From assembly GCA_041645005.1 (NCBI GenBank), contig JBAZQW010000001.1:26728-90727 (forward strand): a DNA stretch of 64,000 nucleotides, written 5' to 3'. The position numbers were made by a program, and so were the translations under genes. Shown piece after piece: positions 1 through 64,000 of this stretch. This DNA is from Desulfotomaculaceae bacterium. Lineage in GTDB: Bacteria > Bacillota > Desulfotomaculia > Desulfotomaculales > Pelotomaculaceae. The notes beneath the pieces were generated by a model, which saw only the letters and a list, made by a program, of their open reading frames with translations, had not been told where the DNA came from and searched no databases. Within the stretch, counting starts at the first letter, position 1. Each line of letters starts with the position of its first letter.

Positions 1-1309
1 CGACATTGCGTCCCGACGAGCCGGTCGCCGTCGCGACGCCTCGCAAAGCGATCCCTTCGATCTTTTTCAAGCAGGGAATGATCGTGACATTGGAAAAGAG
101 ACCGGCCCCGATCATGCCAACCACCGGTTCTCCAGGCGCATAGCTGACCGGGGGATTTACAATAACTTTATTTTCATGCTCTTTGGCCGCATCATATTCG
201 AGCAGGACGCCCAGATAATAAGGATGCTCTTTGCCAAGCAAAAGTTCATAGGCACGAAGCGCTTCATCGATCTTATAGCGGTGAGTGATGATCGGACCCA
301 TTTTGACCCGGCCGGAGGCGATCAGGTTCATATATTCTTCCATGTTGCCGGCCTGGGTCCAGCGGACCAGTCCGATCGGATAATTATTACCCTTGAATTC
401 CCAATTGGCGTCATATTTTCCCGGCCCGGTCGCCCTCGATACTATCAGAGAAAGCTCTTTATCAAAAAAGACATTGCGCGGCACATCAAGTTTGACCAAA
501 CCGCAGGCGACGATCTTCCCTTTTTCCCGCGTAATCTCGGCGGAGAGGTTCAGCGGATCATTGCTGCCGGTCGAGGCCATGATGATCGCCGCGTCAAAGC
601 CGTGACCGCCGGTCAGCAGTTTTGTTTTTGTCACCGCTTCGTGCCAATCGGTTGAACCGTCTTTTGCCCCCAGCTTAATCGCCAGATCGACTTTCTTCCT
701 GTCCAGATCATAACCGAAAGCCTCGCAGCCCCAGGCTTTCAATATCTGAACAGAAAGCTGGCCGAGCATGCCCAGGCCGATAACAGCTACCTTGGACCCG
801 AAGGTCAGCTCGGCGCAACGGATGGCGTGGATAGCAATCGCCGCAATATAAGAAAAAGCGGCGTCTTCGCAAGAAACACCATCCGGGATCTTTACGCAAT
901 CATTTTTCGGCACCCAGGTCACTTCGGAATGGGTGGCAAACAGGTCGCTGCCGCAGGCGACGCGGTCGCCGGCCTTGAACTCATCGACCCCTGCCCCAAT
1001 GGCAATGACTTCCCCCGACGAGCTATAGCCGAGCGGCTGGAGGGTTTCCAGGCGGCCTTTAACCGCCTGATAAGTTTCCCTTATCCCTTCGGTCTTGATC
1101 TTATCAATAACTCTGCGCACTAGATCGGGCCGCGACAGCGCTTTTTCGATCAGGTTCTGCTGGGCCAGGTTGACCATCAGCTTTTCCGTCCCGACGGAAA
1201 CAGCGGAATTCAAGGTTCGCACGAGCACCCCCCCCGGCCTGACCAACGGCGCGGGGACTTCGACAACCCTCAACTCTCCTGATTTATAATCCTGAATTAC
1301 TTGTTTCAT
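1..1309 (-). CDS. Bi-domain oxidoreductase, partial. It has an N-terminal Zn-dependent alcohol dehydrogenase/MDR-like domain followed by the start of a Gfo/Idh/MocA-type Rossmann domain. The 3' end runs off the left edge.
   Basis: Absent from the supplied ORF track because it is edge-truncated. Hand translation of the minus strand from ATG 1309..1307 is open to position 1: MKQVIQDYKSGELRVVEVPAPLVRPGGVLVRTLNSAVSVGTEKLMV...GDRVACGS...KVAVIGLGMLGQLSVQILKAWG. A second GxGxxG fold follows: ...GEPVVGMIGAGLFSNVTIIPCLKK. Confidence 0.75.
   Translation of the reverse strand, partial: MKQVIQDYKSGELRVVEVPAPLVRPGGVLVRTLNSAVSVGTEKLMVNLAQQNLIEKALSRPDLVRRVIDKIKTEGIRETYQAVKGRLETLQPLGYSSSGEVIAIGAGVDEFKAGDRVACGSDLFATHSEVTWVPKNDCVKIPDGVSCEDAAFSYIAAIAIHAIRCAELTFGSKVAVIGLGMLGQLSVQILKAWGCEAFGYDLDRKKVDLAIKLGAKDGSTDWHEAVTKTKLLTGGHGFDAAIIMASTGSNDPLNLSAEITREKGKIVACGLVKLDVPRNVFFDKELSLIVSRATGPGKYDANWEFKGNNYPIGLVRWTQAGNMEEYMNLIASGRVKMGPIITHRYKIDEALRAYELLLGKEHPYYLGVLLEYDAAKEHENKVIVNPPVSYAPGEPVVGMIGAGLFSNVTIIPCLKKIEGIALRGVATATGSSGRNV
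1228..1235 (-). repeat. G8 homopolymer on the coding strand, near the 5' end of the bi-domain oxidoreductase gene (codons RPGGV)
   Basis: Plus strand reads cacccccccc ggc, with C at 1228..1235. Confidence 0.9.
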
Positions 1310-1328
1310 ATGACCTTGACCGATCCTT

Positions 1329-2115
1329 TCATTTATTGCCAACACAATACACGGAGGGACGTAATCGAGGGACCAAGTTTTCCAACAGGGAGAGCAGTGA
1401 AAACCCCACTCTTGTCACCGGATTGACCGCTCTTTTGGCCCTGGTTCTGGTTGGTTCCGCTACCAGCGTGACCTCAATCCTCTTGAAGCCGGCCGCCGCC
1501 AACAATGACCGATATTCATCAGCATTATATTCCCTAAAATGCCCATAATAATGACCGGACATCCATTCAGCAAAAGGGATATAGGGGTGCTGTCCCAGCA
1601 TAATTTTCATAACTTTAAAAAAAGAAACGGCGTTCGGCGCGCCGAGAATAAATTCCCCTCCTATTTTAAGGACTCGCTTGATCTCCTTGAGTAGGCCCAC
1701 CGGGTTAACGGGCAGATGTTCAATGGACGTCAAAACAGGTCACGGCATCAAAATAGCCGTCGCTGTATGGGAGTTTACCCGCTAAGAGATTCCCAGTTTC
1801 ACTTTTGATCCCATATTGTTTCAGCAATTTCAGCGCTTGCTCACTGTTCCCCATCCGATTTCCCAACTCTGCGCTATATTCTTCAAAACGGTCGATCAAA
1901 TGAGCTTCAATCTCCTTGTCTAATTTTGCTACCGCGATCAAATTGACTCCCATTCCCCCTCCAACATCAAGTATCCTTCGGCCCTTTGACTTAAGGATCA
2001 GCTTCATCTCCAACAAATGCTTACCCCAGTTCTCCTGGCGAATTGTTTCTTCCGCCGGGTGACCGAATTCGGCGGCAGTCCTGTCGAGAGCGCCAGCTAG
2101 TGCCTGTTCATTCAT
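1329..2115 (-). pseudogene. Class I SAM-dependent methyltransferase split by a frameshift into ORFs 1720..2115 and 1329..1733
   Basis: The N-part carries motif I (ILDVGGGMGVNL) and ends ...FDAVTCFDVH*. The C-part continues in another frame: TSIEHLPVNPVGLLKEIKRVLKIGGEFIL. Deleting one C from GACGTCCATTGAA (minus strand, plus coordinates 1719..1731) restores FDVIEHLP, a canonical methyltransferase core. Confidence 0.6.
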
Positions 2116-3083
2116 TCGCTGATCGGCCTTTTCCTGAAAGTGTACATGATCTTATGCAGCAGATCGGCGGCAAAAGATTCATAAAAGAAGTGGTTGATCC
2201 AGGGATGGAGCCAGGCGGAAAGCGCCAGGTAATTCCAGATATCACGTTTTAAATAGAACTTACCGGAAGCAAACTTTTTGAAATCCTGGTTCAAACTGAT
2301 CTCGGAGATTTTGGGAACCAATTTGTTCTTATAAGGCAAGCGGTAGTGAAGGACCCTTTTTAGATCGACCCCCATCATCTGGCTGACAACCAGGTCAGCC
2401 GCTTCAAAATTATTGGCAACCAAAATGAAACCCCAGGCAAAAACATCGCCAACCATCGGACCGCTGCGGGTCAGGCCGTAAGTACCGTCAATGATCGTAA
2501 ATTTGCTTTTAGGTATTTGATTAATGGCAAAGATCGCTTCGTTAAAGACCGGATGATAGCGCAGGCGCATCGTATTCGGCACGCAGCCCCATTGATTCTT
2601 GTAAGAAAGACTGATGCCGGTCATCGCGTGGACCTTTGGCACCGGGAAAGTAATAAAGTGGTCACAGTCCTCAAGCAAAGCCGGGTATTCGACCTTGAAT
2701 TGCTTGAAATACTTGTTAATAGTCAAATAGCGCCAGGAACTTTTATCCTGGGAGAAATTCACGACTTTAATCCCATATTTCTTTTCGAGATCATATAAGC
2801 CATAATCATGGAAAGCATCTTTGACTTCATACGAATCATAACCGCCGTCTGATTCGCCAACCACGATCCGCGCGCCGAGATCCTTGAGAAGTTTGATGGT
2901 CGCTTCCAGGACCTTGGGTGTCGTGGTAACACCAGGCTTAAATTTTGGATAGGTCAAGTTTGGCTTCAACAACACTGTCATCCCCGGTTTTACCGCTTGG
3001 TCGAGGCCTACCCACTTAAAGCCGGCAGCCAGCTTCTCTAATTCATCATTTTTAAGCGCTTCAATAAATACTTTATGGCTCAT
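2112..3083 (-). CDS. DUF362-family protein (uncharacterised)
   Basis: 323-aa ORF. MTVLLKPNLTYPKFKPGVTTTPKVLEATIKLLKDLGARIVVGESDGG resembles the DUF362 core as I remember it. A GGGGAGGG Shine-Dalgarno lies 6 nt upstream of ATG 3083. Confidence 0.5.
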   Translation of the reverse strand: MSHKVFIEALKNDELEKLAAGFKWVGLDQAVKPGMTVLLKPNLTYPKFKPGVTTTPKVLEATIKLLKDLGARIVVGESDGGYDSYEVKDAFHDYGLYDLEKKYGIKVVNFSQDKSSWRYLTINKYFKQFKVEYPALLEDCDHFITFPVPKVHAMTGISLSYKNQWGCVPNTMRLRYHPVFNEAIFAINQIPKSKFTIIDGTYGLTRSGPMVGDVFAWGFILVANNFEAADLVVSQMMGVDLKRVLHYRLPYKNKLVPKISEISLNQDFKKFASGKFYLKRDIWNYLALSAWLHPWINHFFYESFAADLLHKIMYTFRKRPISE

Positions 3084-3130
3084 GCCGTTCCCTCCCCTGG
3101 TTTGCTAATAGATAGTTTATCATAATAAAC

Positions 3131-4267
3131 TCATTTCCTTTCGTTTCTCGCCATGATCTCAGCAAAGCAAGCTAAGGTTTCTTTGGCCGTCCTTTCCCAG
3201 GTGAACAACTTGGCCCTTTTGATCCCGGCAACCGACATATCCTCCGCAAGTTTTTTATCGGTCAAGATGAGTTCGATCTTGCCGGCCAGGTCAACCGGGT
3301 CATGCGGATCAAATATCAGCCCCGCTTCGCCGGCAATCTCTGGTAGGGCCGTAGCATCGGCGACCAAGACCGGCAGTCCGGCCGCCATGGCCTCGATCAC
3401 CGGTAGTCCGAAAGCCTCCACCAACGACGGCATGACAAAGATCGAAGCCCTTTTATAAATAGCATAAAGCTCGGCAAAAGTAGTTTTGCCCGTAAAGACA
3501 ACCCTTGGTCTGCCCGCCGGGTCGCTGATAAAGTTCTGGAGATACGCCTTTAGTTCTTCGGTTACCTCGCCAACCAGGACGATTTTGTATCTGTCTCTGA
3601 TTTCTCGAGGCAATTTATTATAAGCTTTCATTAAAACCTCATAATTCTTCCTTTTAGAAATGCTGGAGACAGAAAGAATATAAGGGGAATCCGTTTCACG
3701 TTCAGCCTGGCTTTTCACCAGCAAAGCATCAGTATCCGCGCCAAGATATATCGTAACCATGCGGTTGTCAGGCACTTTTAATTTAGCCAGCAGGGATAAT
3801 CGCGAAAAATTGGAGATATGGACCGATAAGTCGCTATGCCTGATCGACAGATCAGTTAGGACCCTCAAGGCTTTAAAGCGCAGCCTGGCAATAAATGACT
3901 CCCCCTTGATATTAAGGATAAAGTAAGGATAAATATTCAAGACCCACAACATTTTTTTGCAGGGGGCAAGAATAGAGCTGATATTGGCCGAACAGACTAA
4001 AAGACCGATCTTCAATCGCCAAACAAGAAAAGGAATGACAAATTGTTCCTGAAATATACGAATAAGAAGATTGTGTTTTTTCATCTTGACCAGCTTGACG
4101 TTTGCCGGCCAAGTTATTAAGTCAAATATCTTAATATAATTCTCTTCGGCCACAAAAAGATAATACTCGTTAGCGCTGTCCAGCTTGGCCAATAATGGCA
4201 CAAGGTTCCGCATGAAAGTCACCCCGCCGCCGATAGTTACCGAGAGGGCGTTAATCCCTATTTTCAT
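3131..4267 (-). CDS. Glycosyltransferase, GT4 family (GT-B fold)
   Basis: 378 aa. C-terminal signature: MPSLVEAFGLPVIEAMAAGLPVLVADATALPEIAGEAGLIFDP. Confidence 0.85.
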   Translation of the reverse strand: MKIGINALSVTIGGGVTFMRNLVPLLAKLDSANEYYLFVAEENYIKIFDLITWPANVKLVKMKKHNLLIRIFQEQFVIPFLVWRLKIGLLVCSANISSILAPCKKMLWVLNIYPYFILNIKGESFIARLRFKALRVLTDLSIRHSDLSVHISNFSRLSLLAKLKVPDNRMVTIYLGADTDALLVKSQAERETDSPYILSVSSISKRKNYEVLMKAYNKLPREIRDRYKIVLVGEVTEELKAYLQNFISDPAGRPRVVFTGKTTFAELYAIYKRASIFVMPSLVEAFGLPVIEAMAAGLPVLVADATALPEIAGEAGLIFDPHDPVDLAGKIELILTDKKLAEDMSVAGIKRAKLFTWERTAKETLACFAEIMARNERK

Positions 4268-5624
4268 ACTGGGCCCTTTCCTGTTTTACAACTTTGTTGA
4301 TCAAAACCAACATTCCCGCCAAAAACCAAAAATAAAAATTGGAAGGGAAAAGGTTCCACAGGTCCGTCACAAACCCAAGAACAATATATGATATAAAAAC
4401 CGAGAGAATGCCCGCGATCAGGCCGGAATAAAAAGGATCCCGGGTTAAACTCGCCGTTAGATTCGATTCTTTAAACAACAGATAGATCAAAACAATAAAC
4501 GTAATGAACGGCACAAGCCCGCTGGTAAAGAAAAGCAGGACATAGTAATTATCCATGCTGATCCCCTGCCCGCTCCATTTCTCATTGCCAGTCGTGTAAT
4601 TATCTTTCTTAAATTCTAAACTATCCGGTCCATTAGCCCAATCCTCAGGCGTTATTCCGGTAATAATCGAGAGGGGCTTATTTGACATTTGTTCCCAACC
4701 TTTTTGGGGTATGGATATGAGCCGGTAAGCGATCTCGTTTTTACCGCCTTCGGAAGAAAACGCCCTGACATATCTGAATAAAATGCCGGGATTATAAATC
4801 GTCACGGCGAAGATGATCAGCAAGCCGGCAATAAATGACAGCATTATCGACCGGTAATATTTTTTTCGGAATAAAAGGAAAATAACCCCCAGCATTAAAG
4901 CCAGGAGTGCGCCGCGAGAAAAAGTAAAAAAAAGGCAAACGGCCAACAAAATCATTGATAAACGCGAAAAGATTTTATTGATAAGATAAACATTATTCAC
5001 ATATAATCCAAAGAACAGCAGCAGGAATGTGACTAAATAAATACCGAGATTGTTCGGATTAAATAAAGTCGAATAGATACGCGCGATCGCTATCCCGGAG
5101 CCCATTTCATTAAACATAAAAACAAAACCCATATAAAAGAAGAGCAATTGGATCAGGCCGAGCAAAGCGACAATAAGACTTAGGGATAACATGATGTTGG
5201 TAAATTTCTTCAGGTCACTAGCGGCAAAAAATGACGGGACGATGAACATTAAGGGGATAAACTCGATCGCATTCCTCATCCCGATCATGAAGGAATAGTT
5301 CTCTTTGGGTAAAGCAAAAAATAATTGAATAATAATTATAGCCAAAAATAATATGGCAACGATCGAGGCATTCATGATTTTCAATTTTGTTTCTTTTCGA
5401 ACAAAGATATATAGCAACCAGATCAGATATATTAGGCCGATAAAAATATCACGAGAGCTCTTTTGCAGGAATGTTCCGGCCTCATATGAATTTGGGGTTA
5501 AATAAGCATAATAATAACTAAGGGGCGCAAAGATAAGAAACCCATATAAAACATATTTTGGCCGACCAAGCACCAAAACAATGACGGCGAACATGAATAA
5601 TATTACAGATATTACTTCAATCAT
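4251..5624 (-). CDS. O-antigen polymerase/ligase-family (Wzy-like) polytopic membrane protein
   Basis: Highly hydrophobic with many helices by eye. It contains the FFTFSRGALLALMLGVIFLLF loop typical of the Wzy_C family. I prefer ATG 5624 to the ORF-track TTG 5630. Confidence 0.7.
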   Translation of the reverse strand: MIEVISVILFMFAVIVLVLGRPKYVLYGFLIFAPLSYYYAYLTPNSYEAGTFLQKSSRDIFIGLIYLIWLLYIFVRKETKLKIMNASIVAILFLAIIIIQLFFALPKENYSFMIGMRNAIEFIPLMFIVPSFFAASDLKKFTNIMLSLSLIVALLGLIQLLFFYMGFVFMFNEMGSGIAIARIYSTLFNPNNLGIYLVTFLLLFFGLYVNNVYLINKIFSRLSMILLAVCLFFTFSRGALLALMLGVIFLLFRKKYYRSIMLSFIAGLLIIFAVTIYNPGILFRYVRAFSSEGGKNEIAYRLISIPQKGWEQMSNKPLSIITGITPEDWANGPDSLEFKKDNYTTGNEKWSGQGISMDNYYVLLFFTSGLVPFITFIVLIYLLFKESNLTASLTRDPFYSGLIAGILSVFISYIVLGFVTDLWNLFPSNFYFWFLAGMLVLINKVVKQERAQYENRD

Positions 5625-6738
5625 GAGCAAATAACCCTTTGATCAAAGCGACATACTCGTTTTGCATTTTTTGCGCGGTGAACAGCTTGGCTCTTTCCCG
5701 TCCGCCGTCAATGATCTTTTCACGGAATACCCGGTCATTTTTCAGCTGTTTTATCGCCGCCACGAAAGCGCCAATGTTTTCCGGCGGGCAAAGGACTCCA
5801 GTCTCGCCATCAGTAACCAGTTCGGGCAGAGCGCCAACATCGGAACAGATCACCGGAACACCAAAATTGTAGGCCTCCAACACGACATAACAGAACCCTT
5901 CGTCTCTTGAGGGAATGATAATCGCATCTAACTCGAAAAAATGACGGTCAATATCTTTCACATAACCGTTATATTTAAAGAAACCGGGTAATTTCACTCC
6001 CATTTCCTTCGCTTCATCGGCCTGAAACCCCCAACCCCCAAAGGCCTCAAATTGATATTCTCGCTGGACAGGAACAAACTCCTTGGCGATCTGTAAGAAG
6101 AGATCAAAGCCCTTTTCATAAGATAATCGTCCAATATAGCCAACTTTCCATTGCGGCGATACAACAGATTTCTTGACCACCGTGCGACCTGGGGTCAGCC
6201 CGCAATAGGCCATAGCGATCCGCTCGCGAGGTATCCCCTCTTTCAAGAGATAATCATTGACCAAATAATTAGAAATACAAATGTATTTATCAACCAAAAA
6301 CCAGGTCAGCCGATTGAGCATCAGCCAGGTGTTGATGTAGAGCGGTGAATTCAGCTTAAAAGCGCGCAGGTTGGAAAGGATGGAAGTCGCGTGCTTAAGC
6401 CGGGGAAAAAAGATCTTAAGATGCCGGCTCATGATACTGGTAATTATTTCCTGCGTGAATAAAACATCGACTTTTTCCCTAAGAATTATGCTGATCAGAT
6501 GAAAAGAGCCAAAAGCCAAATACCACTTTTTTAAGGGTACTTGATAATGCTTGATCGGCCGGCCGCCGTTCAATTCGCTAAAGCCGTTGCTTTCCATAGT
6601 GGAAGCGATCACTATCTCGAATTCTCGTAAAAAAGCCGGCAAGAGAGTTCGTAAGAAAGTGTCCGTCCCGCCATAGTTAGTGCCATAATAAAAGATCAGC
6701 ACCTTCGTCTTTTTGCTTTTGGCTTCGTTGTGGCGCAT
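5617..6738 (-). CDS. Glycosyltransferase, GT4 family
   Basis: 373 aa. Signature: IIIPSRDEGFCYVVLEAYNFGVPVICSDVGALPELVTDGETGVLC. Confidence 0.85.
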   Translation of the reverse strand: MRHNEAKSKKTKVLIFYYGTNYGGTDTFLRTLLPAFLREFEIVIASTMESNGFSELNGGRPIKHYQVPLKKWYLAFGSFHLISIILREKVDVLFTQEIITSIMSRHLKIFFPRLKHATSILSNLRAFKLNSPLYINTWLMLNRLTWFLVDKYICISNYLVNDYLLKEGIPRERIAMAYCGLTPGRTVVKKSVVSPQWKVGYIGRLSYEKGFDLFLQIAKEFVPVQREYQFEAFGGWGFQADEAKEMGVKLPGFFKYNGYVKDIDRHFFELDAIIIPSRDEGFCYVVLEAYNFGVPVICSDVGALPELVTDGETGVLCPPENIGAFVAAIKQLKNDRVFREKIIDGGRERAKLFTAQKMQNEYVALIKGLFAHD

Positions 6739-6754
6739 TGATAATAATAATCAG

Positions 6755-7747
6755 CTAGATCGTATATTCTTCCGGCCGGTAAATATTGAGGTTCTCCCTG
6801 ACGAACTCGATGGTTTCCTTGAGGCCGCTTTCCAGGGAATAGCGTGGTTGGTAGCCAAAGAGGTTTTTGGCCTTGGTATAATCACAAAGCAGTTGTTTGA
6901 CTTCACTCTTCTCCGGCCGAATTCTGACTTCATCGCTGATAATTTTGGCCTGACTGCCGGTCAGCTCCAGTATCTTCTTGGCCAGGTCGCCGATGGTAAT
7001 CCCCTGACCCGAACCAATATTGAAGACCTCCCCCACCGCAGCCTCGCTCTCCGCGATCTGGATATAACCGAGCACCGAATCTTTAACGTAATTCATATCC
7101 CGGACCGGTGAAAGCGAACCCAGTTTGATCTCCGCCTTGCCGGCTAAAGCCTGGCAAATAACGGTCGGGATCACCGCCCTGGCCGACTGCCTCGGTCCAT
7201 AAGTATTGAACGGCCTGATAGTTGCCACCGGCAGATTGAATGAGCAATAAAAGCTCTCCGCCAGCTTATCGGCGCCAATCTTGGTCGCTGAATAAGGCGA
7301 CTGCGCCTGCAGCGGATGTTTTTCATCGATTGGCGTGTAGAGGGCCGTGCCGTAGGTCTCGCTGGTCGAAGTATGGACGATCTTTTTTACACCGTGCTCA
7401 CGGCAGGCCTGAAGCACGTGGAGCGTCCCCAGGACATTGGTCATGACGTACGCTTCGGGCGCCAGGTAAGAATAGGGAATGGCGATCAAAGCCGCCAGAT
7501 GGAAAACGACCTCCTGCCCTTTGACCGCTTCCTTGACGGCGCCAAAGTCGACGATGTCACCGGAAAATATCTTGACCTGGGCGAGGATATCTTTTGGCAG
7601 AAAATCAAGGTTCGCCAATTTATTTTGGGAGTTATAAAGGACGAAGGCTGTTACCTTGGCGCCTCGCCTGACCAATTCCTCGACCAGATGGCTCCCCACA
7701 AACCCCTCCCCTCCGGTGACTAATACTTTTTTCCCTTTTAGATCCAT
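6755..7747 (-). CDS. Extended-SDR NAD-dependent sugar-nucleotide dehydratase/epimerase (4,6-dehydratase or decarboxylase-like)
   Basis: Start moved to ATG 7747, with GGAGGG 9 nt upstream. N-terminus is MDLKGKKVLVTGGEGFVGSHLV (GxxGxxG). Also present: STSETYG, catalytic YSATK and RPFNTYGPRQSARAVIP. Confidence 0.8.
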   Translation of the reverse strand: MDLKGKKVLVTGGEGFVGSHLVEELVRRGAKVTAFVLYNSQNKLANLDFLPKDILAQVKIFSGDIVDFGAVKEAVKGQEVVFHLAALIAIPYSYLAPEAYVMTNVLGTLHVLQACREHGVKKIVHTSTSETYGTALYTPIDEKHPLQAQSPYSATKIGADKLAESFYCSFNLPVATIRPFNTYGPRQSARAVIPTVICQALAGKAEIKLGSLSPVRDMNYVKDSVLGYIQIAESEAAVGEVFNIGSGQGITIGDLAKKILELTGSQAKIISDEVRIRPEKSEVKQLLCDYTKAKNLFGYQPRYSLESGLKETIEFVRENLNIYRPEEYTI

Positions 7748-7748
7748 A

Positions 7749-8492
7749 TTATTTCTCCCTCCGTAATTTTGAGATCCAATCACCCTTTTTCTCGTCATTA
7801 ACCTCTTCCAGATTTTTGATCTGTTCGATCGCCAGCCAATGTTCCTTGATCAAATATCCCTTGACCAGCTGTCCCTGCCGGGCGGCGGATTCGATCAATT
7901 CCGGCATCGTATAACGTTTACTTGGCACCAGCTCAACGCACTTCCCCTTGACCAAGTAGATCCCGGCGCTAGCCCGGTAATTTAAGGTTGGTTTTTCCCT
8001 GATGTCAACGATCCGGTTATCGTCATCCAGGTCGATTATCCCGTAGCTTAGCTGATGAGCAAAGTTGATCATCGCTACGCTGAGATCGGCTCCGGAACGC
8101 TCATGGCAGGAGAGGAAATCGGCAAAAGAAAGGTCGGTCATAATATCACCGTTCATCACCAGGAGCGATTCGTCACGCCCGATCTTGATGCCATTCTTCT
8201 TGAACAGGGAAAGCGGGCCCGCCGTCCCCAGCGGCGAAGATTCTGATAAATAATTTAACTGGAGTTTCTTGAAGTTTTTTTGCGCCAAATACAGTTTGAT
8301 CATGTCCCCATGATAGTTGAGCGAAATGTAGATATCATTAAAACCAAAGCGGCTCAATCTTGAGATAATATAATCAAGTATCGGCCGGCCTCTAACCGGG
8401 ATAAGCGGCTTGGGGACCGCGAAGGTTAGCGGCCTCAAGCGAGTGCCCAATCCCCCGGCCAGGATCAAAGCTTTTTTTGTTTTTTTCCCCAT
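7749..8492 (-). CDS. Sugar-1-phosphate nucleotidyltransferase
   Basis: Signature ALILAGGLGTRLRPLTFAVPKPLIPV. I prefer ATG 8492 to TTG 8507. Confidence 0.8.
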   Translation of the reverse strand: MGKKTKKALILAGGLGTRLRPLTFAVPKPLIPVRGRPILDYIISRLSRFGFNDIYISLNYHGDMIKLYLAQKNFKKLQLNYLSESSPLGTAGPLSLFKKNGIKIGRDESLLVMNGDIMTDLSFADFLSCHERSGADLSVAMINFAHQLSYGIIDLDDDNRIVDIREKPTLNYRASAGIYLVKGKCVELVPSKRYTMPELIESAARQGQLVKGYLIKEHWLAIEQIKNLEEVNDEKKGDWISKLRREK

Positions 8493-10657
8493 AATCCCTT
8501 TGACCAATTATACATTATTTTGAGGTCATTATATATTCCCGACGCCTTTATTTTGAAGGTAAGAAAATCGTCATCTTTCGCGATCGTCGTCCGGTTGAGG
8601 CAGAAAGGGTCGGTTTCTTCCGCATCACTGATCCCCAGGGCGAGCAGAGCGCAATCGTAGTTCGCGTCCTTTACCGCCTGGACAACTTCCGGGGAATAAT
8701 GGTCCCGCCCGCCGTACGGAAAGGCAAAAAGGCCGATCGGCTCGCCAAGTTGAGCTTCGATCTCGGCCTTAGATTCAACTAATTCTTCCCGGTATTTTTC
8801 ACCCGGTAATTTTGAGGCGGTAACGTGGGAAGCGGTATGTCCGCCGATCTCCATCCCCATTGTTCTCATTGCCCTGACCTTGTCCCAATTCAGCACCGCG
8901 GGTAAGTTGGCCGATCTGATTTCTTCTTTAAATCTTGTGGTCAGGTCAGCGGCGATCCGCCGAGCGACAGCTGGCTCCGCCAGCTTGATCGACTTTTCCA
9001 AATATAGTTTCATTTTTGAATAATCTTCAATTTGCGGGAGAACAAGGCCGTTCTTTTCATAGGCCGCGATAAAATCCCGCTGATTGTCCCGGCTCATAAT
9101 ATAATCAATAATGTCCCACCAAAATACGACCGGTCCTCCCTTTTGCGCCATTCCGGCGAATTCAGAACAGATAAAAAATGCGGCTGTAAATCCATATTCT
9201 TTAAGCAGTGGAGCGGCACAACGGTGATGATTATCATAGCCGTCATCAAAAGTGATGGAAATCCCATTGGCGGGAAGTTTCCGCCCCTCCCGCCTGGCCG
9301 CAACGACTTCAGCCAGCGGCAGATTGACATGATACTTTTTTAAATACTCTAATTGCCGCTCAAACATACTGTAATCGACCGTCCCGCATGATATCTTCTC
9401 ATTGGTCCGGTCGGAAACTCCGTGATACAACAAGATTTGCGGGCCTCTTTTCCTGATCATCAGGTAGAGCCTGATAAAAAGGTCAGAAGAAAATAAATAA
9501 CCGGCTAAGACCTTTGCTCTCCGCCTCAACAGATCGCCAAAATCAATCTTGAGCGCTTTGGGCAGCCGGCTTTTTAGCCGCTTTATCCGGCGGGGGATTT
9601 TTGAGATCAGCCAATGGCTCAAAAAGTAAAATACCCCTCTGGGCTTAAAAGGATAGATCCGAGCGCGGTAAAGAGGCAACTCATCCCTCGACCAATCGAA
9701 CTTATACGCTTCATCTCCCCGCAACAGGTCAAAGACCTTGATCTTCCCTTCCGCGTAAAAAGCAATCAATAATTGTTTGATCAGCTGGTTACCGGGAGAA
9801 TATTCCCAGAAATTATGATTATAGGCCGGCGTGTAATAATAGTACTTTCCGTTATAGCTGAAACCGAAGACCAGGGCGACATATTCTTCCCCCAATTTGA
9901 GGCCGGAAAGCTCGACCCAGCCGCGGGGAGCGAACTTAGCGGCGACATTCAGATAATGCTTGAGCGTTAAAGGGGCAACGAATTGGCTGCCGGACCCGGC
10001 CGCCCAACGCAGCGAATGATGTTTAATAAGGTGATCAAATTCCGAGCGGATCCCCGGCAGATCTTTGATACGGTTGAGGACCGGTGCGCCCTGTTCACGG
10101 ACCATTTTCGAATATTTTCTCCTAAGCTCATAACGCAAGCGCCGTTTGCTCGGTAATGTTTTTTCCAGTTCTTCCCAGTTATTTGTCCCCCGATACATCT
10201 GGAGCGGGACAGCCAGGCTGGCCTTTTTTAAGGTCCGGCCGAAAACCGGCAGTTTGGCCAAGCTCTTTTCCCAGTACGGAAGATTCAACGAATCGCCCGG
10301 GAGATAAAGAAATTCGGCCCAGTCCCAGGCCCGCAAATTATCGAGCAGCACCTTAAAGATTAGAGAGAAGCATTTGGCCGGATCACCGACAACGATAAAA
10401 TCCAGATAATCCGAGATCTCCGGCGCGATGAACTGTAGTTTTCTTTGAGCGGTGATCATCAGGGGGGCGATCGCCGCTAGGCTGTTCTCTTCTTCTACCA
10501 CGACAATGAAGAGCTGCTGGCCAGCGCCAAACGTCTCCCACCAAGCGGCGAGCCATTCATAAGTCAAAAAAAGATTATCCGCGCCGCTCTTTTTCAGCAA
10601 CGTATCCCAGTCGTCTTTATTTAATGATTGAAAATCGTTAATTATTCGCGTGCGCAT
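8465..10657 (-). CDS. Fusion protein: N-terminal CelD/FemAB-like GNAT acyltransferase domain plus C-terminal NodB-type (CE4) polysaccharide deacetylase
   Basis: 730 aa. The N-half resembles CelD/BioF2-like acetyltransferases. The C-half has NodB motifs ISITFDDGYDN, GGHTASHV and FAFPYG. Confidence 0.7.
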   Translation of the reverse strand: MRTRIINDFQSLNKDDWDTLLKKSGADNLFLTYEWLAAWWETFGAGQQLFIVVVEEENSLAAIAPLMITAQRKLQFIAPEISDYLDFIVVGDPAKCFSLIFKVLLDNLRAWDWAEFLYLPGDSLNLPYWEKSLAKLPVFGRTLKKASLAVPLQMYRGTNNWEELEKTLPSKRRLRYELRRKYSKMVREQGAPVLNRIKDLPGIRSEFDHLIKHHSLRWAAGSGSQFVAPLTLKHYLNVAAKFAPRGWVELSGLKLGEEYVALVFGFSYNGKYYYYTPAYNHNFWEYSPGNQLIKQLLIAFYAEGKIKVFDLLRGDEAYKFDWSRDELPLYRARIYPFKPRGVFYFLSHWLISKIPRRIKRLKSRLPKALKIDFGDLLRRRAKVLAGYLFSSDLFIRLYLMIRKRGPQILLYHGVSDRTNEKISCGTVDYSMFERQLEYLKKYHVNLPLAEVVAARREGRKLPANGISITFDDGYDNHHRCAAPLLKEYGFTAAFFICSEFAGMAQKGGPVVFWWDIIDYIMSRDNQRDFIAAYEKNGLVLPQIEDYSKMKLYLEKSIKLAEPAVARRIAADLTTRFKEEIRSANLPAVLNWDKVRAMRTMGMEIGGHTASHVTASKLPGEKYREELVESKAEIEAQLGEPIGLFAFPYGGRDHYSPEVVQAVKDANYDCALLALGISDAEETDPFCLNRTTIAKDDDFLTFKIKASGIYNDLKIMYNWSKGLWGKKQKKL

Positions 10658-11624
10658 ATATCCTCAAGCCCAAGCCGATCAAGCTATTGATCAGGCTCCT
10701 TCCGTGGGCCTCGATCTCGCCGACCAGTTGGTAGGGCCTGCCGCCCAAACCGGCCTTAAAGTGAAAGATACCAGGGGGCGTCAGCTTCTCGTCCATCCCC
10801 CCCAGATCAAAAGCCCTTCGTCCCGAGCGTTTCATCTCGCAAATCGCCCGCCAAAGGAGGAAGTAATTCGCGTTGATTTGTTTTCCCGCCGCGCTGACCG
10901 CCCCACAAAGATAGATAACTGATCGCCCATATTGCGCGAGCAAGATGCTGCCCAATCTTTCCCGCCCTCTGATCGCCTCAAAAACCACCAGCTTACTATT
11001 TTCCGGCAAAAGGTCCTGCCAGACTTTTAAGAATTCCGGCGTTAGGCCTGTCCGCAGTCTTTTTTCTTTCAGTAATCGCCGGTAATCCGAAAGAAAACCG
11101 GCAAATAATGGTTCGTCGTTCCCAAATTTACACGTTAAGCCGGCGTGTTCGGCCCGATTCAGGCAATTGCGCCATTTCTGCCGCAATTCCCTCCTGATCG
11201 CTGCCTCGCTGCCAGTCAGATCGATGATCGCTGATGACCAGCTTGGCCGATCGCTAAAGGACGAAAAACCTGTCGCTTTAAGAAGAGCGTCTTTCCTAGC
11301 CCGATCAGCTAGGACTGGAGCGACCAGCAGAAAGGCCTTTTTATTGCCAGCCCAATAACGCTTCAATTCGGTCAGGATCGCTGCCAGCGACGCGTCTTCA
11401 CATAAAGGGCCGCGATTTATGCGGACCAGCCCTCTTTTAAGCAGGCATTGAGCCACTCCGTCGATCCGATCGCCGTTACGGAAAATAGCGCGGGCTACTT
11501 TCCAGCCGCCGGTAATCCTTTTAGCTTCCGCGTATTCCCAGGTCTGGATCGGGCTAAGGCCGTCAAAACGAGCAACTAGCTCATTCCATTCATCCCGAGG
11601 AAAATCCCTGATCTCCAGCTCCAT
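10638..11624 (-). CDS. FemAB-family / GNAT-fold (aminoacyl- or acyl-) transferase
   Basis: Start moved to ATG 11624 (MELEIRDFPRDEWN; TAATG overlap with the upstream stop). Motifs: AIRRELRQKWRNCLNRAEHAGL and ...LLAQYGRSVIYLCGAVSAAGKQINANYFLLWRAI. Confidence 0.6.
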   Translation of the reverse strand: MELEIRDFPRDEWNELVARFDGLSPIQTWEYAEAKRITGGWKVARAIFRNGDRIDGVAQCLLKRGLVRINRGPLCEDASLAAILTELKRYWAGNKKAFLLVAPVLADRARKDALLKATGFSSFSDRPSWSSAIIDLTGSEAAIRRELRQKWRNCLNRAEHAGLTCKFGNDEPLFAGFLSDYRRLLKEKRLRTGLTPEFLKVWQDLLPENSKLVVFEAIRGRERLGSILLAQYGRSVIYLCGAVSAAGKQINANYFLLWRAICEMKRSGRRAFDLGGMDEKLTPPGIFHFKAGLGGRPYQLVGEIEAHGRSLINSLIGLGLRIYAHANN

Positions 11625-12670
11625 TAAGCGGCACCCACTAAGCAAACCGCTTTTCCCAATTCGGACAAAACACAACGCAATTGCCTATCCGCTAAGCCCT
11701 GATAGACCGGTAAAGAGAGTAAATGATCGGCTAGATATTTTGCCCCAGGATCAGAAGACGGTGAGTCGGAAAATGTCGCTTCCAGATAGATCCCTTTTCT
11801 CTTCAGCCGATCAACAACTTGGTCTCGGCCGTTCAATAATACGGGAAAGGCGAACGGATCGACCCCTGCGGGGAGGCTGTTAAAGATCGGGCTAACGCCC
11901 CCAAGATTAGCGATGTTCATAAGATAGAACTGGAAATTCCTTCTGCGGCCGGCAACTAGCCGCGCTTCATCCGTTTGCTCGATCTTTTTGACGGAGGAAA
12001 AGGAGATGAACTTATTGGCCGGGTCCGGGCGCGCCGGTTTCGGCCCGCCGTTTACGATCATCGGGTTGAGCCCCAAACGGAACATGACTTCTTTTAATAA
12101 TAACTTCAAGTGCGGCCAGTTATTGCCGGTGAAGCTGTGAGCGGAGCGGCTCGCGCCCCCTAACCCGGTACCGGACCGTAAAATATACCCGCCGCCGTCA
12201 GGAAGCGGGAGGAATTTGCGCAGGCTAAAAACGGCTCCGTCGCCTATGGTTCCCAGATATTTCCCTGCCGCTTTGCTAAAAAGAGCATGAGCACAATCTT
12301 CGATCAGCAAAATATTTTTAGCTTTGGCCATCGCCTGGAGCTCAAACAATTTATCCGGGAATCCGAAATAATGGACAAGATAAAGCAATTTAGTGCTCTT
12401 ATTTATCCTTGAATTTAACTCGTTTATATTTATCTCAAGGTTTTTATTAACGCTATAATATCGAATTTTTACCTTTTGCCTGTTAAAGGCCTCAATCACC
12501 GCGGCACAGATAAAGGACGGGAGAAGCGCTTCTCCTCCACCGGATAATTTCAAGCGCTCAAGCAGTTCTTCGATCGCGACCCGGCCACTGGCCGTCAAGG
12601 TCATTGCCCGAAAAATCACGGACGTATTGGGCCCGTAAGTATTGGCTACTGCGTAGTTAGGAATGTACAT
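11624..12670 (-). CDS. Divergent DegT/DnrJ/EryC1-like PLP-dependent enzyme
   Basis: Motifs: ASGRVAIEELL...GEALLPSFICAAVIEAF...LLYLVHYFGFPD...LIEDCAHALFS...GDGAVFSLRKFLPLPDGGG. The order and spacing match the DegT core, and the Lys in SLRK is the likely PLP lysine. Confidence 0.6.
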   Translation of the reverse strand: MYIPNYAVANTYGPNTSVIFRAMTLTASGRVAIEELLERLKLSGGGEALLPSFICAAVIEAFNRQKVKIRYYSVNKNLEININELNSRINKSTKLLYLVHYFGFPDKLFELQAMAKAKNILLIEDCAHALFSKAAGKYLGTIGDGAVFSLRKFLPLPDGGGYILRSGTGLGGASRSAHSFTGNNWPHLKLLLKEVMFRLGLNPMIVNGGPKPARPDPANKFISFSSVKKIEQTDEARLVAGRRRNFQFYLMNIANLGGVSPIFNSLPAGVDPFAFPVLLNGRDQVVDRLKRKGIYLEATFSDSPSSDPGAKYLADHLLSLPVYQGLADRQLRCVLSELGKAVCLVGAA

Positions 12671-13571
12671 TGTGCATTTTATTTATTAGTTTTCCCGGAA
12701 GACCGGCCCAGCATAGTGGATCGAGCCAAACGCCGCCAGCCGCATATTGCAGGCCCTTCCCCCAGTTGCCGCTCTTCAAAATCCGAAAAGCCGTGCTTAA
12801 ACAAAGCCGCCCCTTATGACGGTTTATCCTGAACCAATCAAACGATCGCTTCCCGGCGTAATCGGCAAATTGGGAATCCAACACATTCATAGTATGCTTC
12901 AACATCATCTCTTCGTTAAGGGAGGAAAAATTGCCGCTATGGATAAAGTATTTTCCCAGGACTTCGTGAAGAAAATAAAAGCGGCAGCCGCCCTTGGCGG
13001 CCCTAAACCACAGGTCGTAATCTTCCGTAAAATGGACCCGATTTGTCTCTTCGGAAAAAAAACCGACCGCTTCGATCATTTCTTTGCGGAATGAAGTGGC
13101 CGAAGTCGAGAGGCAATTCCCTTTAAAGAGCAGCTCGCGGAAGATATCTTGACTGTTTGGGCCATATCTAGCAACCCTGGGTTTTATGGCCTGCCCGCAA
13201 ACATCTTCATCGTGACACACAAGAGTGATTCCTGGATCGGCAAAGATCTCATTCACCCTGCGCAGTTTTTCCGGATACCAGGCATCGTCCTGGTCAAGCA
13301 AAGAGATGATCCGACCACTGGCGTTCCTGATCGCGGTATTCCTGGCCCCGCCCAGGCCTTTGTTCTTTTGCTTTAGGTAGACAATTTTGATTTCCGGGTG
13401 ATCGCGCCGGTATTGTTCGATCACCGCTTCCGAGCCGTCCGGCGAACCATCGTTAACAATGACTATCTCAAACGAGCGAAAAGTTTGTTCGGCAACGGAG
13501 TCGAGTGCCGCGGCAATAAATTTCTCGCCGTTATATACCGGAATAATTACCGAAAAGGCCGGTTTATCCAT
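12657..13571 (-). CDS. Glycosyltransferase, GT2 family
   Basis: Motifs FSVIIPVYNGEKFIAAALDSVAEQTFRSFEIVIVNDGSPDGS and LLDQDD (DxD). Confidence 0.85.
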   Translation of the reverse strand: MDKPAFSVIIPVYNGEKFIAAALDSVAEQTFRSFEIVIVNDGSPDGSEAVIEQYRRDHPEIKIVYLKQKNKGLGGARNTAIRNASGRIISLLDQDDAWYPEKLRRVNEIFADPGITLVCHDEDVCGQAIKPRVARYGPNSQDIFRELLFKGNCLSTSATSFRKEMIEAVGFFSEETNRVHFTEDYDLWFRAAKGGCRFYFLHEVLGKYFIHSGNFSSLNEEMMLKHTMNVLDSQFADYAGKRSFDWFRINRHKGRLCLSTAFRILKSGNWGKGLQYAAGGVWLDPLCWAGLPGKLINKMHNVHS

Positions 13572-14415
13572 TCTCCTGCCATTCTTTAACGTATTGAGCC
13601 AGCGCGCTTTTCCACTCCGGCATCGGATTGATCCCCAGCAAGTCTAGTTTATAATTTCTCATCGCTTCCGAAGCAGAGCGCGGCGCCGGCAGCGGGAAAC
13701 GATCGGAACCGACCGGTTTGACCTTTGTTTTCGTGCCGAGGACCTTGACGATCTCCAGCGCTATCTCATAACGCGTACAGCACCCGGTATTAACCAGATG
13801 ATAACAACCATAAGCGCCAAGGCCGATAATTTCTTTAATCCCGCCTAAAAAATCGCGGGCGAAAGTCGGGCTGCCGAATTTGTCATTGACAACCTCGATC
13901 TCCGGCCTGGTCCGGCAGAGTTCGATGATCTTCCCCACAAACTTTTTATCTTTGGCCGGTCCGCCGCCGATCATCCAGCCCGCCCGAAAAATATAAAACT
14001 CGGTCAGCAGATCGCGGACGATCAATTCCCCCTGGTATTTTGCTTGGCTGTAAACGTTAAGCGGTTCGGGCCGGTCGAATTCCGTATGGACCTGCCCCTC
14101 CCGCCCGTTGAAAACCCCGCCTGTGCTGATATAGATCATGACCGCTTTATACTTCTGGCAAGCCAGAGCTATATTTTGCGTTCCCATGGTATTGGACCGG
14201 TAAGCGTGGTCGATCTCACTTTCACATTTGTCAACGTCCGTTTCCGCCGCCAGATGGAGCACAACGGCCGGCTTGTGCCTTGAGATCAGGGTAAAGACTT
14301 TGTCACGGTCGGTCACATCCATTTCGGGCAGATCGGTCAGCGCCAATTCCTCATTCCTAAAGACCTCTTGCACGTAGGAACCGACCATTCCGTTCGCGCC
14401 AGTCACTAAGATCAT
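13564..14415 (-). CDS. RmlD-like SDR (dTDP-4-dehydrorhamnose reductase family)
   Basis: Motifs MILVTGANGMVGSYV, HLAAETDVDKCE and YSQAKYQGE. Its 283-aa length is typical of the RmlD substrate-binding family. Confidence 0.7.
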   Translation of the reverse strand: MILVTGANGMVGSYVQEVFRNEELALTDLPEMDVTDRDKVFTLISRHKPAVVLHLAAETDVDKCESEIDHAYRSNTMGTQNIALACQKYKAVMIYISTGGVFNGREGQVHTEFDRPEPLNVYSQAKYQGELIVRDLLTEFYIFRAGWMIGGGPAKDKKFVGKIIELCRTRPEIEVVNDKFGSPTFARDFLGGIKEIIGLGAYGCYHLVNTGCCTRYEIALEIVKVLGTKTKVKPVGSDRFPLPAPRSASEAMRNYKLDLLGINPMPEWKSALAQYVKEWQENG

Positions 14416-15179
14416 TGATTTTTCTCCTTCCTCATGATTTTCTCGACTTTTTTCAAGTCCTCTATGTTATCAACACTATAGGTTTCATGCTCCGACATGA
14501 CCATCTTAACTTGATAGCCATGCTCCAGCACCCGCAACATGTCGACCGATTCGGCGATCTCCAGCGGCGTTGGCGCCAGCTGGTTGAACTTGATCAGAAA
14601 ATCCCGGCGAAACGGGATCACGCAGACCTGTTTCAGCATCAGGAGCGATTTGGCCCCCTTTTTCCACGACGGGATCGGTTCACGGGAAAAATAAAGAGCG
14701 AAGTTATTCCGGTCGACAACCACCTTGACCTCGTTAGGGTCATCATGTTCGGTCCGTTCTTTCAAGGTAGTCATCAAATTAACCACCTGAAGCGAATCAT
14801 CCTCAAGCAGAGGAGTGACAGCGGCATCGATCATCTCCGGCCGGATCATCGGCTCATCCCCCTGGATCATCACCACAATATCAACTTTTTTCTTTGTCTC
14901 GGCTTCGACCTTGAGCAAACATTCGGCGGTCCGGTCGGAAGCCCGTTCATGCTTAGCCGAAGTCATGACCGCCTGGCCGCCGAGCGAGCCGATATAATCA
15001 ACTATCTCCTGGTCACAAGTCGCGACATAAACTTCTTTTAAGGACCGGCTCATTTTACTCCGTTGGAAAACATGGCCCAGCATCGGGACGCCAAGGATCG
15101 GCGCCAGAGGTTTACCGGGAAAACGGGAAGAAGCCATCCGGGCGGGAATAATACCAATAATATCGCGCTCACTATCCAT
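14412..15179 (-). CDS. KdsB-like CMP-ulosonate synthetase (3-deoxy-manno-octulosonate cytidylyltransferase family), copy 1
   Basis: Motifs IGIIPARMASSRFPGKPLAPILGVPML and MIQGDEPMI. A GGAGGA SD precedes the ATG. Confidence 0.75.
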   Translation of the reverse strand: MDSERDIIGIIPARMASSRFPGKPLAPILGVPMLGHVFQRSKMSRSLKEVYVATCDQEIVDYIGSLGGQAVMTSAKHERASDRTAECLLKVEAETKKKVDIVVMIQGDEPMIRPEMIDAAVTPLLEDDSLQVVNLMTTLKERTEHDDPNEVKVVVDRNNFALYFSREPIPSWKKGAKSLLMLKQVCVIPFRRDFLIKFNQLAPTPLEIAESVDMLRVLEHGYQVKMVMSEHETYSVDNIEDLKKVEKIMRKEKNQ

Positions 15180-15187
15180 AAATCCTC

Positions 15188-17071
15188 CTACCCGACTTTA
15201 ATGATCGCTTTGCCGATCGCGCCTTTCAGATGCTTTTCCCAAGCAAGATGGTAATCATCAAGACTGAAAATATTTTGCGTCAAAGCGCTCAGGTCCAGGC
15301 GGCCGTAGACTTTGACCGCTTCGGCAAAATCCTCTTTGGTACTGCCGACCGAACCGATCAAGCTCTTATCGAAACAAACTAACGATTCAAAATCATATTC
15401 CAGTTTCGCGTAAGGCAAACCGAGCAATAAAATCTTTGCCCCGGCTTTGCTTTCGTTAAGTACCCGGTTGAGCGCTTCCGGCCGACCGGTCGCTTCGATC
15501 AAATAATCGTAAGCGTCAAGCCCGGCCAGCTCATTAAAACCCCGGATCTTTTTGTCCCGGATCGCGCCGGTCTTTAATTTGTTCCGGTCAAAAACATCAA
15601 CTTCATAACCGGCCAGGACGATCAGTTGGGCGCAGAGGTTGCCGATCGTTCCAAAGCCGACGACCGCGACCTTCCGGGATCGGCCGGCATCGCCAGCGGT
15701 CAGCTTCCTGACGCCGCGCAGGGATACCGCCAGCGGCTCGATCAGGCAGGCTTTTTCCAGCTGGGCGCCCGGGGAAAGACGGTGGACGAACCGGCTGGCC
15801 AGCTTCAGATACTGCGCGTAGGCGCCGTTAAAGTTAAGGACGCCGACCTCTTTCCTTTCGGCACAGCCAAGCGGATTATTCTCCTGGCAGGGCTGGCAGT
15901 CGCCGCAGCCTAAGATGCACTCACCGACAACTTTATCGCCAACCTCAAAGTCTTTGACGTTTTTCCCTTTCCCAGCCACTAGCCCGGAAAATTCGTGGCC
16001 CGGCACGATCGGATATTTAGCCCAGCCGGACTTGTAATAATCAAGTTTACCGCTAAGAATATCCAGATCGGTCGAACAGACGCCGACATATTTGACATTG
16101 ATGAGCACTTCATCGCCGTCGACAGTAGGGATATCCCTGACCTGGAGCTGATGCCGGTTTGTCCCGGTGATCACTACGCTCCGGTTGCTCTCCGGGAAAT
16201 ACAACTCGGTTTTTAATTCATTAGTCAGCTGGCCGGCACTGTGCTGGCCGTCATAAAGCCCCTTGATCTGAAAGAAGCGGTAAAATGGCGCCTGGGCGAT
16301 CTTGCGCGGCGACTTTCCCCGGGCCAACCCATAATAAAAATCGCGGCAAGTAAGCAAGGCGAACAGCAGCGCCGCCTGCCTTTTATCATAAATAGAGTCA
16401 GGAAAAATCGCCGTGTAAGCGATCGATTCGCGCTTGAAGCGGTTATAGATGCGCCGGTAATTCTCATCGTGGATGTGGACGATCACGGCATCGGCCCGGT
16501 AATAAACGTAAAACCCCTGCTTTTGCACCTTATGCGCCCAGTCAATATCTTCCAAGCCCGGCAGGTTTTCGTCAAAGGGAATTCGTTCCCAAAGCGATCG
16601 TCTGACTGCCGCGTTGGCATTATTGCCGAAAGACTCTTCGACCAGGATCTTTGATTTATCCCCGAAATTGCCGCGCAGATCGCGTTCTTCGGAAAGCTTT
16701 GTGACTTCATTCCCTATCTGCCGGCCATAAACCATAGCGATCTTATCATCCTCAAAAGACTGAATTAGATTATTTAACCAAATATTATCCTGTGGATAAG
16801 CGTGGCCGCTGACAAAGATCAAATAATCGCCGTTCGCGTTCCGGCAGCCCAAATTGAGCGAGCGGCCGAAAGAAAACTCCTCCGACCTTATTTTGACGAT
16901 CTTGACCGGATACCGCCCGGCCACCTCCAAAGTGTTATCGGTTGAGCCGGAATCAACAATTATTATTTCCCAGTTTTTGTAGCTTTGCGACTTAATAGTC
17001 TCAAGTAATCTGGCCAGGTGCGCCCCTTCATTGAACGTCCTGATGATGATCGAGGCTTTAACGTTAGCCAC
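15188..17071 (-). CDS. Fusion protein: N-terminal GT2 glycosyltransferase plus C-terminal Zn-dependent alcohol dehydrogenase (MDR)
   Basis: The N-half reads ASIIIRTFNEGAHLARLLETIKSQSYKNWEIIIVDSGSTDNT...YGRQ. The C-half reads VGVCSTDLDILSG...PGHEFSGLV...GCGDCQPCQ...VAVVGFGTIGN. The likely start is GTG 17071, overlapping the upstream stop. The ORF-track start at 17191 lies inside the upstream gene. Confidence 0.75.
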   Translation of the reverse strand: MANVKASIIIRTFNEGAHLARLLETIKSQSYKNWEIIIVDSGSTDNTLEVAGRYPVKIVKIRSEEFSFGRSLNLGCRNANGDYLIFVSGHAYPQDNIWLNNLIQSFEDDKIAMVYGRQIGNEVTKLSEERDLRGNFGDKSKILVEESFGNNANAAVRRSLWERIPFDENLPGLEDIDWAHKVQKQGFYVYYRADAVIVHIHDENYRRIYNRFKRESIAYTAIFPDSIYDKRQAALLFALLTCRDFYYGLARGKSPRKIAQAPFYRFFQIKGLYDGQHSAGQLTNELKTELYFPESNRSVVITGTNRHQLQVRDIPTVDGDEVLINVKYVGVCSTDLDILSGKLDYYKSGWAKYPIVPGHEFSGLVAGKGKNVKDFEVGDKVVGECILGCGDCQPCQENNPLGCAERKEVGVLNFNGAYAQYLKLASRFVHRLSPGAQLEKACLIEPLAVSLRGVRKLTAGDAGRSRKVAVVGFGTIGNLCAQLIVLAGYEVDVFDRNKLKTGAIRDKKIRGFNELAGLDAYDYLIEATGRPEALNRVLNESKAGAKILLLGLPYAKLEYDFESLVCFDKSLIGSVGSTKEDFAEAVKVYGRLDLSALTQNIFSLDDYHLAWEKHLKGAIGKAIIKVG

Positions 17072-17726
17072 CGGAGACCTCCGCGAAGGCGGTACACGGC
17101 ATGCTGTCAACCTGACTGACAAAAAGCGGAATGGCAAAAAACCGCTTGATCCTGGCCCGGCGGGCGATCGCTCCAAGATTGAGATCTTCAATAATCATCA
17201 GGCGGCTCTTATCTTTTAGCAGCAAGCGGTGCGCTTCTCCCCCCAGCTCAAGATGAGGAAAAGAGGCAATGGAAATAGTGTCAATGCCGATCGCCTTAAG
17301 CCCTTTGAATTTTTCGCGGATAAATCCGGCCGCTTCCGGATGAAGCCAGGGACTATTGCTCACATACTCTTTTTTCTGCCGTTTTTTCCAAAAACCAGTC
17401 CTGAGCAACAATAAATCACAATTTCTGGGACAAGCTTGCAACTCGTCCGCTCCAATGCTCTCCCCTGCCCGTTTTGGCAGATCGATCAGGTGCGGCTTAT
17501 CAAAGATAAAATCGTTAATGGCAAACTCGCCGACCCTTTTGCCCTGCCGGTCAAAATGATACGGGGCGTCAATGTGGGTGCCGTTATGGTTAAAAAGCGT
17601 GATCTTATAAGAATTCCAAGTCGCCCCTTTATTGAACGAATCGATCGCCTCGATCTTGTTTGGCAAATTGTTGGTAAAAACCGGCATTTTGTCTTCTAGG
17701 TCATAGGAAACCCTGATAATCTTCAT
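17064..17726 (-). CDS. Putative cyclase / kynurenine-formamidase-family metal hydrolase
   Basis: The HxGTHxDxPxH motif is present as HNGTHIDAPYH. 220 aa. Confidence 0.7.
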   Translation of the reverse strand: MKIIRVSYDLEDKMPVFTNNLPNKIEAIDSFNKGATWNSYKITLFNHNGTHIDAPYHFDRQGKRVGEFAINDFIFDKPHLIDLPKRAGESIGADELQACPRNCDLLLLRTGFWKKRQKKEYVSNSPWLHPEAAGFIREKFKGLKAIGIDTISIASFPHLELGGEAHRLLLKDKSRLMIIEDLNLGAIARRARIKRFFAIPLFVSQVDSMPCTAFAEVSGG

Positions 17727-18676
17727 TTCTCACCCCTTCGGCTATGTTTCAACCCGACTAGAAGATTATTTAAGGTGTTTTTATGAACGGCTGCCCAGGC
17801 GAGCGGACTGCTGTTAGCATCGTGGGCCGAAAGCAGGCAATTAGTCATTTTCCGGAGCGGACTGTTCTTAGGCAAAGGCTCAGACTCAAAGACATCGAGC
17901 CCGGCGCCGGCGATAAGCTTTTTCTTTAAAGCTTTAACCAGCGCCTTTTCATCGATGATCGGCCCGCGAGCAGTATTGATAATGAACGCATTTGGCTTCA
18001 TCAGCGCGAACTCTTCAGCGCCGATCAAATGGCGGCTGGTTGAGTTAAGCTCGCAATTGAGACTGATAAAATCGGCTTGTGCCAGCAGTTCCCTTTTAGA
18101 CAATATCTTGGTCCCGGTCTCTTGAAGAAAAGCGTCATCGATCTTAACAATATCGGTGCCGATCGTCTTCATGCCAAAAGCGGCGGCCCGCCGGATAACT
18201 GCTTTGCCGATATTGCCGACGCCGATCACCCCCAGCACGCGCTCTTTAAGCGAAACGCCCTGCGTCTTCTGCCATTCGCCCCGGCGCATGGCAGAAGTGT
18301 TCCAGGGAATATTTCTGGCAAAACTAAGCATGTAACCAAGAACGGTATCGGCGACCGGATCGGTGAACGCGTTGGGCGTGTTATAAACACTTATACCGAG
18401 TTTTTCCGCCTCGGCCTTATCGATCGAATCGATCCCTGTCCCCCATTTGGCGATAACCTTGAGCTTTTTCGCTCGATGCAAGACTTTCGCCGTAAACCGG
18501 TCGTCCCCGCAAATCACGCCGTCAAGATCCCCGACCAGCTTAAGCAGGTCCGCTTCTTCCAATCTTTCGCGGACTTTCGGCACAACGATCGCAATCCCGT
18601 TCTCCCGGAAAAAAGATTTGAATTCGCTGATCACCGGCTGCAGATATGGGGCGGAAACCAGCACTTTCCATTTCAT
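17723..18676 (-). CDS. D-isomer-specific 2-hydroxyacid dehydrogenase
   Basis: Motifs GVIGVGNIGKAVIRRAAAFGMK, NTARGPIIDEKAL and GAGLDVFESEP. Confidence 0.85.
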   Translation of the reverse strand: MKWKVLVSAPYLQPVISEFKSFFRENGIAIVVPKVRERLEEADLLKLVGDLDGVICGDDRFTAKVLHRAKKLKVIAKWGTGIDSIDKAEAEKLGISVYNTPNAFTDPVADTVLGYMLSFARNIPWNTSAMRRGEWQKTQGVSLKERVLGVIGVGNIGKAVIRRAAAFGMKTIGTDIVKIDDAFLQETGTKILSKRELLAQADFISLNCELNSTSRHLIGAEEFALMKPNAFIINTARGPIIDEKALVKALKKKLIAGAGLDVFESEPLPKNSPLRKMTNCLLSAHDANSSPLAWAAVHKNTLNNLLVGLKHSRRGEK

Positions 18677-20610
18677 GTTAGCAATTCCTCCAGCTTTTTG
18701 GCAAAGGTCATTTGCGGATCGACCGAGAGATCACCGAATTGATCCGCCAGCGGTTCCAAACCATGCCGTTTCATTTCTGCCGTTTCACCCTCGTCGGCTA
18801 TCTTATCCAGCACCCGCGATAAAGAGGTTACATCATTGACCAGATGAATCGCTTTAGGGTATTCAAGCATCGGATTATGGCTGAATTGGGCCTGACAGCT
18901 ATAAACAATAGGTACGATACCGAGCGCGATCGCTTCCAAGGCGACCGTACCGCCCGTCAACAAAACCGCATGAGAAACCGAAATATAATCATATATTATA
19001 GCAGAATTAGGAACGATTTCGGATTCAGCCGGCACTTGACCAGTCAATTGACCGTTCACCGCCAGATTGGGGTGGAATTTGATGAAACTATGGTAACGGC
19101 TACCGCTCTTCTTTAACGCCGCTGAAAAGTCGCCCAACAGGGAAAGCGTTTCGGGCACCAGCGGAGAAGTGGCCAGAAAAATATTCTTTTGGGCCGCCGG
19201 CAATGAGTATTTGGCCAGCAGCTGGGGCAACGGTGGCCGGCGCAACGCATAATTTACCAAGGATCGTAGCCTCAGCGCGCCTCCGACAACCACCCGGTCA
19301 GAGGGATAACCGGCCCGTTTCATGCATTCGGCCCCTTTTTGACCGCAAGTAATGATGTGATCGGGCAAAGGCATGTTGTTACTATTATCTCGGCCGCGCC
19401 AATACGCCCCCAGCTCGCCGGCCCGAAACACATAGTTTAGGAAATTATTACTTAGCGCGGAATGCTGATAACCGATGCTTTTGGCCTTACCAAGGGTATT
19501 GTAGAGCAACGCCCGTTCCAGCGGCTGAAATTCAAGACGGAAGATGATCGCTTTGAACCGCTCCAGGCCGAGCCGATTAAAAGCGGAATAAAGCCAGAGC
19601 CAGTTGAACAATTGTCCGTTCAACAAAGAAATATTTAATTCTTCACGGATAAAATCAGAAAGATCTATCCCCTTAACCTCCAGCGTCCTCTCTTTGATCA
19701 GCTTGAACAGGCCATGAAGTTTCAGGACCAGACGGGAATTAAACGGAGCCAATAAGTCGTTTATACCGATAAACTGGTCCAGAAAGACCACTTTTTTATT
19801 TTGGCCCAAACTCTTCAGGTCGCGGCGGCTGGTAAACAGGGCGCGCAGGCCGGTAAAAAGCCAGATCAACTGGTAAACAGCGCGCTTTCCCTCCAGCTTA
19901 TCGCCGATATTGCCAAAAAATATATCGCCCTTTTCCACCGCCGGACGGCGCCACCACCCGGGATACAAGCTAAAGAACGCTAGTCCGCCCGGCGCAAACG
20001 TTTTGACTGACCCGATGCATGACAGACGCAAAAAAGATCGCTTAATGACCATGCGCCCTAGTTCGATAATTCCCGTCCAGTAGTAAGAGCGCGTGAACTT
20101 AAAAAGGCCAGGCGCGTATATTGGAGCCGCGCTTGGCGCGTCCTGATCGACGAACTTAATCTTTTTTACCCGCAACAAAGCGCTGACGGCTCGCCTAAGA
20201 TTGTCATCAGCGATAAATAGGCGGAGCTCATCATATGTTTTCTCCTCCAACAAATAATACAAGCGGAGAAAAGCATAAAGCCGGTGGACCGTCTTATCCA
20301 GCCAGATGTTTTTTTCACTGACATTAAGGAACCACCACAAGTTTATCCGGCCATAAGCAAATGCTTCCCTAGGAAAACCGGCGATAAAATTAAGATAGAG
20401 CGCTCTAGCTTCTTTTTCCGCCCTAAGGGAAATATCAGCAGAATCAACGGGCGTTATCCCGGCAAGCGCGCGGGCCTTGAGCGCTTCGGCCGGAGATATC
20501 CCGAACGTTAGAAGATGAATAGCAACTTTCCGATCATCCGCAGGAAGGCCTCCCCATTCACGGCCCAGATCATCCGCCACTATTAAAACATTTTTTCTTG
20601 CTTCAGCCAT
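18673..20610 (-). CDS. Uncharacterised 645-aa protein (U1) with a GT-B-like C-terminal half; putative glycosyl or phospho-sugar transferase
   Basis: No motif I can assign in the N-half. The C-half has SIGYQHSALSN, FIKFHPN (K-x-H-P) and VLLTGGTVALEAIALGIVPIVY. Confidence 0.35.
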   Translation of the reverse strand: MAEARKNVLIVADDLGREWGGLPADDRKVAIHLLTFGISPAEALKARALAGITPVDSADISLRAEKEARALYLNFIAGFPREAFAYGRINLWWFLNVSEKNIWLDKTVHRLYAFLRLYYLLEEKTYDELRLFIADDNLRRAVSALLRVKKIKFVDQDAPSAAPIYAPGLFKFTRSYYWTGIIELGRMVIKRSFLRLSCIGSVKTFAPGGLAFFSLYPGWWRRPAVEKGDIFFGNIGDKLEGKRAVYQLIWLFTGLRALFTSRRDLKSLGQNKKVVFLDQFIGINDLLAPFNSRLVLKLHGLFKLIKERTLEVKGIDLSDFIREELNISLLNGQLFNWLWLYSAFNRLGLERFKAIIFRLEFQPLERALLYNTLGKAKSIGYQHSALSNNFLNYVFRAGELGAYWRGRDNSNNMPLPDHIITCGQKGAECMKRAGYPSDRVVVGGALRLRSLVNYALRRPPLPQLLAKYSLPAAQKNIFLATSPLVPETLSLLGDFSAALKKSGSRYHSFIKFHPNLAVNGQLTGQVPAESEIVPNSAIIYDYISVSHAVLLTGGTVALEAIALGIVPIVYSCQAQFSHNPMLEYPKAIHLVNDVTSLSRVLDKIADEGETAEMKRHGLEPLADQFGDLSVDPQMTFAKKLEELLT

Positions 20611-20616
20611 GATTTA

Positions 20617-22962
20617 TTATTTGCGCTTACTCCTCCGGAACGACCAAATAAAACCTGAGATAATAAAGCAAAGCGTTCCTATACCGGAAAGCCAGAAAGA
20701 ATGAATGAGCATTTTGGGCTGGTACTTCAAGATAACCAGATTTCGCCCTTTATCGACCATAACAGCACGAAAAGCGCCGTAAGCCGGCATTATCTCTGTC
20801 AGCCGGCCGTTAACACTGGCCAGCCAATCAGGGGCAAAATTCTCTGCCAGGATAAGCTGCTGCCTGCCGCTGGAATTCACATCGATCACAATCCGGTTAT
20901 CAGAATAATCGGTGATTGCAAGCGTTCCCCCTGAACCTCTCAATTGTGACAAAGCTTCGATCTGCTGCGGTGAAAGATCCCTCCGATCATAGACCACCTG
21001 GCGCTTAAGTTGCGCCTCCGAATGTTTGTCGATGTAATCAACGATCTCTTTTTCCCCGCTGACCAAAGCATAATTATTGGCGAGAAAAAACCTCGGCGAC
21101 CAGGAGTTTATTTCATAAACGTAATAATCCATCGGCTGAAACAATGTCTTTAAATACCACTTGATCTTTGAGCGTTCAGCCAGCGCGGCAAAATCATCGC
21201 CCTTGTTGATCATTTTCATTCCCCGGCGGCCGGGGTCACTGATCCTGTACAAAGAGAAAACATACCGAACATTATGCAAAGCCAGCAGATCGGGCCGGAA
21301 GGATATTTGATCGATCGGCCCATGCTTATTAGTGCTGTCGATCAGGTAAGCTTTGTAGGGATACGACAGGAATTCATCCCTTTTATCTTTGATGACCGAT
21401 TCCCAATAAACCGCGTAACGACGCGAGTATTGTGAGGCATAGCCCCCGGCCACCTGATAACCATTGTAAAACCCAACCGTCGGATGCCAGTTGAGCCGTT
21501 CGGTCCGGTTAATAAAAGCTATTCGATAATCATATTTGTGCGCCGACCGGTACTTTTCAAACAGCGGCGAGCGGAAAAACGTTTTATAAGACGGCCCATC
21601 AAGCACCCTTAACAGCGCCACATTGGTCAATCTTTCCGCAAAGATCAGCAGGACAACAAAACCGACGAGCCAGGCGCGTTTGATCCGGAACAATTTAAGC
21701 AGATTGATCCCAACGAGAAACAGCAGGGTGAAAGTGATCAATATGAAAAGACCGATATGCCGGTCATAACCTGGTTTATTGAAGTAGTAATACAACAACA
21801 GGAAAACCGAGCTCGCGATCAAGAGAGAATATTTTCGAAAGTGCTCCTGGATCAAAACCATAAAAGCTTCAAAATTCGCGATAATTATCAGCAAAGTAAT
21901 GAAGGGAGACGGCAGAAGAAACCTGGATAACCGATAATCCTTCAAAGGCAAGTGTTGTCTTAAGTTCTGGAACCAGGCCGCTGAATCAACAAAAAACGCA
22001 AAAAAGAGAACCACAAGATAAAAATATAACAGCGCCCGGATCAGCTTGTCCCACTTCTTAAAACGGAGCAGACCGAACAAAAAGATAAAGGTCGAGATCA
22101 CGCCAAAGTTCATGGCCGAAGCGCCAATCGTATAATTGAACAGCCCCTTTAAGCGCTCGATCAAAGCGATCGGCTGGTCCGGTATCCACTTGACCAGACC
22201 ACGGCTGCCGATGCTGGTACTGGAAAATAGGGAAATTATCACTGGCAGGTTCATAACGACAACAAACGACCAAAGCCAAGAAAAAGCAACCAAGAGTTTT
22301 TGGCGCCTGTTCCTGTCCGGAGTAGCAAAGAAAATGAAAAACAATTGGAAGACCGCGATAAAAGGAGCCCCTTTAGCCAGGTAAATATTAGCAGCGGCAA
22401 CCAGCAAGCCTAAAAAGCTTAAAAGCCTTCTTCCTCTCTGCTCCTCAAAGACAAACCTCTCCAGGCAATAAAAAAGGAGCGGTATTGTCGCCAGGTCAAA
22501 GATCCGCCAGTAAGTCAGGCTGAAAGTCCCCAGCGCCCACAACAAACCGCCCGCAAAACTCGCCTGATCATCAGTCTTCAGATAATATTGCAGAAAAAGA
22601 TACCCGCCGTAACCGGCCAGGATAAATTGCATCATCGTAACCGCGACAAACGCCCACGGGTCCCGGAACAAACCGCCCACCAGCATCGGGAGGAATAACC
22701 AATTTATGTCCATATATAAGAATGGCAGCCCGCCCAGATAATCCGGGAACCAGAGCGGCAGGTGGAACGACAGGACGCGCCTGGCCATTTCAACCTGATA
22801 CGGCCAGAAGGAGTCCAATTGGTCATGGAGCTTCAGTAGCATCTGCTCGCCAAAAATGAACCTATCTAAGTGCGCGACAATCGCGGCAAGCAAAAAATAG
22901 AAGAAAAAACGAATCCCCTTTAATTGCCAAAGCCCAAATATTCTTTCCTTTATGTATTGCAT
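20617..22962 (-). CDS. Large polytopic membrane protein, YfhO/GT-C-like (putative extracytoplasmic glycosyltransferase)
   Basis: About 780 aa. It has many N-terminal hydrophobic helices, a soluble domain of roughly 250 aa and a final C-terminal helix (LSGIGTLCFIISGFIWSF). This matches YfhO-type architecture from memory. I prefer ATG 22962. Confidence 0.4.
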   Translation of the reverse strand: MQYIKERIFGLWQLKGIRFFFYFLLAAIVAHLDRFIFGEQMLLKLHDQLDSFWPYQVEMARRVLSFHLPLWFPDYLGGLPFLYMDINWLFLPMLVGGLFRDPWAFVAVTMMQFILAGYGGYLFLQYYLKTDDQASFAGGLLWALGTFSLTYWRIFDLATIPLLFYCLERFVFEEQRGRRLLSFLGLLVAAANIYLAKGAPFIAVFQLFFIFFATPDRNRRQKLLVAFSWLWSFVVVMNLPVIISLFSSTSIGSRGLVKWIPDQPIALIERLKGLFNYTIGASAMNFGVISTFIFLFGLLRFKKWDKLIRALLYFYLVVLFFAFFVDSAAWFQNLRQHLPLKDYRLSRFLLPSPFITLLIIIANFEAFMVLIQEHFRKYSLLIASSVFLLLYYYFNKPGYDRHIGLFILITFTLLFLVGINLLKLFRIKRAWLVGFVVLLIFAERLTNVALLRVLDGPSYKTFFRSPLFEKYRSAHKYDYRIAFINRTERLNWHPTVGFYNGYQVAGGYASQYSRRYAVYWESVIKDKRDEFLSYPYKAYLIDSTNKHGPIDQISFRPDLLALHNVRYVFSLYRISDPGRRGMKMINKGDDFAALAERSKIKWYLKTLFQPMDYYVYEINSWSPRFFLANNYALVSGEKEIVDYIDKHSEAQLKRQVVYDRRDLSPQQIEALSQLRGSGGTLAITDYSDNRIVIDVNSSGRQQLILAENFAPDWLASVNGRLTEIMPAYGAFRAVMVDKGRNLVILKYQPKMLIHSFWLSGIGTLCFIISGFIWSFRRSKRK

Positions 22963-22963
22963 A

Positions 22964-23713
22964 TTATCTATCCGGACGCTCAAGAACCGCCAGGCAACGG
23001 GTCGCCGCCAGGTTAGCCCATAACGGCCTGGTCCGCTCTTCCATTTGATATAATCCGCGAACGATAAACACTGGAAACTGCCAGGGCTGAAAGCCGCCGG
23101 TCAACAGATAACTGAGACCAGCGAAGGGAACGACCTTGCGCAAATGTAAACCGCTTTCAGAATTTCCCCCCTTCAGCGGAGAGTTGCGTTTTACTAAACA
23201 AAGGCGAGGAATTTCAGCGTTGCCGCTCATCGGCTCTTTGTCCTTGGGGAAAGCATTATGCCAAACATCCTCGACGACCACGCAATCCTCATGGTGCAAA
23301 TATTTATAGAACAGCCTGGAGAATATGGTCGTATAAGGTTCGATCATGACCAGGCGCCCGCCGGGACGCAACACTCTAGCGATCTCACGAAAAGCGACCA
23401 ACGGCGACTTCAAATGATGCAATACATCTACAAAAAAAACATTAGCAAAGCTTTGGTCATCGAATGGGAGTCGGTGGGCATCACATACCACTTTTATTCC
23501 CGGATAAGGAAAGATATCAGAAGTTGTAACATCTTCAACGACATCAGACAGGAATCCGGGCCCGCTACCAAGCTCCAATGCTGGCCCGGGGATAAGTTCC
23601 TGCCGTAAAAGATTGGCAAACACTTCGCGATAATAATAACGGAGCGAGCCCTTTGCAAGATATGTCTTGCGATGATCTTCAACCCAATCAAGTTTATGTT
23701 GGTCTTTAAGCAT
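22964..23713 (-). CDS. Class I SAM-dependent methyltransferase
   Basis: Motifs ALELGSGPGFLS and VLRPGGRLVMIEP. An AGGAG SD lies upstream of ATG 23713. Confidence 0.8.
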   Translation of the reverse strand: MLKDQHKLDWVEDHRKTYLAKGSLRYYYREVFANLLRQELIPGPALELGSGPGFLSDVVEDVTTSDIFPYPGIKVVCDAHRLPFDDQSFANVFFVDVLHHLKSPLVAFREIARVLRPGGRLVMIEPYTTIFSRLFYKYLHHEDCVVVEDVWHNAFPKDKEPMSGNAEIPRLCLVKRNSPLKGGNSESGLHLRKVVPFAGLSYLLTGGFQPWQFPVFIVRGLYQMEERTRPLWANLAATRCLAVLERPDR

Positions 23714-23726
23714 TTTTAACTCCTGG

Positions 23727-23742
23727 GTTCATAAGTTCATAA
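23727..23742 (-). repeat. Perfect tandem 8-bp direct repeat (plus strand GTTCATAA x2; coding sense TTATGAAC x2) in a 31-nt intergenic gap
   Basis: Read directly: ...gggttcataagttcataactt... Confidence 0.9.
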
Positions 23743-23744
23743 CT

Positions 23745-25184
23745 TTAAATAAATTTCAGCTTTTTCGCCGCGATACCGCTCATTTTCAGCAACAAGAAGC
23801 CGTCGCGAAAACGGGAAATATTTGTCGTGCCGTAAGTCCTTTCGCCATAACGGACAGGCAGATCAAGAATTTTCAGATTGAGTCTGGCGGCACCGAAAAG
23901 AAGATCAAAATCACCAAAGGGGTCAAAGTCACCGAAATAGTTGCGGTTGGCTGCGATCTTCTCATAATCACTCCGCCACAGGACCTTGGTGCCGCAGAGC
24001 GTGTCACGAACCTTTTGTCCAAGCAGGTAGCTAAAAAGTTTGGCAAAAAATCGGTTGCCCAACAGGTTGAGAAAACGCATCGCTTTTTCATCCATCGGGT
24101 AGATCAGGCGGCAGCCATTGACGAATTCGGCCTTATTGCGCGCCAGCAGGTTAATGAACTTCGGCAAGTCCTCCGGTGCGACTGTAACATCAGCGTCAAG
24201 GATGATCAGGATATCGCCTCTGGCGCTGGCAAAGGCGTGGCGAACCGCATCCCCTTTCCCTTTTCCCGGCTGCTGCAAGAAGCGCCAATTCTTTTCCGGA
24301 TTCCGCTCGATCATCTCCCGGATGCGCTCCGCAGTATCATCCGTGGAATTGCCTTCAATCCATATCACTTCGGAACCGTCCCGCAATGCCGGTAAACGAT
24401 CGGATAGCTGCTGCAGATGACCAGCTTCATTCCGGCAAGGGATCACGATACTGCAGGTCGGCTCTTTTGCCGGAACACTCGCCTGTTTAATTGGTCGGGC
24501 AATGATGCCAAACATCAGGTTCAATTCACTGATCAACGGCAGATTACCGACATAACGATTTATCCACCTCGAAACCGGCCCCAAATTAAAGGGAAAGATT
24601 ATATAATTGGCGCCGCGGATGATGTCATATTCAGCTGTCTGGAGCATTTCCCTGACAATATCCGAACTCAACCAGTTATTAACGGGGTTCTTGACCTTGA
24701 AACCCAGCCACTCCGCGATTTGGAGCGGTATTTGCCAGACCCGGCTGTAGCTGATGACGATTATCCTGGTCCGCGGATGACAGACCGTATGAAGCGCCTC
24801 AAAAACCGCCTGAACATCATGCATCTCCGTGATGCTATTGCATAACAAGACCACGTCAAATTTCTCGTTAAGCCCCGTCAAAAGAGCGGGATCCTGCGCA
24901 TCCCCGACAAAAAAGCTAAGTTCATTATTGGCATGCTTTTTTCGCGCCAGCTCGATCATCCCAGCCGAAATATCGATTCCCACACCCCGGGCGACATCAA
25001 GCGAGGCCAGCATGTCGCCGTTGCCGCAGCCGATATCTAAAACTTTTTGGCCGGGAATGATGACCGAGGAGAGAAAACGCTTTAATTCGTTGTAATAACC
25101 TTTAGTTCGCCGTTTGCTCTCATCAATTTTTAATGAATTATTATTGTAATAATCCCTGACCTTGGCAACTGTTTTATTTACCAC
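23745..25184 (-). CDS. Fusion protein: N-terminal SAM methyltransferase plus C-terminal GT2 (DPM1/GtrB-like polyprenyl-phosphate glycosyltransferase-like)
   Basis: The N-half has VLDIGCGNGDMLASL. The C-half has CSIVIPCRNEAGHL, GKGKGDAVRHAF and ILDADVTV (DxD). GTG start at 25184. Confidence 0.7.
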   Translation of the reverse strand: MVNKTVAKVRDYYNNNSLKIDESKRRTKGYYNELKRFLSSVIIPGQKVLDIGCGNGDMLASLDVARGVGIDISAGMIELARKKHANNELSFFVGDAQDPALLTGLNEKFDVVLLCNSITEMHDVQAVFEALHTVCHPRTRIIVISYSRVWQIPLQIAEWLGFKVKNPVNNWLSSDIVREMLQTAEYDIIRGANYIIFPFNLGPVSRWINRYVGNLPLISELNLMFGIIARPIKQASVPAKEPTCSIVIPCRNEAGHLQQLSDRLPALRDGSEVIWIEGNSTDDTAERIREMIERNPEKNWRFLQQPGKGKGDAVRHAFASARGDILIILDADVTVAPEDLPKFINLLARNKAEFVNGCRLIYPMDEKAMRFLNLLGNRFFAKLFSYLLGQKVRDTLCGTKVLWRSDYEKIAANRNYFGDFDPFGDFDLLFGAARLNLKILDLPVRYGERTYGTTNISRFRDGFLLLKMSGIAAKKLKFI

Positions 25185-25977
25185 TATTTGTCGCTCCTTT
25201 TACGCTTTGGCTTGAATATCGACTTTGCCAATAAGGGTCGTTCTTCAATAGTGCGATCACCCGCCCGATGTCTTCCGGCGTATCAACCGGCTGGGTGATA
25301 TATTCCGACACGCCGGAAGCGATCGGCAAATCATGCTCGATCGCCCGGAGCATATCTATCCCTTCGATCAGTTCGAGCGGCGTCCGCTCCAGCCGCGTAA
25401 ATTCCTGAAGAAAGTCACCGCGAAAACCGATGACGCAAGTCTGCCGATAGAAGACCGCTCTTTTTTTGACATCAAAGACCGAAGCCGGTATCGCCTGCCT
25501 GGTCAGGTAGATCAGCCGGTTATGGCGGGAAATGACCGCTTTGATCCGGTGATGATTTTGCAGATCGGCCTCATCTGTAATTCTTTCAATCAGATTAGCA
25601 CACCTGGCCGACGGGTCGTTTTTTAGCTTTTCGATCGTCAGCTCGATCACCGGCGGCGGCATGGCCGGCTCATCCCCCTGGACATTAAGGACCAGATCAT
25701 TGCCGGAAACATAACCAAGCTGTCTGGCCGCTTCAGCGACCCGATCCACCGCCGAAGGGCACTGGGTTGAGGTCATAACGATTTTAGCGCCAAATTTCTC
25801 ACAAGCCTGAAGAACTCGGTCTTCACAGACAGCCATGACCACCTCCTCGACCCCTTTGGCCAGCAAAGATCGCCGATAAACGTGCTCGATCATCGGCATC
25901 CCATCGATGATAGTCAACGGCTTTTCGGGGAATCGCCAGGAGCCAAGCCTGGCTGGAATAACTATTAATGTGCGCAT
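25174..25977 (-). CDS. KdsB-like CMP-ulosonate synthetase, copy 2
   Basis: Motifs MRTLIVIPARLGSWRFPEKPLTIIDGMPMI and VQGDEPAMPP. Confidence 0.75.
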   Translation of the reverse strand: MRTLIVIPARLGSWRFPEKPLTIIDGMPMIEHVYRRSLLAKGVEEVVMAVCEDRVLQACEKFGAKIVMTSTQCPSAVDRVAEAARQLGYVSGNDLVLNVQGDEPAMPPPVIELTIEKLKNDPSARCANLIERITDEADLQNHHRIKAVISRHNRLIYLTRQAIPASVFDVKKRAVFYRQTCVIGFRGDFLQEFTRLERTPLELIEGIDMLRAIEHDLPIASGVSEYITQPVDTPEDIGRVIALLKNDPYWQSRYSSQSVKGATNSGK

Positions 25978-27791
25978 CAGTTGTTCTCCATTGCGATAAT
26001 TTTATCTGCTCCCCATTGAGACGTGTATTCTTTATTTGCTCGCTTTAAGACCGCTGCTCTGCTTTCTCCCGCCGCTAAGCCATCTAGGCAGGAGCGCAAA
26101 TAAGAACCCATTCTCTCTCCCGCCCGGCCGTCCCGATAAGGATCGAGCTTATCACAATACTTTGTCCAATCGCCCAGATCGGGTAAGTCGCCGCGATTAT
26201 TTTTGTACTTTTTAAGAGCAGCGATCAATTTGTCAACATCATCGAATATTAATCTCCCCTCTCCCCATTTGTAGAACTCGTGGGAACGGAATTTTGTCAG
26301 GTCGCAATGAATGCCCCGACAACCGGCTATGGCCGATTCAATGACCGCGGTCGAGATGCCGATCCCAACTGCCATGTCGCCGGCCGCCGCAGCGTCAACA
26401 GGCAAACGGCCTATTTCTTTGTTAAAGCGGAAACATCTGCCTGTTGCCATTAATTTATTTAAAGCCGGCAAAACCTGGCCAAGATCAGCCAGAAATTGCG
26501 GTTTTTTTGTTTTGATTATTATTCCGATGCTCTCATCTTTCAGTGCCCAGTTGATAAATGCCAGATAATATTTTTCCATCATTTCTTTTGAAAATTGATA
26601 TTGCGGCCCAAAAACATTGTCGAATAAAGCGATCACGAACGCCGCGCCTTTCGCTCGCAGCTTTTCACGTACCGGCCGGGATCTTTTGAGTATTTCCTTA
26701 AAAACCAGATCATTTGGATAACCGGTCACGACATTTGTCGTGATCTTATTAAGGTTGGGCGACAAATAACAATTGGAGCGCGGCGTCCAGCTAAAAAAGA
26801 CATCTTTCACATGATACCCAAAATACGTTTCTACGTTTAGAAATAACTCTGAGCGCTGCTTGCCAACAGCCAGACCAAGCTGGCCGGCAGCAAAAGCAAT
26901 TGTTTTAGGGATATGATCGATCCCGCCTTCCCCAATTATGAAATTGATCTTAACGTTAAAGTCTTGATAAAAGGCTCGCCAGTAATTAACTGCTAGGAGC
27001 AGCTCTTTTCCCTTGGCCATGATCCATTTATCAACACTATTACCGGGCCTGATCGCTGAAGGGGAGAGTTCCAACCTCTTCGCCGAGCCAGGCCGCCAGA
27101 CTGGGGCGTTTTTTCTGGCAACCGATCCGCGATTCAACGACACCCAACGCATCCCCATTTTTTCGATCTGATCTAAGACGTTTTCGGCAACCGGCCTACC
27201 AGTGACATTGTCCGCCCCTTCAAAATAGACCAGAACCTGGCCCGGATCGATCCGGCTCTTGGCCAACCAGACAAAATCAGACCGCCGCTCGAGATTTAAC
27301 CCCTCGGCATAAGCGACCGCGAGCACCGGCTTATTGACCGAAGAAAGAGCAGGCCGGTCAGCAGGCTTTATTTCACGAAGAAACCTTAATAACGATCGGC
27401 CGATCGCTATTAGGATCGATTGACCGGATTTACGTTCTTTAAAAGTTATTAAATACTCCTGATCGTCCCAGACCCGCCGAAACAGGGCGAAAATCCCCTG
27501 ATCAGTTGTGAAAACCAGTTCCCGGGCACTTGACGTGGGCTTGTTCCTCTTTTGCCATTTAGCAACGCAAAGATCGCGCGCGATCTGATATATCTCGGTC
27601 TTTAACGATTTTTGGAAGAAGACGATTGTTTTATCGCTGGGCAAGACTTGCTCGATCTTTTGATAGATCGGTAATTCAGATAACAGCTTGGACATTTTTA
27701 AAGCTAATTCTGAAGCCAGCGTCTCCACTTCATATTTTAATGAAGCGCCGGATTCGCTTTTCATCTCGCCCAGGTCATAAGCCAAAGTCAT
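25977..27791 (-). CDS. Uncharacterised 604-aa protein (U2) with a possible GT-B-like C-terminal half
   Basis: Only weak features: IGIIIKTKKPQF and GDMAVGIGISTAVIESAIAGCRGI. It is flanked by two cytidylyltransferase genes. Confidence 0.3.
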   Translation of the reverse strand: MTLAYDLGEMKSESGASLKYEVETLASELALKMSKLLSELPIYQKIEQVLPSDKTIVFFQKSLKTEIYQIARDLCVAKWQKRNKPTSSARELVFTTDQGIFALFRRVWDDQEYLITFKERKSGQSILIAIGRSLLRFLREIKPADRPALSSVNKPVLAVAYAEGLNLERRSDFVWLAKSRIDPGQVLVYFEGADNVTGRPVAENVLDQIEKMGMRWVSLNRGSVARKNAPVWRPGSAKRLELSPSAIRPGNSVDKWIMAKGKELLLAVNYWRAFYQDFNVKINFIIGEGGIDHIPKTIAFAAGQLGLAVGKQRSELFLNVETYFGYHVKDVFFSWTPRSNCYLSPNLNKITTNVVTGYPNDLVFKEILKRSRPVREKLRAKGAAFVIALFDNVFGPQYQFSKEMMEKYYLAFINWALKDESIGIIIKTKKPQFLADLGQVLPALNKLMATGRCFRFNKEIGRLPVDAAAAGDMAVGIGISTAVIESAIAGCRGIHCDLTKFRSHEFYKWGEGRLIFDDVDKLIAALKKYKNNRGDLPDLGDWTKYCDKLDPYRDGRAGERMGSYLRSCLDGLAAGESRAAVLKRANKEYTSQWGADKIIAMENN

Positions 27792-28474
27792 CTGATTTTA
27801 TCCCCTAACAAGGCTTCAGCCACTTTAAGGTCGTATTCGGAATCTATATCGAGCGATCTTTCAGCCGGCATCACATACGCCATGGTTTCTTCGGTAACGA
27901 ACGCTTTCTTTTCCAGCAGCCAATCGACGCGCGCGCAATAAACGGCGCCATTGAGAGTATACGCTTTCGGCAAATCCTGGCGGCGCAGGATAAATTTCTC
28001 TGTTGAGATCAAGGGGCGCAAATGATTCTCACGGTCAACGGAAAATGTCCAGTAAAGGCTTTTCCCCGCTTCGACTACCGAGACGCATGAATTTGCTTTT
28101 GTTTTAAGGCACATTTCAATGCAACCATCAATATCCGCCGCTGCTCTCAGCGGTGAAGTCGGCTGCAATAAAACAACATAATCGTATTTGTCTTTTAGGA
28201 TCTTTAAAGCATGTAGTACGACCTCAATCGTCAAAGTGCCATCCCCGGCTAATTCAATCGGGCGCACAAAAGGAACCTCGCAACCGTTATTTCGTGCTAC
28301 AGCTATAATTTCCTGGTCTTCCGAAGACAGGATCAAACGATCAAGCTGTTTTGACTTTTTTGCCTGCTCGATCGTCCAGACGATGAGCGGTTGCCCGGCG
28401 ACCTGCTTCAGGTTTTTACCGGGAACCCCTTTGGACCCGCCCCGCGCCGTGATGATGCCGAGAATTTTACTCAT
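27788..28474 (-). CDS. neuA: N-acylneuraminate (nonulosonate) cytidylyltransferase
   Basis: N-terminus MSKILGIITARGGSKGVPGKNLKQVAGQPLIVWTI. 228 aa. Confidence 0.85.
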   Translation of the reverse strand: MSKILGIITARGGSKGVPGKNLKQVAGQPLIVWTIEQAKKSKQLDRLILSSEDQEIIAVARNNGCEVPFVRPIELAGDGTLTIEVVLHALKILKDKYDYVVLLQPTSPLRAAADIDGCIEMCLKTKANSCVSVVEAGKSLYWTFSVDRENHLRPLISTEKFILRRQDLPKAYTLNGAVYCARVDWLLEKKAFVTEETMAYVMPAERSLDIDSEYDLKVAEALLGDKIR

Positions 28475-29859
28475 GATTGCCTAAAACCCCGGAAAGATTG
28501 ATCTTTTTCCAGATATAATTTTTTAGCGGTCTCTCTGGCCTTGATCCTTTGATGGGAGTAATAATTCTCGATCAGTTGGATGTTGGCGTCATGGAGCGCC
28601 CGCAATACTTCATCCTCGGTCATCTCGGTAAAATTAACCGACAACAGATCGGAATTAGTGTGTTTATTTTCATAGAAGTCGGCGCAATCCTTGAGCAGCC
28701 CTTTTTCGATCGCGTAATAGTACAACGGAGAGCCCGGGTAAGGCGTGACTGGTCTGATCGTCCGCAGCTGCGAATGGTCGTCGTATTTCAATAAAAACTC
28801 CATCCCCAGGCGCAGCGACTCGGCATTCTCGCCGATATTACCAAAAATAATATTATAGCCCGGGCTGATCCCGGCCGCCAAAGTGTTTTCTATCCCTGTA
28901 ATAATTTGCTTGACGGTCAGAGCCTTATTCATCGCCCGCAACGCTTTTTCATCCATTGATTCAATTCCATAATTAATAAAAACACACCCGGCTTCCTTCA
29001 TCAGCTTTAGAAGATCGGGCTTGGCGTAATTCAATCTGCCGTTGCAATCCCATTTAATGTTCAACTGCGCTTTTATGAATGCCCGGCAAAGCTCTTCCGT
29101 CCTGGCGACCGAGGACATCAGCAGCTCATCGCCAAAGGCGATATAAGTAATGCCGAATTTCCTTTTCAGCAATTCGATCTCCTCGATGATGCTGTCGCTC
29201 CGTCGCGGCCGGAAACCCTTGTCCATCCGGTAGCAGAAATTGCATTCAAAAGTACAGCCCCGCCCGGAAAGGATCGGCATGACAAAGTCGGCATTGGTCG
29301 CGTGGGGCATCCGCAGCAGCCGATAATATTCTATTGGGAAGAGCTCATAAGCCGGGAACGGGATGGAATCTATATCTTCGATCAGGGGCCGGCGTTCGTT
29401 AACAACAACCTTGTCGCCCTCCCGGGAAGCGATCCCTTTGACCTCCTTCAGCGGCAATCGCTGCGCCACCGCTTCTAACAATTCGATTATCGTTCTTTCG
29501 CCTTCGCCGATGACCACCGCGTCAGCGCCGGTCTTTTTCAAGAAGTACTCCGGCTCCGGTGAAGGACCGTGGCCGCCGATGATGTAAAAAGGCCGGTTCT
29601 TAGCGCGGTTGATCGCCTCGGATATTTTCAGCAATTTCCTGTATTGGTAATAGCCGCCGACCACGCTGACACCGATAAAATCATACCGGTTCTTATCAAG
29701 ATGGGCCTGAAGATGCGATTCGGGATAATGATGCTGATCCTGGCTATAAATCTCTACTTCGTGGCCGGCTTTAAGCAACACGGCGGCAATATACCCCAAA
29801 CCCTGGGGGAACCAGTGAATATAGGAGTCGTTATCATAAACTACCAGTAAAACTCTCAA
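28471..29859 (-). CDS. B12-binding-domain radical SAM enzyme (class B)
   Basis: An N-terminal cobalamin-binding-like domain (FYIIGGHGPSPEPEYF) is followed by CxxxCxxC as SGRGCTFECNFCY. TTG start at 29859 with GAGGGAG upstream. Confidence 0.8.
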   Translation of the reverse strand: MRVLLVVYDNDSYIHWFPQGLGYIAAVLLKAGHEVEIYSQDQHHYPESHLQAHLDKNRYDFIGVSVVGGYYQYRKLLKISEAINRAKNRPFYIIGGHGPSPEPEYFLKKTGADAVVIGEGERTIIELLEAVAQRLPLKEVKGIASREGDKVVVNERRPLIEDIDSIPFPAYELFPIEYYRLLRMPHATNADFVMPILSGRGCTFECNFCYRMDKGFRPRRSDSIIEEIELLKRKFGITYIAFGDELLMSSVARTEELCRAFIKAQLNIKWDCNGRLNYAKPDLLKLMKEAGCVFINYGIESMDEKALRAMNKALTVKQIITGIENTLAAGISPGYNIIFGNIGENAESLRLGMEFLLKYDDHSQLRTIRPVTPYPGSPLYYYAIEKGLLKDCADFYENKHTNSDLLSVNFTEMTEDEVLRALHDANIQLIENYYSHQRIKARETAKKLYLEKDQSFRGFRQS

Positions 29860-29872
29860 GCCATTATCTCCC

Positions 29873-30868
29873 TCATGCCGGAAGCAAGTCTCCCAGCGTC
29901 TTTATTATTTCCGACTTATTTAGCTGTTCGGCGCTGGCTGAATTGTAATCGGCTGACGGGCTGCTTGACTTCTTGTCAAGCATCCCGGGCAAAATTGTGT
30001 ACATTTTACCGTCATCAACGGCATTGGTCATTTCAATGTGCGTCATCAACTCTTCGTGGAACTTTTCTCCCGAACGCATACCGATCTCCTTAATTTCGAT
30101 CTTTTTGGGGTCATGACCATACCTGCCAGCCAGCATTTCGATCATCGCCTCCGCCAAAACTCCGACTTTGACCGCCGGCATTTTAAGGATAAAGATCTCT
30201 CCACCTTTGGAGCCGACCGCGGCGTTCAAGATCAGTTCTACCGATTGCGCTATGCTCATGATAAACCGGGTCATGTTGGGATCGGTTACCGTCACCGGCC
30301 CACCCCGTTTGATCTGATCCAAAAATATCGGGACGACTGACCCGCGGGAAGCCAGCACATTGCCGAAGCGGACGCAGGCAAAAGCCGTTCGGCCCAAACC
30401 CTTATAATTATTGGAGGAGATGGTGATCCTTTCGGCCAGTAATTTGGTGGCCCCCATGACATTGATCGGATTGACTGCCTTATCAGTGCTTATATTAATG
30501 ACCTTCCCGACGTTCTGGAATAAGGCCTCTTTGATCACATTCTGTGTTCCGATAACATTTGTTTTCACAGCTTCAAATGGATCAAATTCACAAGCGGGCA
30601 CATGCTTGAGCGCGGCAGCGTGAAAAACTATATCAATTGAGTCCATCGCCCATTTTAAACGCTCTTCATCACGGATATCGCCGAACAAGAAACGCACTTT
30701 GCCTTTGCTGCCGTATTTCTGAGACAAATTAAATTGGGCATCCTCATCATTGCTGAATACTCTGATAACGGAAGGTTCATATTTAATGACCTGCCGGACG
30801 ATCTCGCTGCCGATCGAACCCGTTCCCCCCGTCACCAGGATCTTTTTGCCGGAAAAGTAATCCTTCAT
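29873..30868 (-). CDS. PseB/LgaA/CapD-type UDP-N-acetylglucosamine 4,6-dehydratase
   Basis: Motifs KKILVTGGTGSIGSEIV, HAAALKHVPACEFDPFEAVKTNVIGTQNV and STDKAVNPINVMGATK. Confidence 0.85.
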   Translation of the reverse strand: MKDYFSGKKILVTGGTGSIGSEIVRQVIKYEPSVIRVFSNDEDAQFNLSQKYGSKGKVRFLFGDIRDEERLKWAMDSIDIVFHAAALKHVPACEFDPFEAVKTNVIGTQNVIKEALFQNVGKVINISTDKAVNPINVMGATKLLAERITISSNNYKGLGRTAFACVRFGNVLASRGSVVPIFLDQIKRGGPVTVTDPNMTRFIMSIAQSVELILNAAVGSKGGEIFILKMPAVKVGVLAEAMIEMLAGRYGHDPKKIEIKEIGMRSGEKFHEELMTHIEMTNAVDDGKMYTILPGMLDKKSSSPSADYNSASAEQLNKSEIIKTLGDLLPA

Positions 30869-31992
30869 TTTTTCACTCCTTGCAGCGCCGCTTTAAGCGC
30901 TTTGACGACTTGATCGATCTGACTTTCTGATAAACGGTTAAAAAACGGCAGCGCGATCGTCCGATCAGCGACCGCTTCAGTGATCGGGAAATCACCTCTT
31001 TTAAAACCGAATTCTTTTTTGTAAAATGGCTGTAAATGGATCGGCGGGAAATAGGCGCTGCAGCCGATCCCCTTGGCCCGCAATTCCAAGATTATCCGGT
31101 CGCGCTGGGCAGAAGAGAATTCATCGGCCAACCGCACGACATAGACAAACCAGCTTCGTTTAATGCCAGCAGTTTCTCTCGGCGGCAGGATCAACCCCTG
31201 AATACCTCTCAATTTTGCCTCATAAAGATCCGCCGCTCTTTGGCGACGTTTTAACAGTTCAGCGATCCTTTTCAACTGGGCGATCCCGAGCGCGCAGTTA
31301 ATGTCGCTTAAGCGGTAGTTATAACCCAGCCGGCTGTGCGCCAACCAACCCATACCATCATCCCGCCCCTGATTACGCATGCTTCTCGCCAACAATGCGA
31401 TCTTTGCGCTGTTAGTCGCGATCAAGCCGCCTTCGCCGGTGGTCATCTGTTTGTTGGGATAAAAAGCGATAACAGAACAGTCGCCGAACGTTCCGGCTTT
31501 CCGGCCGTCAATCTCTGCCCCCACCGCCTCACAGGCATCTTCGATCACCGACAAACTATGTTTATTGGCGATCGCCATGATCTTTTTCATGTCGCAGGGA
31601 TAACCGAAAACATGGACCGGCAGGATCGCTTTGGTCTTTTTGTTTATCTTGCCAACGATCTTCTTGACATCGATATTGAGAGTGTCGGGATCGATATCGA
31701 CAAAGACAGGCCTGACCCGTTCAAACAGCAGACAGTTAGCGGAAGCGATAAAACTAAAAGGGGTAGTAATGACCTCATCATCATCTTTTAGACCCAGCGC
31801 TCTGACGCAAAGATGGAGGCCGCTGGTCCCGCTGTTGACGGCGACCGCATGTTTAACACCCAAATAGGCCGCGAATTTATTTTCAAATTCCGGCAGTTTC
31901 GGCCCCAGGCTTAAGTTCGGTGTCCTTAAAACAGCCAGAACAGCTTCTCTTTCGCTGTCAGTAATATCCGGATTTGATAATGGTATTTTCAT
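30865..31992 (-). CDS. DegT/PseC/LegC-type sugar-nucleotide aminotransferase
   Basis: Start moved to ATG 31992 (MKIPLSNPDITDSEREAV). Motifs AVNSGTSGLHL and IEDACEAVGA. Confidence 0.85.
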   Translation of the reverse strand: MKIPLSNPDITDSEREAVLAVLRTPNLSLGPKLPEFENKFAAYLGVKHAVAVNSGTSGLHLCVRALGLKDDDEVITTPFSFIASANCLLFERVRPVFVDIDPDTLNIDVKKIVGKINKKTKAILPVHVFGYPCDMKKIMAIANKHSLSVIEDACEAVGAEIDGRKAGTFGDCSVIAFYPNKQMTTGEGGLIATNSAKIALLARSMRNQGRDDGMGWLAHSRLGYNYRLSDINCALGIAQLKRIAELLKRRQRAADLYEAKLRGIQGLILPPRETAGIKRSWFVYVVRLADEFSSAQRDRIILELRAKGIGCSAYFPPIHLQPFYKKEFGFKRGDFPITEAVADRTIALPFFNRLSESQIDQVVKALKAALQGVKK

Positions 31993-32393
31993 TTCTTTCC
32001 CAGCTTTTTGACAACTTTGGCCGGCACGCCGAAAGCCACGCAATTGTCCGGTATATCCTTATTGACGAAAGAAAAAGCGCCGACAATTGAATTCTTGCCA
32101 ACTGTAACCCCCGGCATAACTACGCAGTGACTGCCGAGACAACTGTCTTTCTTAAGCCAGACTTTCCCATTTTTGCCGTCGATCGTGGAAACAGAATAGA
32201 TAGAACAATGCGAGCCGACCTGGACTCCGGCCTCGATAACTACTCCGTTCTTGGCGTTGATATATGTAAATGCCCCGATATCAGTCTTGTTGCCAAGCAC
32301 CAAGTTATTCGCATGCTGGATCAGCCAGTTATATTTGGTTAATTTACCCTCTTTAATCGCAGGCAAACGCCATTTCTTAAATCTTTCCGCCAT
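31989..32393 (-). CDS. Left-handed beta-helix (hexapeptide-repeat) N-acetyltransferase
   Basis: Hexapeptide periodicity: IGAFTYINAKNGVVIEAGVQVGSHCSI...LGSHCVVMPGVTVGKNSIVGAFSFV. ATG 32393 has AGGAG 6 nt upstream. Confidence 0.75.
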   Translation of the reverse strand: MAERFKKWRLPAIKEGKLTKYNWLIQHANNLVLGNKTDIGAFTYINAKNGVVIEAGVQVGSHCSIYSVSTIDGKNGKVWLKKDSCLGSHCVVMPGVTVGKNSIVGAFSFVNKDIPDNCVAFGVPAKVVKKLGKK

Positions 32394-32402
32394 GATCATC
32401 TC

Positions 32403-33560
32403 CTAATAGGTTATTTGTTTTTGTAAAAAATCACGGTCTATCCCGATCTTGCTTAAAACTGCCGCGATCTTTTCACCGGCGCGGCCACTACCGTATGGAT
32501 TGACGCAATGATCGATCTGCCGGTGAAACTTATCATCAAATAAGGCTCGTTTGATTGCCTTTATTATTGCTGATTGCTTATGCGGCACATCGATAACATT
32601 CTTCCCCCGCTCTCGCCCCGCTTGCCTGATCCCGATATTAACCACCGGCAGTTTAAATAAGGGGGTTTCGATGATCCCGCCGCTGGAATTGCCGACCAGA
32701 ACTGAAGTATATTTTAACAGACTCAGGTAGACTCTGCGCGGCAGATTTTTAAAGAGCCGGATATTGTCGACAGTTCTTAGTTTTTCGATCTCTCTGATTA
32801 TGGTCCTGCCGCCTGCGTCAGAATTAGGATAGATCACTACCGTTGGCAGATTAAACTGTCTAACCGCAGCGATCGTCCCCTTGATCTGTTCCCCGGCTTG
32901 TTCTATTTGGGTCGTGACCGAATGCTGCAGCAGCACCAGGACTGGTTGAGTAAAATCAAAACCTATTTCAGCCGCTAACGCTTTTTTTGATAATAATGGC
33001 TCATGCAAAACCGTATCCAATCCGGGGGCACCAACCAAAAAAACACGCTTTGGCTCTTCCCCCAGCTTAATTATCCTCTCCTTACTTTCTTTTGATGCCG
33101 GAAAATGGATATGAGCCAGTTTGGTGATCGCGTGCCTGGCCGACTCATCAAGGCCGGCCATGCTGATATCCCCACCATGGATATGGGCAACGGCAATATT
33201 CATATAAGCGCTAGCGATCGACGCCGCCAAGGCCTCGGTCCGGTCACCCAAAACCAAAGTGACATCCGGCCTTATCGAGCTCAGGGCGGCCGCCAGCCCC
33301 GTAATGCCACGGCCGATCGCTTTAGCCATGGCTGCTCCGTCATTGTTAGCCGGGTCCATTTTCACTTGCTGATCGATCCGGAAGCCATCTTGTTGGATCA
33401 AGCCGGCCGTCCGGCCAAATTGAGAGGAAAGGTGCATGCCGGTCGCGATCAATGATAGTTTGAGCTCAGGCCGGGCCCTGATCGCCAACATAACCGGCTT
33501 TAACAGGCCGTATTCGGCCCGGCTACCGGTCACCACGCAAATCTTTCTTCTCTGTTTCAT
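32403..33560 (-). CDS. neuC: UDP-N-acetylglucosamine 2-epimerase, hydrolysing (NeuC/LegG type)
   Basis: Motifs KICVVTGSRAEYGLLKPVM and VAHIHGGD. Start moved to ATG 33560 (ATGA overlap). Confidence 0.85.
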   Translation of the reverse strand: MKQRRKICVVTGSRAEYGLLKPVMLAIRARPELKLSLIATGMHLSSQFGRTAGLIQQDGFRIDQQVKMDPANNDGAAMAKAIGRGITGLAAALSSIRPDVTLVLGDRTEALAASIASAYMNIAVAHIHGGDISMAGLDESARHAITKLAHIHFPASKESKERIIKLGEEPKRVFLVGAPGLDTVLHEPLLSKKALAAEIGFDFTQPVLVLLQHSVTTQIEQAGEQIKGTIAAVRQFNLPTVVIYPNSDAGGRTIIREIEKLRTVDNIRLFKNLPRRVYLSLLKYTSVLVGNSSGGIIETPLFKLPVVNIGIRQAGRERGKNVIDVPHKQSAIIKAIKRALFDDKFHRQIDHCVNPYGSGRAGEKIAAVLSKIGIDRDFLQKQITY

Positions 33561-34309
33561 GTTGTCAACAATTCCGCCTGCCAAATGATCAACTTTTTCC
33601 CGTCTTTTTCAAGGTAAGCGCCCTTGTACGGTTTCGAAAGGGCTTTGATCTTAGCGTAAATATCGTTGAGACTTTCTTTTTCCAAATCGATCCTGTTGTC
33701 AGCCAATTTCGGTTTTTTGAAAACCACCGCTTCCCTTCCATCTTGGGGGGTTCGCGACGCCTGGCCGGCGATAATTAACGGCAAATATTGCCTGATAATC
33801 TTTTTACCGGCTCTGATCACTTTTTTATAAACAGTCGCCGCATCATCAACCTCACCAATCTTGAATTTTTCTTGAGCGATAATATCGCCGTCATCAAGCC
33901 CGGTCCCGGGATAAAACATGGTCAGCCCTGACTCCCTGACGCCTGTCAGGATGGAATTAATGATCGGCGCCGGGCCCCGGCCAAAAGGGAGCAGCGTCGG
34001 ATGAAAACCAATCACGCCTCGCGGCGGTATTTTCAGCACTTCGCCGTCAACGACCTGGCGCCAGCCGCACATCACGACCAGATCAGGCGCCAATTCTTTA
34101 AGCAGCGCTTTTTCTTTGTTGATCTCGGAAACTTGATGGACTTTAACGCCAAAATTTTGCCAGCTTTTGGCCGGTACACCGTCATACATGATCGTGGCCG
34201 CGGTCTGGTCAAGGGTGATGACCGCGTTTAGGTCAAAGCCTTTGACCTTAATCGCTTCTTTCAACAACTCCAAACCCAGTTTATTGGCTGACAACCAGAC
34301 AGTTTTCAT
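33557..34309 (-). CDS. Formyltransferase-like protein (Fmt/PurN N-domain fold), copy 1
   Basis: Motifs VMCGWRQVV, GVIGFHPTLLPFGRGPAPI and LDDGDII. His and Asp are retained, but the canonical Asn of N-x-H is Gly. Confidence 0.65.
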   Translation of the reverse strand: MKTVWLSANKLGLELLKEAIKVKGFDLNAVITLDQTAATIMYDGVPAKSWQNFGVKVHQVSEINKEKALLKELAPDLVVMCGWRQVVDGEVLKIPPRGVIGFHPTLLPFGRGPAPIINSILTGVRESGLTMFYPGTGLDDGDIIAQEKFKIGEVDDAATVYKKVIRAGKKIIRQYLPLIIAGQASRTPQDGREAVVFKKPKLADNRIDLEKESLNDIYAKIKALSKPYKGAYLEKDGKKLIIWQAELLTT

Positions 34310-34313
34310 TTTC

Positions 34314-34961
34314 CTATCTCTGGATCTCCCTGATCAGCATAAAGGCCTCGGCATAATCAGCGCAAATCTCCAAGCCCCGCTTCTTGGCCAGCGTGATCAG
34401 GCCTTCGGCATTGCGCGGGTGCGGCGGCGCTTTAACCTCCGAGGCATAAATCTCGAAGGCTTTGATCTTTTGCTCGATCTGCCGTTCGATCCCGACCCAA
34501 ACGTTCGGGACAAAAGCCCGGTTATTCCATTCGGTTTCGGAGAGGGTCTCGTAACATAACAATTTAATGGTCTTCGGCGGCCGGGTCCCAACGGCGCAAG
34601 CCCGATAAATCAAAGTATGGTCATAATTAAGATCACCTTCAAAATGGGTATAAACGATCGACGGCTTAACCTGGTCGATCACAACCGCGATCTTATTGTT
34701 CAATTCGCCGTGCGGCAGCGTATTGAGCTTGACCGTTGGCTGATCGAGATTAAAACGGCCGGCGATCCCTAATAGCTTGTCCACTTGCGCCTGTTCGACG
34801 ATCTTCTGCTCGATATAGTCCTTCGACCATTCCGGCTCATAGGCACTAGTCACCAGGCAAACATAAACTTTATCTCCGGCGGCAACATGTTTCAAAACCG
34901 TACCGCCGACGCCCAATACTTCGTCATCGGGATGGGCCGCTACCACCAGGACATTTTTCAT
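34314..34961 (-). CDS. PIG-L/LmbE-family N-deacetylase, copy 1
   Basis: Motif VLVVAAHPDDEVLGVGGTV. Start moved to ATG 34961 (ATGA overlap). Confidence 0.8.
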   Translation of the reverse strand: MKNVLVVAAHPDDEVLGVGGTVLKHVAAGDKVYVCLVTSAYEPEWSKDYIEQKIVEQAQVDKLLGIAGRFNLDQPTVKLNTLPHGELNNKIAVVIDQVKPSIVYTHFEGDLNYDHTLIYRACAVGTRPPKTIKLLCYETLSETEWNNRAFVPNVWVGIERQIEQKIKAFEIYASEVKAPPHPRNAEGLITLAKKRGLEICADYAEAFMLIREIQR

Positions 34962-36001
34962 GTCGCCACCTGCTTCCAATTTAATAACGAATCTTTTCTG
35001 ATGTTGCGCCGGGCGGTCCGGCCGATCATTTTTGGCAGATCTTTCGGTTTGATCCCGGTTCCCGGCCGTTTGATGGCTAGCAGTTCCCTGGTCAGCTTAG
35101 TCCCGCCGGGAATATCGCGGGCGGCAACTAGGCTTTTTCGGGTGACTTTTGCGACCGCCCGCTCTGACCGCCGCGGTTCTTTTTTCCCGTTCCCCAGGGC
35201 CGCCTCAACTTGCCGGACCGCCGAAATTAGGGCGGCTAATTCTTTCGGTTCCAGCGAAGCCTGGTGGTCCGGCCCCGGCAGAGTTTTATCGAGCGTAAAG
35301 TGTTTCTCGATGATGGCGGCGCCAAGCGCCACAGCCGCCACGGCAATCCCGATCCCTTCGGTATGATCGGAGTAGCCAACCGGGACATTAAACTCTTTGC
35401 TCATCGTCGCCATCGCCCGCAGATTGACATCAACCGGCCTGGTCGGGTAATTGGAAGTACAGTGCAGCAAGGCCAATTGATAGCTTCCCGCTGATCTCAC
35501 GCACTCAACCGCCGACCGGACCTCCGCCAAAGTCGCCATCCCGGTTGAGAGAAGCAACGGTTTTCGATAAGAAGCGATCTGCCGGAGAAAAGGGAGGTTG
35601 GTCAAGTCACCGGAACTGATCTTGAAAGCCGACAGACCTAAGCGGTTAAGCAGGTCGGCGCTTTCCAGGTCGAACGGCGTCGAGAGGAACATTATCCCCC
35701 GCCGCCGGCAATAGGCGGACAACTTGCGAAAATCAGCGCCGGACAGCTCCAGTTTTTTAAGCATCTCCTGCTGGGAGCCGCCCGCGGTCGTTCTTTTCTG
35801 ATAACCGGCCTTAGGCGCGGTCATCGTCGCCAGCGCCGCCGCCCGGAAGGTCTGGAACTTAACGGCATCGGCCCCGGCCGCTTTGGCCGTGTCGATCAGT
35901 TTTTTGGCCGCGTTAAGGCTCCCGTCATGGTTGACCCCGGCCTCCGCGATGATAAAGACCGGTTGATCGAACCCGATCTTCCGATCGCCGATCTTGATCA
36001 T
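34958..36001 (-). CDS. neuB: Nonulosonic acid synthase (NeuB/LegI family) with C-terminal SAF domain
   Basis: Motifs MIKIGDRKIGFDQPVFIIAEAGVNHDGSL, DAVKFQTF, GYSDHTEG and a C-terminal KRPGTGI SAF-like region. Confidence 0.9.
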   Translation of the reverse strand: MIKIGDRKIGFDQPVFIIAEAGVNHDGSLNAAKKLIDTAKAAGADAVKFQTFRAAALATMTAPKAGYQKRTTAGGSQQEMLKKLELSGADFRKLSAYCRRRGIMFLSTPFDLESADLLNRLGLSAFKISSGDLTNLPFLRQIASYRKPLLLSTGMATLAEVRSAVECVRSAGSYQLALLHCTSNYPTRPVDVNLRAMATMSKEFNVPVGYSDHTEGIGIAVAAVALGAAIIEKHFTLDKTLPGPDHQASLEPKELAALISAVRQVEAALGNGKKEPRRSERAVAKVTRKSLVAARDIPGGTKLTRELLAIKRPGTGIKPKDLPKMIGRTARRNIRKDSLLNWKQVAT

Positions 36002-36014
36002 TTTGACGCCCGAT

Positions 36015-37793
36015 TTAGCTTTCACTTTTGATCAGTTCTCCGATCGTCTCGGGGTTCACCGCCTCGATTATTTGGCCGTCCCGCAGCTCGATAATGCGGT
36101 CCGCGTCCTTAATCGCGCTTTTCCGGTGGGTGACAAAAATGACCGTCTTCCCCTCTTTCCGGACCAGCCGCAAAACCGTCTGCATGACATTTTCTTCCGT
36201 CTGGTGATCGAGCGCGCTGGTCGCTTCGTCCAAAAACAAGATTTCGGGATCGCGCAGAACCGCCCGGGCGATGCTGATCCGCTGTCGCTGGCCGCCGGAG
36301 ATCTTCATCCCGTCGTCCGCCAGGATATAATCCAGGCCGCCCGGCAGGGATTCGGTAAACTCCAGCATGTCCGCCTTGGCCAGCGCTTTTTTGATCGCCC
36401 CGTCGTCAAATTCTTTCCGGCCAAAAAGAATGTTGGCGCGGATCGTGTCGTTGAACAAGAAAGTCTCCTGCCCGACGTAGCCGATATGTTCGCTAAGGGA
36501 GCGGGCCGAATATGACTGGAGATCTTTCCCTTCCACCAAGATCTTACCGGCGGTAGGGCTTAATAAGCCGGCCAGCAGATCAAGTAAAGTGGTCTTGCCG
36601 GAACCTGAAGGGCCGATTATCCCGATAAATTCTCCGCGCGCGATAGAACAATTAAGGCTTTTAACCGCGGGTTTCTTGGAATTAACGTAAGAGAAAGTCA
36701 GATCTTTCAAATCAATGCTGGTTGAAAATTTGTCCAGCCGCTCGATCCCATCAAAAGGCTTCCTTTGCTCCGCTTCCTGGATCGCAATATAAGCCGCCTC
36801 CGCGTTCGGCAGCATCCCCATCAAGGTCATGCCGTATGTGCTCAATTGCTTTAAAGAAGGCATGATCTTTAAAAGAGAATAAGCAAAAACGCCCAACATC
36901 GGAATACTGCCGATGATCCCGCCCTTAGTGCCGGAATAATATAGGACCATGACGCACAAAAAAGAAATGTAAACCAACTCCAGCAGGCTGCTGGGAATGC
37001 TGCCGATCAGTGTATCTTTTAGCGCGTATTGATAAAATTTCCTGACCTCTTTGCTGAACAATTCCACCCAATGCCCAACGGCGCCGTGCAATCTGATGCT
37101 TTTGATCCCTTTTAAGGCGTTCATGGCGTGGATCGTTTGGTTCGAAGCGCTGATCGCCCGGCCGCTGCCGGTGCCATAGGAGACATTTTGCGCGACACTT
37201 TTTGTGATCAAATAATAAACGTAAGAAGTGACCAATAAGATGCCCGTAATCAGCGGGGAAACCACGAAAAGAACAGCCATCATCATAAGTATTTTTAATA
37301 ATTCCACGAGCATCAGGGGTATTGTGTTAACAACTTTGCTGACGTAGCCAGGGGCGGTTAAAAGACGGAAAGCCAGATCACCCTTTTCGGTGTTCACCAA
37401 AAACTGATAATCGGCTGTCAGCAAAGCGGACATCATCTTGATCTGTGTTTCTTGGAAGATATTATTGGCCACAACCCAGGCCAACAATGAATTGCCGTAA
37501 TTTAAGGCGATTTTAATAATGGTCACGGCCAAGAGAAAAATGATCGTTACGTATAAGGGGGTTAAGGAAGAATGGGCGGTCGCCCAAGCTATCGCGGCAT
37601 CCACATATTTATTGCTCCCCCCCTCCACCGCAGAAGCCGGCATAATGACCAACAAGACCGGATAGATCGCGACGGCCGAAAGACTCTCAAAAAAAGCGGC
37701 AAAAAAGCTCAGGATTGCGACAACCGTCAACACTTTCCATTTCTTGGCCATGAAATATTTTAGGGTCTCTACCGATCTGCCGGTGATTTCCAA
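36015..37793 (-). CDS. ABC exporter, fused permease + ATPase (MsbA/PglK-like half-transporter)
   Basis: Walker A is GPSGSGKTT, the signature is SGGQRQRISIARA and Walker B is ILFLDEATSALD. The N-terminal 300 aa are hydrophobic. TTG start with AGGAG 6 nt upstream. Confidence 0.85.
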   Translation of the reverse strand: MEITGRSVETLKYFMAKKWKVLTVVAILSFFAAFFESLSAVAIYPVLLVIMPASAVEGGSNKYVDAAIAWATAHSSLTPLYVTIIFLLAVTIIKIALNYGNSLLAWVVANNIFQETQIKMMSALLTADYQFLVNTEKGDLAFRLLTAPGYVSKVVNTIPLMLVELLKILMMMAVLFVVSPLITGILLVTSYVYYLITKSVAQNVSYGTGSGRAISASNQTIHAMNALKGIKSIRLHGAVGHWVELFSKEVRKFYQYALKDTLIGSIPSSLLELVYISFLCVMVLYYSGTKGGIIGSIPMLGVFAYSLLKIMPSLKQLSTYGMTLMGMLPNAEAAYIAIQEAEQRKPFDGIERLDKFSTSIDLKDLTFSYVNSKKPAVKSLNCSIARGEFIGIIGPSGSGKTTLLDLLAGLLSPTAGKILVEGKDLQSYSARSLSEHIGYVGQETFLFNDTIRANILFGRKEFDDGAIKKALAKADMLEFTESLPGGLDYILADDGMKISGGQRQRISIARAVLRDPEILFLDEATSALDHQTEENVMQTVLRLVRKEGKTVIFVTHRKSAIKDADRIIELRDGQIIEAVNPETIGELIKSES

Positions 37794-37840
37794 TTGATTC
37801 TCCTAAAAAAATAATTGAGGTTGACGCTAAGCATTTCCGG

Positions 37841-38074
37841 TCATTTTTTCTTCTCTAATTCCAGGATCACTTTCTTGTAGGCCCGTTTCACTTTTTCCGG
37901 CAAGGTCGGGCTTAACACGCGGAGGATCTCCCGGCCCATCACCCGGTATTGCCCGCCGATCTTGGCTACCCGAAGCACTCCCTGCCTGATCAGGCGGCGA
38001 AAAGTGGAATCGGAGATCTTTAAAATAGAGATAGTTTCTTGCGGCGTATAGACACTATTTTCATCAACAACCAT
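37841..38074 (-). CDS. Small helix-turn-helix DNA-binding protein (excisionase/MerR-like HTH_17 type)
   Basis: 77 aa. YTPQETISILKISDSTFRRLIRQGVLRVAKIGGQYRV matches the excisionase-family HTH pattern. Confidence 0.7.
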   Translation of the reverse strand: MVVDENSVYTPQETISILKISDSTFRRLIRQGVLRVAKIGGQYRVMGREILRVLSPTLPEKVKRAYKKVILELEKKK

Positions 38075-38141
38075 AATATATTAAGTATAGCAAATAAGCA
38101 GAGTTTGTCAAGAGGTCAAATATCTAGTCAAAACTTGTCAA
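38075..38141 (-). promoter_or_regulatory. Sigma70-like promoter with extended -10 and an array of TTGAC(A) motifs directly upstream of the HTH gene; likely leaderless or near-leaderless
   Basis: Minus-strand reading: TTGACAAgttTTGACTagataTTTGACCtcTTGACAaactctgcttattTGcTATACTtaatatattATG. The -35 TTGACA is at 38111..38106, followed by a 16-nt spacer and TGn + TATACT at 38089..38084. Only 9 nt separate the -10 from the ATG, and there is no Shine-Dalgarno. Identical heptamers TTGACAA (palindromic TTGnCAA) lie at 38105..38111 and 38135..38141, 30 bp apart. Confidence 0.5.
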
Positions 38142-39170
38142 TTGGTGTTTTTCGGCCAAAGTTATTAATTCCTTTGCCAGTATTTCCGGAACAGGAATCC
38201 CCTTCAAGGAGCGCTCCGCAAAACAGCGCTTTTCCGGATCACCCGGAGCCATGACCGGAAAATTCTTGTCCTTCGCCGGTTCCCGGCGGAGTTCATCCAT
38301 CATTGTTTTTAGCCGCTTTTTGAAGACTTTCGGCTCCTCAAAAGCATCGATCCTGATCGCCATAAAAAAGTGACCCAGCCGTCGTTTATCACTTAGCGGC
38401 GTGCCGAACATCCGGCTGACGTTTTGGCCATAGGGAGCGCCGGTCAAAAGGCCGCAGAGGATCTCGACCATCATGCTCAAGCCGAACCCTTTATACCCGC
38501 CGATCGGCAGGAGACTGCTTAGTTTGTTCGGATCAGTTGTCTCGTCACCATTTTCATCCACTCCCCAGCCGGGCGGCATTTGCTTTCCTTGTTCCTTATA
38601 TTGCTGGACCTTATTGAAGTTTGTTACTGTTGTCGCCATGTCCAGACAAAACGGCTCTTCCCCCTCGCACGGCGCGACCAGGCAGATCGGATTATTCCCC
38701 AGGAACGGCCGCAAGCCGCCGTAAGGAAGGACATGGGCGGTCGCGTGGGTAAAACTTAAGCCGATCATCTCTTCCCGGGCCGCCAGGTGGGCATAATAGG
38801 CCGCCGCGCCAAAATGGCTGGAATTGTGGACGGCGACCGCGCCGATCCCGTTCGTCCGGGCGATCCCAATCGCTTTCAACATTCCTTCGGCCCCGGCCGC
38901 GTGGCCGGGGGCATGATCGCCGTCAAGTTTGCCGGTTGAAGGGGCGGTCAGTTTAAAATCATATTTCGGCTCTCTGTTCAACCGGCCGTGGATAAAGCCT
39001 TGCAGATAATGAGGGAACAATCTGATCCCATGAGAATCGACCCCCCGCAAGGAAGCCTGGACTATCCCTTCAACTAAAAACCCGGCAACATCAGCCCGGA
39101 CATTTTCTTTCGCTAAAATGCTCAAAAACAATTCTTTAATTTTTTTATCGGGAACCAGTCTTTCTTTCAT
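38124..39170 (-). CDS. Ldh_2-family (malate/L-lactate/sulfolactate dehydrogenase type 2) oxidoreductase
   Basis: Motifs GVDSHGIRLFPHYL and NSSHFGAAAYYA. Start moved to ATG 39170 (ATGA overlap). Confidence 0.75.
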   Translation of the reverse strand: MKERLVPDKKIKELFLSILAKENVRADVAGFLVEGIVQASLRGVDSHGIRLFPHYLQGFIHGRLNREPKYDFKLTAPSTGKLDGDHAPGHAAGAEGMLKAIGIARTNGIGAVAVHNSSHFGAAAYYAHLAAREEMIGLSFTHATAHVLPYGGLRPFLGNNPICLVAPCEGEEPFCLDMATTVTNFNKVQQYKEQGKQMPPGWGVDENGDETTDPNKLSSLLPIGGYKGFGLSMMVEILCGLLTGAPYGQNVSRMFGTPLSDKRRLGHFFMAIRIDAFEEPKVFKKRLKTMMDELRREPAKDKNFPVMAPGDPEKRCFAERSLKGIPVPEILAKELITLAEKHQLTSFD

Positions 39171-40534
39171 TGGTTTTTCCTTTCCGACCAATTTTTTACC
39201 AACTGTTCGGCCAACCGCAACCCTGCCTCATCCCGGACCTCGAGCGGAGCATAGGGGTCATTGACTTCAACAATACCGACCTTTTCTCCCAGGAGCCGCC
39301 CTTCTCTTAAAAACAGCGGATGGGTCGCGCAGGCCAGACCTTTGATGCTGATATAGACGGGCTCCTTGAATTTTCTCGGAACAAAACCGGCATCAACCTG
39401 CTTCAAACCATCAGCTTCCTTGACCCAACAGGAACCAAATTCCGTTCTGGCCGCGACCACGCTGTCCAACCCCTCTTTAACCAACCGCATGATCAACTGG
39501 TCAAGAAACCCTTTGGGACGGAAAGGGAAAGTGACCTCTAAGGTGACAATAATATCCGCCATTATCCCCTTGTTCTCCATGGCCATGACCGCGTGTTGAA
39601 AAACGCTTTCGAGGCCCACATGCTCCGCGGAGAGGGAGCTGTCCCTCATAAAGGGGACGCTGGCGCCTAATTTCTTCGCCAGGTCGGCGTGTTCTTCTGA
39701 ATCGGTGTACACGATTGTCTGTTTGACAAATTGGGACTCTTTAGCGCTGTTAACCGTGTATTCCAGCAATGGCCGGCCTCCCAGTGAAAAACTTTCACCT
39801 TTGACCGGGACCAAGGCAACAATATTAAGGTCTTTGAGTTGCAGGTGATTGAAGCGGCGGCCATCCTCGCCATTTAGATTCTCGATGATCTTGACCACGT
39901 TGGTACAACGTTCTTTGTTCTGGTTCTGGTGGATCCCATGCCAATGATAGACACTCGCTTCCGGCTCATAGATGATCTTATAGCCGGCTTTGAGGATATC
40001 CCTCGCCCAAAGCCGATCTTCAATATTGGAAATCTTCTCATCGAACGGTATTTTTTCCCAGATATCCCGGCGGATCATGCTGTTAGCGTTGTGGAAAAAA
40101 CTGTCTTTGAGCTGAACCTTCTTGTCCAGACCGAAAACCGTTATCAGGTCGCGCTTATCGGTGTCTGGGGTAAAAGACATCGGCTCCTGCCGCCCGTAAA
40201 CTCCGGCCACTGTATCGTCGCTAAAGTTGCGGAGGAGGTTCCCCAGCCAGCGGCTGTCGACCGGGATGCAATGGGCGGAGAGGCAGACGATATAGTTGCC
40301 GCTCGAATTTTTTATCCCGATATTGATCGCCTTGCCCGGCAGGAAGTCGTCGATCGAGACGATTTTGACCGGGAAGGCCTGGGCTTTTTTAACGGTCTGA
40401 TCACTGCTCTTATTGTCGACCAGGATCACCTCGAAGTCCTGATAATCCTGCTTGAAGACCGCCTGCAGGCAGGCGCCGATCCATTTTTCCTCGTTATAGG
40501 AACGGATAATTATCGAAATATTTTTGTTGTTCAT
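39167..40534 (-). CDS. Fusion protein: N-terminal GT2 (paralogue of the GT2 domain at 15188..17071) plus C-terminal NeuA-like cytidylyltransferase domain
   Basis: The N-half reads ISIIIRSYNEEKWIGACLQAVFKQDYQDFEVILVDNKSSDQT...YGRQ. The C-half reads NIVALVPVKGES...GRPLLEYTVNSAKES...VYTDSEEHADLAKKLGASVPFMRDSSLS. Start moved to ATG 40534 (ATGA overlap). Confidence 0.7.
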   Translation of the reverse strand: MNNKNISIIIRSYNEEKWIGACLQAVFKQDYQDFEVILVDNKSSDQTVKKAQAFPVKIVSIDDFLPGKAINIGIKNSSGNYIVCLSAHCIPVDSRWLGNLLRNFSDDTVAGVYGRQEPMSFTPDTDKRDLITVFGLDKKVQLKDSFFHNANSMIRRDIWEKIPFDEKISNIEDRLWARDILKAGYKIIYEPEASVYHWHGIHQNQNKERCTNVVKIIENLNGEDGRRFNHLQLKDLNIVALVPVKGESFSLGGRPLLEYTVNSAKESQFVKQTIVYTDSEEHADLAKKLGASVPFMRDSSLSAEHVGLESVFQHAVMAMENKGIMADIIVTLEVTFPFRPKGFLDQLIMRLVKEGLDSVVAARTEFGSCWVKEADGLKQVDAGFVPRKFKEPVYISIKGLACATHPLFLREGRLLGEKVGIVEVNDPYAPLEVRDEAGLRLAEQLVKNWSERKNQ

Positions 40535-41535
40535 AACAGCCCCTTTTCCTTTAATGATTTTGACAAAACTTCGGAAAAAAGGCAACAACCCAACTCGGTA
40601 AAATGCATTTTATCCAAAAAATACTTTTCGTTGAACGGCAATGCTCCATTTAGATCGACAAAGAACGAATGAGGGTGCTTTGCCACAACCAACTTCATTA
40701 TCACATGCAGTTTCCTCATGTATGCATAATATGGCCCACCCTGGATAATTTCCGGAACGAAAACTACTTTTGCCCCCAATATATTGCCAACGTTACAGAT
40801 GCCTTCATAACGCATCTCAATAGCCGCTTCATAATCGCGGTTGCAGCGAGCCAAACCTTTTTCTGGGAAGGTCACCTTGTTGCCGTAAACTGAAGTTAGT
40901 CCGCCATTCGCCTGCCAGCAGCGCCTTGAGTCGAATACTCCCCGCTTGAAGACCGCGCTTGAGAACTGACCCATCAAATTGGCATAATCAGGAAAAGCCC
41001 ACTCTTCCGAAGGTTCCCCATTATAAAGCGGCGTCAGGTCATTCTTCGACTGATAGACAATTATAAGATTCGGCTTAAGCAGAGGCGCCCAGCTGATCAG
41101 CCTGGTCAAACTTTGGAGCGTATTCCAGCCACCGACACCCGCATTGGCAACAACACAATCATTAGATATTGCCAGCCGGCTTGGCCATGGGCTGTTTAAT
41201 TCATACAGGCCTGTGCAATAAGTTGTGCTGCCACCAAAGCAATATATTTTCTGTTTTCCGGCGGCCACCGCAAAAGATTTGATGACCGAGTCAGCCTCAT
41301 CAGTTTTCCTGAACCCTTCGACCGTATGCAGTTTCATTCCCGACCTGTTCTCATAGCCAGGGTTCAAGGCCCAATTTGTCATCGGATGGGGAGCGTAAAT
41401 ATAATGTTTGCCGATACCAGATTGGTCATGGCCGGAATAAACGATCAATTTCTTGAGGTTAGGCGCCCGCAAGAGCCTGATCTCTCTTTTCACGACCGAA
41501 ACAAACCAACTAAGCCAACGGATAAATGTCTTCAT
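40531..41535 (-). CDS. SGNH/GDSL-like hydrolase or O-acyltransferase-like protein
   Basis: Blocks occur in the correct order: IYCFGGSTT (block I Ser), NAGVGGWNT (II), YQSKNDL (III) and DKMHFTELG (V, DxxH). GGAGGA lies 7 nt upstream of ATG 41535. Confidence 0.5.
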   Translation of the reverse strand: MKTFIRWLSWFVSVVKREIRLLRAPNLKKLIVYSGHDQSGIGKHYIYAPHPMTNWALNPGYENRSGMKLHTVEGFRKTDEADSVIKSFAVAAGKQKIYCFGGSTTYCTGLYELNSPWPSRLAISNDCVVANAGVGGWNTLQSLTRLISWAPLLKPNLIIVYQSKNDLTPLYNGEPSEEWAFPDYANLMGQFSSAVFKRGVFDSRRCWQANGGLTSVYGNKVTFPEKGLARCNRDYEAAIEMRYEGICNVGNILGAKVVFVPEIIQGGPYYAYMRKLHVIMKLVVAKHPHSFFVDLNGALPFNEKYFLDKMHFTELGCCLFSEVLSKSLKEKGLL

Positions 41536-41762
41536 CGACAGCTCCTCCGGTTTCGATCAAAACGTTCTTATCGCTTATTCTCGGCCTGGTTAGCCTGAAC
41601 GTGTCTTTATCAAAGGGCTCTTTCCAACCGGAAGCAAAGAGCTTATTCCGCTGCTGCCGTGAAATAAGACTGATGATCCCGGCTAAACCCAACCACCAAA
41701 GCAAGCCGGCCCTTCCCCATTTAGCATGAACCTGCTCCGCTTTTACCCCCAGGAACGATTTG

Positions 41763-43589
41763 TTAATCAAATGACAATCCTGCCTTGAATTCACTTTCGA
41801 TCAATTGCTTTTTCTGCTTTTGTTTGTCTAAAATGAACCGTTCCAAGACCAAATAATCCATCTCGGTGTTCATAAAACAACGCAAAGCATCGATTGGCGC
41901 GCCAACGATCGGCTCGCCGCGGACATTAAAAGAGGTATTGACCATAACAGGACACCCGGTCTTTCCCTTAAATGCCTCCAAAAGTCTATGCAAATATGGC
42001 CCCCTTTGCCTGTCGACTGTTTGGACCCTAGCCGAACAATCAACATGGGTCACTGCCGGGATTATCGACCTGACTTTGTTTATTGAGCCGATACCGGATC
42101 GGTCATTATCATATCCAGGAACCAGCTTTGCCGCAGCCACCTGAGCCGTAATAAGCATATAAGGGCTTTCTGTCTTGATCTCAAACCACTCTGCCGCTTC
42201 TTCCGCCAGAACAACCGGGGCAAACGGTCGAAATGATTCCCGGTATTTTATCTTCAAATTCATCTTTTTTTGCATGTCAGGATCGCGCGCGTCGCCGATT
42301 ATGCTCCGGGCACCCAGCGCCCGCGGTCCAAATTCCATCTTTCCTTGGAAGATGCCGATCACCTTGCCGCCAGCAATTAAATTGCAGAGGCGAGCCGGCA
42401 ATTCACTTTCGCCGACTTCATCATAAACAAAACCGTGCAGATCAAGAATTTTTTTGATCGTTTCTCCGGAAAAAGCCGGCCCCAAAAATGATCCCTTCTG
42501 CGAGTCATTTTTCCCATCGGCCTTTCGTTCTCTGCCAAACAGATTATAATGAGCCAACAGGGCGGCGCCTAGCGCTCCTCCGGCATCGCCGGCAGCGGGC
42601 TGTATCCATAGATCCTCAACAATATCAGATTTCAATAATTTACCATTAACAACACAATTCAAGGCAACACCACCAGCCATGGCCACTTTTTTCTGCCCGG
42701 TAAGCCTGACCGCCTGCCTGACGATCTTTCCCATTATCTCTTCAACCACTTTTTGAATCGAACTCGCAACATCGGCATCCCGTTCCGTCAGCGGCCCTTC
42801 CGGCCGTCTCTCAGGCGCGTTAAACAACCGCTGGAAATTTCGGCTGATCATCCTTCGTCCGGTCATAAAATCAAAATATTCCGTATTCAGCTTTATCGAA
42901 CCATCATCATTTATCTCAACCAATTTGTCTTTGATCAAATTGGCGTATTTTGGCGTGCCATACGGGGCGAGTCCCATCACCTTATATTCACCGGAGTTCA
43001 CCTTAAAACCCAGGAATTGGGTAAAGGCACTATAAAGAAGGCCGACGGAATGGGGGAAACGCTGTTCTTTGAGCAGTTCTATCTTAGCCCCTTCGCCCAG
43101 GCCAATGCTTGAGCAAGACCATTCACCCATCGCATCTACCACAATGATAGCCGCTTTCTCGAATGGTGACGGGTAAAAGGCCGAAGCAGCATGGCTGAGA
43201 TGGTGACGGGAAACAAAAATCTCGCCCTTGAAAGCCGGCAGCTTAGTGGCGATGATCTCTTCGAGAAAATATTTCCTGGCCAGGAAATCACGAACTTTCC
43301 CCGCATTAGCTTTAACTCTTAACGGTGCGAAAGCGGTCAGCGTTTCAATTAACCGATCCAGTTTAAGTTGTGGTTCATCATAAAAGGCAATTGTATCGAT
43401 CTCTGCCGCTCCCACGCCTCGTTGTTCAAAACAAAAATTAATGGCGTTCACCGGGAAGGAACTGTCAAATTTAGTTCGGGTAAAGCGCTCTTCCTGGACG
43501 GCCGAGATTATTTCACCGTCTTCAACAAGCACCGCCGCTGAATCATGAAAAAACGCCGATATCCCTAGGACTAATGGTTTTTTATTCAT
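41763..43589 (-). CDS. NodU/CmcH-family carbamoyltransferase
   Basis: 608 aa. The N-terminus LGISAFFHDSAAVLVEDGEIISAVQEERFTRTKFDSSFP is characteristic. Confidence 0.85.
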   Translation of the reverse strand: MNKKPLVLGISAFFHDSAAVLVEDGEIISAVQEERFTRTKFDSSFPVNAINFCFEQRGVGAAEIDTIAFYDEPQLKLDRLIETLTAFAPLRVKANAGKVRDFLARKYFLEEIIATKLPAFKGEIFVSRHHLSHAASAFYPSPFEKAAIIVVDAMGEWSCSSIGLGEGAKIELLKEQRFPHSVGLLYSAFTQFLGFKVNSGEYKVMGLAPYGTPKYANLIKDKLVEINDDGSIKLNTEYFDFMTGRRMISRNFQRLFNAPERRPEGPLTERDADVASSIQKVVEEIMGKIVRQAVRLTGQKKVAMAGGVALNCVVNGKLLKSDIVEDLWIQPAAGDAGGALGAALLAHYNLFGRERKADGKNDSQKGSFLGPAFSGETIKKILDLHGFVYDEVGESELPARLCNLIAGGKVIGIFQGKMEFGPRALGARSIIGDARDPDMQKKMNLKIKYRESFRPFAPVVLAEEAAEWFEIKTESPYMLITAQVAAAKLVPGYDNDRSGIGSINKVRSIIPAVTHVDCSARVQTVDRQRGPYLHRLLEAFKGKTGCPVMVNTSFNVRGEPIVGAPIDALRCFMNTEMDYLVLERFILDKQKQKKQLIESEFKAGLSFD

Positions 43590-44647
43590 CTAAAACCCCT
43601 TAATAACGTACGAAGAATTCTTAACCAAACAGGATTACTCCTTCGCCAATCCCTCTCGACTGCTATTAAATAATCCTGGGTTTCTTCTCCCCGGTTGACC
43701 TTGCCGGGAGTTTCGCTCGCGAGCTCATCGTTTCTTTTGAATATAGCACGAATAAATTCATCAGCTTTAACCGCGGTCAGGCCATTCCGCTTGGTGAATT
43801 CCTTTAATGTCCTCAATTCAAAACAAAAATTATGTTCGAGCTGTAAAAACGACAAGAAATCGTTGCCGCTGACCAGCCATTCGTCGGATATTTTATCAGC
43901 CCGCGTTCGGCTCCAATGTTTTACCCCCGGGACTTCAATATAAATGCTGCCGGTCGGAGTGATCAGTTCTTTCGCCTGCTGCAAAGCCAGATCAACATCC
44001 GGCATATGCTCAAGACAGTGGGAAAAGATCAGCAGATCGGCCTTCAACGACAGCTTCTGGAGCGATTCGATCCCACCGGATAAAAGCTCCATTCCGGCCG
44101 CTCTCCCCGCTCCCAGCCTGTCTTCGTCAAAGTCGCAACCGTAAACCTGACAGCCGGCCTGATGGAAAGGATAAAGATTACAGCCATCGTTGCAGCCAAC
44201 CTCCATGACGACACCTGTCTTTTTAAAACCTTCGCCCAGCGCGTCTTTTATCCATTGAAATCTTTTCCAGGCATACGCCCCCGGAGCGGTACGATCGGCA
44301 AACATCCGGGCAGCGCTCCGCCCGTCATTCTTCAGTTGATTGCAATATTTAGCGTAATAGCGATCTGCCCCCTTATCACTGAAATAGGCGGAGGAGAAAA
44401 CTAGCCCGCAGTTGTCGCAGATCACGGTTTCCAGGGGCAAACCGAGCCGGTCTTTTAAAGCGACAACCGTTACTTTTGTTGCTTGACATAAGGGACAGGC
44501 GGCAAAAGCCAGCCGTTCGATCTCCCCATTTTTTAGCGCTTCCCCGACCACCCCAGCCGCCGCTCTGGTGATCCGACTTTCCCGGTAGAGCGGACGTCCG
44601 TTAGCCTTAAATCGGTTCGACAGCAAGGCGAGTTTCTTTTCAAGCAT
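43586..44647 (-). CDS. SAM-dependent methyltransferase with N-terminal Cys4 zinc-ribbon
   Basis: Motifs CPLCQ...CDNCGLVF, then VMEVGCNDGCNL and LIFSHCLEHMPD. I prefer ATG 44647 (ATGCTTGA overlap). Confidence 0.75.
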   Translation of the reverse strand: MLEKKLALLSNRFKANGRPLYRESRITRAAAGVVGEALKNGEIERLAFAACPLCQATKVTVVALKDRLGLPLETVICDNCGLVFSSAYFSDKGADRYYAKYCNQLKNDGRSAARMFADRTAPGAYAWKRFQWIKDALGEGFKKTGVVMEVGCNDGCNLYPFHQAGCQVYGCDFDEDRLGAGRAAGMELLSGGIESLQKLSLKADLLIFSHCLEHMPDVDLALQQAKELITPTGSIYIEVPGVKHWSRTRADKISDEWLVSGNDFLSFLQLEHNFCFELRTLKEFTKRNGLTAVKADEFIRAIFKRNDELASETPGKVNRGEETQDYLIAVERDWRRSNPVWLRILRTLLRGFR

Positions 44648-45365
44648 CCCCAGCAACCTCGTCATAGCGCAGATCATAATTACCAAGTTTTTCTTTACCG
44701 ACCAGAAGCGCCTCCACCATTTTCAGATCGTCTTCGGTCTTAATAATCAGAGCTGACTCTTTACTAACCGGATAATAACCCATTTTGCCGCAAAACAGGG
44801 CATAGCCTTTTTCTTTATATGTCTTTTGAAAAGTCTTATTGCGCCACATCATCACGGAATAAACAAAACGCTGGACCGGTATTAAATCCTGAGTCCTGGC
44901 AAATAGACCGTCTTCCTGGAAATTGAGCGGCTGTCCGTCATACAGACAATGCACCTGCTCCTCCCGCACCGTGATCAGACCATCCAGTTTCTTTTCTTGA
45001 AAATAACGGACGACAGCACGGACCTCTTCCCCGCTCTGCAGCGGCGAAGTTGAATTAACCCAGACAGTGATGTCGGCCGGATGATGTTCCATAAAATCAA
45101 AAACAACATCGTCGGACTTGGCCTCGGAGCTCCCCAACTTTTCCGGGCGGTGGTAAAATTCTACCCCGTACCTTTCAGCAATCCCGGCAAAAACCTCGTT
45201 TTCCGAATTCAATATTATTTTATCAAATACACCGGATTTTTTGGCCGCCGCGATCGGGTAATAGATCATCGGTTGCCCGTTGATCAGGGCTAAGTTCTTT
45301 TTGGCCAGACGGGTACTCCCCATTCTGGCCGGGATCATCGCGACTATTTTTTCCTTGCCGGTCAT
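44640..45365 (-). CDS. NeuA-like acylneuraminate cytidylyltransferase-family protein
   Basis: Motif KIVAMIPARMGSTRLAKKNLALINGQPMIYY. 241 aa. Confidence 0.75.
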   Translation of the reverse strand: MTGKEKIVAMIPARMGSTRLAKKNLALINGQPMIYYPIAAAKKSGVFDKIILNSENEVFAGIAERYGVEFYHRPEKLGSSEAKSDDVVFDFMEHHPADITVWVNSTSPLQSGEEVRAVVRYFQEKKLDGLITVREEQVHCLYDGQPLNFQEDGLFARTQDLIPVQRFVYSVMMWRNKTFQKTYKEKGYALFCGKMGYYPVSKESALIIKTEDDLKMVEALLVGKEKLGNYDLRYDEVAGDA

Positions 45366-46543
45366 AAATTTACCCAGGCTCCATTACGTTTCAGGCTCTG
45401 ATTGGCCGCTTCGACCACCGCGGTCGAAACCAGCGCTTCCGAGAAAGTCGGCCTTTTCCCTTCCAATTTCTCCGGCGAAGTTTCTCCATCAATAATTCCG
45501 CGAACATCGCTTACGAACTGGAGAATACTCTCAACCCCATAACCGCGAAAGGTCGTTTCGCCCTCCCCATTCGCGTAAAAAGCCGAGAAATCAGGATTCG
45601 GTTCTTCGATCCCGGCCGCGTCGGTCACCAGACAGATCCCCCGTTTTTTCTGGTCCGCTTCATAGCGCCCTTTTGTCCCGATCACTTTGATCTTCTGATC
45701 GGACATCGCCGATGTCCCCTCGGGATCGATCCAATTGACCAGGATCGCGCTGGTGAACCGGCGACCGTTCGAACTTTTCCATTCGATCAAACATTGGATC
45801 GAATCGTAAGTATCGACCCCTTTGGCCCGAAGAAAATTCTTCTGGCCGACGGCCATGACCCGTTGCGGCAGAGCCCGGGTGGCGAAATAGATAATATCGA
45901 CGTAATGGACGCCGAGATATTGGAAAATATTACTCTTGGTCGCCCAGCTTTTAAAGACCCCCAGCGGGATGTTTTTTCGCTGGCTGTATTCGACAATAAA
46001 GTAAAGCGGATCGCCGATCTTCCCTGAGCCGATCGCTTCTTTCAGCTTTAAATTCGAACGGTCATAGCGCTTGTGGAACTCGACCGCGCCATAAACATTT
46101 TTGGCGCGCTGAAGCTTGACGAGTTCCTTGGCCTCACGCAGCGTCGGAGCGAGCGGTTTAACGACCAGGCAGGGGATACTCCTCCTCAGCAAGTTAGCCG
46201 TGATCGCAAAATGGAGATGATCCGGCACCGAAACAATGGCACAATCGGGCCACCAACCGTCCTTGAGCGGCTGCTGGTAAGCCTGTGGGTCCCGGCTCTT
46301 CCCTTTTGGAAAACATTCCACATCCAGCCCAAAACCAAAGATCTTCCGTAAGGCGGCGAGTTTTGCTCTTAGCGCTTTGACACTGCCCGCACTTGTCGCC
46401 GCGACCTTCACCTCAAGCTCCCAGCCATCCTTTTGAGCCTGAAAAAGAGCGGGCAAGATCGTTCCGTAGCCGGTTGTCCCCCGACCGCAGACGTACATGC
46501 CGGCCCCAACGATCAGCACCTTTAAACTTTTATTTTTTTCCAT
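45362..46543 (-). CDS. Gfo/Idh/MocA-family NAD(P)-dependent oxidoreductase
   Basis: Motifs LKVLIVGAGMYV and VSVPDHLHFAITANLLRRSIPCLVVKPLA. AGGAG SD upstream. Confidence 0.7.
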   Translation of the reverse strand: MEKNKSLKVLIVGAGMYVCGRGTTGYGTILPALFQAQKDGWELEVKVAATSAGSVKALRAKLAALRKIFGFGLDVECFPKGKSRDPQAYQQPLKDGWWPDCAIVSVPDHLHFAITANLLRRSIPCLVVKPLAPTLREAKELVKLQRAKNVYGAVEFHKRYDRSNLKLKEAIGSGKIGDPLYFIVEYSQRKNIPLGVFKSWATKSNIFQYLGVHYVDIIYFATRALPQRVMAVGQKNFLRAKGVDTYDSIQCLIEWKSSNGRRFTSAILVNWIDPEGTSAMSDQKIKVIGTKGRYEADQKKRGICLVTDAAGIEEPNPDFSAFYANGEGETTFRGYGVESILQFVSDVRGIIDGETSPEKLEGKRPTFSEALVSTAVVEAANQSLKRNGAWVNL

Positions 46544-46553
46544 TTTACCGCTC

Positions 46554-48470
46554 CTATTTTTGTTTTAATAACCAGGCGGGAAAGTCGACCGTCTCGTTCG
46601 CGCCAAAACGATGCCGCTGGAATTCCTTTGCCGGCACTTTAAAATCCAGGCCGGCTTCGTCCAGCCGGTCAAAGTATTGCTGGAGCGCTATCCGGTCCGG
46701 GACAAAGAGGACCGCTTTTCCGATCTCGCCGCTGAAAGGCTCACCGGGAATGTGGGCGTATCTCCCTTCCCCGCCATAAAGGAGGACTGGGACTTTATTG
46801 CTTAAGGCCTCTTCGATCGTAGTCGAGGAAAAACTAACGATCAGGTCGGCCTCCGCCAGGACGTCAAGAAAGGATCTTTCTGTTTCAATTATGACATTAT
46901 CCGCTGGGGGGAGATAGCGCTTCAACGCTTCGAGCGTCAGCTCGTAATCATTTTGCCGGAACTTGACGATCAGCTTGATCCTTGGCCGCCCCGCAACGGC
47001 CGCGGCCAACTCCTGAAGAGCTTTGACGTATTCATCGGCAGTTTCGTAAATATAGCGGCGGTTATGCCGCATCTTAAAGGTCCCGGCGTGAACGACCGTC
47101 AGTTGCGACCGTTCAGCTGGGTTCGCTTTTTCAATCCGCCTTCCCCAGAGGGTCGGCTGGATATTTACCAGGCGGTCGGGATCAGCGAGCATTTTAAGAG
47201 CCAGCGTCCCGGCATGAGGCGACTGAACTGCCGAATATCGGTAATGTCCGACCAAAATGTTTTTCGCCAGCTGCTCATGCTCTCTAGCCGCGTATTTTTC
47301 AGTGTGCAAAACATGTGAGCCATGGCTGATCAGCACAGAGGGGATATTAAATTTTTTCGTTATCTCTCCCAAAGCGCCATAAACTTCCAAGTTCATTTGC
47401 GAGATCACGTATGTCGGTCTGATCGCCTCCAGCGCTTTCTCCAAGCCGAAAGCCAGATAATGCACTCCCAGCAGATACGGCGCGAGGTCGGATCTGATCT
47501 TTTCCGTTAAGATCCCGGATATATTCACTCCCATATAAGTCAAGACGTCATTATTCTTCCCGAAGAAACCCATAATATTCTCAGAATATTCTTTTGGCGC
47601 TTCTTTCTCATACGAACCGATGTTCGCCCGGGCAAACGTCTTAATGGGAAAAATAAAATCGAGCGGATAACCGGTCGCGCGATCTTTGATCTTTCGTTTA
47701 ACCAAGACGGAAACCAATATCCCCAAGGCCTGGACAACTTCCATCAAGCCCTCGCGCCCGTTATAGAATCCGCCGACCGCCAATCCGTTTTCCTCCTTGC
47801 GCAGATCGTCACAGACACGGTCAAGGTTATATTTAAAACTTGGCACCAACAGGGTCCTTCTCCTTTTTAGGAGCGCGGCCGCCAATTTCAGCACTTGCGA
47901 ACTAACCCAATTGCAGGCCAAATTGAATCGACTTTGGCCAAACTTTTCAGCCATAGGTTGGACTGTCCAGGGCGACAGTTTTAGCGGCACAAAGCCGATC
48001 GCTCTCATAGTACACATTTTTTCCGCTAGCCGTCCCAGATAAAGCTGGTTGTCTTCGACCCAGGGGGAAAGAGTCACTTCCGATTTATGTTTGAAAGCCG
48101 CAATTTGTGAATAGCTATTTTGGGCTAAACACTTATCTAATAATTCGATATTCCAAAGGAGGTGCCGCCAGATCAGAACCAGATAGTAAAAACTGGCATT
48201 AACAAACCAATCTTCTGGTCGCCTCCCCTTGCTTTTGTCTAGCTCTCCCCTTAGGGACGACTCGATCTCAGCGCACTTTTCCATCACCAGTTGAAAGGAA
48301 GCCGTGTCAATAATATCCGATGTATCAAGACTGATAATATTATTCTGCGCCAAAAATGACCTGATATTCGGGTTAAGCGCCAAGACCGACCAATCGTTCA
48401 GTTCAAGCTCCCGGAGCGCCTGTTTTGCTTCGTTCATATCCTCGATGATCAATAATTGGTTTTTATTCAC
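46554..48470 (-). CDS. Uncharacterised protein of about 638 aa (U3) with a GT-B-like C-terminal half (capsule-synthesis / TagF-like flavour)
   Basis: Motifs SVLISHGSHV, KLIVKFRQND and ADLIVSFSSTTIEEALSNKVPVLLYGG. Likely GTG start at 48470 (GTGA overlap). Confidence 0.35.
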   Translation of the reverse strand: MNKNQLLIIEDMNEAKQALRELELNDWSVLALNPNIRSFLAQNNIISLDTSDIIDTASFQLVMEKCAEIESSLRGELDKSKGRRPEDWFVNASFYYLVLIWRHLLWNIELLDKCLAQNSYSQIAAFKHKSEVTLSPWVEDNQLYLGRLAEKMCTMRAIGFVPLKLSPWTVQPMAEKFGQSRFNLACNWVSSQVLKLAAALLKRRRTLLVPSFKYNLDRVCDDLRKEENGLAVGGFYNGREGLMEVVQALGILVSVLVKRKIKDRATGYPLDFIFPIKTFARANIGSYEKEAPKEYSENIMGFFGKNNDVLTYMGVNISGILTEKIRSDLAPYLLGVHYLAFGLEKALEAIRPTYVISQMNLEVYGALGEITKKFNIPSVLISHGSHVLHTEKYAAREHEQLAKNILVGHYRYSAVQSPHAGTLALKMLADPDRLVNIQPTLWGRRIEKANPAERSQLTVVHAGTFKMRHNRRYIYETADEYVKALQELAAAVAGRPRIKLIVKFRQNDYELTLEALKRYLPPADNVIIETERSFLDVLAEADLIVSFSSTTIEEALSNKVPVLLYGGEGRYAHIPGEPFSGEIGKAVLFVPDRIALQQYFDRLDEAGLDFKVPAKEFQRHRFGANETVDFPAWLLKQK

Positions 48471-49432
48471 GGTTTGATAAACTCCAATTTTTTGGCAATA
48501 TCTTCGACTAGCCCATGAACTGGAAAGGCCAAACACTTTTCATAGGCTGGGTTCAAAGGATCGCCGGACCAATTAAAATGATAAAGACTGGTCTCGACCC
48601 CATGTTCCGAAAGCAGAACGGCCTGCTTCCCTTTGATGACCGGTTCTGGAGCCCCTCTTAACAAAGGAGCAATGCCAGGCCCGGCACCAGCTTCCACCGC
48701 CCTTTTCATCCAAACCGGCCACTCACTGCTCAGCGGAGATTTTAATAATGCCGCTAGATTGCGCTGACGAGCGGCAAGTTCGATCTTGACCGCGGCCGTA
48801 ACGTCATTCTCGGACAACCATTTTGTGAGATGAGGATCAAGCGCCTTGACCTGGCTTTTAAGGATCGTGTTAATTTGACCGTAAGGATCTTCGCCCACTA
48901 AACCTTGTTTTACCAAGGCAGCCATGAGCTTGACCGAGCCCTCTTCGGGCTCAAAAGCCAGTGGTCGATCGTTCACGGTCGCCAGCCCTCCCCCAGTAAC
49001 ACCAAGCAATTTCGACAAGCTTAGTACCCGGATAATAGTTTTAAAGTTTTTGGCCGCATTGAGCTTGTCCGCAAAATAATGAGCCGAGTCAACCATGTCT
49101 TTGATGAAGACCGCGCCGGTAAAACGGGCTTCCAATTCCCCCAATACCCCCGCCGACAACGGCCACCCCCATTGTTCATACACCAAAACACCAGCACATT
49201 TGATCTCCCCGGCGATCACCTCGTTAATGGGAATAGGCATGGCATACGCCCCCACCGCGTTGATCACGCATTGGGAGCTCCACTCCGGGATGGCAACGCG
49301 ATCGCCGCGGTCAAGCCCCGCTTCAGTGAGCGCTTGGCTAAGCGCCTGCCGGCCGCTGGGAAAAATATTCCTAAGCGGGAAATTTCCCAGTCCCGGATTT
49401 TGTACGGCCATATCTCTCCACAATTTGATCAT
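48467..49432 (-). CDS. Divergent DegT-like / fold-type-I PLP-enzyme-like protein
   Basis: Motifs FPSGRQALSQAL...GDRVAIPEWSSQCVINAV...VLVYEQWGWP...KDMVDSAHYF...VLSLSKLLGVTGGGL. The block order is the same as in 11624..12670. Confidence 0.4.
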   Translation of the reverse strand: MIKLWRDMAVQNPGLGNFPLRNIFPSGRQALSQALTEAGLDRGDRVAIPEWSSQCVINAVGAYAMPIPINEVIAGEIKCAGVLVYEQWGWPLSAGVLGELEARFTGAVFIKDMVDSAHYFADKLNAAKNFKTIIRVLSLSKLLGVTGGGLATVNDRPLAFEPEEGSVKLMAALVKQGLVGEDPYGQINTILKSQVKALDPHLTKWLSENDVTAAVKIELAARQRNLAALLKSPLSSEWPVWMKRAVEAGAGPGIAPLLRGAPEPVIKGKQAVLLSEHGVETSLYHFNWSGDPLNPAYEKCLAFPVHGLVEDIAKKLEFIKP

Positions 49433-51141
49433 AATATGGCCTTTGCCTGCTCAAAAAATTCTTGGCGGCTAACCGGCCAGGCGACTTCCGCCTGGAACTT
49501 TCTGATCGGCAGACGACCTTTGTTTAGGAATTCGCGGTTATCATCAACGATCATCTTGAACGACCTTAAGCCGGCCGACGCTTCATAAAAAATAATCCCC
49601 GCCGCGGCCAATTCACGGTCGATCTCCTTCCCGCGCACGGTAGCCTGCAGGCATTCCCATTCATTATGGAAAACCAAAGTTGGCACTCCCGCCTGGACAG
49701 ATTCAGCAAAACCAGTACTCACCGTATCCCACAAAACCAGATCAACCATGGCAAACAGCTCATGCGGTTTTTGACTGACAATCCCAACACTCCCGGCTTT
49801 CAGTTCATCGGCAAACACTTCCTTGATCGGGTCATTAGCGTAGGTTCCGGGAAAAGGCTTGTACAAAACCCTTAGTCCCGGATACAGTCGCTTTAACTCT
49901 TTAAGATATTGGAGCACCTGCAAGCGGTGAACCCGGTTTTTTTCAGGGGAAATTTCTTCGAGATCGGTCATAAAATCCATCAGCGGTCCGGAGGGATAAA
50001 AAAGAGTAAGCTCCTGCCCGTTGATCACCGGCTTATTCCATTTCGGGATTGCGGTTAGGTATGTGCTGCCGAAACTAATCGTTTTTAACCTCGGAAGAAG
50101 GACCTCGCCTTTAAGCCAGTCACTATCATTCTTCCCCCAGGCGAAATAATAATCAAGAAAAGCCAACTCATTGGCCGCTTGTTTGCGGGAACTGATCATG
50201 TTTGATGCTCCGTGCTGATGGCCGATCAACAAGGCTTTCTTTCGCTTGGCCAGCAAGGCAAAGATCTTAAAATTGTCATTACGATAATAACCGGTTGCGG
50301 AGTGGACCTGTTTTATATCCCAGCCGATTAGGAGCCGCGAATAATAAGCTAACGTCTCAGGCAGGCCTTCAACCACCGCCACCGGCAGAGCCCGATCAAC
50401 AAAATCGGCAAAGAGAATGGCTAATGAATCACGGGTTGAATTATTAAGATTCGGCAAGATATTATTGATCCATGCGATAAATACTTTCTCAAAGACGTCA
50501 CGCATATTGAACCGAAGGGTCAAATTGATCGTCACGGAAGGTAGCTGATAATTAAAAATCATCATCTCCCGATCTTCAAGCAGATATTTCATCTTTTCCG
50601 TCTTATCAGCGAGCTTGCGCGGTTTGCTTCTTCTGATCCTGGCAAGCTCAGATCGATCAAGAAAACGCCTGATGATCTTTTTGGGGTTAAAAAGCTCGCC
50701 AACACTCCACCGGTTGAACAATTTCGCCTTGGCGCTCGAGCCTGTCCGGGCGATTGCTTCCCCGCGAAGTGCCTTGGCCAGCCGGCCAAGCAACTGCCGG
50801 TTGATATCCTGATCGTAGTAATATCTTTCAAGAGAAATAAAGCTGTTCAAGTAATAGTATCGATCAGCGGAAATATTCACAGTTTCACCACTCTCGTTGT
50901 TCTTTTCGCTCACTACCGTCCGCAGAAGTCTCTCCACGAAGAAATTGCAGGCCACATGGACCGGAAAACGGTAGAGCAAACGAAATTCTTCGCCGGCCAG
51001 GTCACCGGACGTCACGATTCTGGCCGCATAGAGTTCGGTCAGCAATTCGTCAACCAAGCGGCCAGTTTGGCTGGCTATTTCGCGCTGGTCATATTCACCG
51101 GTCCAGTCCGACCTATTGTAATCTAGCAAAGGCCTCTGCAT
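49429..51141 (-). CDS. Uncharacterised protein of about 570 aa (U4), paralogue of 52553..54235; putative GT-B-type transferase
   Basis: Shared blocks with U5: RFPVHVACNFFVERLLR, KIFALLAKRKKALLIGHQHG, YPSGPLMDFMTDLEEISPEKNRVHRLQVL, YKPFPGTYANDPIK and VDLVLWDTVSTGFAESVQAGVPTLVFH. Start moved to ATG 51141 by alignment to the paralogue. Confidence 0.4.
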   Translation of the reverse strand: MQRPLLDYNRSDWTGEYDQREIASQTGRLVDELLTELYAARIVTSGDLAGEEFRLLYRFPVHVACNFFVERLLRTVVSEKNNESGETVNISADRYYYLNSFISLERYYYDQDINRQLLGRLAKALRGEAIARTGSSAKAKLFNRWSVGELFNPKKIIRRFLDRSELARIRRSKPRKLADKTEKMKYLLEDREMMIFNYQLPSVTINLTLRFNMRDVFEKVFIAWINNILPNLNNSTRDSLAILFADFVDRALPVAVVEGLPETLAYYSRLLIGWDIKQVHSATGYYRNDNFKIFALLAKRKKALLIGHQHGASNMISSRKQAANELAFLDYYFAWGKNDSDWLKGEVLLPRLKTISFGSTYLTAIPKWNKPVINGQELTLFYPSGPLMDFMTDLEEISPEKNRVHRLQVLQYLKELKRLYPGLRVLYKPFPGTYANDPIKEVFADELKAGSVGIVSQKPHELFAMVDLVLWDTVSTGFAESVQAGVPTLVFHNEWECLQATVRGKEIDRELAAAGIIFYEASAGLRSFKMIVDDNREFLNKGRLPIRKFQAEVAWPVSRQEFFEQAKAIL

Positions 51142-51832
51142 ACCCGTATTTATTCTCCTTGCCTCTTTGCCGGCAATTATCAACCACCGCTCTGAGCGAG
51201 AGCGGGCTGGGAAACTCTTTGAGTTCTTCCTTATAAGTTCTGATGGCCGCTTTTTTACTTTGGATATAAGAAGAGATATTAACAACATTGTCTGGCTTGA
51301 ATTTATTAATTTCAATCGGCGGCAAACAATCCATGTTCCCAGGGATCTCAAAACAAAACACCGCTCTTTTTTTTACCGGCTCCTTACTTGGTCTGAAAGC
51401 GGTCAGGACAGCCTCGCAACAAACCCGATGGTCACGGTTAATATCTCCCCAGTGATGGGTATAAATAATGTCGGGATCTGTCCCGGCCACGATCCGCTCG
51501 ATCTCCTTAACGATATCCAACAAAGATATGCTGTCAAGCCGCTGATCGGCCAGTCCAAGCGCGTAGCAATTTTTCCTTTTGATCCCCAAGATAGCGGCCG
51601 ACCGAAAAAGTTCTCTTTTTCTCTTTAAAATGAGCTTAGAGTATTTCTTTATCTCACTCTCTCTGGACACGCCGTGGCGGTAAACTCTCGAAGTCACCCC
51701 ATCAGCCAGAGCGATGAGCCTAACCTCCGCACCCGCCTGAACGTGTTTGAGGATCGTTCCCCCGCAACCGAAGGCCTCGTCGTCGGGATGAGCAACAACG
51801 ACCAGAACGTTCTTAGCGCTAAAAAACATCAT
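51113..51832 (-). CDS. PIG-L/LmbE-family N-deacetylase, copy 2
   Basis: Motif VLVVVAHPDDEAFGCGGTI. Start moved to ATG 51832. Confidence 0.8.
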   Translation of the reverse strand: MMFFSAKNVLVVVAHPDDEAFGCGGTILKHVQAGAEVRLIALADGVTSRVYRHGVSRESEIKKYSKLILKRKRELFRSAAILGIKRKNCYALGLADQRLDSISLLDIVKEIERIVAGTDPDIIYTHHWGDINRDHRVCCEAVLTAFRPSKEPVKKRAVFCFEIPGNMDCLPPIEINKFKPDNVVNISSYIQSKKAAIRTYKEELKEFPSPLSLRAVVDNCRQRGKENKYGYAEAFARLQ

Positions 51833-51845
51833 CCACCCCCCGAAT

Positions 51846-52556
51846 TCATGATTTATCAACCTCACCATCCGCAACCATCATTTTAATCTTTACCCTTGCC
51901 TTAACCATATTGCCAACCATCTCGGCCCCGGAAAATTCATATCTCGCCCCTCCCGATTCCAAAAAGGCCGACGGGTATCCGTCAGCATCAAGCATCCGGA
52001 TATGGTCATAAATACTCGCCAATCCCTTTATTTTCGAAATATCACTTTCCGAAGGCTGGCGTCGCTTAAAATATTTTACGGGCCCTCTTTGCGGTTGTGG
52101 CACCGGCCGTTTTTTGATTATATGAGGGATCATTTCATTGAAAATAATTTCTGCCGCCCTAGTGAATATTTCTTGGGCGGTTCCTTTTAACCGCAAATCA
52201 GCTTTTAAATAAACGGGCCCTGCATCATAATCCCCAGTTACTCTGAAAGCAGATATTTTAGTTTTATATATTCCCCTCGAAATTAAGTTCTGCAATGGGC
52301 TGCCACCTCGGCCAAAGGGCAGATCGGTCATATGAAAGGCAATGCATTCCCATTTTTTATATATCGCTTCCGGTATTTTCCACGACCAATGCGGAAAAAA
52401 AATCAATTCTGGATCAACATGATTGATCTTCTGATAGGTTAATTCATCATAGCGACTGATAATCCGCATTGGATCCGCACTCTTTTTGGCAAAAGCGGCG
52501 GCCAGCTTGATGTTCCAGGGCTTAACCGTCGCCACAATATAGTTCCTCCTTTTCAT
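51846..52556 (-). CDS. Formyltransferase-like protein, copy 2
   Basis: Motifs IFFPHWSWKIP, CIAFHMTDLPFGRGGSPLQ and YDAGPVY. The Asn of N-x-H is replaced by Ala. Confidence 0.6.
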   Translation of the reverse strand: MKRRNYIVATVKPWNIKLAAAFAKKSADPMRIISRYDELTYQKINHVDPELIFFPHWSWKIPEAIYKKWECIAFHMTDLPFGRGGSPLQNLISRGIYKTKISAFRVTGDYDAGPVYLKADLRLKGTAQEIFTRAAEIIFNEMIPHIIKKRPVPQPQRGPVKYFKRRQPSESDISKIKGLASIYDHIRMLDADGYPSAFLESGGARYEFSGAEMVGNMVKARVKIKMMVADGEVDKS

Positions 52557-54235
52557 CCCTGCATCCTAATGTTAAGAGCTTTCTCGACCTGGCCAACAAA
52601 CTCAGTGCGCTTGACTGGATAAGCCAGCGCCTCTTGGAATACTTTGACTGCGTTACTCTCAGAACGAGAAATAGCGGACCGGTCATTTATAATTCGTTTA
52701 AATGCATTCAAACCAGATTCGATATCGTAAAATACGATCCCTGCTTTTTCTAGTTCACCGTCGACCATCTTACCAAGCGGAAGAGCCTGTTGCTTTTCCC
52801 CGTTAGAATGGAAAACCATCGTCGGCACGCCAGCCGCCATTGATTCGGCAAAGCCGGTGCTGATCGTGTCCCAGAGCACCAGATCAACCTGATTGAAATA
52901 ATGAATCGGCTTATCATAAACAATCTTAACCAGGCCCCGCCCTAATTCTTCAGCAAGGACGTCCTTAATTGGATCTTTGGCAAAGGTACCAGGAAATGGC
53001 TTATAAAGAATCTGCGCGGACGGAAATAGCTTTAGTACTGCCCTTAACATCATCAACACCTTTAAACGATGCTGTCGATTCTTTTCCGGTGACGCTCCCT
53101 CAAGATCATCCATAAAATCCAACAAAGGGCCGGAAGGATACAAAATGGTAAAAACCGGTGGACTCACGGCCTTCCTTTCCCATTTTTTTATTTCGCCAAG
53201 ATAAGGACTGCCAAAATTAAATATTTTTAAATTGGCAAGAGGCGCGCCCTTGGCCAGCCAATCGCTATTCTTCACCCCCCACGAAAAAAAATAATCGAGA
53301 AAGACCAACTCATTGCTAAAACCACGATGGTCAACAATAAAATTTGTTATCCCATGCTCATAGCCGACCAAAATTGCTTTTTCTCTTTTTGCCAAAACGG
53401 CAAATATCTTGAGATTGTCATTGTATTGAAACCCGGTAAAAGAATGTAGTTGCCTGACCGGCCAGTCCTTGAGGAGCACCCGATAATAAGAAAATCTCGG
53501 CCGCAAACCCTCGACAAGACTAGTCGGCAAAATATGCTCGGCAAATTCCGCATATATCAGGGCCAGGAATTGTTTTTCTTGATCATGAAGTCCGGATAAT
53601 ATTCCATCAATTTCAATTAAAAATAATTCGGTCAATACGGCGCGAATCTGCCGCCGAGTAATCCGATCGACCTCTTTTACCCGGGGGTTAAAATCAAAGG
53701 CAAAAATATGCGAAGCGGGCATGAACATTCTCATCCAATTAGAATAATCACAAATATAAACTGGCTTCATTAATTTCATAAAAATATTGGACCGGAGGCC
53801 GAGTAAATATTTTTTCACGTTCCTAAGTTTAAGCAATATGAAACTCGATTGATCGATTTTGACCGTTATTGGCATTATGACGTCTTTGGCCCGCTCTTCC
53901 GCGCCAAATACTGAAGCGATCTGATTAAGCAACGTATAATTGACGGAAAAATCATAATAATAACTCTGAACTGCTTCGACCGTATTGTTATAATATTTGT
54001 TCTCCTTGGTAGCCGGCGGATAAATCTCTCGGTTCAAATATTGGCGCAACAGCCGCTCGACAAAAATATTGGTGGCTACATGCACCGGAAAACGGATGAC
54101 CAGCGCTAATTCATCGCGGGTTAAGCCGGAAAATACTTCGATTTTACTCTGGTGCAGCCGGTCGATCACTTGATCGATAAATTTATTCGTTTTTTCAACG
54201 ATCGCAGGCTGATCATATTTATCCGTCCAATCCAC
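52553..54235 (-). CDS. Uncharacterised 560-aa protein (U5), paralogue of 49429..51141
   Basis: Motifs RFPVHVATNIFVERLLR, KIFAVLAKREKAILVGYEHG, YKPFPGTFAKDPIK and VDLVLWDTISTGFAESMAAGVPTMVFH. GTG start at 54235. Confidence 0.4.
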   Translation of the reverse strand: MDWTDKYDQPAIVEKTNKFIDQVIDRLHQSKIEVFSGLTRDELALVIRFPVHVATNIFVERLLRQYLNREIYPPATKENKYYNNTVEAVQSYYYDFSVNYTLLNQIASVFGAEERAKDVIMPITVKIDQSSFILLKLRNVKKYLLGLRSNIFMKLMKPVYICDYSNWMRMFMPASHIFAFDFNPRVKEVDRITRRQIRAVLTELFLIEIDGILSGLHDQEKQFLALIYAEFAEHILPTSLVEGLRPRFSYYRVLLKDWPVRQLHSFTGFQYNDNLKIFAVLAKREKAILVGYEHGITNFIVDHRGFSNELVFLDYFFSWGVKNSDWLAKGAPLANLKIFNFGSPYLGEIKKWERKAVSPPVFTILYPSGPLLDFMDDLEGASPEKNRQHRLKVLMMLRAVLKLFPSAQILYKPFPGTFAKDPIKDVLAEELGRGLVKIVYDKPIHYFNQVDLVLWDTISTGFAESMAAGVPTMVFHSNGEKQQALPLGKMVDGELEKAGIVFYDIESGLNAFKRIINDRSAISRSESNAVKVFQEALAYPVKRTEFVGQVEKALNIRMQG

Positions 54236-55302
54236 TATCTGCCTCCGATCTGATAATCAAGGGTGAGCTGGTTTAGCTTGGTCGACAATTCTTTCTGCAT
54301 ATATTCTTTGTCAAAATATTTCACTCCCCGATAATATGTGACCGTTTCACCGCCAAACCCACGTTTAAAATTAGAAATGCTAACTTCTTTATCGCTCGGC
54401 AAATCGTTGAACTGCGGGCCAAATTGCTGAACGCCGATCTCATAGGTCTTGAAGCCCAGGTTCTTGAGATACTTGATCGTTTCCCACTGAATGACATGGG
54501 AAATAGGCACGTCATCTTTAAAATCAGGATCATCACTGGCCGAGGCGTAATAGGCAGCGCTTTTATAGATGCAAACATAAGAAAAGCCGACAAATCGTCC
54601 CTCGAAGCTCAGGCCACAAAGCAACCCTTCGCCATCTTTGATCCAGCGATACATCATTTCAAAAGTCTCAACCGGACGGGTCACCCGGCCCGCCGCTTTA
54701 TGATGCAATAACCGATATTGGTCAAAAATGGTTTTGTCCGCGTTATGGCGATCAATGAAATCCACTTTATAGTGTTTCGATCCGCGGTTAATATCGTACT
54801 TATGCCCTTTCCTGACCGCCGCCCAGATATCATCGATGGGCCGGTCAAGCTGAATCAATTCCGTATTAAGAGAATCATCAAGATAGCCGAGTTTGACCAG
54901 CCAGTTGAATTTCATCGTGGTCTTCGCCAGCGGACTGGAACGAAAATATATTTTTTTAATCGACCCCCCCCCGGCCAGCTCATCGATTTTTTCAAAAATG
55001 TATTTAATTACTTTTTCCCGCCGGCTACCGGACAGGCCATTGGCTAGCGCGGGAAGCGCCCCATATCGACCGCCACCTCTGGCGGCAAAAAGATCTTTTT
55101 CACAGAGCAGCGGACAGATGGCGATTAGGCCGGTGTCATCTTTAACAAGGAAAGAGAGGTTGTTCGTCCCAAAATTTTCCTGGCCGTAGACGACACAGTA
55201 ATCAAGCCATTTTATCGTATGCCAAAACCAAGCATCGTCTGATTGGCAACAAAAGTTGTCCCAGTCAGTCCGGTTGTTTTCAGTCAACGGCACTACTTGC
55301 AT
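54235..55302 (-). CDS. FemAB-family / GNAT-fold transferase
   Basis: 355 aa. It has the FemAB-like two-lobe layout (DIWAAVRKGHKYDINRG; FEGRFVGFSYVCIYKSAAYYASAS) and contains a G9 tract. Confidence 0.55.
   Translation of the reverse strand: MQVVPLTENNRTDWDNFCCQSDDAWFWHTIKWLDYCVVYGQENFGTNNLSFLVKDDTGLIAICPLLCEKDLFAARGGGRYGALPALANGLSGSRREKVIKYIFEKIDELAGGGSIKKIYFRSSPLAKTTMKFNWLVKLGYLDDSLNTELIQLDRPIDDIWAAVRKGHKYDINRGSKHYKVDFIDRHNADKTIFDQYRLLHHKAAGRVTRPVETFEMMYRWIKDGEGLLCGLSFEGRFVGFSYVCIYKSAAYYASASDDPDFKDDVPISHVIQWETIKYLKNLGFKTYEIGVQQFGPQFNDLPSDKEVSISNFKRGFGGETVTYYRGVKYFDKEYMQKELSTKLNQLTLDYQIGGR
54964..54972 (-). repeat. G9 homopolymer on the coding strand inside the FemAB-like gene (codons AGGGS)
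   Basis: Plus strand reads cga ccccccccc gg, with C at 54964..54972. This is the longest G/C run I found in the window. Confidence 0.9.
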
Positions 55303-56273
55303 TCCGGCCTCGATTTTAATTCAAAAAAAACACTGCCAATGGTGCGGACAGCCACGCCAGAGCTGAATTGGGGGGAATATTCCACGGTTTTACCATGATT
55401 AATGTCCAACCACCATTTAACATCATGAAAACCGAATCGATGCCGAAAAAATACCGTGCTGGAAATACGCGGATTTATCTCAAAAGGGAAAAAACCGGCC
55501 TTCGTCTTGCGCATCTGGACATTCATCGGCCCGACCAAACGACATAACCTGGCGAGCCTGGTCACTAGCCTGGTGATCCGCGGGTCCTCCGCCAATCGGG
55601 CGAATTTCGTCATGCTGCCATAACCAAGCTGACGTTTAAAGGCCATGGAAAGAACCTTTTTCCCATCGGAAAACACGGCAACCGTATATTCCTCGTCCTC
55701 CGTTCCAACCAACTCCTGAATGATCGATCTCGGATTTCTCCGGAGATAAAAATCCATCGCCGCCTGGTCCTCGACGCGGACCAAGCCTTTCCCGCCGCAA
55801 CTATGCCGATCTTTTAGCAACAAGGGAAATGATAAGTTGCCCCGATAATCTTCGGGCAGATAGGTCCGCGGCGCCTTAAAACCATGGGCCTTCAAATATT
55901 CGATGGTCAGGTATTTATCCAGGAATTTATCAATAATCTTCCTGTTCAACACCAGGACCTTAACACCTAATTTCTCAAAACGCCTCTTTTCCAGCGAGAA
56001 ATAATCGATCTCACCTTCAGTCAGCGGAATAATATGGCTAAGATTCAATTCTGCGATAGACCTTAAGATGAACTTTTCGTACCTTTGCCGGTCAGAGACA
56101 GAGGGAGCAGTTTTAAAGACATCCAGCAGGGCCCGCCCGGCCGCGTAGCGATCAAGATCGCAACCACAGAGTCGTTCCGCATACTCTGTTTCCAGCAAAC
56201 AGCCTGTCACCGATTGTCCAATATCACCACCAACCCCGGTCAATAATATTCGGCCCGCTTTATCTATTTTCAT
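55293..56273 (-). CDS. ATP-grasp ligase
   Basis: Motifs FPLLLKDRHSCGGKGLVRV, IIQELV and FFPFEINPRISS (E-x-N Mg site). Confidence 0.7.
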   Translation of the reverse strand: MKIDKAGRILLTGVGGDIGQSVTGCLLETEYAERLCGCDLDRYAAGRALLDVFKTAPSVSDRQRYEKFILRSIAELNLSHIIPLTEGEIDYFSLEKRRFEKLGVKVLVLNRKIIDKFLDKYLTIEYLKAHGFKAPRTYLPEDYRGNLSFPLLLKDRHSCGGKGLVRVEDQAAMDFYLRRNPRSIIQELVGTEDEEYTVAVFSDGKKVLSMAFKRQLGYGSMTKFARLAEDPRITRLVTRLARLCRLVGPMNVQMRKTKAGFFPFEINPRISSTVFFRHRFGFHDVKWWLDINHGKTVEYSPQFSSGVAVRTIGSVFFELKSRPECK

Positions 56274-56979
56274 CTTGCCCTTTCATCAACACTTGAGACA
56301 GATACGGCAATTCCGGGTCGTTTCGGCGCGCTTCCGCCGCGACCGCCCCAACGTCATATTGGGTCAGCCTGAATTCGACCGCCAATCCGGTCGTGTTTAG
56401 GATCGCCCAGCTCGCACCCGGCCGGCCGTCACGCGGCTGACCGACCGAACCAGGGTTCAAGAATGTTACGCCCTTGTTTTTTTTCAACAATGGATAATGG
56501 GTATGCCCCATGATCACCAGGTCATATTCCCCTTGAGCAACAGACCGATCAAAAACGTTTTCTGGCGCATCTGGATAAATATATTCGTCACGATCAAGCG
56601 GTGAACCGTGGCAAAGGATGATTTTTTTTCCCTCGATAACAAGTTCCCGCCGCCAGGGAAGAGCTTGCAACACGTTTATCTGCTCGTTGCTCAACTGTTC
56701 CGCCGCTTTCTTCAACGCCGATCCGTACTTGCTATTGTACTTAGCTCTTTGCCGGTCATCCCAAACCGAATGAGCCGCCAGCATCTCGTCATGATTCCCC
56801 TGGACCATTTCATAATCAAAATCGGACAAAACCACGAAAACCTCATCGGGATGATAATAATAACCAACCAGATCACCGGCAATAAGTAGCCGATCAATCC
56901 CCTCATTCCTGATCTCGTTCAACACCGCCTTCAAGGCCAGACTATTTCCGTGAATATCCCCCAGCACGGCAATTTTCAC
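56260..56979 (-). CDS. Calcineurin-like metallophosphoesterase (YfcE/MJ0936-like)
   Basis: Motifs VLGDIHGN, IAGDLV, GNHD, LCHGSP and MGHTH. GTG start (GTGA overlap). Confidence 0.8.
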   Translation of the reverse strand: MKIAVLGDIHGNSLALKAVLNEIRNEGIDRLLIAGDLVGYYYHPDEVFVVLSDFDYEMVQGNHDEMLAAHSVWDDRQRAKYNSKYGSALKKAAEQLSNEQINVLQALPWRRELVIEGKKIILCHGSPLDRDEYIYPDAPENVFDRSVAQGEYDLVIMGHTHYPLLKKNKGVTFLNPGSVGQPRDGRPGASWAILNTTGLAVEFRLTQYDVGAVAAEARRNDPELPYLSQVLMKGQDENR

Positions 56980-57818
56980 GCCATCCCCCCACTCTTGATT
57001 ATTTCTAAAACTTGCTTAAAACTTCGGCCAGCCAACAATTCGGACGACGGCTCAACAATCTGATCGCTCCCCGTCTCCCCCGGCAACCCGATCGGGCTTT
57101 GACCAGGCAAAAAAACGGCGCAAATTTCCTTCAGCATGTCGGCGATGGTTACCGGCACTGGGCCAGCCGCAAAATGTGTCCCGATAATTTTACGATCTAT
57201 CGCGTTAACAATCGTCGCGGCCAGATCATCGACATAAACATAATTACGCTTCGCTTTTCCATCTCCAACCAACGTCGGAAGGTTCCCGAGCATCGCCTGG
57301 TCGATCGCCCGGTTCAAAGCAAGATGCCCCGGCCCATTATGACCATAGATCCCAGAGATCCGGAGAATCAGGTGCTCAAGGCCGGCGGCCCGGACCAGCT
57401 CTTCCCCCAGCCATTTGCTACGGGCGTAGGCCGTATCTGGAGCGATCCCGGTCGCCTGGTTGATCAACGCCGTTCTCAATCCATGCACAGTTATTGACGA
57501 AGCGAAAACAAAATACGCCCCCGTCGCTTTTGCCCAACGAGCCAGTTCGGCCGTTGCCACAACATTGGGAACGAACAAATCGTCCATTATATTTTCAAAA
57601 TTAACCACCGCCGCCAAATGAACAATAACGTCGGCCTTTGGTAGGCGTGAAATTTTAGCGAAAAAATCGTTATCCGCCAGATCGACAACAAACTCCTCAT
57701 TTTCACCGGTTGCCACCCGATCAATCGATCTGACATGAAAGCCATGTTTCTTGAGCCGTCGGCTGACCGCTTTCCCGAGAAAACCAGCCGCGCCGGTCAC
57801 GACAACTGTTCTCTTCAT
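56976..57818 (-). CDS. NAD-dependent epimerase/dehydratase (SDR)
   Basis: Motifs VVVTGAAGFLGKAV and YARSK. Confidence 0.8.
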   Translation of the reverse strand: MKRTVVVTGAAGFLGKAVSRRLKKHGFHVRSIDRVATGENEEFVVDLADNDFFAKISRLPKADVIVHLAAVVNFENIMDDLFVPNVVATAELARWAKATGAYFVFASSITVHGLRTALINQATGIAPDTAYARSKWLGEELVRAAGLEHLILRISGIYGHNGPGHLALNRAIDQAMLGNLPTLVGDGKAKRNYVYVDDLAATIVNAIDRKIIGTHFAAGPVPVTIADMLKEICAVFLPGQSPIGLPGETGSDQIVEPSSELLAGRSFKQVLEIIKSGGMA

Positions 57819-57819
57819 T

Positions 57820-58869
57820 TCAGATCATGTCCTTCGTAATCCATTGATCCGCCTTAATATCTCTCCGGGCAACCCGACCAATAACCTTGCGCTCGTCTCT
57901 CGATTTAATCCCCAAACCCGGTCGTTTGACTGTCAACATTTCCGACGTTATCATCGTTCCGCTTTTTATATCATGAACAGCGTGCAAACTGCGACGAGCC
58001 AGGCGAAAATTTTCTCTTTCAGAATCAAGAACAACCTTTTTCCCGTCCCCAAGCAGTAACTCCGTATTCCTGAGATCGGCCACAAATGACCTTAGTTCAT
58101 CTGGCTCCAGAGAAAATGGGTGATCGGGACCGGTCTGTTTCTTATCCAAGGTGATATGCTTTTCGATCACACAAGCCCCCAGGGCGACCGCGGCAATCGA
58201 AGAGATCGGGGTTAAGGTGTGATCAGAAAAGCCAATCGGCAATTTGAACGTTTCTTTTAACGTATTGATTGCGCGTAAATTAATGTCCCGGTAAACGGCC
58301 GGATACTGGCTAACACAATGAAGCAGAATAATATCCCGGCTACCCGACCTCCTTAAAACAGTCAACGCTTCCCTAATCAATTTTAAGTCGCTATTGCCGG
58401 TCGAGATAATGACTGGTTTGCCAGTCTGACCGATCGCTTTGAGCAATCGGAAATCATCCGTCTCATAGCTGGCAATCTTGAAGAAAGGAACATTCAAGCG
58501 ATCCAGTTCTTTGACCGCCGCCAGGTCAAAAGGCGATGAGGCAAACAAGACGGCCCGTTCGCGACATCTCCGCCTAAGAACCTTATGCCATTCTCTCGGC
58601 ATTTCCAGTCTTTTTATCAGCTCGTATGGCCCTTCGCCCGCTCTTGAGCGGCCCTCCATTTCGGAAAGCCGCGGAGTGAATTTTGAATAAAGCGTGTCAG
58701 CACTGTAAGTCTGAAATTTGACCGCATCGACCCCAGCCTCAGCCGCAAGATCGATCATCCGCAACGCCGTCTTCAAATCTCGATTATGGTTAGAGCCTAT
58801 TTCGGCAATGATCAAAACCGGTTCGCCCTGGCCGACCAATCGGCCCCCGATCTTAACTTTATTTTTCAT
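57820..58869 (-). CDS. Nonulosonic acid synthase, PseI/SpsE-like NeuB-family member with SAF domain
   Basis: Motifs PVLIIAEIGSNHN, DAVKFQTY, GFSDHT and KRPGLGI. Confidence 0.85.
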   Translation of the reverse strand: MKNKVKIGGRLVGQGEPVLIIAEIGSNHNRDLKTALRMIDLAAEAGVDAVKFQTYSADTLYSKFTPRLSEMEGRSRAGEGPYELIKRLEMPREWHKVLRRRCRERAVLFASSPFDLAAVKELDRLNVPFFKIASYETDDFRLLKAIGQTGKPVIISTGNSDLKLIREALTVLRRSGSRDIILLHCVSQYPAVYRDINLRAINTLKETFKLPIGFSDHTLTPISSIAAVALGACVIEKHITLDKKQTGPDHPFSLEPDELRSFVADLRNTELLLGDGKKVVLDSERENFRLARRSLHAVHDIKSGTMITSEMLTVKRPGLGIKSRDERKVIGRVARRDIKADQWITKDMI

Positions 58870-59648
58870 CTCACTCCCGCTCCCCTAAGTAATTTTCTTA
58901 ATATCACGGAATTCTTCTTGAACGCTTCTAGCGTTTTGTATGACCGCTCCGGTATCTCCAGAGTAATTTTAGCGGACCGTCTTTTTTGAACCATGATCAT
59001 GAACAGCCTCTTAAGGTCGATATTCCCATCCCCGAGCGCCAGATGCTGATCAAAACAACCAGTCGTATTGGCGTCACAAATATGGATGATCCCGGGCTTT
59101 AAGGCTAAATAACGCTCGGCATATTCCAGGTAATCCTGACCAAGAGCGAAAGCCGCTTTGACCGCGTGCGCGACATCAAAGCAAAAACCGACCCCCGCCA
59201 CCCGCTGGATCTCTCTGATCTCCGCCGGCGTGCTGCCGACCCCCTTGGTCTCGAGCAGGGAAATAAACGGCATATTCTCAACCAACAGCCGATCGTCCTT
59301 CAGCGCTTTAAGCTGTTTCGCCGTTTCCCGGCAATCTCCCTTTAAGCCGGGGTGAATGATAATTTCCCGCGCCTTTAATTTATCGGCAAAGGCAACCGCC
59401 TCGGCAAGCAACTGATGATTACCTTTTCGTCGATCTTTGTCAGCCAGATTAAGCCCGTACATTTCATGTGGCGCGTGGATCACGTACGGGACATTTAGCC
59501 CCAGCCAATTTGAAATTGTTCCCCGAAAACTGCCCGGCACAGCGAAAAGCTCGACGTAATCACAATCACCACGAGCGAAAAGCTCGCCAGCCGTTTTAAT
59601 CGCGGAAATATTCCTTGAAAACAATTTTAAGCCAACCTGATATCTCAT
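58866..59648 (-). CDS. Xylose-isomerase-like TIM-barrel protein (sugar-phosphate isomerase/epimerase family)
   Basis: 260 aa. Motifs IIHPG, LVENMPF and FDVAHA...ICDAN...HLALGDGNID. Confidence 0.6.
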   Translation of the reverse strand: MRYQVGLKLFSRNISAIKTAGELFARGDCDYVELFAVPGSFRGTISNWLGLNVPYVIHAPHEMYGLNLADKDRRKGNHQLLAEAVAFADKLKAREIIIHPGLKGDCRETAKQLKALKDDRLLVENMPFISLLETKGVGSTPAEIREIQRVAGVGFCFDVAHAVKAAFALGQDYLEYAERYLALKPGIIHICDANTTGCFDQHLALGDGNIDLKRLFMIMVQKRRSAKITLEIPERSYKTLEAFKKNSVILRKLLRGAGVR

Positions 59649-59649
59649 T

Positions 59650-60537
59650 TTATTTATTTTTGACCGGCATGAAAAACCCAGAGATCTCTCGTCCTAGCCC
59701 AAGCTCGCTTAGCGCGCGGTAATAATTATTGGTCTTATCTACCGAGATGGAGTGCATCAGATTCTCGACCGCCACTCTTTCCTTATGGCATGACTTGCCT
59801 TTTGTCTTATCCCTAACATAATTCGTGTTCTCATTCATCAACCTTAGATCGATGGGATAATCAGAAATCATATCGACAGTTTTCCAGCCGCTCCGCAGGC
59901 AAATATTCCTGAGACCTTCATTATTGAAATAATGAAGATGATCGGGTAAGCAAACCCAAAACTCATCGTCAATATAGCCGTTACGAAGCAGAAACGTCTG
60001 GAGGCTGGAAAAATCATTTGGCACTTCGATAACGCACACTCCCTGGTCCGAGATAATTGATCGACAATCCTTAAGCAATTTATAAGGATCAAGCACATGC
60101 TCAAGAACATTATCAAGCCAGATCACGTCATATCTGTTCTCCTTGGCTATTATCGCGGATAGATTTTCATAGATATCACCGACAATCAGGTCATCGGCAC
60201 ATTCCGGATTGTTTTTTTTACATCCATATTCGCTGTAATCCAGGCCAACAACCTGCCACCCTTTACTCTTAAAGAATTTGAGTGCCCAACCCTCGCCGCA
60301 CCCAACATCGAGAAAAGTTTTCTTATTACCGCCCAAATGTTCTTTTATTACCTGATATCTTTGTTCGATCTTATTTTGGAAATATTCGACCTCGGCCCTA
60401 GAATAAACGCTTTCATAAGACCCTTTATTTTCCTGAAAATAATTTTCCTTATAATAGTCTGTTAACTTTTCTTTTGAGGGCATATCGATCGCGCTGAAGA
60501 AGCCGTATTCGTTTTTCCGAACCTTATCGGTCATCAT
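59650..60537 (-). CDS. Class I SAM-dependent methyltransferase
   Basis: Motifs FLDVGCGEGWALKFF and VIWLDNVLEHVLDP. Confidence 0.8.
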   Translation of the reverse strand: MMTDKVRKNEYGFFSAIDMPSKEKLTDYYKENYFQENKGSYESVYSRAEVEYFQNKIEQRYQVIKEHLGGNKKTFLDVGCGEGWALKFFKSKGWQVVGLDYSEYGCKKNNPECADDLIVGDIYENLSAIIAKENRYDVIWLDNVLEHVLDPYKLLKDCRSIISDQGVCVIEVPNDFSSLQTFLLRNGYIDDEFWVCLPDHLHYFNNEGLRNICLRSGWKTVDMISDYPIDLRLMNENTNYVRDKTKGKSCHKERVAVENLMHSISVDKTNNYYRALSELGLGREISGFFMPVKNK

Positions 60538-61844
60538 TCCAACCTCCTAAATCCGGCGTGGCAAACCGGGCCTTTAAGACAAGCTTCAACCCGCTTATCT
60601 TTTACCGCTTGGGCAATAAAAGCAAAAGATTCATCCGCCGCTTTAAAATAACCGGCGACATGTTCTGGTTTGTGGGCATAAGACGAATAAAAGGCGTTGC
60701 AAGCGAGATACCCCTTATCCAGCATTACCTGGGTGAATAGGGTTTTGAGCGCCAGGTGATTGTCGTAATCAAAGGAAAAATGGCCGAGCGGCGCGATGCC
60801 GGATACCGTTACCTTGAGGCCGTGCTTCTGCGCTTTTTCGGCCCAGCCGGCCTGGACTTCTTTACCGGTCTTGACCAGATGTTCCGGGACATTCTTCTCT
60901 TTCATCTTCTTTATCGTGGCGATTGCCGCGGTCGGCCCGACCCGCTCCGTCCAATAAGTACTGCTGATAAAAGTCTCCTGGGCGGCGGACATCGCGTCGC
61001 CCGTACCGATCACCGCTCCGATCGGAAAACCATTCCCCAACGCCTTGCCAAAGACCGCCAGGTCAGGCTTAAGACCGTATAACAGATGAGCCCCACCAAG
61101 ATTTAAGCGCCAGCCGGAGCTGACCTCGTCGCAGATCATGACCACACCGGCTTGTTTAGTCGCCTGCCTGATCTCATCAAGAAAGCCGTCTTTTGGCTCG
61201 TAATTTCTGATCGTTTCCACCACGACCGCGGCGATCTTACCCTTATGTTTCTCCATCAACGACCGAAAACCTTTGATATCATTGTAAATAAACGGCTTAG
61301 CGGTCCCGATGAGACCGCGCGGAACACCTTTAGGAGAAAGCCCAGCTATCAAATGACCGTCCAGCGCTTGGTCATCGGCTAAATTGGCGGAAAGATACCA
61401 GTCATGCCAGCCATGATAGCCGCAAAAAAGAATGAGGTCTTTTCCTGTCCTGGCCCTGGCGATCCGAACGGCAACAGCCAACGCTTCTCCGCCGGTTCTC
61501 ACGTACCTGACCATTCCTGCCCAGGGGTGCAGATCGCACAAAAGCTCGGCCAGTTCGACCTCTTCGGGACAGTTCAACGTCGTCATCGAACCTTTGTCGA
61601 CCGCCTGTTTGACCGCTTTGTTCACGTCTGGGTCGGCATAGCCAAGAACGCAGGCACCGATACCCATATAGCTCATATCAATATATTTATTACCGTCCAG
61701 GTCCCAGACCTCGCACCCTGCGGCCCGCTCATAATAAGCCGGCCAGCGGTCTGGGAGGAACATTTCCGGCCGCTTGGACAGAAGCTGGGTCCCGCCCGGA
61801 ATGATCTGCTTGGCTTTTTTATATAGATCTTGTGATTTTCCCAT
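60534..61844 (-). CDS. Class III aminotransferase (glutamate-1-semialdehyde aminomutase-like)
   Basis: Motifs IIPGGTQLLSKRP, DEVSSGWRL and FGKALGNGFPIGAV. Confidence 0.8.
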   Translation of the reverse strand: MGKSQDLYKKAKQIIPGGTQLLSKRPEMFLPDRWPAYYERAAGCEVWDLDGNKYIDMSYMGIGACVLGYADPDVNKAVKQAVDKGSMTTLNCPEEVELAELLCDLHPWAGMVRYVRTGGEALAVAVRIARARTGKDLILFCGYHGWHDWYLSANLADDQALDGHLIAGLSPKGVPRGLIGTAKPFIYNDIKGFRSLMEKHKGKIAAVVVETIRNYEPKDGFLDEIRQATKQAGVVMICDEVSSGWRLNLGGAHLLYGLKPDLAVFGKALGNGFPIGAVIGTGDAMSAAQETFISSTYWTERVGPTAAIATIKKMKEKNVPEHLVKTGKEVQAGWAEKAQKHGLKVTVSGIAPLGHFSFDYDNHLALKTLFTQVMLDKGYLACNAFYSSYAHKPEHVAGYFKAADESFAFIAQAVKDKRVEACLKGPVCHAGFRRLE

Positions 61845-61847
61845 AAT

Positions 61848-62618
61848 TTATTTTCTCTCCTTCACAATCTTGTCTTCGCGCAAAGATTTTTGATAACCTT
61901 CATTTCTGGTTATATGGGAATTTATCTGCTCAAGCTCCGGATATTTCGCCAAATATTCAAGAATATCATCCATAGAAAATAAATTGTTTTTTTGATAAAG
62001 CGCGCTGTAGATCTTGCCGACAAATTCCAGGTCTTCCTGATTATCCAATGTCCAACGCTTCTCCTTAAGGTTCGTCTTATATTCAACTCCCGCCAGCTTA
62101 AAAAACGCCGGATTCTTCCTGATATAAGCGGTCACATGTTCGCGTTCCGAAGAAAGTTTCGCCTCTATCCAGGCTTTTTCTAAAGCCGCGGCGCTGAAGA
62201 CTTCGACATCTTCTCCATCCGGAAAAGTTTCATTGATGGTATTCGAAGTGTAATCAGCTCGATCCTTGATATGCTTGCGCAAAACCGTTTCGATCACCTG
62301 TGGGTCCATGAGCGGGCAATCGGCCGTTATCCTGATCACCGTTTTGGCCTTGAACAACTTTGCCGCTTGATAATACCTGTCCAACACATCATCTTCGGAC
62401 CCGCAATAAACGCTTATCCCCTGCTCCGCGCAAAGCTTAATGATCGGCAGATCGCCTTTCGATACGGTGGTGGCGACTACCACCTCGTTGACCAGGCGGC
62501 AGGCCTGGACCCTTCGAATCACGTGCTCCAACACTGTTTTATCTGCAATCTTTATCAGTGCCTTACCCGGCAATCTGGTCGAACCCATTCGCGCTTGAAT
62601 TATGGCGACTATTTTCAT
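61848..62618 (-). CDS. SpsF/PseF-like cytidylyltransferase
   Basis: Motifs MKIVAIIQARMGSTRLPGKALIKI and RITADCPLMDP. Confidence 0.8.
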   Translation of the reverse strand: MKIVAIIQARMGSTRLPGKALIKIADKTVLEHVIRRVQACRLVNEVVVATTVSKGDLPIIKLCAEQGISVYCGSEDDVLDRYYQAAKLFKAKTVIRITADCPLMDPQVIETVLRKHIKDRADYTSNTINETFPDGEDVEVFSAAALEKAWIEAKLSSEREHVTAYIRKNPAFFKLAGVEYKTNLKEKRWTLDNQEDLEFVGKIYSALYQKNNLFSMDDILEYLAKYPELEQINSHITRNEGYQKSLREDKIVKERK

Positions 62619-63497
62619 TTATGCGCCAACTTTCTTCCCGGCCCAATTAAACGGCAAAAGAATCTCTTCATTTTGTTCTTTTAACTGGTCTAATTCTGGT
62701 AACAGGCCGGCCACTTCCGAGGAGCGACCGGCCGCGAGGATCAGTTCTTTCAAGTTTTCCGGACTATCCACCCCAACAATCACCTGGTCCACCTGATCAT
62801 TTAAAACAGCATAATTTAAACAGATCGCCTGGATCGATATGTTATTCAGGGAAGCAAGGGAGCGCAGACTGGTTATTTTATCCTTGATAGCATTAAATGA
62901 CGGGTCAAGCTCTGCCGGATTTTTGAATGCCAATCCCTGTAAAAACACCGACCGGACATGGACCTCGATTCCTTTCCGCTTAAGGGTCGGTAAATAATCT
63001 TCGAAACGGCGGTCAAAAATACTATACGGAAACTGAACAAGATCAAAAGGGACTTCATTGGTCAGCAGCTCATCAAGCTCTTTTGGATAATAAAGAGAAA
63101 ATCCGATCTTGGCGATTTTACCAGAGCGCTTTTGTTCCACAAGCCAATCATAGATAACTGGTTGAAAACGGTAAGTCTCAAAATCATGGAAAATATATCC
63201 GTATAAAGAAGTCCGCCCCAACCTCTGAAGTGTTTCCGCCAGATAATTTGGCGCTTCCGCAACCTGGCATTTTGGCAACTTTGAAACCAGTTGAAAATAA
63301 TTCTTTTTGAAACGTAAATATTCACCAATAACTGTTTCGCTTTCGCCGTAACCATAGGCCGTATCCAAAAGATCAACTCCGGCCGCCGCTGCTTCGTCCA
63401 GGATCGCAAATACCTCTTCTCGCGGAACTTTACCCCGTTGGTTGTTGACGCCGTAATCCAATCCGAATTGAACCGTCCCCAAAGTAAGCTTGTTCAT
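62619..63497 (-). CDS. Aldo/keto reductase
   Basis: Motif LGTVQFGLDYGVNNQRGKVPREEVFAILDEAAAAGVDLLDTAYGYGESE. Confidence 0.8.
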   Translation of the reverse strand: MNKLTLGTVQFGLDYGVNNQRGKVPREEVFAILDEAAAAGVDLLDTAYGYGESETVIGEYLRFKKNYFQLVSKLPKCQVAEAPNYLAETLQRLGRTSLYGYIFHDFETYRFQPVIYDWLVEQKRSGKIAKIGFSLYYPKELDELLTNEVPFDLVQFPYSIFDRRFEDYLPTLKRKGIEVHVRSVFLQGLAFKNPAELDPSFNAIKDKITSLRSLASLNNISIQAICLNYAVLNDQVDQVIVGVDSPENLKELILAAGRSSEVAGLLPELDQLKEQNEEILLPFNWAGKKVGA

Positions 63498-64000
63498 GGC
63501 AAACCTGCTTCCGAAATAACTTGTTTAAATGTGTCGATCACATAAGTGACATCTTCATCGTTCATTTTAGGGAATAGCGGCAAAGTGATGGCTCCGTGAT
63601 AATAAGCTTCCGCGTTGGGGCATAAGCCGGGCTGATAGCCCAGCTGGCGATAATAAGGCTGAAGATAGACCGGAAAATAATGAACATTAACTCCAATTCC
63701 TTTACTCCTAAGTTGTTCGAATATCTCTTTCCTCTTGTCCGAAACAACGACCGGATAGATATGCCAGGCAGAAGCTCGCCCTGGTTTAACTTTAATGGTC
63801 TTGACACCAGCCAAGCCGGCCAAGGCCCGCTCGTATTGAATAACGATCTCTTGCCGTCGTTTGATAAACTTATCCAGTTTTTCCAGCTGTTTTATCCCCA
63901 AAGCTGCCTGGAAGTCGGTCAGGCGGTAATTGAAGCCGAGGTGATGCAGCTCGTAATACCAAGCTCCTTCGTCCGGCCTGGTCAAGACACTCTGTTCGCG
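63494..64000 (-). CDS. DegT/PseC-type aminotransferase, C-terminal part only; the 5' end runs off the right edge
   Basis: The frame stays open from 63985 to the window edge. YELHHLGFNYRLTDFQAALGIKQLEKLDKFIKRRQEI is a typical DegT C-domain. Confidence 0.8.
   Translation of the reverse strand, partial: REQSVLTRPDEGAWYYELHHLGFNYRLTDFQAALGIKQLEKLDKFIKRRQEIVIQYERALAGLAGVKTIKVKPGRASAWHIYPVVVSDKRKEIFEQLRSKGIGVNVHYFPVYLQPYYRQLGYQPGLCPNAEAYYHGAITLPLFPKMNDEDVTYVIDTFKQVISEAGLP

What the first reader, a model, noticed from the sequence alone, without database searches (positions are those of the whole stretch)
1..64000. Single-strand, translationally coupled 64-kb glycan mega-locus with six CMP-activating domains but only two NeuB-type synthases
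All credible genes are on the minus strand. About 20 junctions are 4-nt ATGA/GTGA overlaps and only five gaps exceed 30 nt. I count six cytidylyltransferase-family domains at 14412..15179, 25174..25977, 27788..28474, 39167..40534 (C-half), 44640..45365 and 61848..62618. Against these there are two nonulosonate synthases (34958..36001 and 57820..58869) and no KdsA-like synthase. Either several different (non)ulosonic acids are activated, or some of these enzymes act on unknown acidic sugars. The scale and the CMP-synthetase excess are unusual compared with characterised Pse/Leg/Neu loci.
Basis: partly seen in the sequence, partly recalled or inferred. Interest (0 to 1): 0.7.

Follow-up and report, generated by a model that had tools for sequence, protein, structure and literature searches.

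The report
Sugar-acid polysaccharide locus, six cytidylyltransferase domains
This is part of a surface-polysaccharide gene locus of at least 76 kb from an uncultured Margulisbacteria bacterium: its six CMP-transferase-like domains are real but of four different kinds, only two pair with the two sialic-acid-type synthases, and two belong to a Kdo-synthetase-like clade, spread across bacteria and archaea, that probably activates an unidentified sugar acid.

Summary
All credible genes are on the minus strand, 99% of the window is coding, and 22 junctions are 4-nt overlaps. Six CTP_transf_3 domains and two NeuB+SAF synthases sit at the stated coordinates. No KdsA-like gene lies in the window or the readable flanks.

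The six domains are not equivalent.
- 61848-62618 is SpsF-like and follows PseB/PseC, so it pairs with NeuB 57820-58869.
- 27788-28474 is a canonical NeuA type in the Leg-type operon with NeuB 34958-36001.
- 44640-45365 and the C-half of 39167-40534 belong to widespread, conserved clades that lack the catalytic Asp pair. The fusion also lacks the P-loop lysine.
- 14412-15179 and 25174-25977 score as KdsB. They keep the CTP and metal residues but carry clade-invariant changes at four Kdo-pocket positions.

Relatives of 14412-15179 (62-87% identical) occur in Archaea, CPR, Firmicutes and Chloroflexota. In 57 of 80 genomes they sit next to an HpcH/HpaI pyruvate aldolase. This window lacks that aldolase and has a GT2::Zn-ADH fusion in its slot.

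The cytidylyltransferase excess is real and recurs in other uncultured lineages. One "gap" holds a promoter-like site and a small HTH_17 gene, so the locus is probably not one transcript.

The parts
63494..64000 (-). 3' end of the PseC aminotransferase gene. PseB and PseC lie just upstream of the window.
   Evidence: Pfam DegT 137 bits. The full gene in L001 scores 519 on TIGR03588 PseC (cut-off 423), and PseB scores 550 (cut-off 407).
62619..63497 (-). Aldo/keto reductase
   Evidence: Pfam Aldo_ket_red 121 bits
61848..62618 (-). CT6: SpsF-like cytidylyltransferase, the likely CMP-nonulosonate synthetase of the Pse-type module
   Evidence: CTP_transf_3 113 bits. Best solved structure is 6OEW, 135 bits. 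R, K and both KdsB-style Asp are kept. An SpsF-like/AKR arrangement after PseC is described in PMC7371886.
60534..61844 (-). Class III (GSA-like) aminotransferase
   Evidence: Aminotran_3 145 bits; NCBIfam
59650..60537 (-). SAM methyltransferase
   Evidence: Methyltransf_23
58866..59648 (-). Xylose-isomerase-like TIM barrel protein
   Evidence: AP_endonuc_2 64.8 bits
57820..58869 (-). NeuB2: nonulosonate synthase, probably Pse type
   Evidence: NeuB 294 bits plus SAF. NeuB_NnaB 364 (below 399) and PseI 335 (below 340). PseB/PseC lie upstream.
56976..57818 (-). SDR epimerase/reductase
   Evidence: Epimerase 115 bits
56260..56979 (-). YfcE-type metallophosphoesterase. It may take the nucleotide-sugar hydrolase role (inference).
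   Evidence: Metallophos_2 104 bits; TIGR00040 72 bits, above 56
55293..56273 (-). ATP-grasp ligase
   Evidence: ATP-grasp_3
54235..55302 (-). FemAB-like acyl/aminoacyl transferase
   Evidence: Acetyltransf_6
52553..54235 (-). LIC12162-family putative transferase (a)
   Evidence: Precomputed PF27859; weak TIGR04331 hit; 40% identical to 49429-51141
51846..52556 (-). Formyltransferase-like protein
   Evidence: Formyl_trans_C_2 70.8 bits
51113..51868 (-). PIG-L/LmbE deacetylase
   Evidence: PIG-L 98.9 bits
49429..51141 (-). LIC12162-family putative transferase (b); start refined to ATG 51141
48467..49432 (-). Unknown 321-aa protein with weak similarity to a PLP-enzyme family
   Evidence: No Pfam hit; TIGR04422 27 bits, below 75
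46554..48470 (-). Unknown 638-aa soluble protein with a GT-B-like C-terminus
   Evidence: No Pfam or NCBIfam hit; sequence read; 45% identical homolog in Saganbacteria locus L087
45362..46543 (-). GFO/IDH/MocA oxidoreductase, the usual neighbour of CT5-type genes
   Evidence: contexts
44640..45365 (-). CT5: divergent NeuA-like cytidylyltransferase clade with N/I/K at NmCSS Q104/D209/D211
   Evidence: CTP_transf_3 83.5 bits; PseF 80 bits, below 205.7; clade alignment; residue table; named 'hypothetical protein' in NCBI records
43586..44677 (-). SAM methyltransferase
41763..43589 (-). Carbamoyltransferase
   Evidence: Carbam_trans_N 268 bits and Carbam_trans_C 233 bits
40531..41535 (-). GDSL-like esterase/acyltransferase
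   Evidence: Lipase_GDSL_2 35 bits
39167..40534 (-). GT2::CT4 fusion: a GT2 glycosyltransferase joined to a degenerate NeuA-like domain
   Evidence: Glycos_transf_2 92.6 bits plus CTP_transf_3 46.6 bits. More than 3,700 homologs, the 120 listed 55-96% identical. The P-loop deletion and 'IEVR' are present in all 18 aligned members. Residue table.
38124..39170 (-). Ldh_2-family 2-oxo/2-hydroxy acid dehydrogenase
   Evidence: Ldh_2 356 bits; NCBIfam
38084..38111 (-). Sigma-70-like promoter match (TTGACA-16-TATACT, with TG)
   Evidence: 11 of 12 positions
37841..38074 (-). Small HTH_17 gene (77 aa), paralog of the one that heads the locus upstream of ugd
   Evidence: Pfam HTH_17 39.2 bits, above 27
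36015..37751 (-). Fused TMD-NBD ABC exporter (possible flippase)
   Evidence: ABC_tran 117 bits plus ABC_membrane; 5 TM-like segments
34958..36001 (-). NeuB1: nonulosonate synthase of NeuB/LegI type
   Evidence: NeuB 333 bits plus SAF; TIGR03569 468, above 399
34314..34961 (-). PIG-L deacetylase
33557..34309 (-). Formyltransferase
32403..33560 (-). NeuC/LegG-type hydrolysing UDP-sugar 2-epimerase
   Evidence: TIGR03568 441, above 236
31989..32399 (-). Hexapeptide N-acetyltransferase
30865..31992 (-). DegT/PseC/LegC-type aminotransferase
   Evidence: DegT 402 bits
29873..30868 (-). UDP-GlcNAc 4,6-dehydratase-like protein (Polysacc_synt_2)
   Evidence: 357 bits; PseB 318, below 408
28471..29859 (-). 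B12-binding radical SAM enzyme (probable methylase)
27788..28474 (-). CT3: canonical NeuA/LegF/PseF-type CMP-nonulosonate synthetase
   Evidence: CTP_transf_3 81 bits; PseF 167.5, full length but below 205.7; NeuA structures 6IFD (129 bits) and 1EYR; R12/K21/Q104/D209/D211 all kept
25977..27791 (-). GT-B-fold protein of an unnamed family (604 aa), candidate transferase
   Evidence: No Pfam or NCBIfam hit; 32 homologs, those with a source name called 'hypothetical protein'; AF2 pLDDT 87.9; Foldseek matches GT-B folds such as TagF/TarL and UDP-GlcNAc 2-epimerases
25174..25977 (-). CT2: KdsB-like cytidylyltransferase with an altered sugar pocket
   Evidence: CTP_transf_3 129 bits; PRK05450.1-5 243, above 193; pocket residues Q/I/F/D/M; followed by a GTB645-type gene in relatives
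23745..25184 (-). Methyltransferase::GT2 fusion
22964..23713 (-). SAM methyltransferase
20617..22962 (-). YfhO-like polytopic membrane protein
   Evidence: YfhO 41.6 bits; 9 TM-like segments
18673..20610 (-). TIGR04326-like 'surface carbohydrate biosynthesis' protein (645 aa), conserved partner of CT2
   Evidence: TIGR04326 80 bits, below 250; synteny in L088-L090 and L005
17723..18676 (-). D-2-hydroxyacid dehydrogenase, a core member of the CT1 cassette
   Evidence: 2-Hacid_dh_C 197 bits; present in 50-56 of 80 CT1 loci
17064..17726 (-). Cyclase/formamidase-family hydrolase, a cassette member
   Evidence: Cyclase 80.7 bits; present in 25-28 of 80 loci
15188..17071 (-). GT2::Zn-ADH fusion. It sits where the aldolase sits in most other genomes. 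Start refined to GTG 17071.
   Evidence: mutually exclusive with the aldolase; its GT2 domain is 39% identical to that of GT2::CT4; start
14412..15179 (-). CT1: KdsB-like cytidylyltransferase of a cross-domain clade with an altered sugar pocket
   Evidence: CTP_transf_3 170 bits; PRK13368 311, above 255; KpsU 1GQ9 153 bits; 250 relatives in GTDB genomes, the best 80 at 62-87% identity; residue analysis
13564..14415 (-). RmlD-like reductase
   Evidence: TIGR01214 240, above 224
12657..13571 (-). GT2 glycosyltransferase
11624..12670 (-). Divergent DegT-like PLP enzyme
10638..11624 (-). FemAB-like transferase
8465..10657 (-). FemAB-like::polysaccharide deacetylase fusion
7749..8468 (-). Sugar-1-phosphate nucleotidyltransferase (not CTP_transf_3)
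   Evidence: NTP_transferase 123 bits
6755..7747 (-). LegB-like NDP-sugar 4,6-dehydratase
   Evidence: TIGR04180 459.5, against a cut-off of 475
5617..6738 (-). GT4 glycosyltransferase
4251..5624 (-). Wzy/O-antigen-ligase-type polymerase
   Evidence: Wzy_C 47.8 bits; 9 TM-like segments
3131..4267 (-). GT4 glycosyltransferase
2112..3083 (-). DUF362 protein
1329..2115 (-). Methyltransferase split by a frameshift (1720-2115 plus 1329-1733)
1..1309 (-). 5' part of a Zn-ADH::GFO fusion gene (720 aa in the contig)

Best explanation
The window is the central 64 kb of a one-strand surface-polysaccharide locus of at least 76 kb. Wza and Wzz lie upstream. Wzy, GT4 and GT2 enzymes and an ABC exporter lie inside. 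The organism is an uncultured Candidatus Margulisiibacteriota bacterium. The locus looks like a stack of separately mobile sugar-acid modules, each with its own cytidylyltransferase (CT) next to a candidate transferase.

1. Pse-type module: PseB-PseC-AKR-CT6(SpsF-like)-...-NeuB2. This would make a tailored CMP-pseudaminic-type acid.

2. Leg-type module: ABC-NeuB1-PIG-L-formyltransferase-NeuC-acetyltransferase-aminotransferase-dehydratase-rSAM-CT3. This would make a CMP-legionaminic-type acid. CT3 is the only fully canonical NeuA-type enzyme.

3. Accessory module: GFO-CT5 ... GT2::CT4-Ldh_2. Both CT-like domains have lost the canonical metal-binding Asp pair. The fused one has also lost the P-loop lysine. 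They are conserved, non-canonical proteins. Most likely CT5 makes some activated donor and the GT2 uses it, while the fused CT-like domain binds nucleotide rather than catalysing transfer.

4. Double KdsB-like module: GT-B604-CT2-...-GT-B645-2HADH-cyclase-GT2::ADH-CT1-RmlD-GT2. These two enzymes keep the chemistry of CMP-Kdo synthetase but have a remodelled acceptor pocket. I infer that they activate a 2-keto-3-deoxy acid other than Kdo. In most other genomes a class II pyruvate aldolase with a phosphatase would make that acid, which parallels KdsA/KdsC/KdsB. In this window the synthase is not identifiable.

Shown: the family assignments, the residue patterns, the gene neighbourhoods and the taxonomic spread. 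Inferred: which CT serves which synthase, the non-Kdo substrate, and the roles of CT4 and CT5.
For: Gene content and order. Source contig and flanks.

Organism: CT5 and GT-B604 are 100% identical to proteins of an NCBI Candidatus Margulisiibacteriota MAG.

CT6: best solved structure is 6OEW. SpsF is needed for Leg transfer to the spore surface, but not for Leg synthesis, in B. subtilis (PMC7439481). An SpsF-like/AKR protein after PseC has been proposed as the PseF substitute in a Vibrio (PMC7371886).

CT3: matches NeuA structures and keeps all five catalytic residues.

CT5 and CT4:
- Clade-wide loss of D209/D211, and of the K21 loop in CT4.
- In N. meningitidis CMP-Neu5Ac synthetase, D209A is inactive, D211A lowers kcat 15,000-fold, and Q104N/E lower kcat/Km 200- to 47,000-fold (PMC2901514).
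- CT5-type and GT2::CT genes are neighbours in five other contigs (and L086).

CT1 and CT2:
- Both pass NCBIfam KdsB subfamily cut-offs.
- R10, K19, Q98, D100 and D235 are invariant in 78 homologs. H181Q (77 of 78), Y183I (71), E210D (77) and Q211M (76) contrast with H/Y/E/Q in five solved CMP-Kdo synthetases, including kinetically characterised Aquifex KdsB.
- Homologs at 62-87% identity occur in 10 archaeal, 9 CPR, 2 Syntrophomonadaceae, 4 Chloroflexota and 1 Actinomycetota genomes.
- An HpcH/HpaI aldolase lies immediately upstream in 57 of 80 loci.
- L057 has SIS isomerase, IMPase-family phosphatase, aldolase and CT1 in a row.

The GT2 domains of GT2::CT4 and GT2::ADH are paralogs (39% identity), and each sits beside a CT. 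GT-B604 is a confident GT-B fold. CT2 is followed by a GT-B645-type gene in all close relatives.
Against: - Both KdsB-like proteins pass curated KdsB subfamily cut-offs. CT1 even scrapes past the TIGR00466 equivalog cut-off (157.9 against 155.2). Margulisbacteria are probably diderm, so housekeeping Kdo could feed them, as it feeds KpsU in E. coli capsule loci.
- The pocket argument rests on sequence alignment to structures, not on a model with ligand.
- The window itself has no aldolase or HAD phosphatase, so the aldolase link is by homology of the CT only. 18 of the 80 loci have neither aldolase nor GT2::ADH.
- CT5-type proteins are strongly conserved. In L085 one is the only stand-alone CT within 10 kb of a NeuB module. 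CT5 may therefore be a working CMP-nonulosonate synthetase with a non-canonical active site, which would change the pairing I propose.
- No biochemical data exist for any of these clades.
- The AF2 model of GT2::CT4 was too poor to use.
Confidence: 0.55

Rival explanations
1. The two KdsB-like proteins are ordinary capsule-type CMP-Kdo synthetases like KpsU. They use Kdo made by housekeeping KdsA/KdsC elsewhere in the genome. The polysaccharide then simply contains Kdo plus two nonulosonic acids, and nothing is missing.
For: NCBIfam KdsB subfamily models are passed: CT1 311 (above 255), CT2 243 (above 193), and CT1 TIGR00466 157.9 (above 155.2). The best solved structure for CT1 is KpsU 1GQ9. 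All CTP and metal residues are kept. E. coli kps loci carry kpsU without kdsA (established knowledge; kpsU is mentioned in PMC12199768).
Against: Four pocket positions (H181, Y183, E210, Q211) are identical in five solved CMP-Kdo synthetases. In 71-77 of 78 clade members, and in both window proteins, they are replaced in the same way. Close homologs (62-74%) are found in methanogens, Thermoplasmatales, Hadarchaeia, CPR, Syntrophomonas and Chloroflexota, which by established knowledge make no LPS. 57 of 80 loci carry their own candidate synthase, a pyruvate aldolase. No KdsA appears in any of these loci.
Confidence: 0.2
2. All six domains are active synthetases and the cell makes up to six different CMP-activated (non)ulosonic acids. 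The two NeuB products would be diversified by tailoring before activation, with each variant needing its own synthetase.
For: All six pass the Pfam CTP_transf_3 threshold. The locus is rich in tailoring enzymes: two PIG-L/formyltransferase pairs, a carbamoyltransferase, several methyltransferases, radical SAM, ATP-grasp and FemAB-like enzymes. The CT5 and GT2::CT4 families are under strong purifying selection. L. interrogans also has several NeuA and NeuB genes and makes several nonulosonic acids (PMC3438082).
Against: CT4 lacks the P-loop lysine loop and has E/R at the Asp pair. CT5 has N/I/K at Q104/D209/D211. The equivalent mutations cut N. meningitidis CNS activity by 10^2 to more than 10^4. 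CT5-type and GT2::CT genes occur in loci with no NeuB within 10 kb. CT1 and CT2 are of KdsB type, not NeuA type.
Confidence: 0.15
3. CT5 is the true CMP-legionaminic-type synthetase for NeuB1, with a lysine replacing the metal site. CT3 serves something else, or is redundant.
For: GFO plus CT5-type genes sit beside NeuB/NeuC/PIG-L/formyltransferase modules in L085 and L087. In L085 no other stand-alone CT lies within 10 kb. The CT5 P-loop is intact. In a sister contig (L088) the rSAM-CT3 pair is absent between the dehydratase and GT-B604.
Against: CT3 has every canonical residue and lies in the same overlap-packed run of genes as NeuB1. CT5-type genes are also found far from any NeuB. NCBI's pipeline does not recognise them as cytidylyltransferases.
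Confidence: 0.1

Closest known systems
Kdo activation pathway KdsD-KdsA-KdsC-KdsB, and capsule KpsU of E. coli
   Same: CT1 and CT2 have the KdsB fold and pass KdsB-subfamily HMMs. They keep the CTP-binding Arg and Lys, Q98 and both metal Asp. In related loci the partners follow the same logic: isomerase, C3-donor condensing enzyme, phosphatase, then cytidylyltransferase.
   Different: Four Kdo-pocket residues are changed across the whole clade. The condensing enzyme, where present, is an HpcH/HpaI class II pyruvate aldolase, not KdsA. The phosphatase is a HAD-IA or IMPase type, not KdsC. The clade occurs in Archaea, CPR and monoderm lineages. This window has no synthase at all, and a GT2::Zn-ADH fusion sits in the aldolase slot.
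Leptospira interrogans nonulosonic-acid / rfb locus (Ricaldi et al. 2012, PMC3438082)
   Same: It is a long LPS-type locus with several NeuA, NeuB and aminotransferase paralogs. Shared accessory families are named after Leptospira genes (LIC12162, LIC13510/TIGR04326). A CT1 homolog with its aldolase cassette occurs in Leptospira gomenensis (L040).
   Different: There the synthetases and synthases are both duplicated (two and two), and both synthetases are of NeuA/LegF type. Here six CTP_transf_3 domains of four clades face two NeuB.
Bacillus subtilis sps legionaminic acid pathway (SpsF) and the Vibrio SpsF-like/AKR Pse cluster
   Same: CT6 is an SpsF-type cytidylyltransferase next to an aldo/keto reductase, directly after PseC. 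The Vibrio B9-25K2 cluster has the same content, and there the SpsF-like enzyme was proposed to replace PseF.
   Different: Here AKR and CT are separate genes, followed by a class III aminotransferase, a methyltransferase and a TIM-barrel protein before NeuB. No PseG or PseH homologs were recognised. None of this has been tested biochemically.
Campylobacter jejuni flagellin glycosylation locus (own knowledge)
   Same: It has several nonulosonic acid pathways (Pse, Leg) side by side with many tailoring genes.
   Different: In C. jejuni synthases and synthetases are matched (three NeuB, three CT). The glycans go onto flagellin through Maf proteins, not into a Wza/Wzz/Wzy polysaccharide.

Membership tests
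CMP-Kdo synthetase (KdsB/KpsU, EC 2.7.7.38): CT1 14412-15179 and CT2 25174-25977 | Sequence membership: CTP_transf_3 fold and curated KdsB models | tested here: met
   Pfam 170 and 129 bits. PRK13368 311 (above 255) for CT1. PRK05450.1-5 243 (above 193) for CT2. TIGR00466: CT1 157.9 (above 155.2), CT2 150.4 (below 155.2).
CMP-Kdo synthetase (KdsB/KpsU, EC 2.7.7.38): CT1 and CT2 | CTP-binding and two-metal catalytic residues (E. coli R10, K19, Q98, D100, D235) | tested here: met
   All five are present in CT1, CT2 and 77-78 of 78 homologs.
CMP-Kdo synthetase (KdsB/KpsU, EC 2.7.7.38): CT1 and CT2 | Kdo-binding pocket of the C-terminal domain (H181, Y183, E210, Q211), conserved in solved L-CKS and K-CKS | tested here: not met
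   Q, I, D and M in CT1, CT2 and 71-77 of 78 homologs. H, Y, E and Q in 1GQ9, 1VH3, 8EES, 3TQD and 2Y6P. Y185F also occurs in Aquifex KdsB, so it is not diagnostic.
CMP-Kdo synthetase (KdsB/KpsU, EC 2.7.7.38): CT1 and CT2 | Occurrence in organisms or loci with a Kdo supply (KdsA/KdsC, LPS or Kdo capsule) | tested here: not met
   No KdsA in the window, the flanks or 80 related loci. At least 26 of the 80 closest homologs are in Archaea, CPR, Syntrophomonadaceae, Chloroflexota or Actinomycetota. The rest of the Margulisbacteria genome could not be read.
CMP-Kdo synthetase (KdsB/KpsU, EC 2.7.7.38): CT1 and CT2 | Catalysis of CTP + Kdo -> CMP-Kdo + PPi | not testable with these tools
   Needs an enzyme assay.
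CMP-nonulosonate synthetase (NeuA/LegF/PseF): CT3 27788-28474 | Catalytic residues R12, K21, Q104, D209, D211 (N. meningitidis numbering) and full-length similarity to NeuA | tested here: met
   R/K/Q/D/D. 6IFD 129 bits and 1EYR 108 bits over the full length. The PseF equivalog score of 167.5 is below its cut-off of 205.7, so the exact substrate is open.
CMP-nonulosonate synthetase (NeuA/LegF/PseF): CT5 44640-45365 | Catalytic residues R12, K21, Q104, D209, D211 | tested here: not met
   R/K/N/I/K. K at the D211 position is nearly invariant and the D209 position is always I/V in the 19 aligned clade members. PseF 80 bits, below 205.7.
CMP-nonulosonate synthetase (NeuA/LegF/PseF): C-terminal domain of 39167-40534 (CT4) | Catalytic residues R12, K21, Q104, D209, D211 | tested here: not met
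   K / deleted / E / E / R. The same pattern appears in all 18 aligned family members. The Pfam match covers only profile positions 20-130 of 217.
SpsF-type cytidylyltransferase: CT6 61848-62618 | Similarity to the SpsF/6OEW group and a location inside a nonulosonic acid pathway | tested here: met
   6OEW 135 bits over residues 1-231. It lies between PseC/AKR and NeuB2. Activity was not tested.
NeuB-type nonulosonate synthase: 34958-36001 and 57820-58869 | NeuB TIM-barrel plus SAF domain, and curated equivalog score | tested here: met
   Both have NeuB+SAF. 34958-36001 passes TIGR03569 (468, above 399). 57820-58869 falls just under both NeuB (364, below 399) and PseI (335, below 340).
Wzx/Wzy-dependent polysaccharide assembly locus | Wzy polymerase, Wzz chain-length regulator, Wza exporter and a flippase | tested here: inconclusive
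   Wzy_C is in the window. Wza (Poly_export) and Wzz lie upstream on the contig. No Wzx (Polysacc_synt) gene was found in the window; a fused ABC exporter is present instead.

The most novel reading that the evidence does not exclude
The KdsB-like clade represented twice in this window, together with the HpcH/HpaI aldolase, phosphatase, 2-hydroxyacid dehydrogenase, SDR and methyltransferases that accompany it in most genomes, may encode an undescribed pathway. It would be horizontally mobile and cross-domain (Bacteria, CPR, Archaea), and would lead to a CMP-activated 3-deoxy-2-ulosonic acid that is neither Kdo nor a NeuB-derived nonulosonic acid. Separately, the CT5 and GT2::CT4 families may be a second, non-canonical branch of CMP-transferase-like proteins that work as a donor-maker/transferase pair. 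If so, many uncultured microbes would carry surface sugar acids of kinds not yet seen chemically.
Probability: 0.35. Interest if true: 0.8.

Novelty: new variant of a known kind. Interest (0 to 1): 0.62.

Why it matters
Sialic-acid-like sugars and Kdo are the only sugar classes known to be activated as CMP derivatives. They shape how microbial surfaces are recognised by hosts, phages and immune systems. This locus shows that genome annotation hides at least three uncharacterised clades under the labels 'KdsB', 'NeuA-like' or 'hypothetical'.

One of them is annotated as CMP-Kdo synthetase in organisms that have no LPS, and it usually sits next to a pyruvate aldolase. That makes a concrete, testable prediction of a new activated sugar acid. 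Cultured carriers are available for testing: Syntrophomonas wolfei subsp. methylbutyratica and Leptospira gomenensis.

It also warns against counting 'CMP-synthetases' from Pfam hits alone. Two of the six domains lack residues that are essential in the model enzyme.

Tried and rejected
- Rfam at gathering thresholds over the whole window: no RNA family.
- Search for an HpcH aldolase or the cassette's HAD phosphatase in the window and flanks, by tblastn and a purpose-built HMM: nothing. The aldolase link cannot be claimed for this locus itself.
- KdsA search by tblastn in the window, flanks and 80 loci: nothing.
- AF2 model of the GT2::CT4 fusion: pLDDT 68, with the CT-like half mostly below 50. 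I did not use it or send it to fold search.
- Foldseek of GT-B604 gave only a generic GT-B fold (TagF/TarL, UDP-GlcNAc 2-epimerases, OGT/SPY; TM about 0.4 on the query). No specific sialyl- or Kdo-transferase family emerged.
- Literature searches for HpcH aldolase with cytidylyltransferase or nonulosonic acid, and for KdsB homologs in archaea, found no description of the cassette. The E. coli KdsB structure paper was not in the library.
- I first counted Y185F as part of the clade signature. I withdrew it after finding F at that position in the kinetically characterised Aquifex KdsB.
- A JGI metagenome scan for CT2 gave only three close relatives, so a neighbourhood statistic like that for CT1 was not possible.
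- I considered that one KdsB-like gene might be the housekeeping kdsB. I rejected this because both share the clade-specific pocket and both sit inside the overlap-packed operon.
- The first 10.3 kb of the source contig, and the longer NCBI contig (123.5 kb), could not be fetched with the look-up rules.

Full report
**1. The observation**

The window was read in all six frames. Every ORF with family support is on the minus strand. I scanned 58 minus-strand proteins against Pfam. The one long plus-strand ORF I tested (176-655) has no hit. With the small HTH_17 gene found later, my 59 gene models cover 99.2% of the window.

I chose starts at or next to the upstream stop. On that basis 22 junctions are 4-nt ATGA/GTGA/TTGA overlaps. 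Only five intergenic spaces exceed 30 nt: 227, 372, 31, 47 and about 410 nt. The last holds the second half of a methyltransferase split by a frameshift (1720-2115 plus 1329-1733).

All six claimed cytidylyltransferase domains match Pfam CTP_transf_3 above its gathering score, at the stated coordinates. Both NeuB+SAF synthases are there. Nothing matches DAHP_synth_1/KdsA.

The window lies on an 87,754-bp metagenome contig (record position = 83,806 minus window position).
- Upstream, on the same strand, are a small HTH_17 gene, ugd, wza, wzz, gmd, an fcl-like gene, an epimerase, PseB and PseC.
- Downstream are a Zn-ADH::GFO fusion, DUF386, a GT4 and an epimerase, up to the contig end.

The one-strand locus is therefore at least 76 kb long. 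No further NeuB or KdsA lies in the 10 kb upstream or the 3.9 kb downstream.

**2. A correction to "single translationally coupled unit"**

The 372-nt gap between Ldh_2 and the ABC exporter is not empty. It contains a sigma-70-like promoter match (TTGACA-16-TATACT with a TG; 11 of 12). A 77-aa gene follows at 37841-38074. That gene is HTH_17 (39 bits against a cut-off of 27). It is a clear paralog of the 68-aa HTH_17 gene that heads the locus upstream of ugd. The locus thus probably has at least two heads of the same design. Overlapping stop and start codons show tight packing. They are not proof of coupling.

**3. The organism**

The 44640-45365 and 25977-27791 proteins are 100% identical to proteins of an NCBI MAG named Candidatus Margulisiibacteriota bacterium. 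The closest related loci are in Candidatus Saganbacteria MAGs (L005 and L087).

**4. The six domains are of four kinds**

I call them CT1 to CT6, from low to high coordinates.

*CT6 (61848-62618)*
- Only its N-half matches KdsB models. Its best solved relative is 6OEW, an uncharacterised "cytidylyltransferase" (135 bits). This is the SpsF type.
- It sits in PseB-PseC-AKR-CT6-aminotransferase-MT-TIM barrel-NeuB2.
- In B. subtilis, spsF is needed to transfer legionaminic acid to the spore surface but not to make it (PMC7439481).
- In a Vibrio Pse cluster, an SpsF-like/AKR protein after PseC was proposed to replace PseF (PMC7371886).
- I therefore pair CT6 with NeuB2. This is inference.

*CT3 (27788-28474)*
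- It aligns over its full length with NeuA structures (6IFD 129 bits, 1EYR 108 bits).
- It keeps R12, K21, Q104, D209 and D211 of the N. meningitidis enzyme.
- It closes the overlap-packed run ABC-NeuB1-PIG-L-formyltransferase-NeuC-acetyltransferase-aminotransferase-dehydratase-rSAM-CT3.
- NeuB1 passes the NeuB/LegI-type equivalog (468, above 399) and NeuC passes its own (441, above 236).
- I pair CT3 with NeuB1. This is inference.

*CT5 (44640-45365)*
- It keeps the P-loop but has N, I and K at Q104, D209 and D211.
- Among the 19 aligned clade members the Lys is nearly invariant and the D209 position is always Ile or Val.
- In the Neisseria enzyme D209A is dead, D211A lowers kcat 15,000-fold, and Q104N/E lower kcat/Km 200- to 47,000-fold (PMC2901514).
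- The clade is large: 884 hits, with the 120 listed at 57-100% identity. NCBI names its members "hypothetical protein".

*CT4 (C-half of 39167-40534)*
- It is fused to a GT2 domain.
- It has PV(K/R)G followed by an eight-residue deletion that removes the SKGxPxKN loop.
- It has E at Q104 and "EVR" at the Asp pair.
- This pattern holds in all 18 aligned family members.
- The fusion family is very large and conserved: more than 3,700 hits, with the 120 listed at 55-96% identity over the full length.

CT5-type and GT2::CT genes are neighbours, often with GFO, Ldh_2 and an ABC exporter, in contigs attributed to Saganbacteria, Planctomycetes and Nitrospirae and in unassigned metagenome contigs. Some of these lie next to a Leg-type NeuB module (L085, L087). 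Others have no NeuB within 10 kb (L110, L111, L112).

**5. The two KdsB-like proteins**

CT1 (14412-15179) and CT2 (25174-25977) pass NCBIfam KdsB subfamily cut-offs. Their best solved relatives are KpsU and Coxiella KdsB. Three results argue that they are not ordinary CMP-Kdo synthetases.

*(a) Taxonomic spread.* A scan of one genome per GTDB species with CT1 found 250 relatives. The best 80 are 62-87% identical. They come from Saganbacteria, Nitrospirota, Omnitrophota, Planctomycetes and Bacteroidota. They also come from lineages that by established knowledge make no LPS:
- 10 archaeal genomes (Methanoregula, Thermoplasmatales, Hadarchaeia)
- 9 CPR genomes
- Syntrophomonas wolfei (an isolate) and another Syntrophomonadaceae
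- 4 Chloroflexota and 1 Actinomycetota

*(b) Residues.* I aligned 78 of these homologs with CT1, CT2 and four solved CMP-Kdo synthetases.
- The CTP and metal residues R10, K19, Q98, D100 and D235 are invariant.
- Four pocket positions are changed across the clade: H181 to Q (77 of 78), Y183 to I (71), E210 to D (77) and Q211 to M (76).
- CT1 and CT2 both carry these changes.
- The kinetically characterised Aquifex KdsB has H, Y, E and Q at these positions. It has F at 185, so I dropped Y185F from the signature.

*(c) Neighbourhood.* I called and clustered ORFs in the 80 loci.
- In 57 loci a 255-aa protein lies just upstream of the CT on the same strand. In 37 of 53 measurable cases the gap is at most 51 nt.
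- It is an HpcH/HpaI class II pyruvate aldolase (Pfam 125 bits; HpaI, YfaU and GarL models at 155-193 bits, all below their equivalog cut-offs).
- The usual companions are a D-2-hydroxyacid dehydrogenase (50-56 loci), an SDR (51), a cyclase-family hydrolase (25-28), a HAD-IA phosphatase (33) and methyltransferases.
- In L057 the order is SIS isomerase, 2-hydroxyacid dehydrogenase, IMPase-family phosphatase, aldolase, CT. This is the KdsD/KdsA/KdsC/KdsB logic carried out with non-homologous parts.
- tblastn with the same E. coli KdsA query found no KdsA-like sequence in any of the 80 loci.

**6. What this window has instead**

The window and five of the 80 related loci (L005 Saganbacteria, L012, L015, L023, L060) lack the aldolase and the HAD phosphatase. 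In their place a GT2::Zn-ADH fusion lies next to the CT. The aldolase and the fusion never occur together (57 against 5 loci, none with both).

The order here is GT-B604, CT2, [MT::GT2, MT, YfhO], GT-B645, 2-hydroxyacid dehydrogenase, cyclase, GT2::ADH, CT1, RmlD-like, GT2. This is syntenic with L005.

CT2 has only three close relatives in JGI metagenomes. In each it is followed by a GT-B645-type protein, which is TIGR04326-like at 80 bits.

The source of the acid that CT1 and CT2 would activate is therefore not visible in this locus. It could be made elsewhere in the genome, or by enzymes I cannot recognise.

**7. Candidate transferases**

Five soluble proteins of 560-645 aa have no Pfam hit in the tool's library: 52553, 49429, 46554, 25977 and 18673. 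The first two are 40% identical paralogs of the LIC12162 family.

For 25977-27791 I gathered its 32 homologs; those that carry a source name are all called "hypothetical protein". The AF2 model is confident (pLDDT 87.9, pTM 0.89). Foldseek places it in the GT-B superfamily, with UDP-GlcNAc 2-epimerases, TagF/TarL, OGT/SPY and MurG, but in no specific family.

The GT2 domains of GT2::CT4 and GT2::ADH are paralogs (39% identity over 215 residues). Each sits beside a cytidylyltransferase, CT5 and CT1 respectively. This suggests CT-plus-transferase pairs as the repeating design. This is inference.

**8. Verdict on the interpretation**

But "six CMP-activating domains" lumps together four kinds:
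- two enzymes that match the two NeuB synthases one to one;
- two conserved domains that lack residues essential in the model enzyme.

The excess is unusual against characterised Pse, Leg and Neu loci. It recurs widely in uncultured lineages.

**9. Comparison with known systems**

The closest are listed here.
- The Kdo pathway and KpsU: same fold and chemistry, but a different pocket, different partners and different hosts.
- The Leptospira nonulosonic-acid/rfb locus: shared accessory families, but two synthetases for two synthases there.
- The B. subtilis sps pathway and the Vibrio SpsF-like Pse clusters: relevant to CT6.
- The C. jejuni flagellin glycosylation locus: matched synthases and synthetases.

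I found no description of the aldolase/KdsB-like cassette, of the CT5 clade or of the GT2::CT fusion in the searchable literature. That library is incomplete, so this is absence of evidence only.

**10. Limits**

- No biochemistry exists for any of these clades.
- The pocket argument is by alignment only.
- The rest of the Margulisbacteria genome, including any kdsA or aldolase elsewhere, could not be read.
- The pairing of CTs with synthases and transferases rests on gene order alone.
- CT5 may still be an active synthetase with a lysine in place of the metal site. In L085 it is the only stand-alone CT near a NeuB module.

Noticed in passing
window 37841-38074 (gene) and 38084-38111 (promoter-like); L001:1517-1723: A 77-aa HTH_17 gene with a strong sigma-70-like promoter match lies in the largest 'gap'. 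It is a paralog of the 68-aa HTH_17 gene that precedes ugd at the head of the locus. The two sub-operons may share a small dedicated regulator type.
   Followed up: partly
window 1329-2115: A class I SAM methyltransferase is split by a single frameshift into 1720-2115 and 1329-1733. The break falls within the '...DAVTCFDV | IEHLP...' motif. It is either a pseudogene or an assembly error.
   Followed up: partly
window 51113-52556 and 33557-34961: A PIG-L deacetylase plus formyltransferase pair occurs twice, once downstream of each NeuB (25-32% identity between copies). This suggests N-deacetylation and re-acylation (formylation) of both nonulosonic acids.
   Followed up: no
window 49429-54235: Two LIC12162-family paralogs (40% identical, about 560-570 aa) flank the first formyltransferase/PIG-L pair. 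The Pfam library offered by the tool does not contain this family; only the precomputed PF27859 mark does.
   Followed up: partly
window 15188-17071, 39167-40534, 23745-25184: There are three different GT2 fusion proteins: GT2::Zn-ADH, GT2::CT-like and methyltransferase::GT2. The first two GT2 domains are close paralogs (39% identity).
   Followed up: partly
L088 (JGI contig Ga0265296_1000628) against window 18673-30868: A sister contig has CT2 at 88%, GT-B645 at 86% and 2HADH at 93% identity. It lacks the rSAM-CT3 pair and the MT::GT2-MT-YfhO insert, and its GT-B604 is only 44% identical. The locus is a mosaic that gains and loses modules between close relatives.
   Followed up: partly
window 4001-6000 and 52001-54000: GC content drops locally to 40.7% and 42.4%, against about 49% overall. 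The dips fall over the Wzy polymerase and the first LIC12162-family gene, as is usual for horizontally exchanged serotype-specific genes.
   Followed up: no
window 6755-12670: A third diamino-sugar route seems present. It comprises a sugar-1-P nucleotidyltransferase, a LegB-like dehydratase (459.5 against a cut-off of 475), a divergent DegT-like enzyme and two FemAB-like transferases, one of them fused to a polysaccharide deacetylase. It has no third NeuB. It may make an acylated bacillosamine-type sugar, or it may feed NeuB1.
   Followed up: no
L110, L112 (contigs carrying CT5 homologs): Other uncultured lineages have three or four CTP_transf_3 genes within 10 kb and no NeuB. L110 (Planctomycetes) has cyclase, CT5-like, GT2::CT, CT and HAD in a row. 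L112 has KdsB-like, GT2::ADH, CT, 2HADH and CT5-like.
   Followed up: partly

Follow-up and report, generated by a model that had tools for sequence, protein, structure and literature searches.

A PIG-L deacetylase and an asparagine-less formyltransferase-like protein as a putative N-acyl editing pair in a legionaminic-acid-type gene cluster

What do a deacetylase and a formyltransferase-like protein contribute to a pathway for legionaminic-acid (Leg)-type sugars, when the latter lacks the textbook catalytic asparagine? The question arises from a gene block in a 64,000-nucleotide stretch of a Desulfotomaculaceae genome (the window). A preliminary description of this stretch had suggested that the pair exchanges an N-acetyl for an N-formyl or another acyl group, and that Gly at the site of the catalytic Asn may imply a donor or chemistry other than N10-formyl-tetrahydrofolate (N10-formyl-THF) transfer. 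N-formylated nonulosonic acids (NulOs) are known from Halorubrum (PMC6137143) and Kuenenia (SugarBase preprint, 10.64898/2026.04.20.719630), the enzyme producing them is yet to be demonstrated, and the pair offers a concrete two-step route. Our analysis favours, with a probability of roughly 0.6, the reading that PIG-L and the Asn-less (Gly-type) Fmt-like protein form a two-enzyme N-acyl editing module in a UDP-GlcNAc-derived Leg-type pathway, with a Leg5Fo7Ac-type product.

Layout of the locus and the deacetylase

Open reading frames and family matches bore out the gene block as it had been described, running on the minus strand from NeuB through PIG-L, the Fmt-like protein, NeuC, an LbH acetyltransferase and an aminotransferase to a PseB-type dehydratase (Table 1). 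The first four genes are translationally coupled: the NeuB stop overlaps the PIG-L ATG (ATGA), PIG-L lies 4 nt upstream of the Fmt-like gene, and the stop of the latter overlaps the NeuC ATG in the same way (ATGA). The PIG-L frame extends upstream as far as a TTG at 34979, and that of NeuC as far as 33584; because of the ATGA overlap with NeuB, the PIG-L start is most likely the ATG given in Table 1. In profile searches NeuB and NeuC exceeded their equivalog cut-offs, which places the block in the Leg-type (NeuC-dependent) pathway, while the dehydratase, aminotransferase, acetyltransferase and CMP-transferase were recognized at Pfam level, below the PseB, PseC and PseF cut-offs. The earlier view of the deacetylase/formyltransferase-like pair as an add-on to such a pathway is supported. 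Sequence does not tell the stereochemistry of the product (Leg or an epimer), nor does it assign N- or O-acetylation to the short LbH protein, for which a 4-N-acetyltransferase role is presumed.

Table 1. Genes of the nonulosonate block in the window (bit scores from profile searches).
Feature	Coordinates	Strand	Family evidence
NeuB-type nonulosonate synthase, 355 aa	34958..36025	-	PF03102 332.6 bits + SAF domain; TIGR03569 467.9 bits > cut-off 399.65
PIG-L/LmbE-family zinc de-N-acetylase, 215 aa from ATG 34961	34314..34961	-	PF02585 77.2 bits (cut-off 28.2)
Gly-type (Asn-less) Fmt/ArnA-like putative N-formyltransferase, 250 aa	33557..34309	-	PF00551 77.5 bits (cut-off 26.1); PF02911 25.2 bits
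NeuC/LegG-type hydrolysing UDP-sugar 2-epimerase	32403..33560	-	TIGR03568 440.6 bits > cut-off 235.9
Short LbH (hexapeptide) acetyltransferase, presumed 4-N-acetyltransferase	31989..32399	-	PF00132 44.5 bits; partial TIGR03570 NeuD/PglB/VioB match
DegT/PseC/LegC-type PLP aminotransferase	30865..32043	-	PF01041 402.2 bits; PseC 339.9 and LegC-family 283.4 bits, both < cut-offs
PseB/PglF-type UDP-GlcNAc 4,6-dehydratase (Polysacc_synt_2)	29873..30868	-	PF02719 356.9 bits; TIGR03589 PseB 317.7 < cut-off 407.75
CMP-nonulosonate synthetase (context)	27788..28474	-	PF02348 81.1 bits; TIGR03584 PseF 167.5 bits < cut-off

The deacetylase belongs to the PIG-L family and aligns with TT1542 and BC1534 across the AHPDDE motif; His10, Asp12, Asp13, Asp114 and His115 are invariant in 29 orthologues. 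The AHPDDE and D-H metal/base motifs are common to MshB, BshB and TT1542 (PDB 1uan, 2ixd, 6p2t), which remove the 2-N-acetyl group from GlcNAc-type glycosides, matching the C2 target that we propose for the window enzyme. Unlike BshB and MshB, it scores far under their cut-offs (BshB1, TIGR04001, 65.4 against 182.5 bits; MshB, TIGR03445, 22.1 against 224.35 bits) and its HxDH motif begins with Asn in place of His, a position at which Asn and His alternate among its orthologues. Complex prediction from the Fmt-like and PIG-L alignments gave a score of 0.00 and no verdict either way.

The missing asparagine and the formyl donor

By its PF00551 score the Fmt-like protein falls within the Formyl_trans_N superfamily, and its AF2 model (pLDDT 95.5) superimposed in Foldseek on ArnA and Fmt with TM scores of 0.85–0.90, ArnA being the closest solved structure. 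Its C-terminal domain is shortened, matching only positions 5–48 of the 100-position Formyl_trans_C profile. For methionyl-tRNA formyltransferase (TIGR00460) it reached 125.1 of the 201.5 bits required, having no full C-terminal tRNA-binding domain, and for ArnA (NF005998), whose second domain the 250-residue protein lacks, 136.6 of 777 bits. That it might be a true Fmt was considered and rejected, since the genome encodes its own Fmt of 317 aa on contig C65 and 30 relatives are without an orthologue of the Fmt-like gene.

Both strings quoted in the preliminary description, GFHPTLLPFGRG and LDDGDII, are found in this protein, and the loss of Asn with retention of His and Asp proved to be real, in register and family-wide. 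The phmmer alignments place Gly101-Phe102-His103 in register with the N-x-H of Bacillus anthracis Fmt and of ArnA, and a MAFFT alignment puts Gly101 in the catalytic-Asn column of Escherichia coli ArnA, Fmt and PurN, with His103 and Asp139 in invariant columns throughout. No compensating Asn in register was found in any of these alignments, so that the Asn-x-His...Asp signature is incomplete at its first residue only. Among close homologues GFH accounts for 97 of 107 motifs and Asn for only 1; in an unbiased HMMER search of 1.84e9 cluster representatives, some 140 of the 150 best hits had Gly here, and across the Gly-type family the residue is Gly, rarely Ala or Ser. His103, Asp139, the GWRQ motif and Asn118 are invariant across 120 homologues at 50–68% identity. 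Judged from these searches, the Asn-less subfamily is widespread rather than a local oddity. Candidates for compensating the missing Asn are the family-specific Trp83, Arg84, Gln85 and Asn118, with His103, Thr105 and Asp139 remaining in place.

No curated NCBIfam family or equivalog was found for the Gly-type proteins. Our uncurated definition of a Gly-type Fmt + PIG-L module asks for G-x-H in place of N-x-H, a GW motif following strand 4 and a PIG-L gene that is adjacent or fused; with its GFH and GWRQ motifs and neighbouring PIG-L, the window protein qualifies. FastTree grouped it with FolD and NeuC fusion proteins in a clade with 99% support, in a tree with a weakly resolved backbone, 57 of its 141 inner branches being open.

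FolD, the enzyme that makes 10-formyl-THF, provides the link to the donor. One homologue is a FolD-Fmt fusion (P0126) that shares 49% identity with the window protein and precedes a PIG-L gene, FolD genes lie inside 10 homologous NulO sugar loci, and the genome from which the window comes encodes FolD, Fmt and PurN. The folate loop of the Fmt-like protein is PurN-like (GWRQII versus GFMRIL), the HP(T/S)LLP and LDxGD motifs are conserved, and the protein retains the His/Ser(Thr)/Asp set that a paper on HypX describes as conserved among 10-formyl-THF enzymes (PMC6802093). The FolD fusion, FolD co-location and folate-loop motifs suggest that the Gly-type enzyme uses the ordinary folate donor, N10-formyl-THF, and we infer that close homologues may well be ordinary formyl-THF sugar formyltransferases.

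Two other readings start from the missing Asn. A donor other than N10-formyl-THF, or transfer of a different acyl or imidoyl group, would suit the fixation of Gly (rarely Ala or Ser) where the classical Asn contacts the formyl oxygen. Many hosts of Gly-type genes, too, are methanogens or DPANN archaea, in which the carriers of one-carbon units can be different. We consider this very unlikely in view of the fusion and co-location with FolD, the conserved folate loop and HP(T/S)LLP and LDxGD motifs, the retained His/Ser(Thr)/Asp set and a Halorubrum-type cluster that yields a formyl product (see below), and the earlier suggestion of another donor or chemistry is unsupported on the same grounds. 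That the protein is catalytically dead, serving the deacetylase as a substrate-binding or scaffolding partner, could account for both the lost catalytic residue and the truncated C-terminal domain, but is scarcely credible given the invariance of His103, Asp139, GWRQ and Asn118 noted above and given that a fusion to FolD would then serve no purpose.

Partnership with PIG-L and the proposed route

PIG-L adjoins the Gly-type Fmt gene in 57 of 61 fetched loci, all four exceptions being cut by contig ends; the 60 genome loci were gathered by a motif pattern containing GFH, so Gly is there by construction and only PIG-L adjacency is informative. Two samples, each of 401 genomes searched with HMMs, gave PIG-L neighbours for all 8 Gly-type genes but for only 4 of about 40 Asn-type ones. 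The partnership of Gly-type Fmt with PIG-L is near-obligate. It extends to fusions, of Gly-type Fmt with PIG-L (P0209) and with a WbmS-like deacetylase (P0198); elsewhere Fmt is fused to NeuC (P0123), and one locus (L007) has two fusions, NeuB-Fmt and NeuC-PIG-L.

Three kinds of locus bear on what the pair may act upon. A PglD-type N-acetyltransferase (PglD_N domain) occupies the LbH slot next to the same PIG-L/Fmt pair in locus L001. The pair follows PglF/E/C/D bacillosamine genes in L036, with NeuB absent among the ten ORFs scanned, which suggests a hexose-level substrate. The NulO clusters of L103 and L104 carry a short Asn-type Fmt gene and have neither LbH nor PIG-L, and both Fmt types occur with PIG-L, LbH being absent, in L102; on these three to four loci, Asn-type and Gly-type Fmt would seem to divide the labour between them.

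The route that we favour would begin with the dehydratase, the aminotransferase and the LbH acetyltransferase, which would together make UDP-2,4-diacetamido-2,4,6-trideoxyhexose. The zinc-dependent PIG-L would then hydrolyse the 2-N-acetyl group inherited from UDP-GlcNAc, a deacetylase being needed because the N5 acetyl arrives ready-made from that precursor, and the Gly-type Fmt/ArnA-like enzyme would place a formyl group from N10-formyl-THF on the freed C2 amine. NeuC, NeuB and the CMP-transferase would complete a CMP-5-formamido-7-acetamido nonulosonate (Leg5Fo7Ac or a stereoisomer). We infer the substrate, the edited nitrogen, the stage of editing and catalysis without Asn from this comparative evidence, which favours N-formyl among the acyl groups that the preliminary description had allowed for; the part of its proposal that looked beyond formyl-THF is unsupported.

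The two enzymes might instead serve different nitrogens, the Fmt-like protein formylating the C4 amine (the later N7), PIG-L leaving a free N5 amine and LbH acting as an O-acetyltransferase. Such a division would explain why Kuenenia CMP-NulOs bear one free and one formylated amine, and LbH fits O-acetyltransferase models (EpsC, WbbJ, WcaF) about as well as NeuD/PglD. The Fmt-like protein also matches PDB 6ci2, and in Pse pathways it is the C4 amine that PseJ-type enzymes formylate. We nonetheless think it unlikely: the sugar of Halorubrum carries its formyl group on N5 (PMC6137143), L001 has an N-acetyltransferase in the LbH slot beside the same pair, LbH and PIG-L are both absent where an Asn-type Fmt seems to take the C4 role, and the Fmt-deacetylase fusions favour consecutive steps on one nitrogen.

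In the ArnA/ArnD system a formyltransferase is paired with a deacetylase-fold deformylase. By this precedent, and with ArnA as the closest solved structure, formylation could serve as transient protection that pulls the transamination, PIG-L later removing the formyl group to leave a sugar without it. Formyl groups remain, however, in the Halorubrum glycan and the Kuenenia CMP-sugars, a fused formyltransferase-deformylase would be futile, and the operon already encodes an acetyltransferase able to drive transamination, all of which makes this highly improbable.

Consecutive removal of acetyl and addition of formyl at C2 can be extended to a broader proposal, possible though doubtful, in which Gly-type Fmt-like proteins would be mechanistically distinct folate-dependent N-formyltransferases for C2 amines exposed by their partner deacetylase. 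Substrate-assisted catalysis, or the co-varying Trp/Arg/Gln of the GW motif, would replace the oxyanion-stabilizing Asn. If this were true, bacteria, archaea and phages would share in the pair a portable kit for taking acetyl off their surface sugars and putting formyl on. The pair further points to formyltransferase-fold proteins of a very large clade, now annotated as 'methionyl-tRNA formyltransferase' or hypothetical, that would work without the textbook Asn. This bears on annotation, on genome-based prediction of glycan structures and on how catalysis proceeds in the PurN/Fmt/ArnA fold.

Comparison with known systems

The ArnA formyltransferase domain of E. coli (PDB 2bln, 5j63, 1yrw) resembles the Fmt-like protein in fold, with about 25% identity over 246 residues and with His, Asp and an SLLP-type motif aligned, and formylates a UDP-amino sugar, N10-formyl-THF being the donor. 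It differs in having Asn102 in place of Gly101, a C-terminal subdomain that is complete and a decarboxylase fused to it, and the C4 amine of its substrate has at no point borne an acetyl group, unlike the amine proposed here. PseJ (PDB 6ci2/6ci4), WbkC (5vyr) and VioF (4yfv), which the window protein matched with E values of 1e-12 to 1e-7, are likewise Formyl_trans_N enzymes of amino-sugar or nonulosonate pathways. The short Asn-type Fmt genes of L103 and L104 are unlike it, having N-x-H, replacing the acetyltransferase and lacking a PIG-L partner.

Elsewhere in the window lies another, different pair of the same kind; the second Fmt-like protein is encoded at 51846-52556. PDB 1zgh, an uncharacterized structural-genomics entry for a Clostridium thermocellum 'methionyl-tRNA formyltransferase', is Asn-less too (V-F-H); it matches this second protein at E 2e-77 and the protein studied here at only E 1.5e-10, and belongs to a subfamily other than that of the latter (PF21553 C-terminal domain).

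A literature search for a characterized deacetylase/formyltransferase pair found none, and only two related papers, which predict such genes for two organisms (PMC6137143; SugarBase preprint). In Ca. Kuenenia stuttgartiensis, mass spectrometry revealed CMP-NulOs with one formylated and one free amine, and genes for a deacetylase and a formyltransferase are part of the Leg-like cluster (SugarBase preprint, 10.64898/2026.04.20.719630). Compared by description, it resembles the window in having both genes in a Leg-type cluster, with modifications present at the CMP-sugar level. It differs in that no acetyltransferase is listed and in the free amine of its product, which would also agree with each enzyme working on a nitrogen of its own. 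Five Gly-type Fmt + PIG-L loci came from a sample of 401 Planctomycetota genomes, none of them with the published Kuenenia gene order.

The glycan of Halorubrum sp. PV6 ends in 5-N-formyl-legionaminic acid, attributed to the cluster HrrPV6_1046-1053, in which HrrPV6_1050 is the predicted formyltransferase (Zaretsky et al. 2018, PMC6137143). A haloarchaeal locus (L101) has the same gene order and orientation, encodes acidic proteins and has ORFs of 1140, 1026, 723, 1164, 954 and 630 bp, where the amplicons reported for PV6 measure 1139, 1025, 722, 1163, 953 and 629 bp (PMC6137143); it thus appears to match the PV6 cluster, the link being gene order and lengths, not name. Its formyltransferase is Gly-type (L-G-M-H), and a PIG-L gene occupies the slot left undiscussed in PMC6137143, a paper that discusses neither a deacetylase nor the missing Asn. 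The L101 formyltransferase differs from that of the window in its length (317 aa), its full C-terminal domain and an identity of only 32%, and the gene order of the cluster is different. The PV6 cluster is nevertheless like the window in being Leg-type, with NeuC, a formyltransferase, LbH/NeuD and NeuB, and the matching L101 shares with the window both the Gly-type Fmt and PIG-L.

The NulO gene block and its surroundings

The interval 33557–34961 contains the PIG-L deacetylase and Fmt-like genes, which are bracketed by NeuB and NeuC. Downstream of NeuC lie genes for an LbH acetyltransferase, a DegT aminotransferase, a PseB/PglF-type dehydratase, a B12-radical-SAM protein and a CMP-transferase; from NeuB to the dehydratase, the order in ORF and profile matches is that given in the preliminary description. 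The NeuB/PIG-L and Fmt/NeuC junctions both read ATGA and a 4-nt gap separates PIG-L from Fmt, indicating that NeuB, PIG-L, Fmt and NeuC are translationally coupled. Since PIG-L forms an ATGA junction with NeuB, its start is most likely 34961, the end coordinate of the interval. The B12-binding radical SAM gene accompanies the same nonulosonate (NulO) block in fetched loci L001, L017, L018, L019 and L032, which hints at a conserved further modification, for example methylation.

Features of the window discussed in the text
Feature	Position	Strand	Remark
NeuB	36025-34958	minus	
PIG-L/LmbE deacetylase	34979/34961-34314	minus	alternative starts
Fmt-like protein	34309-33557	minus	formyltransferase fold, 250 aa
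NeuC	33584/33560-32403	minus	alternative starts
B12-binding radical SAM	28471-29859		
Fmt-like2	51846-52556	minus	A-F-H; PF21553 C-terminal domain
PIG-L2	51113-51874	minus	after Fmt-like2
Second NeuB	57820-58869		near second pair

A second, different pair of PIG-L and Asn-less Fmt-like genes (51113–52556, minus strand) has LIC12162-family transferases on both sides, with a FemAB-like gene, an ATP-grasp gene, a phosphoesterase, an SDR and a second NeuB nearby. Fmt-like2 matches the uncharacterised PDB entry 1zgh (E 2e-77), which carries V-F-H.

Glycine at the catalytic Asn site

In phmmer alignments with B. anthracis Fmt and ArnA, N-x-H of the reference proteins is matched by G101-F102-H103 of the Fmt-like protein, and their catalytic Asp by D139. 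The register was unchanged in a MAFFT alignment with ArnA, Fmt and PurN of E. coli MG1655, where neither H103 nor D139 varied. No compensating in-register Asn was found in these alignments, upholding the earlier reading that Gly occupies the Asn site while His and Asp are kept. The high-confidence AF2 model (pLDDT 95.5) most closely resembles the formyltransferase domains of ArnA (TM 0.85–0.90).

The best 120 of 405 homologues with E below 1e-10 are about 250 aa long and 50–68% identical, and H103, D139, G82-W83-R84 and N118 are invariant in all 120. Among 107 recognisable motifs, 97 were GFH, 8 A/S-F-H, 1 ATH and only 1 NFH. When 1.84 billion cluster representatives were searched without a motif, Gly occupied the Asn site in ∼140 of the 150 best matches, usually as G-x-H-[PAS]-[ST] plus a GW motif, and Asn-type (N-x-H) ArnA-like proteins first appeared only near E 1e-31. 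The window protein falls within a 28-member clade with 99% support (FastTree; the rest of the backbone is unresolved), and no NCBIfam equivalog covers these Gly-type proteins. The Asn-to-Gly change is real and ancient, and is a trait of the family.

No orthologue of the Gly-type Fmt occurs in 30 relatives from the same genus, family and order, which carry ordinary Fmt and PurN only; this part of the glycan locus therefore looks like an acquired island. Homologues are scattered across DPANN archaea, methanogens, CPR bacteria, Margulisiibacteriota, WOR-3, Omnitrophota and others, and the Gly-type Fmt and PIG-L module is patchy in distribution and probably mobile.

PIG-L partnership and the formyl donor

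PIG-L was adjacent in 57 of 61 fetched loci, the four exceptions lying on truncated contigs; because the pattern used to fetch these loci included GFH, the adjacency is informative but the Gly is not. In two HMM-based samples (401 genomes each of Halobacteriota and Planctomycetota), PIG-L neighboured 8/8 Gly-type genes but just 4 of about 40 genes of the Asn type. Fusion proteins join Gly-type Fmt to PIG-L or to a WbmS-like deacetylase, and Fmt to NeuC; uninterrupted ORFs encode NeuB-Fmt and NeuC-PIG-L in L007, Fmt-NeuC in L012 and L030 and, in L030, CMP-transferase-NeuB-PIG-L (899 aa). The pairing is not exclusive to Gly-type enzymes, since Asn-type (NIHPS) Fmt genes adjoin PIG-L in low-GC Halobacteriota (L074–L077 and L105), where no NulO genes were detected. 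The PIG-L metal and base residues H10, D12, D13, D114 and H115 are kept in 29 orthologues. Both window PIG-Ls (GDLNYDH in the first, GDINRDH in the second) have Asn where the HPDH motif of TT1542 and BC1534 begins with His, a position that alternates between N and H among orthologues.

Gly-type Fmt and PIG-L also lie beside a second Fmt-like gene, an amidohydrolase and a CoA-transferase in L038 (4526–10855) and about 20 more Planctomycetota/Phycisphaerae loci. These loci are without sugar-pathway genes, and the target of the pair there may not be a nonulosonate precursor.

Substitution of the catalytic Asn had raised the possibility of a donor or chemistry other than N10-formyl-THF. Such a non-folate donor now appears unlikely, being weakened by fusion to FolD, by FolD co-location and by the retained catalytic set. 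10-Formyl-THF is the product of FolD. The homologue P0126, which shares 49% identity with the window protein and has GFHPT and GWRQ, is an N-terminal FolD fusion with a PIG-L gene directly after it; FolD homologues also lie inside 10 close-clade NulO loci, mostly of DPANN archaea. Elsewhere, the window's genome encodes FolD and PurN as well as a normal Fmt. H103, T105 and D139 are the counterpart of the His/Ser/Asp triad for which high conservation has been described in formyltransferases that depend on 10-formyl-THF (PMC6802093). Around P0126 (L069:10001–12299) are restriction-modification genes, a transposase and many small unknown ORFs but no NulO genes, a context that may be mobile or viral.

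Probable edited nitrogen and product

The aminotransferase would leave the C4 amine free, so that a deacetylase would be needed only for editing the 2-N-acetyl group inherited from UDP-GlcNAc, whose nitrogen would become N5 of the nonulosonate. Acetyl-to-formyl exchange by PIG-L and the Fmt-like protein, as originally proposed, is the best-supported reading (probability roughly 0.6), favoured by the PIG-L pairing, the folate link and the likeness of L101 to a Halorubrum cluster. The gene content of other NulO clusters fits a division of roles in which Asn-type enzymes would stand in for the 4-N-acetyltransferase and Gly-type enzymes with PIG-L would re-tailor N2: L103 and L104 have a short Asn-type Fmt without LbH or PIG-L, and L102 has a Gly-type Fmt, PIG-L and an Asn-type Fmt without LbH. 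The product of the L102 cluster (3659–12223) may be a doubly N-formylated nonulosonate. In Cetobacterium (L036), the Gly-type pair follows PglF/E/C/D bacillosamine genes and NeuB is absent from the ten ORFs scanned, which suggests that the pair acts while the hexose is UDP- or lipid-linked.

L101 comes from a Halobacteriota genome whose proteins are acidic. One of its strands encodes aminotransferase, dehydratase, CMP-transferase, NeuC, Fmt and NeuD, and the opposite strand PIG-L and NeuB; in the formyltransferase, L-G-M-H aligns in register with the Asn site. The six ORFs of the first strand (1140, 1026, 723, 1164, 954 and 630 bp) compare with published amplicons of 1139, 1025, 722, 1163, 953 and 629 bp for HrrPV6_1046–1051 of Halorubrum sp. 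PV6, which makes 5-N-formyl-legionaminic acid (PMC6137143). In Kuenenia, a Leg-like cluster includes a deacetylase and a formyltransferase, and formylated and free-amine CMP-NulOs are reported (SugarBase preprint, 10.64898/2026.04.20.719630).

Follow-up and report, generated by a model that had tools for sequence, protein, structure and literature searches.

Genes of the locus

The stretch of DNA that was analysed (64 kb, here called the window) carries a very large locus for sialic-acid-like sugars, in which the genes U5 and U4 flank a formyltransferase-like gene and a PIG-L deacetylase gene. The genes discussed below are the following (profile matches in parentheses):

44640..45365, minus strand, PseF-like cytidylyltransferase (CTP_transf_3, 2.5e-23; TIGR03584 PseF, 80 bits, below cut-off)
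45362..46543, minus strand, GFO/IDH/MocA oxidoreductase of the cassette (Pfam matches)
46554..48536, minus strand, X660, probably 638 aa with a start near 48470, conserved partner of the U4/U5 family
48467..49432, minus strand, PLP_IMCC1989-type putative aminotransferase, member of the conserved cassette (TIGR04422, 2e-6)
49429..51141, minus strand, U4, ATG start, 570 aa, ORF confirmed (PF27859)
51113..51874, minus strand, PIG-L/LmbE-family de-N-acetylase, directly upstream of U4 (PIG-L, 4e-28)
51846..52556, minus strand, formyltransferase-like tailoring enzyme (Formyl_trans_C_2, 7e-20; Formyl_trans_N, 5e-4, below cut-off)
52553..54235, minus strand, U5, GTG start, 560 aa, ORF confirmed
54235..55302, minus strand, FemAB_IMCC1989-type (GNAT-fold) acyl/aminoacyl transferase (TIGR04421, 3e-28; Acetyltransf_6)
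57820..58869, minus strand, NeuB-family nonulosonate synthase of the upstream module (NeuB, 7e-88; TIGR03569, 364 bits; PseI, 335 bits)
61848..62618, minus strand, SpsF-like cytidylyltransferase of the upstream module (CTP_transf_3, 1.8e-32)

From the FemAB gene to the PseF-like cytidylyltransferase gene each junction is either an overlap of 1-29 nt or a gap of at most 10 nt, and the run is a translationally coupled operon. Several of its members recur in homologous loci, which are designated by L numbers. The FemAB gene, the immediate upstream neighbour of U5 (overlap 1 nt), has the same position in L003, L005, L006 and L018. Orthologues of the formyltransferase-like gene, whose product keeps the His and Asp of the triad and has Ala for Asn, adjoin PIG-L in L006 and L021, and PF27889 orthologues of the PLP gene were found downstream of LIC12162 homologues (see below) in L003, L019 and L020. 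The oxidoreductase (44-67% identity) and the PseF-like cytidylyltransferase (45-67%) both have orthologues in L003, L004, L005, L008 and L011, the latter enzyme presumably making the CMP-sugar donor for the cassette; orthologues of the SpsF-like enzyme occur in L006 and L021.

Altogether the window contains two NeuB genes, NeuC and six CTP_transf_3 (cytidylyltransferase) domains. No match to the Maf, GT52/80/38, Capsule_synth, WaaA or TagF families was found within the 64 kb, which contain no recognised CMP-sugar transferase.

U4 and U5 are old paralogues of the LIC12162 family

Both ORFs proposed by the initial annotation are present on the minus strand. The start of U5 is preceded at a distance of 7 nt by a GGAGG Shine-Dalgarno sequence. 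The U4 frame is open further upstream, as far as a TTG at 51351; homologues align from the ATG, and the length given by NCBI is 566 or 570 aa. The BLASTP alignment of the two proteins spans 559 aa with 6 gaps, at 40% identity and 59% positives (E = 1e-144), a similarity far beyond chance, and all five conserved blocks quoted earlier were found in both. Neither protein has a transmembrane segment, and their pI is about 9.

The Pfam family PF27859 "LIC12162" was found on both proteins (MFA4884227.1, identical to U5, carries it), whereas the NCBIfam model TIGR04331 "LIC12162 family transferase" gave weak matches. A profile of the clade, against which U4 scored 733 bits, reached the true TIGR04331 member P0168 over its full length with 382 bits, suggesting that U4 and U5 form a divergent clade of the TIGR04331 family. 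They are thus new members of a catalogued, uncharacterised family, already described as putative transferases in the databases, and do not constitute a new family. The Leptospira-type putative transferases mentioned in the initial annotation are real and belong to this same family. Its statement that the pair could not be assigned to a characterised enzyme was right in that literature and database searches found no characterised LIC12162-family member or homologue, of a non-transferase family or otherwise, but a family assignment can be made. A sequence-profile search of the PDB with the family was empty, and the sialyltransferase, KpsS/C, Kdo-transferase and TagF models of Pfam and NCBIfam did not match U4 or U5. 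Some members of the LIC12162 family are fused to a GNAT domain.

The two genes had been taken for a duplication around a tailoring pair. A local duplication was rejected: the sister of U4 is P0003, a protein of another organism (88% bootstrap), not U5, and in another MAG two copies lie in separate modules approximately 13 kb apart. U4 and U5 are old paralogues, and the window may represent the fusion of two modules, FemAB-U5 and formyltransferase-PIG-L-U4-PLP-X660-GFO-cytidylyltransferase. Coming from different modules, they probably differ in donor or acceptor, and might for example handle differently N-acylated sugars.

Predicted fold and conserved residues

The AlphaFold (AF2) model of U5 (pLDDT 88.1, pTM 0.88) shows a helical N-terminal domain and a GT-B fold with five-strand N- and C-Rossmann halves and C-terminal helices. 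At E<=1e-3 the PDB yielded 172 matches, of which the best 50 were all GT-B-fold enzymes, with modest TM-scores (at most 0.37 normalised to the query and 0.51 to the target). The GT-B fold anticipated from sequence was thus obtained, and the C-terminal blocks, which had been placed in its nucleotide-binding half, do lie in the C Rossmann half of this confidently predicted structure. The suggested likeness to CMP/CDP-dependent enzymes fared less well. The best 50 of the 172 matches comprised the UDP- or GDP-dependent GT41 OGT/SPY, GT4 SdgB, OtsA and LpxB as well as UDP-GlcNAc 2-epimerases, and included neither a CMP-dependent GT-B enzyme nor GT52, GT80, GT107 or TagF entries; the profile searches (see above) and the replaced His described below also speak against it.

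Conserved columns were taken from an alignment of 25 family members, in which the five quoted blocks correspond to invariant or near-invariant columns. In U5 numbering these are K276, H294-G295, Y366-P-S-G-P370, Y411-K-P-F-P415, D421-P422 and D456...S-T-G-F-x-E464...P471, and U4 keeps every invariant family residue. Three motifs were located as follows:

53351..53362, minus strand, Y-E-H294-G295 motif of U5 (U4 counterpart 50209-50220)
52985..53005, minus strand, Y411-K-P-F-P-G-T motif of U5 (U4 counterpart 49843-49863)
52820..52873, minus strand, W455-D456-x-x-S-T-G-F-x-E464...G-V-P471-T block of U5 (U4 counterpart 49678-49731)

The first motif ends the N-domain strand 288-292 of the model; H294-G295 is invariant across the clade and TIGR04331-type members, making H294 a candidate catalytic or acceptor-side residue. 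The second directly follows the C-domain strand 408-412, with Y411-K-P-F in 25/25 sequences and P415 in 24/25. K-P-F-P follows (K/R)XHP, whose K/R and P bind cytosine (PMC12887879), except at the His. That catalytic residue, important in sialyltransferases, is here a Phe, as had been noticed before, and this Phe is invariant. In the third block D456, G461, F462, E464 and P471 are invariant in the alignment; in the wider family, too, D456 does not vary, and E464 and P471 hardly do. The block is predicted to be the helix of the GT-B C-domain that binds phosphate and ribose; its D456-x7-E464 part is equally similar to the EX7E block of NDP-sugar GT4 enzymes.

X660, which has an orthologue in 10 loci, is predicted to be a further GT-B-fold protein beside U4 and U5 (AF2 pLDDT 90; GT-B/2-epimerase-like structural matches, among them BshA (3mbo), which was absent from the U5 matches). 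Some of its homologues match PF27859. In hhalign it was colinear with the U4/U5 family over 305 columns at a probability of just 3.7%, the S-H-G-S-H motif aligning with H294-G295, and it is probably a very distant relative from the same superfamily.

Association with CMP-sugar genes and possible functions

NeuB, CTP_transf_3 and/or KdsA-like (DAHP_synth_1) genes were found within 10 kb of the LIC12162 homologue in 13/15 independent loci, in agreement with the association expected by the initial annotation. One true TIGR04331 member directly follows NeuB (L022) and another a KdsA-like synthase (L023); in a published genome a LIC12162 transferase lies beside neuABC (PMC6679464). One Saganbacteria locus has neither NeuB nor CTP_transf_3 within 10 kb. 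Our best hypothesis, to which we give about an even chance, is that U4 and U5 are nonulosonate or ulosonate transferases using CMP-activated donors.

It seems rather unlikely that they are instead UDP- or GDP-HexNAc glycosyltransferases adding an N-acetyl-hexosamine to the acceptor, after which PIG-L would deacetylate and the formyltransferase-like, FemAB or ATP-grasp enzymes would re-acylate the free amine, by the logic of BshA/BshB (bacillithiol), MshA/MshB (mycothiol) and GtfA/Orf2* (teicoplanin). GlcNAc glycosides are the typical substrates of PIG-L/LmbE enzymes, which usually act once the glycosyl group has been transferred. In the window, in L001/L007 and in L017 the gene immediately upstream of the LIC12162 homologue encodes PIG-L, and L006 and L021 have such a gene nearby. 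The best 50 of the 172 structural matches, SdgB included, are all users of UDP/GDP donors, and the EX7E-like D-x7-E...G-x-P block, the absent HP His and the Saganbacteria locus point the same way. However, cytidylyltransferase and NeuB/KdsA genes accompany the family (in 13/15 loci) far more closely than any NDP-hexose gene does, and neither Glycos_transf_1 nor Glyco_transf_4 matched. For NDP-sugars at least six conventional GT2/GT4 enzymes are already encoded in the window, but nothing else for its CMP-sugars. Moreover, the NeuC-NeuB pathway encloses a second PIG-L and formyltransferase pair; no LIC12162 gene adjoins this pair, and nonulosonate precursors can therefore serve as substrates of such enzymes instead.

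Quite improbable, in our view, is a role as GT-B-fold nucleotide-sugar hydrolases/2-epimerases (NeuC/LegG/PseG-like) or other nucleotide-sugar modifiers, supplying the aldose substrate of NeuB or remodelling the activated sugar. UDP-GlcNAc 2-epimerases, including the hydrolysing NeuC, make up a large share of the best 50 U5 matches and nearly all of the X660 list, no NeuC or PseG can be recognised in the right-hand module (NeuB at 57820) itself, and U4 and U5 sit among sugar-tailoring enzymes rather than other glycosyltransferases. In contrast, neither protein matched Epimerase_2 or Glyco_tran_28, and each exceeds the epimerases by about 200 aa, having an insertion and a conserved helical N-domain. 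The two or three copies per locus are more in keeping with transferases, each making one linkage, than with one step of a pathway. Bona fide PseG-like or NeuC genes co-occur with LIC12162 homologues in L017, L019, L021 and L023, and LIC12162 is therefore no replacement for them.

TagF/TagB-like phosphotransferases or polymerases using CDP-polyol or other CDP-activated donors, with a teichoic-acid-like or phosphodiester-linked product exported by the ABC transporter, would share with TagF the GT-B fold and conserved N-domain His, and ABC transporter genes adjoin homologues in L004, L020 and L023 and occur in the window, where one cytidylyltransferase has a weak IspD/TarI-like match, but this is very improbable given that Glyphos_transf (PF04464) did not match, TagF is not among the best 50 of the 172 structures, the linked cytidylyltransferases are of the CTP_transf_3 PseF/SpsF/KdsB type for ulosonic acids, not polyol phosphates, and no genes of a glycerol- or ribitol-phosphate pathway were found.

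As CMP-nonulosonate or CMP-ulosonate transferases, U4 and U5, predicted to be soluble, basic, cytoplasmic proteins with a helical N-domain of about 155 residues followed by a GT-B unit of two Rossmann domains, would help to assemble a surface glycan in which nonulosonic and ulosonic acids abound. We infer that NeuB synthases and CTP_transf_3 cytidylyltransferases encoded in the same operon as U4 and U5 would make the donor, which would be transferred to the growing glycan, probably lipid-linked. As to what each residue does and in which order the steps run, we infer that the helical N-domain would recognise the acceptor and that activating it would be the task of H294, an invariant residue of the N-domain face, together with E242 and D314. 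The nucleotide would be seated in the C-terminal Rossmann domain, its phosphate bound by the S459-T460-G461 helix start, its ribose by E464 and its cytosine by K412 and P415 of K-P-F-P, the last two resembling the K/R and P of (K/R)XHP in sialyl- and Kdo-transferases.

A paralogous pair within one operon

The initial annotation had described U4 and U5 as paralogous putative transferases with long conserved blocks in common, bracketing a deacetylase/formyltransferase-like pair, and this description was borne out. The two proteins align end-to-end with 40% identity, 59% similarity and six gaps (BLASTP, E = 1e-144). All five blocks quoted for them are found in both, and these blocks are invariant columns in the family alignment of 25 sequences. 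The two genes lying between them were identified by Pfam matches. The genes concerned, from the upstream end, are:

54235-55302, minus strand: FemAB-type gene, upstream end of the coupled run
52553-54235, minus strand: U5, GTG start, 560 aa
51846-52556, minus strand: formyltransferase-like gene (Formyl_trans_C_2, 7e-20; N-domain match sub-threshold)
51113-51874, minus strand: PIG-L de-N-acetylase gene (PIG-L, 4e-28)
49429-51141, minus strand: U4, ATG start, 570 aa
46554-48536, minus strand: X660, a partner protein of 638 aa counted from the NCBI start
44640-45365, minus strand: PseF-like cytidylyltransferase, downstream end of the coupled run

Between the FemAB-type gene and the PseF-like cytidylyltransferase gene all junctions are overlaps of 1-29 nt or gaps of ≤10 nt, and this run is one translationally coupled operon within a long stretch of closely packed minus-strand genes. 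U4 and U5 have a pI of ~9 and lack transmembrane segments, which fits soluble or peripheral cytoplasmic enzymes. A membrane-protein reading was rejected, as the Kyte-Doolittle value was ≤1.7 in every 19-residue window.

The same locus is present in two NCBI MAGs whose taxonomic labels disagree, Desulfotomaculaceae (WC601_*) and Candidatus Margulisiibacteriota (WC903_*), with the deposited proteins MFA4884227.1/MFA4884224.1 and MFA5893609.1/MFA5893611.1. The latter label is favoured because the nearest homologues are in Saganbacteria. The U5 counterpart in the WC903 record is annotated as 405 aa only.

U4 and U5 belong to the LIC12162 family

The pair had been considered unassignable to a characterised enzyme but similar to putative transferases in Leptospira-type loci. 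This comparison pointed to the correct family (PF27859/TIGR04331); U4 and U5 are not unassignable but belong to a catalogued group already labelled putative transferase. PF27859.1 (LIC12162) is a precomputed database match on U5 (P0001), U4 (P0011) and most members of their clade; a Pfam scan of the two proteins with a library older than PF27859 gave no match. TIGR04331 (LIC12162 family transferase) aligned with only parts of the two proteins, at 28.1 bits for U5 and 44.4 bits for U4; both are below the curated whole-protein cut-off of 225 bits. The clade profile was searched exhaustively against 1.84 billion proteins representing 50% identity clusters; 697 matched at E≤1e-3 but just 74 at E≤1e-30. 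The remoter full-length matches were TIGR04331-type proteins, and one bridging member (P0168) scored 382 bits on TIGR04331 and was matched full-length by the clade profile. Since the search reaches these proteins, U4 and U5 can be placed in a small divergent clade of the catalogued family. They have the family length (~560-600 aa), align with its members colinearly over the full length and have NeuB and cytidylyltransferase genes as neighbours like them, but are just 16-19% identical to TIGR04331-type members and form a small separate clade.

The family, named for a gene in the O-antigen region of Leptospira interrogans, occurs in Leptospira, Omnitrophota, Margulisbacteria/Saganbacteria, Syntrophales and Herbaspirillum. 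The names given to its TIGR04331 members by their sources are only 'LIC12162 family protein', 'putative transferase' and 'hypothetical protein'. The literature, queried for LIC12162, TIGR04331 and 'surface carbohydrate biosynthesis protein', yielded a single genome paper but no functional study; in this Herbaspirillum comparison a LIC12162 gene adjoins neuABC (PMC6679464). Profiles built from the clade alignment and from the wider-family alignment matched nothing meaningful among all PDB chains, and no characterised member was found in the literature, the source-given names or these PDB searches. U4 and U5 are thus new divergent members of a known, uncharacterised family and not a new kind of system.

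Two homologues of P0168 (P0210 and P0212, 716-752 aa) carry a fused GNAT acetyltransferase domain (PF13302/PF00583), which suggests that the transferase is functionally coupled to an N- or O-acylation step. This fusion has a parallel in the GNAT-fold FemAB gene that immediately precedes U5.

Predicted fold

The AlphaFold2 model of U5 (mean pLDDT 88.1, pTM 0.88), built on the 25-sequence alignment, consists of an all-helical N-terminal domain (residues ~1-156), a first Rossmann-like domain with a helical insertion (strands 160-163, 262-265, 288-292, 315-318 and 337-340), a second Rossmann domain (strands 363-367, 408-412, 436-438, 452-455 and 472-475) and C-terminal helices (505-559). Foldseek found 172 PDB matches at E≤1e-3, the best 50 of which were all GT-B enzymes, with a probability of 1.00. 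These 50 include GT41 SPY/OGT (best E 1.8e-7) and UDP-GlcNAc 2-epimerases as well as the GT4-type SdgB, OtsA, LpxB and AaNGT. The model of U5 thus predicts the GT-B fold that had been proposed from two of the conserved blocks. TM-scores were modest (≤0.37 query-normalised, ≤0.51 target-normalised), so U5 has no close solved relative. CMP- or CDP-dependent GT-B enzymes (GT52, GT80, GT107, TagF) did not appear in the best 50 of the 172 matches. The GT-B fold also houses epimerases and hydrolases.

Conserved residues

Invariant in the clade and the TIGR04331-type members (U5 numbering) are R194, the E242 of an x-E-G motif, H294-G295, where an N-domain strand ends, G320 and D456; D314, E464 and P471 are nearly so. 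Within the clade Y411-K-P-F, directly after strand 408-412, is invariant in 25/25 sequences and is followed by P415 in 24 of them; the next strand-helix unit reads W-D456-x-x-S-T-G-F-x-E464...G-V-P471.

According to a 2026 structural study of Kdo transferases (PMC12887879), sialyltransferases (GT29/38/42/52/80) and retaining Kdo transferases (GT99/107) have a conserved (K/R)XHP motif that contacts cytosine: its K/R forms bonds to O2/N3, and its Pro stacks against the base. U5 has K412-P-F414-P415 instead: the Lys and the Pro are kept at an equivalent type of location, whereas the His is replaced by a Phe that is invariant in 25/25 sequences. In the wider family this position is Phe, in many members Tyr, and His rarely (one member). 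Judged from sequence, K-P-F-P is a suggestive, partial match. Of the D/E-D/E-G motif, which HP-motif sialyltransferases have in their N-terminal half, U4 and U5 show only (V/I)-E242-G243, with an invariant Glu and a hydrophobic residue before it. The D456-x7-E464 block followed by A-G-V-P-T equally recalls the EX7E block of NDP-sugar GT4 enzymes, although it starts with Asp; the Glycos_transf_1 (GT4) profile did not match either protein. Because the K-P-F-P likeness is partial and the D-x7-E block is equally GT4-like, the motifs do not settle the donor. Profiles for HP-motif sialyltransferases, KpsS/KpsC, WaaA, TagF and Maf (Pfam/NCBIfam) gave no match to U4 or U5 at E≤0.1.

Genomic context

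As a glycan locus the window is exceptional, with genes for NeuC, PseB/PseC-like enzymes and two NeuB synthases:

57820-58869: NeuB synthase
34958-36025: second NeuB synthase

Six CTP_transf_3 domains are present, one SpsF-like (61848), two PseF-like (44640, 27788), two KdsB-like (25174, 14412) and one in a GT2-cytidylyltransferase fusion (39167). Tailoring genes comprise a second PIG-L and formyltransferase pair, an ATP-grasp gene, several FemAB-type enzymes and a carbamoyltransferase; a B12-radical-SAM protein, a PglK/MsbA-like ABC transporter, a YfhO-like protein, a Wzy_C protein and several GT2/GT4 enzymes are also encoded. No recognised sialyl-, Kdo- or Maf-type transferase was found in the 64-kb window. 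There is approximately one large orphan GT-B-like protein per cytidylyltransferase.

The association with CMP-sugar genes extends clearly to other genomes, as had been expected for such transferases. A NeuB, a KdsA-like synthase and/or CTP_transf_3 lies ≤10 kb away in 13 of 15 independent family loci; of the other two, one is uninformative (gene at a contig end) and one, a Saganbacteria locus, is negative. These 15 loci were gathered in several ways, because the locus scans yielded just 4 loci in species-representative genomes and 8 in metagenomes. The core cassette (FemAB)-LIC12162-(PLP_IMCC1989)-X660-GFO oxidoreductase-PseF-like cytidylyltransferase recurs in the window and in L003, L004, L005, L008 and L011, and with variations in L017, L018, L020 and L021. 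True TIGR04331 members behave similarly: in L022 one directly follows NeuB in a cassette almost identical to the upstream module of the window, and in L023 one directly follows a KdsA-like gene, has an ABC transporter gene as neighbour and lies 7-10 kb from a Leg-type pathway.

Several other features of these loci were recorded. The second PIG-L (34314-34979) and formyltransferase (33557-34309) genes, on the minus strand, lie between NeuC (32403-33584) and the second NeuB, an arrangement that suggests de-N-acetylation and N-formylation of a nonulosonate precursor in a Leg-type pathway. The formyltransferase-like proteins (51846-52556, 33557-34309, L006:7520-8191 and L021:6743-7387) retain two members of the Asn-His-Asp triad, His and Asp. 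At the Asn position, two residues ahead of the His, four of the five aligned sequences have Ala, Gly or Val, and L019 alone has Asn. The GT2-CTP_transf_3 fusion (39167-40588, minus strand) adjoins an Ldh_2-family dehydrogenase gene (38124-39191); the fusion recurs in L003, L004 and L018, with an Ldh_2 gene alongside in L004 and L018. A 730-aa fusion of a FemAB-type Acetyltransf_6 domain and a polysaccharide deacetylase (8465-10657, minus strand) adjoins a FemAB-family gene (10638-11675).

The partner protein X660

X660 orthologues are encoded just downstream of a LIC12162 homologue in ten loci. The AlphaFold model of X660 (pLDDT 90) confidently shows a GT-B fold; in the PDB it comes closest to UDP-GlcNAc 2-epimerases, the hydrolysing NeuC among them. 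The protein contains the motifs S-H-G-S-H, K-x-R-P and S-F-S-S-T-T-I-E-E-A-L...V-P-V-L-L-Y-G-G, and some orthologues match PF27859 weakly. Profile-profile alignment with the U4/U5 clade was colinear over 305 columns, at a probability of just 3.7%; it pairs H-G with S-H-G-S-H, K-P-F-P with K-x-R-P, and S-T-G-F-A-E...V-P-T with S-S-T-T-I-E-E...V-P-V. X660 is probably a third, very distant relative of U4 and U5, and is a rival candidate for the transferase or hydrolase role.

Origin of the two copies

The initial annotation had seen in U4 and U5 a duplication around a tailoring pair, suggesting two linkages or acceptor states. A recent tandem duplication was rejected: U4 has as its sister in a bootstrapped NJ tree not U5 but P0003, from a different metagenome, at 88%. 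The same holds for two further genomes with two copies each (L005/L006; L018), whose copies do not pair with one another. In the MAG CAZMPJ01 the same gene set is split over two modules ~13 kb apart, one with the order AKR-cytidylyltransferase-aminotransferase-formyltransferase-PIG-L-FemAB-LIC12162-TIM-SDR-phosphoesterase-ATP-grasp-NeuB and the other FemAB-LIC12162-PLP-X660-GFO-...-cytidylyltransferase. Because the tree separates the copies and CAZMPJ01 has separate modules, the window resembles two modules joined together, each contributing a LIC12162 enzyme, more than a local duplication. Two specificities remain reasonable, now on the basis of old paralogy and module shuffling. As both copies keep every invariant residue, both are probably active.

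Proposed function

The predicted fold, the conserved residues and the gene linkage point, with about even chances, to cytoplasmic GT-B glycosyltransferases whose putative donors would be CMP-activated nonulosonates or ulosonates. The enzymes would transfer such a sugar to a growing glycan, with the helical N-domain recognizing the acceptor. The cytosine would be bound by K412 and P415, the phosphate and ribose by S-T-G and E464; H294 may have a role on the acceptor side.

The main rival, which we regard as unlikely, is that U4 and U5 are NDP-HexNAc transferases and that PIG-L removes the acetyl group from their product before it is acylated anew, following the logic of BshA/BshB. The adjacent PIG-L gene and the UDP/GDP-type structural neighbours agree with this, but the linkage to cytidylyltransferases does not, and the other PIG-L and formyltransferase pair lies inside a NeuC-NeuB pathway without a LIC12162 gene. 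A non-transferase GT-B hydrolase or epimerase is still less probable, as genuine PseG or NeuC genes co-occur and several copies are found per locus. A TagF-like phosphotransferase has little in its favour and is very improbable.

Transfer of CMP-activated nonulosonates thus is a well-founded hypothesis on an already catalogued family. More tentatively, and with rather less than even chances, the LIC12162 superfamily and X660, perhaps together with the TIGR04326-type ~600-aa 'surface carbohydrate biosynthesis' orphans, may form an unrecognised CAZy-level family of CMP-nonulosonate/ulosonate transferases. Such enzymes would bind cytidine through K/R-x-(F/Y/R)-P without the catalytic His, use H294 of the N-domain instead, and occur as one transferase per cytidylyltransferase; LIC12162 and X660 would act sequentially, as KpsS/KpsC do, and lay down heavily N-acylated nonulosonates.

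Transferases for nine-carbon acids such as pseudaminic and legionaminic acid are, to our knowledge, very few: Maf, FlmG, the enzymes of Tannerella and KpsS1. The LIC12162 family has no assigned reaction and may fill this gap in what has been called "scarce" knowledge (PMC5420450). Should it prove to be the missing CMP-nonulosonate transferase family, glycans bearing nonulosonates could be predicted from sequence during annotation, new enzymes would be available for glyco-engineering, and the "essential" His of the HP motif would be dispensable. What is new here is a sharpened, testable hypothesis for the LIC12162 family and the His-less (K/R)XHP-like motif.

Comparison with known systems

The (K/R)XHP CMP-sugar transferases (sialyl GT38/52/80; retaining Kdo/Pse GT99/107/118/140) share with U4 and U5 a GT-B-type fold, the position of K412...P415 directly after a strand of the nucleotide-binding domain, and an S/T-rich helix start and an acidic residue after the motif. 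The x-E-G (E242) in the N-terminal half recalls their D/E-D/E-G, and they too occur in loci making CMP-ulosonates (PMC5420450). In contrast, U4 and U5 have the invariant Phe for His and an extra helical N-domain, and these transferases gave no profile match and are absent from the best 50 structural matches of U5.

Tanf_01245 and TFUB4_00887 of Tannerella forsythia are genetically validated transferases for Pse/Leg derivatives, predicted to be GT-B/TagB-like and encoded just downstream of CMP-nonulosonate genes (PMC5420450). These enzymes (NCBIfam NF046086, BFO_1060 family) differ in their length of ~445 aa and in having HP and D/E-D/E-G motifs. NF046086 did not match U4 or U5, and X660 matched at chance level (E 0.037, 13 bits).

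In the flagellin Pse/Leg transferase FlmG (TPR + GT-B) acceptor binding falls to a helical domain, and the GT-B domain determines whether Pse or Leg is the donor (bioRxiv 10.1101/2022.03.25.485807). U4 and U5 likewise have a helical N-terminal domain followed by GT-B, and the best structural matches of U5, SPY and OGT, are TPR-plus-GT-B enzymes. The likeness described here is one of architecture. No TPR Pfam match was obtained for U4 or U5, and the window showed no flagellar genes.

GT41 SPY/OGT and the UDP-GlcNAc 2-epimerases are the nearest solved structures and have the GT-B core in common with U5 (Foldseek E 2e-7 to 1e-5, 320-590 aligned columns, identity 10-16%), but they use UDP or GDP donors and show no sequence-profile relationship to U4 and U5. 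For the epimerases the likeness is structural only: the Epimerase_2 (PF02350) profile did not match U4 or U5, and they consist of a single GT-B core of ~370 aa, whereas U4 and U5 have 560-570 aa and the helical domain.
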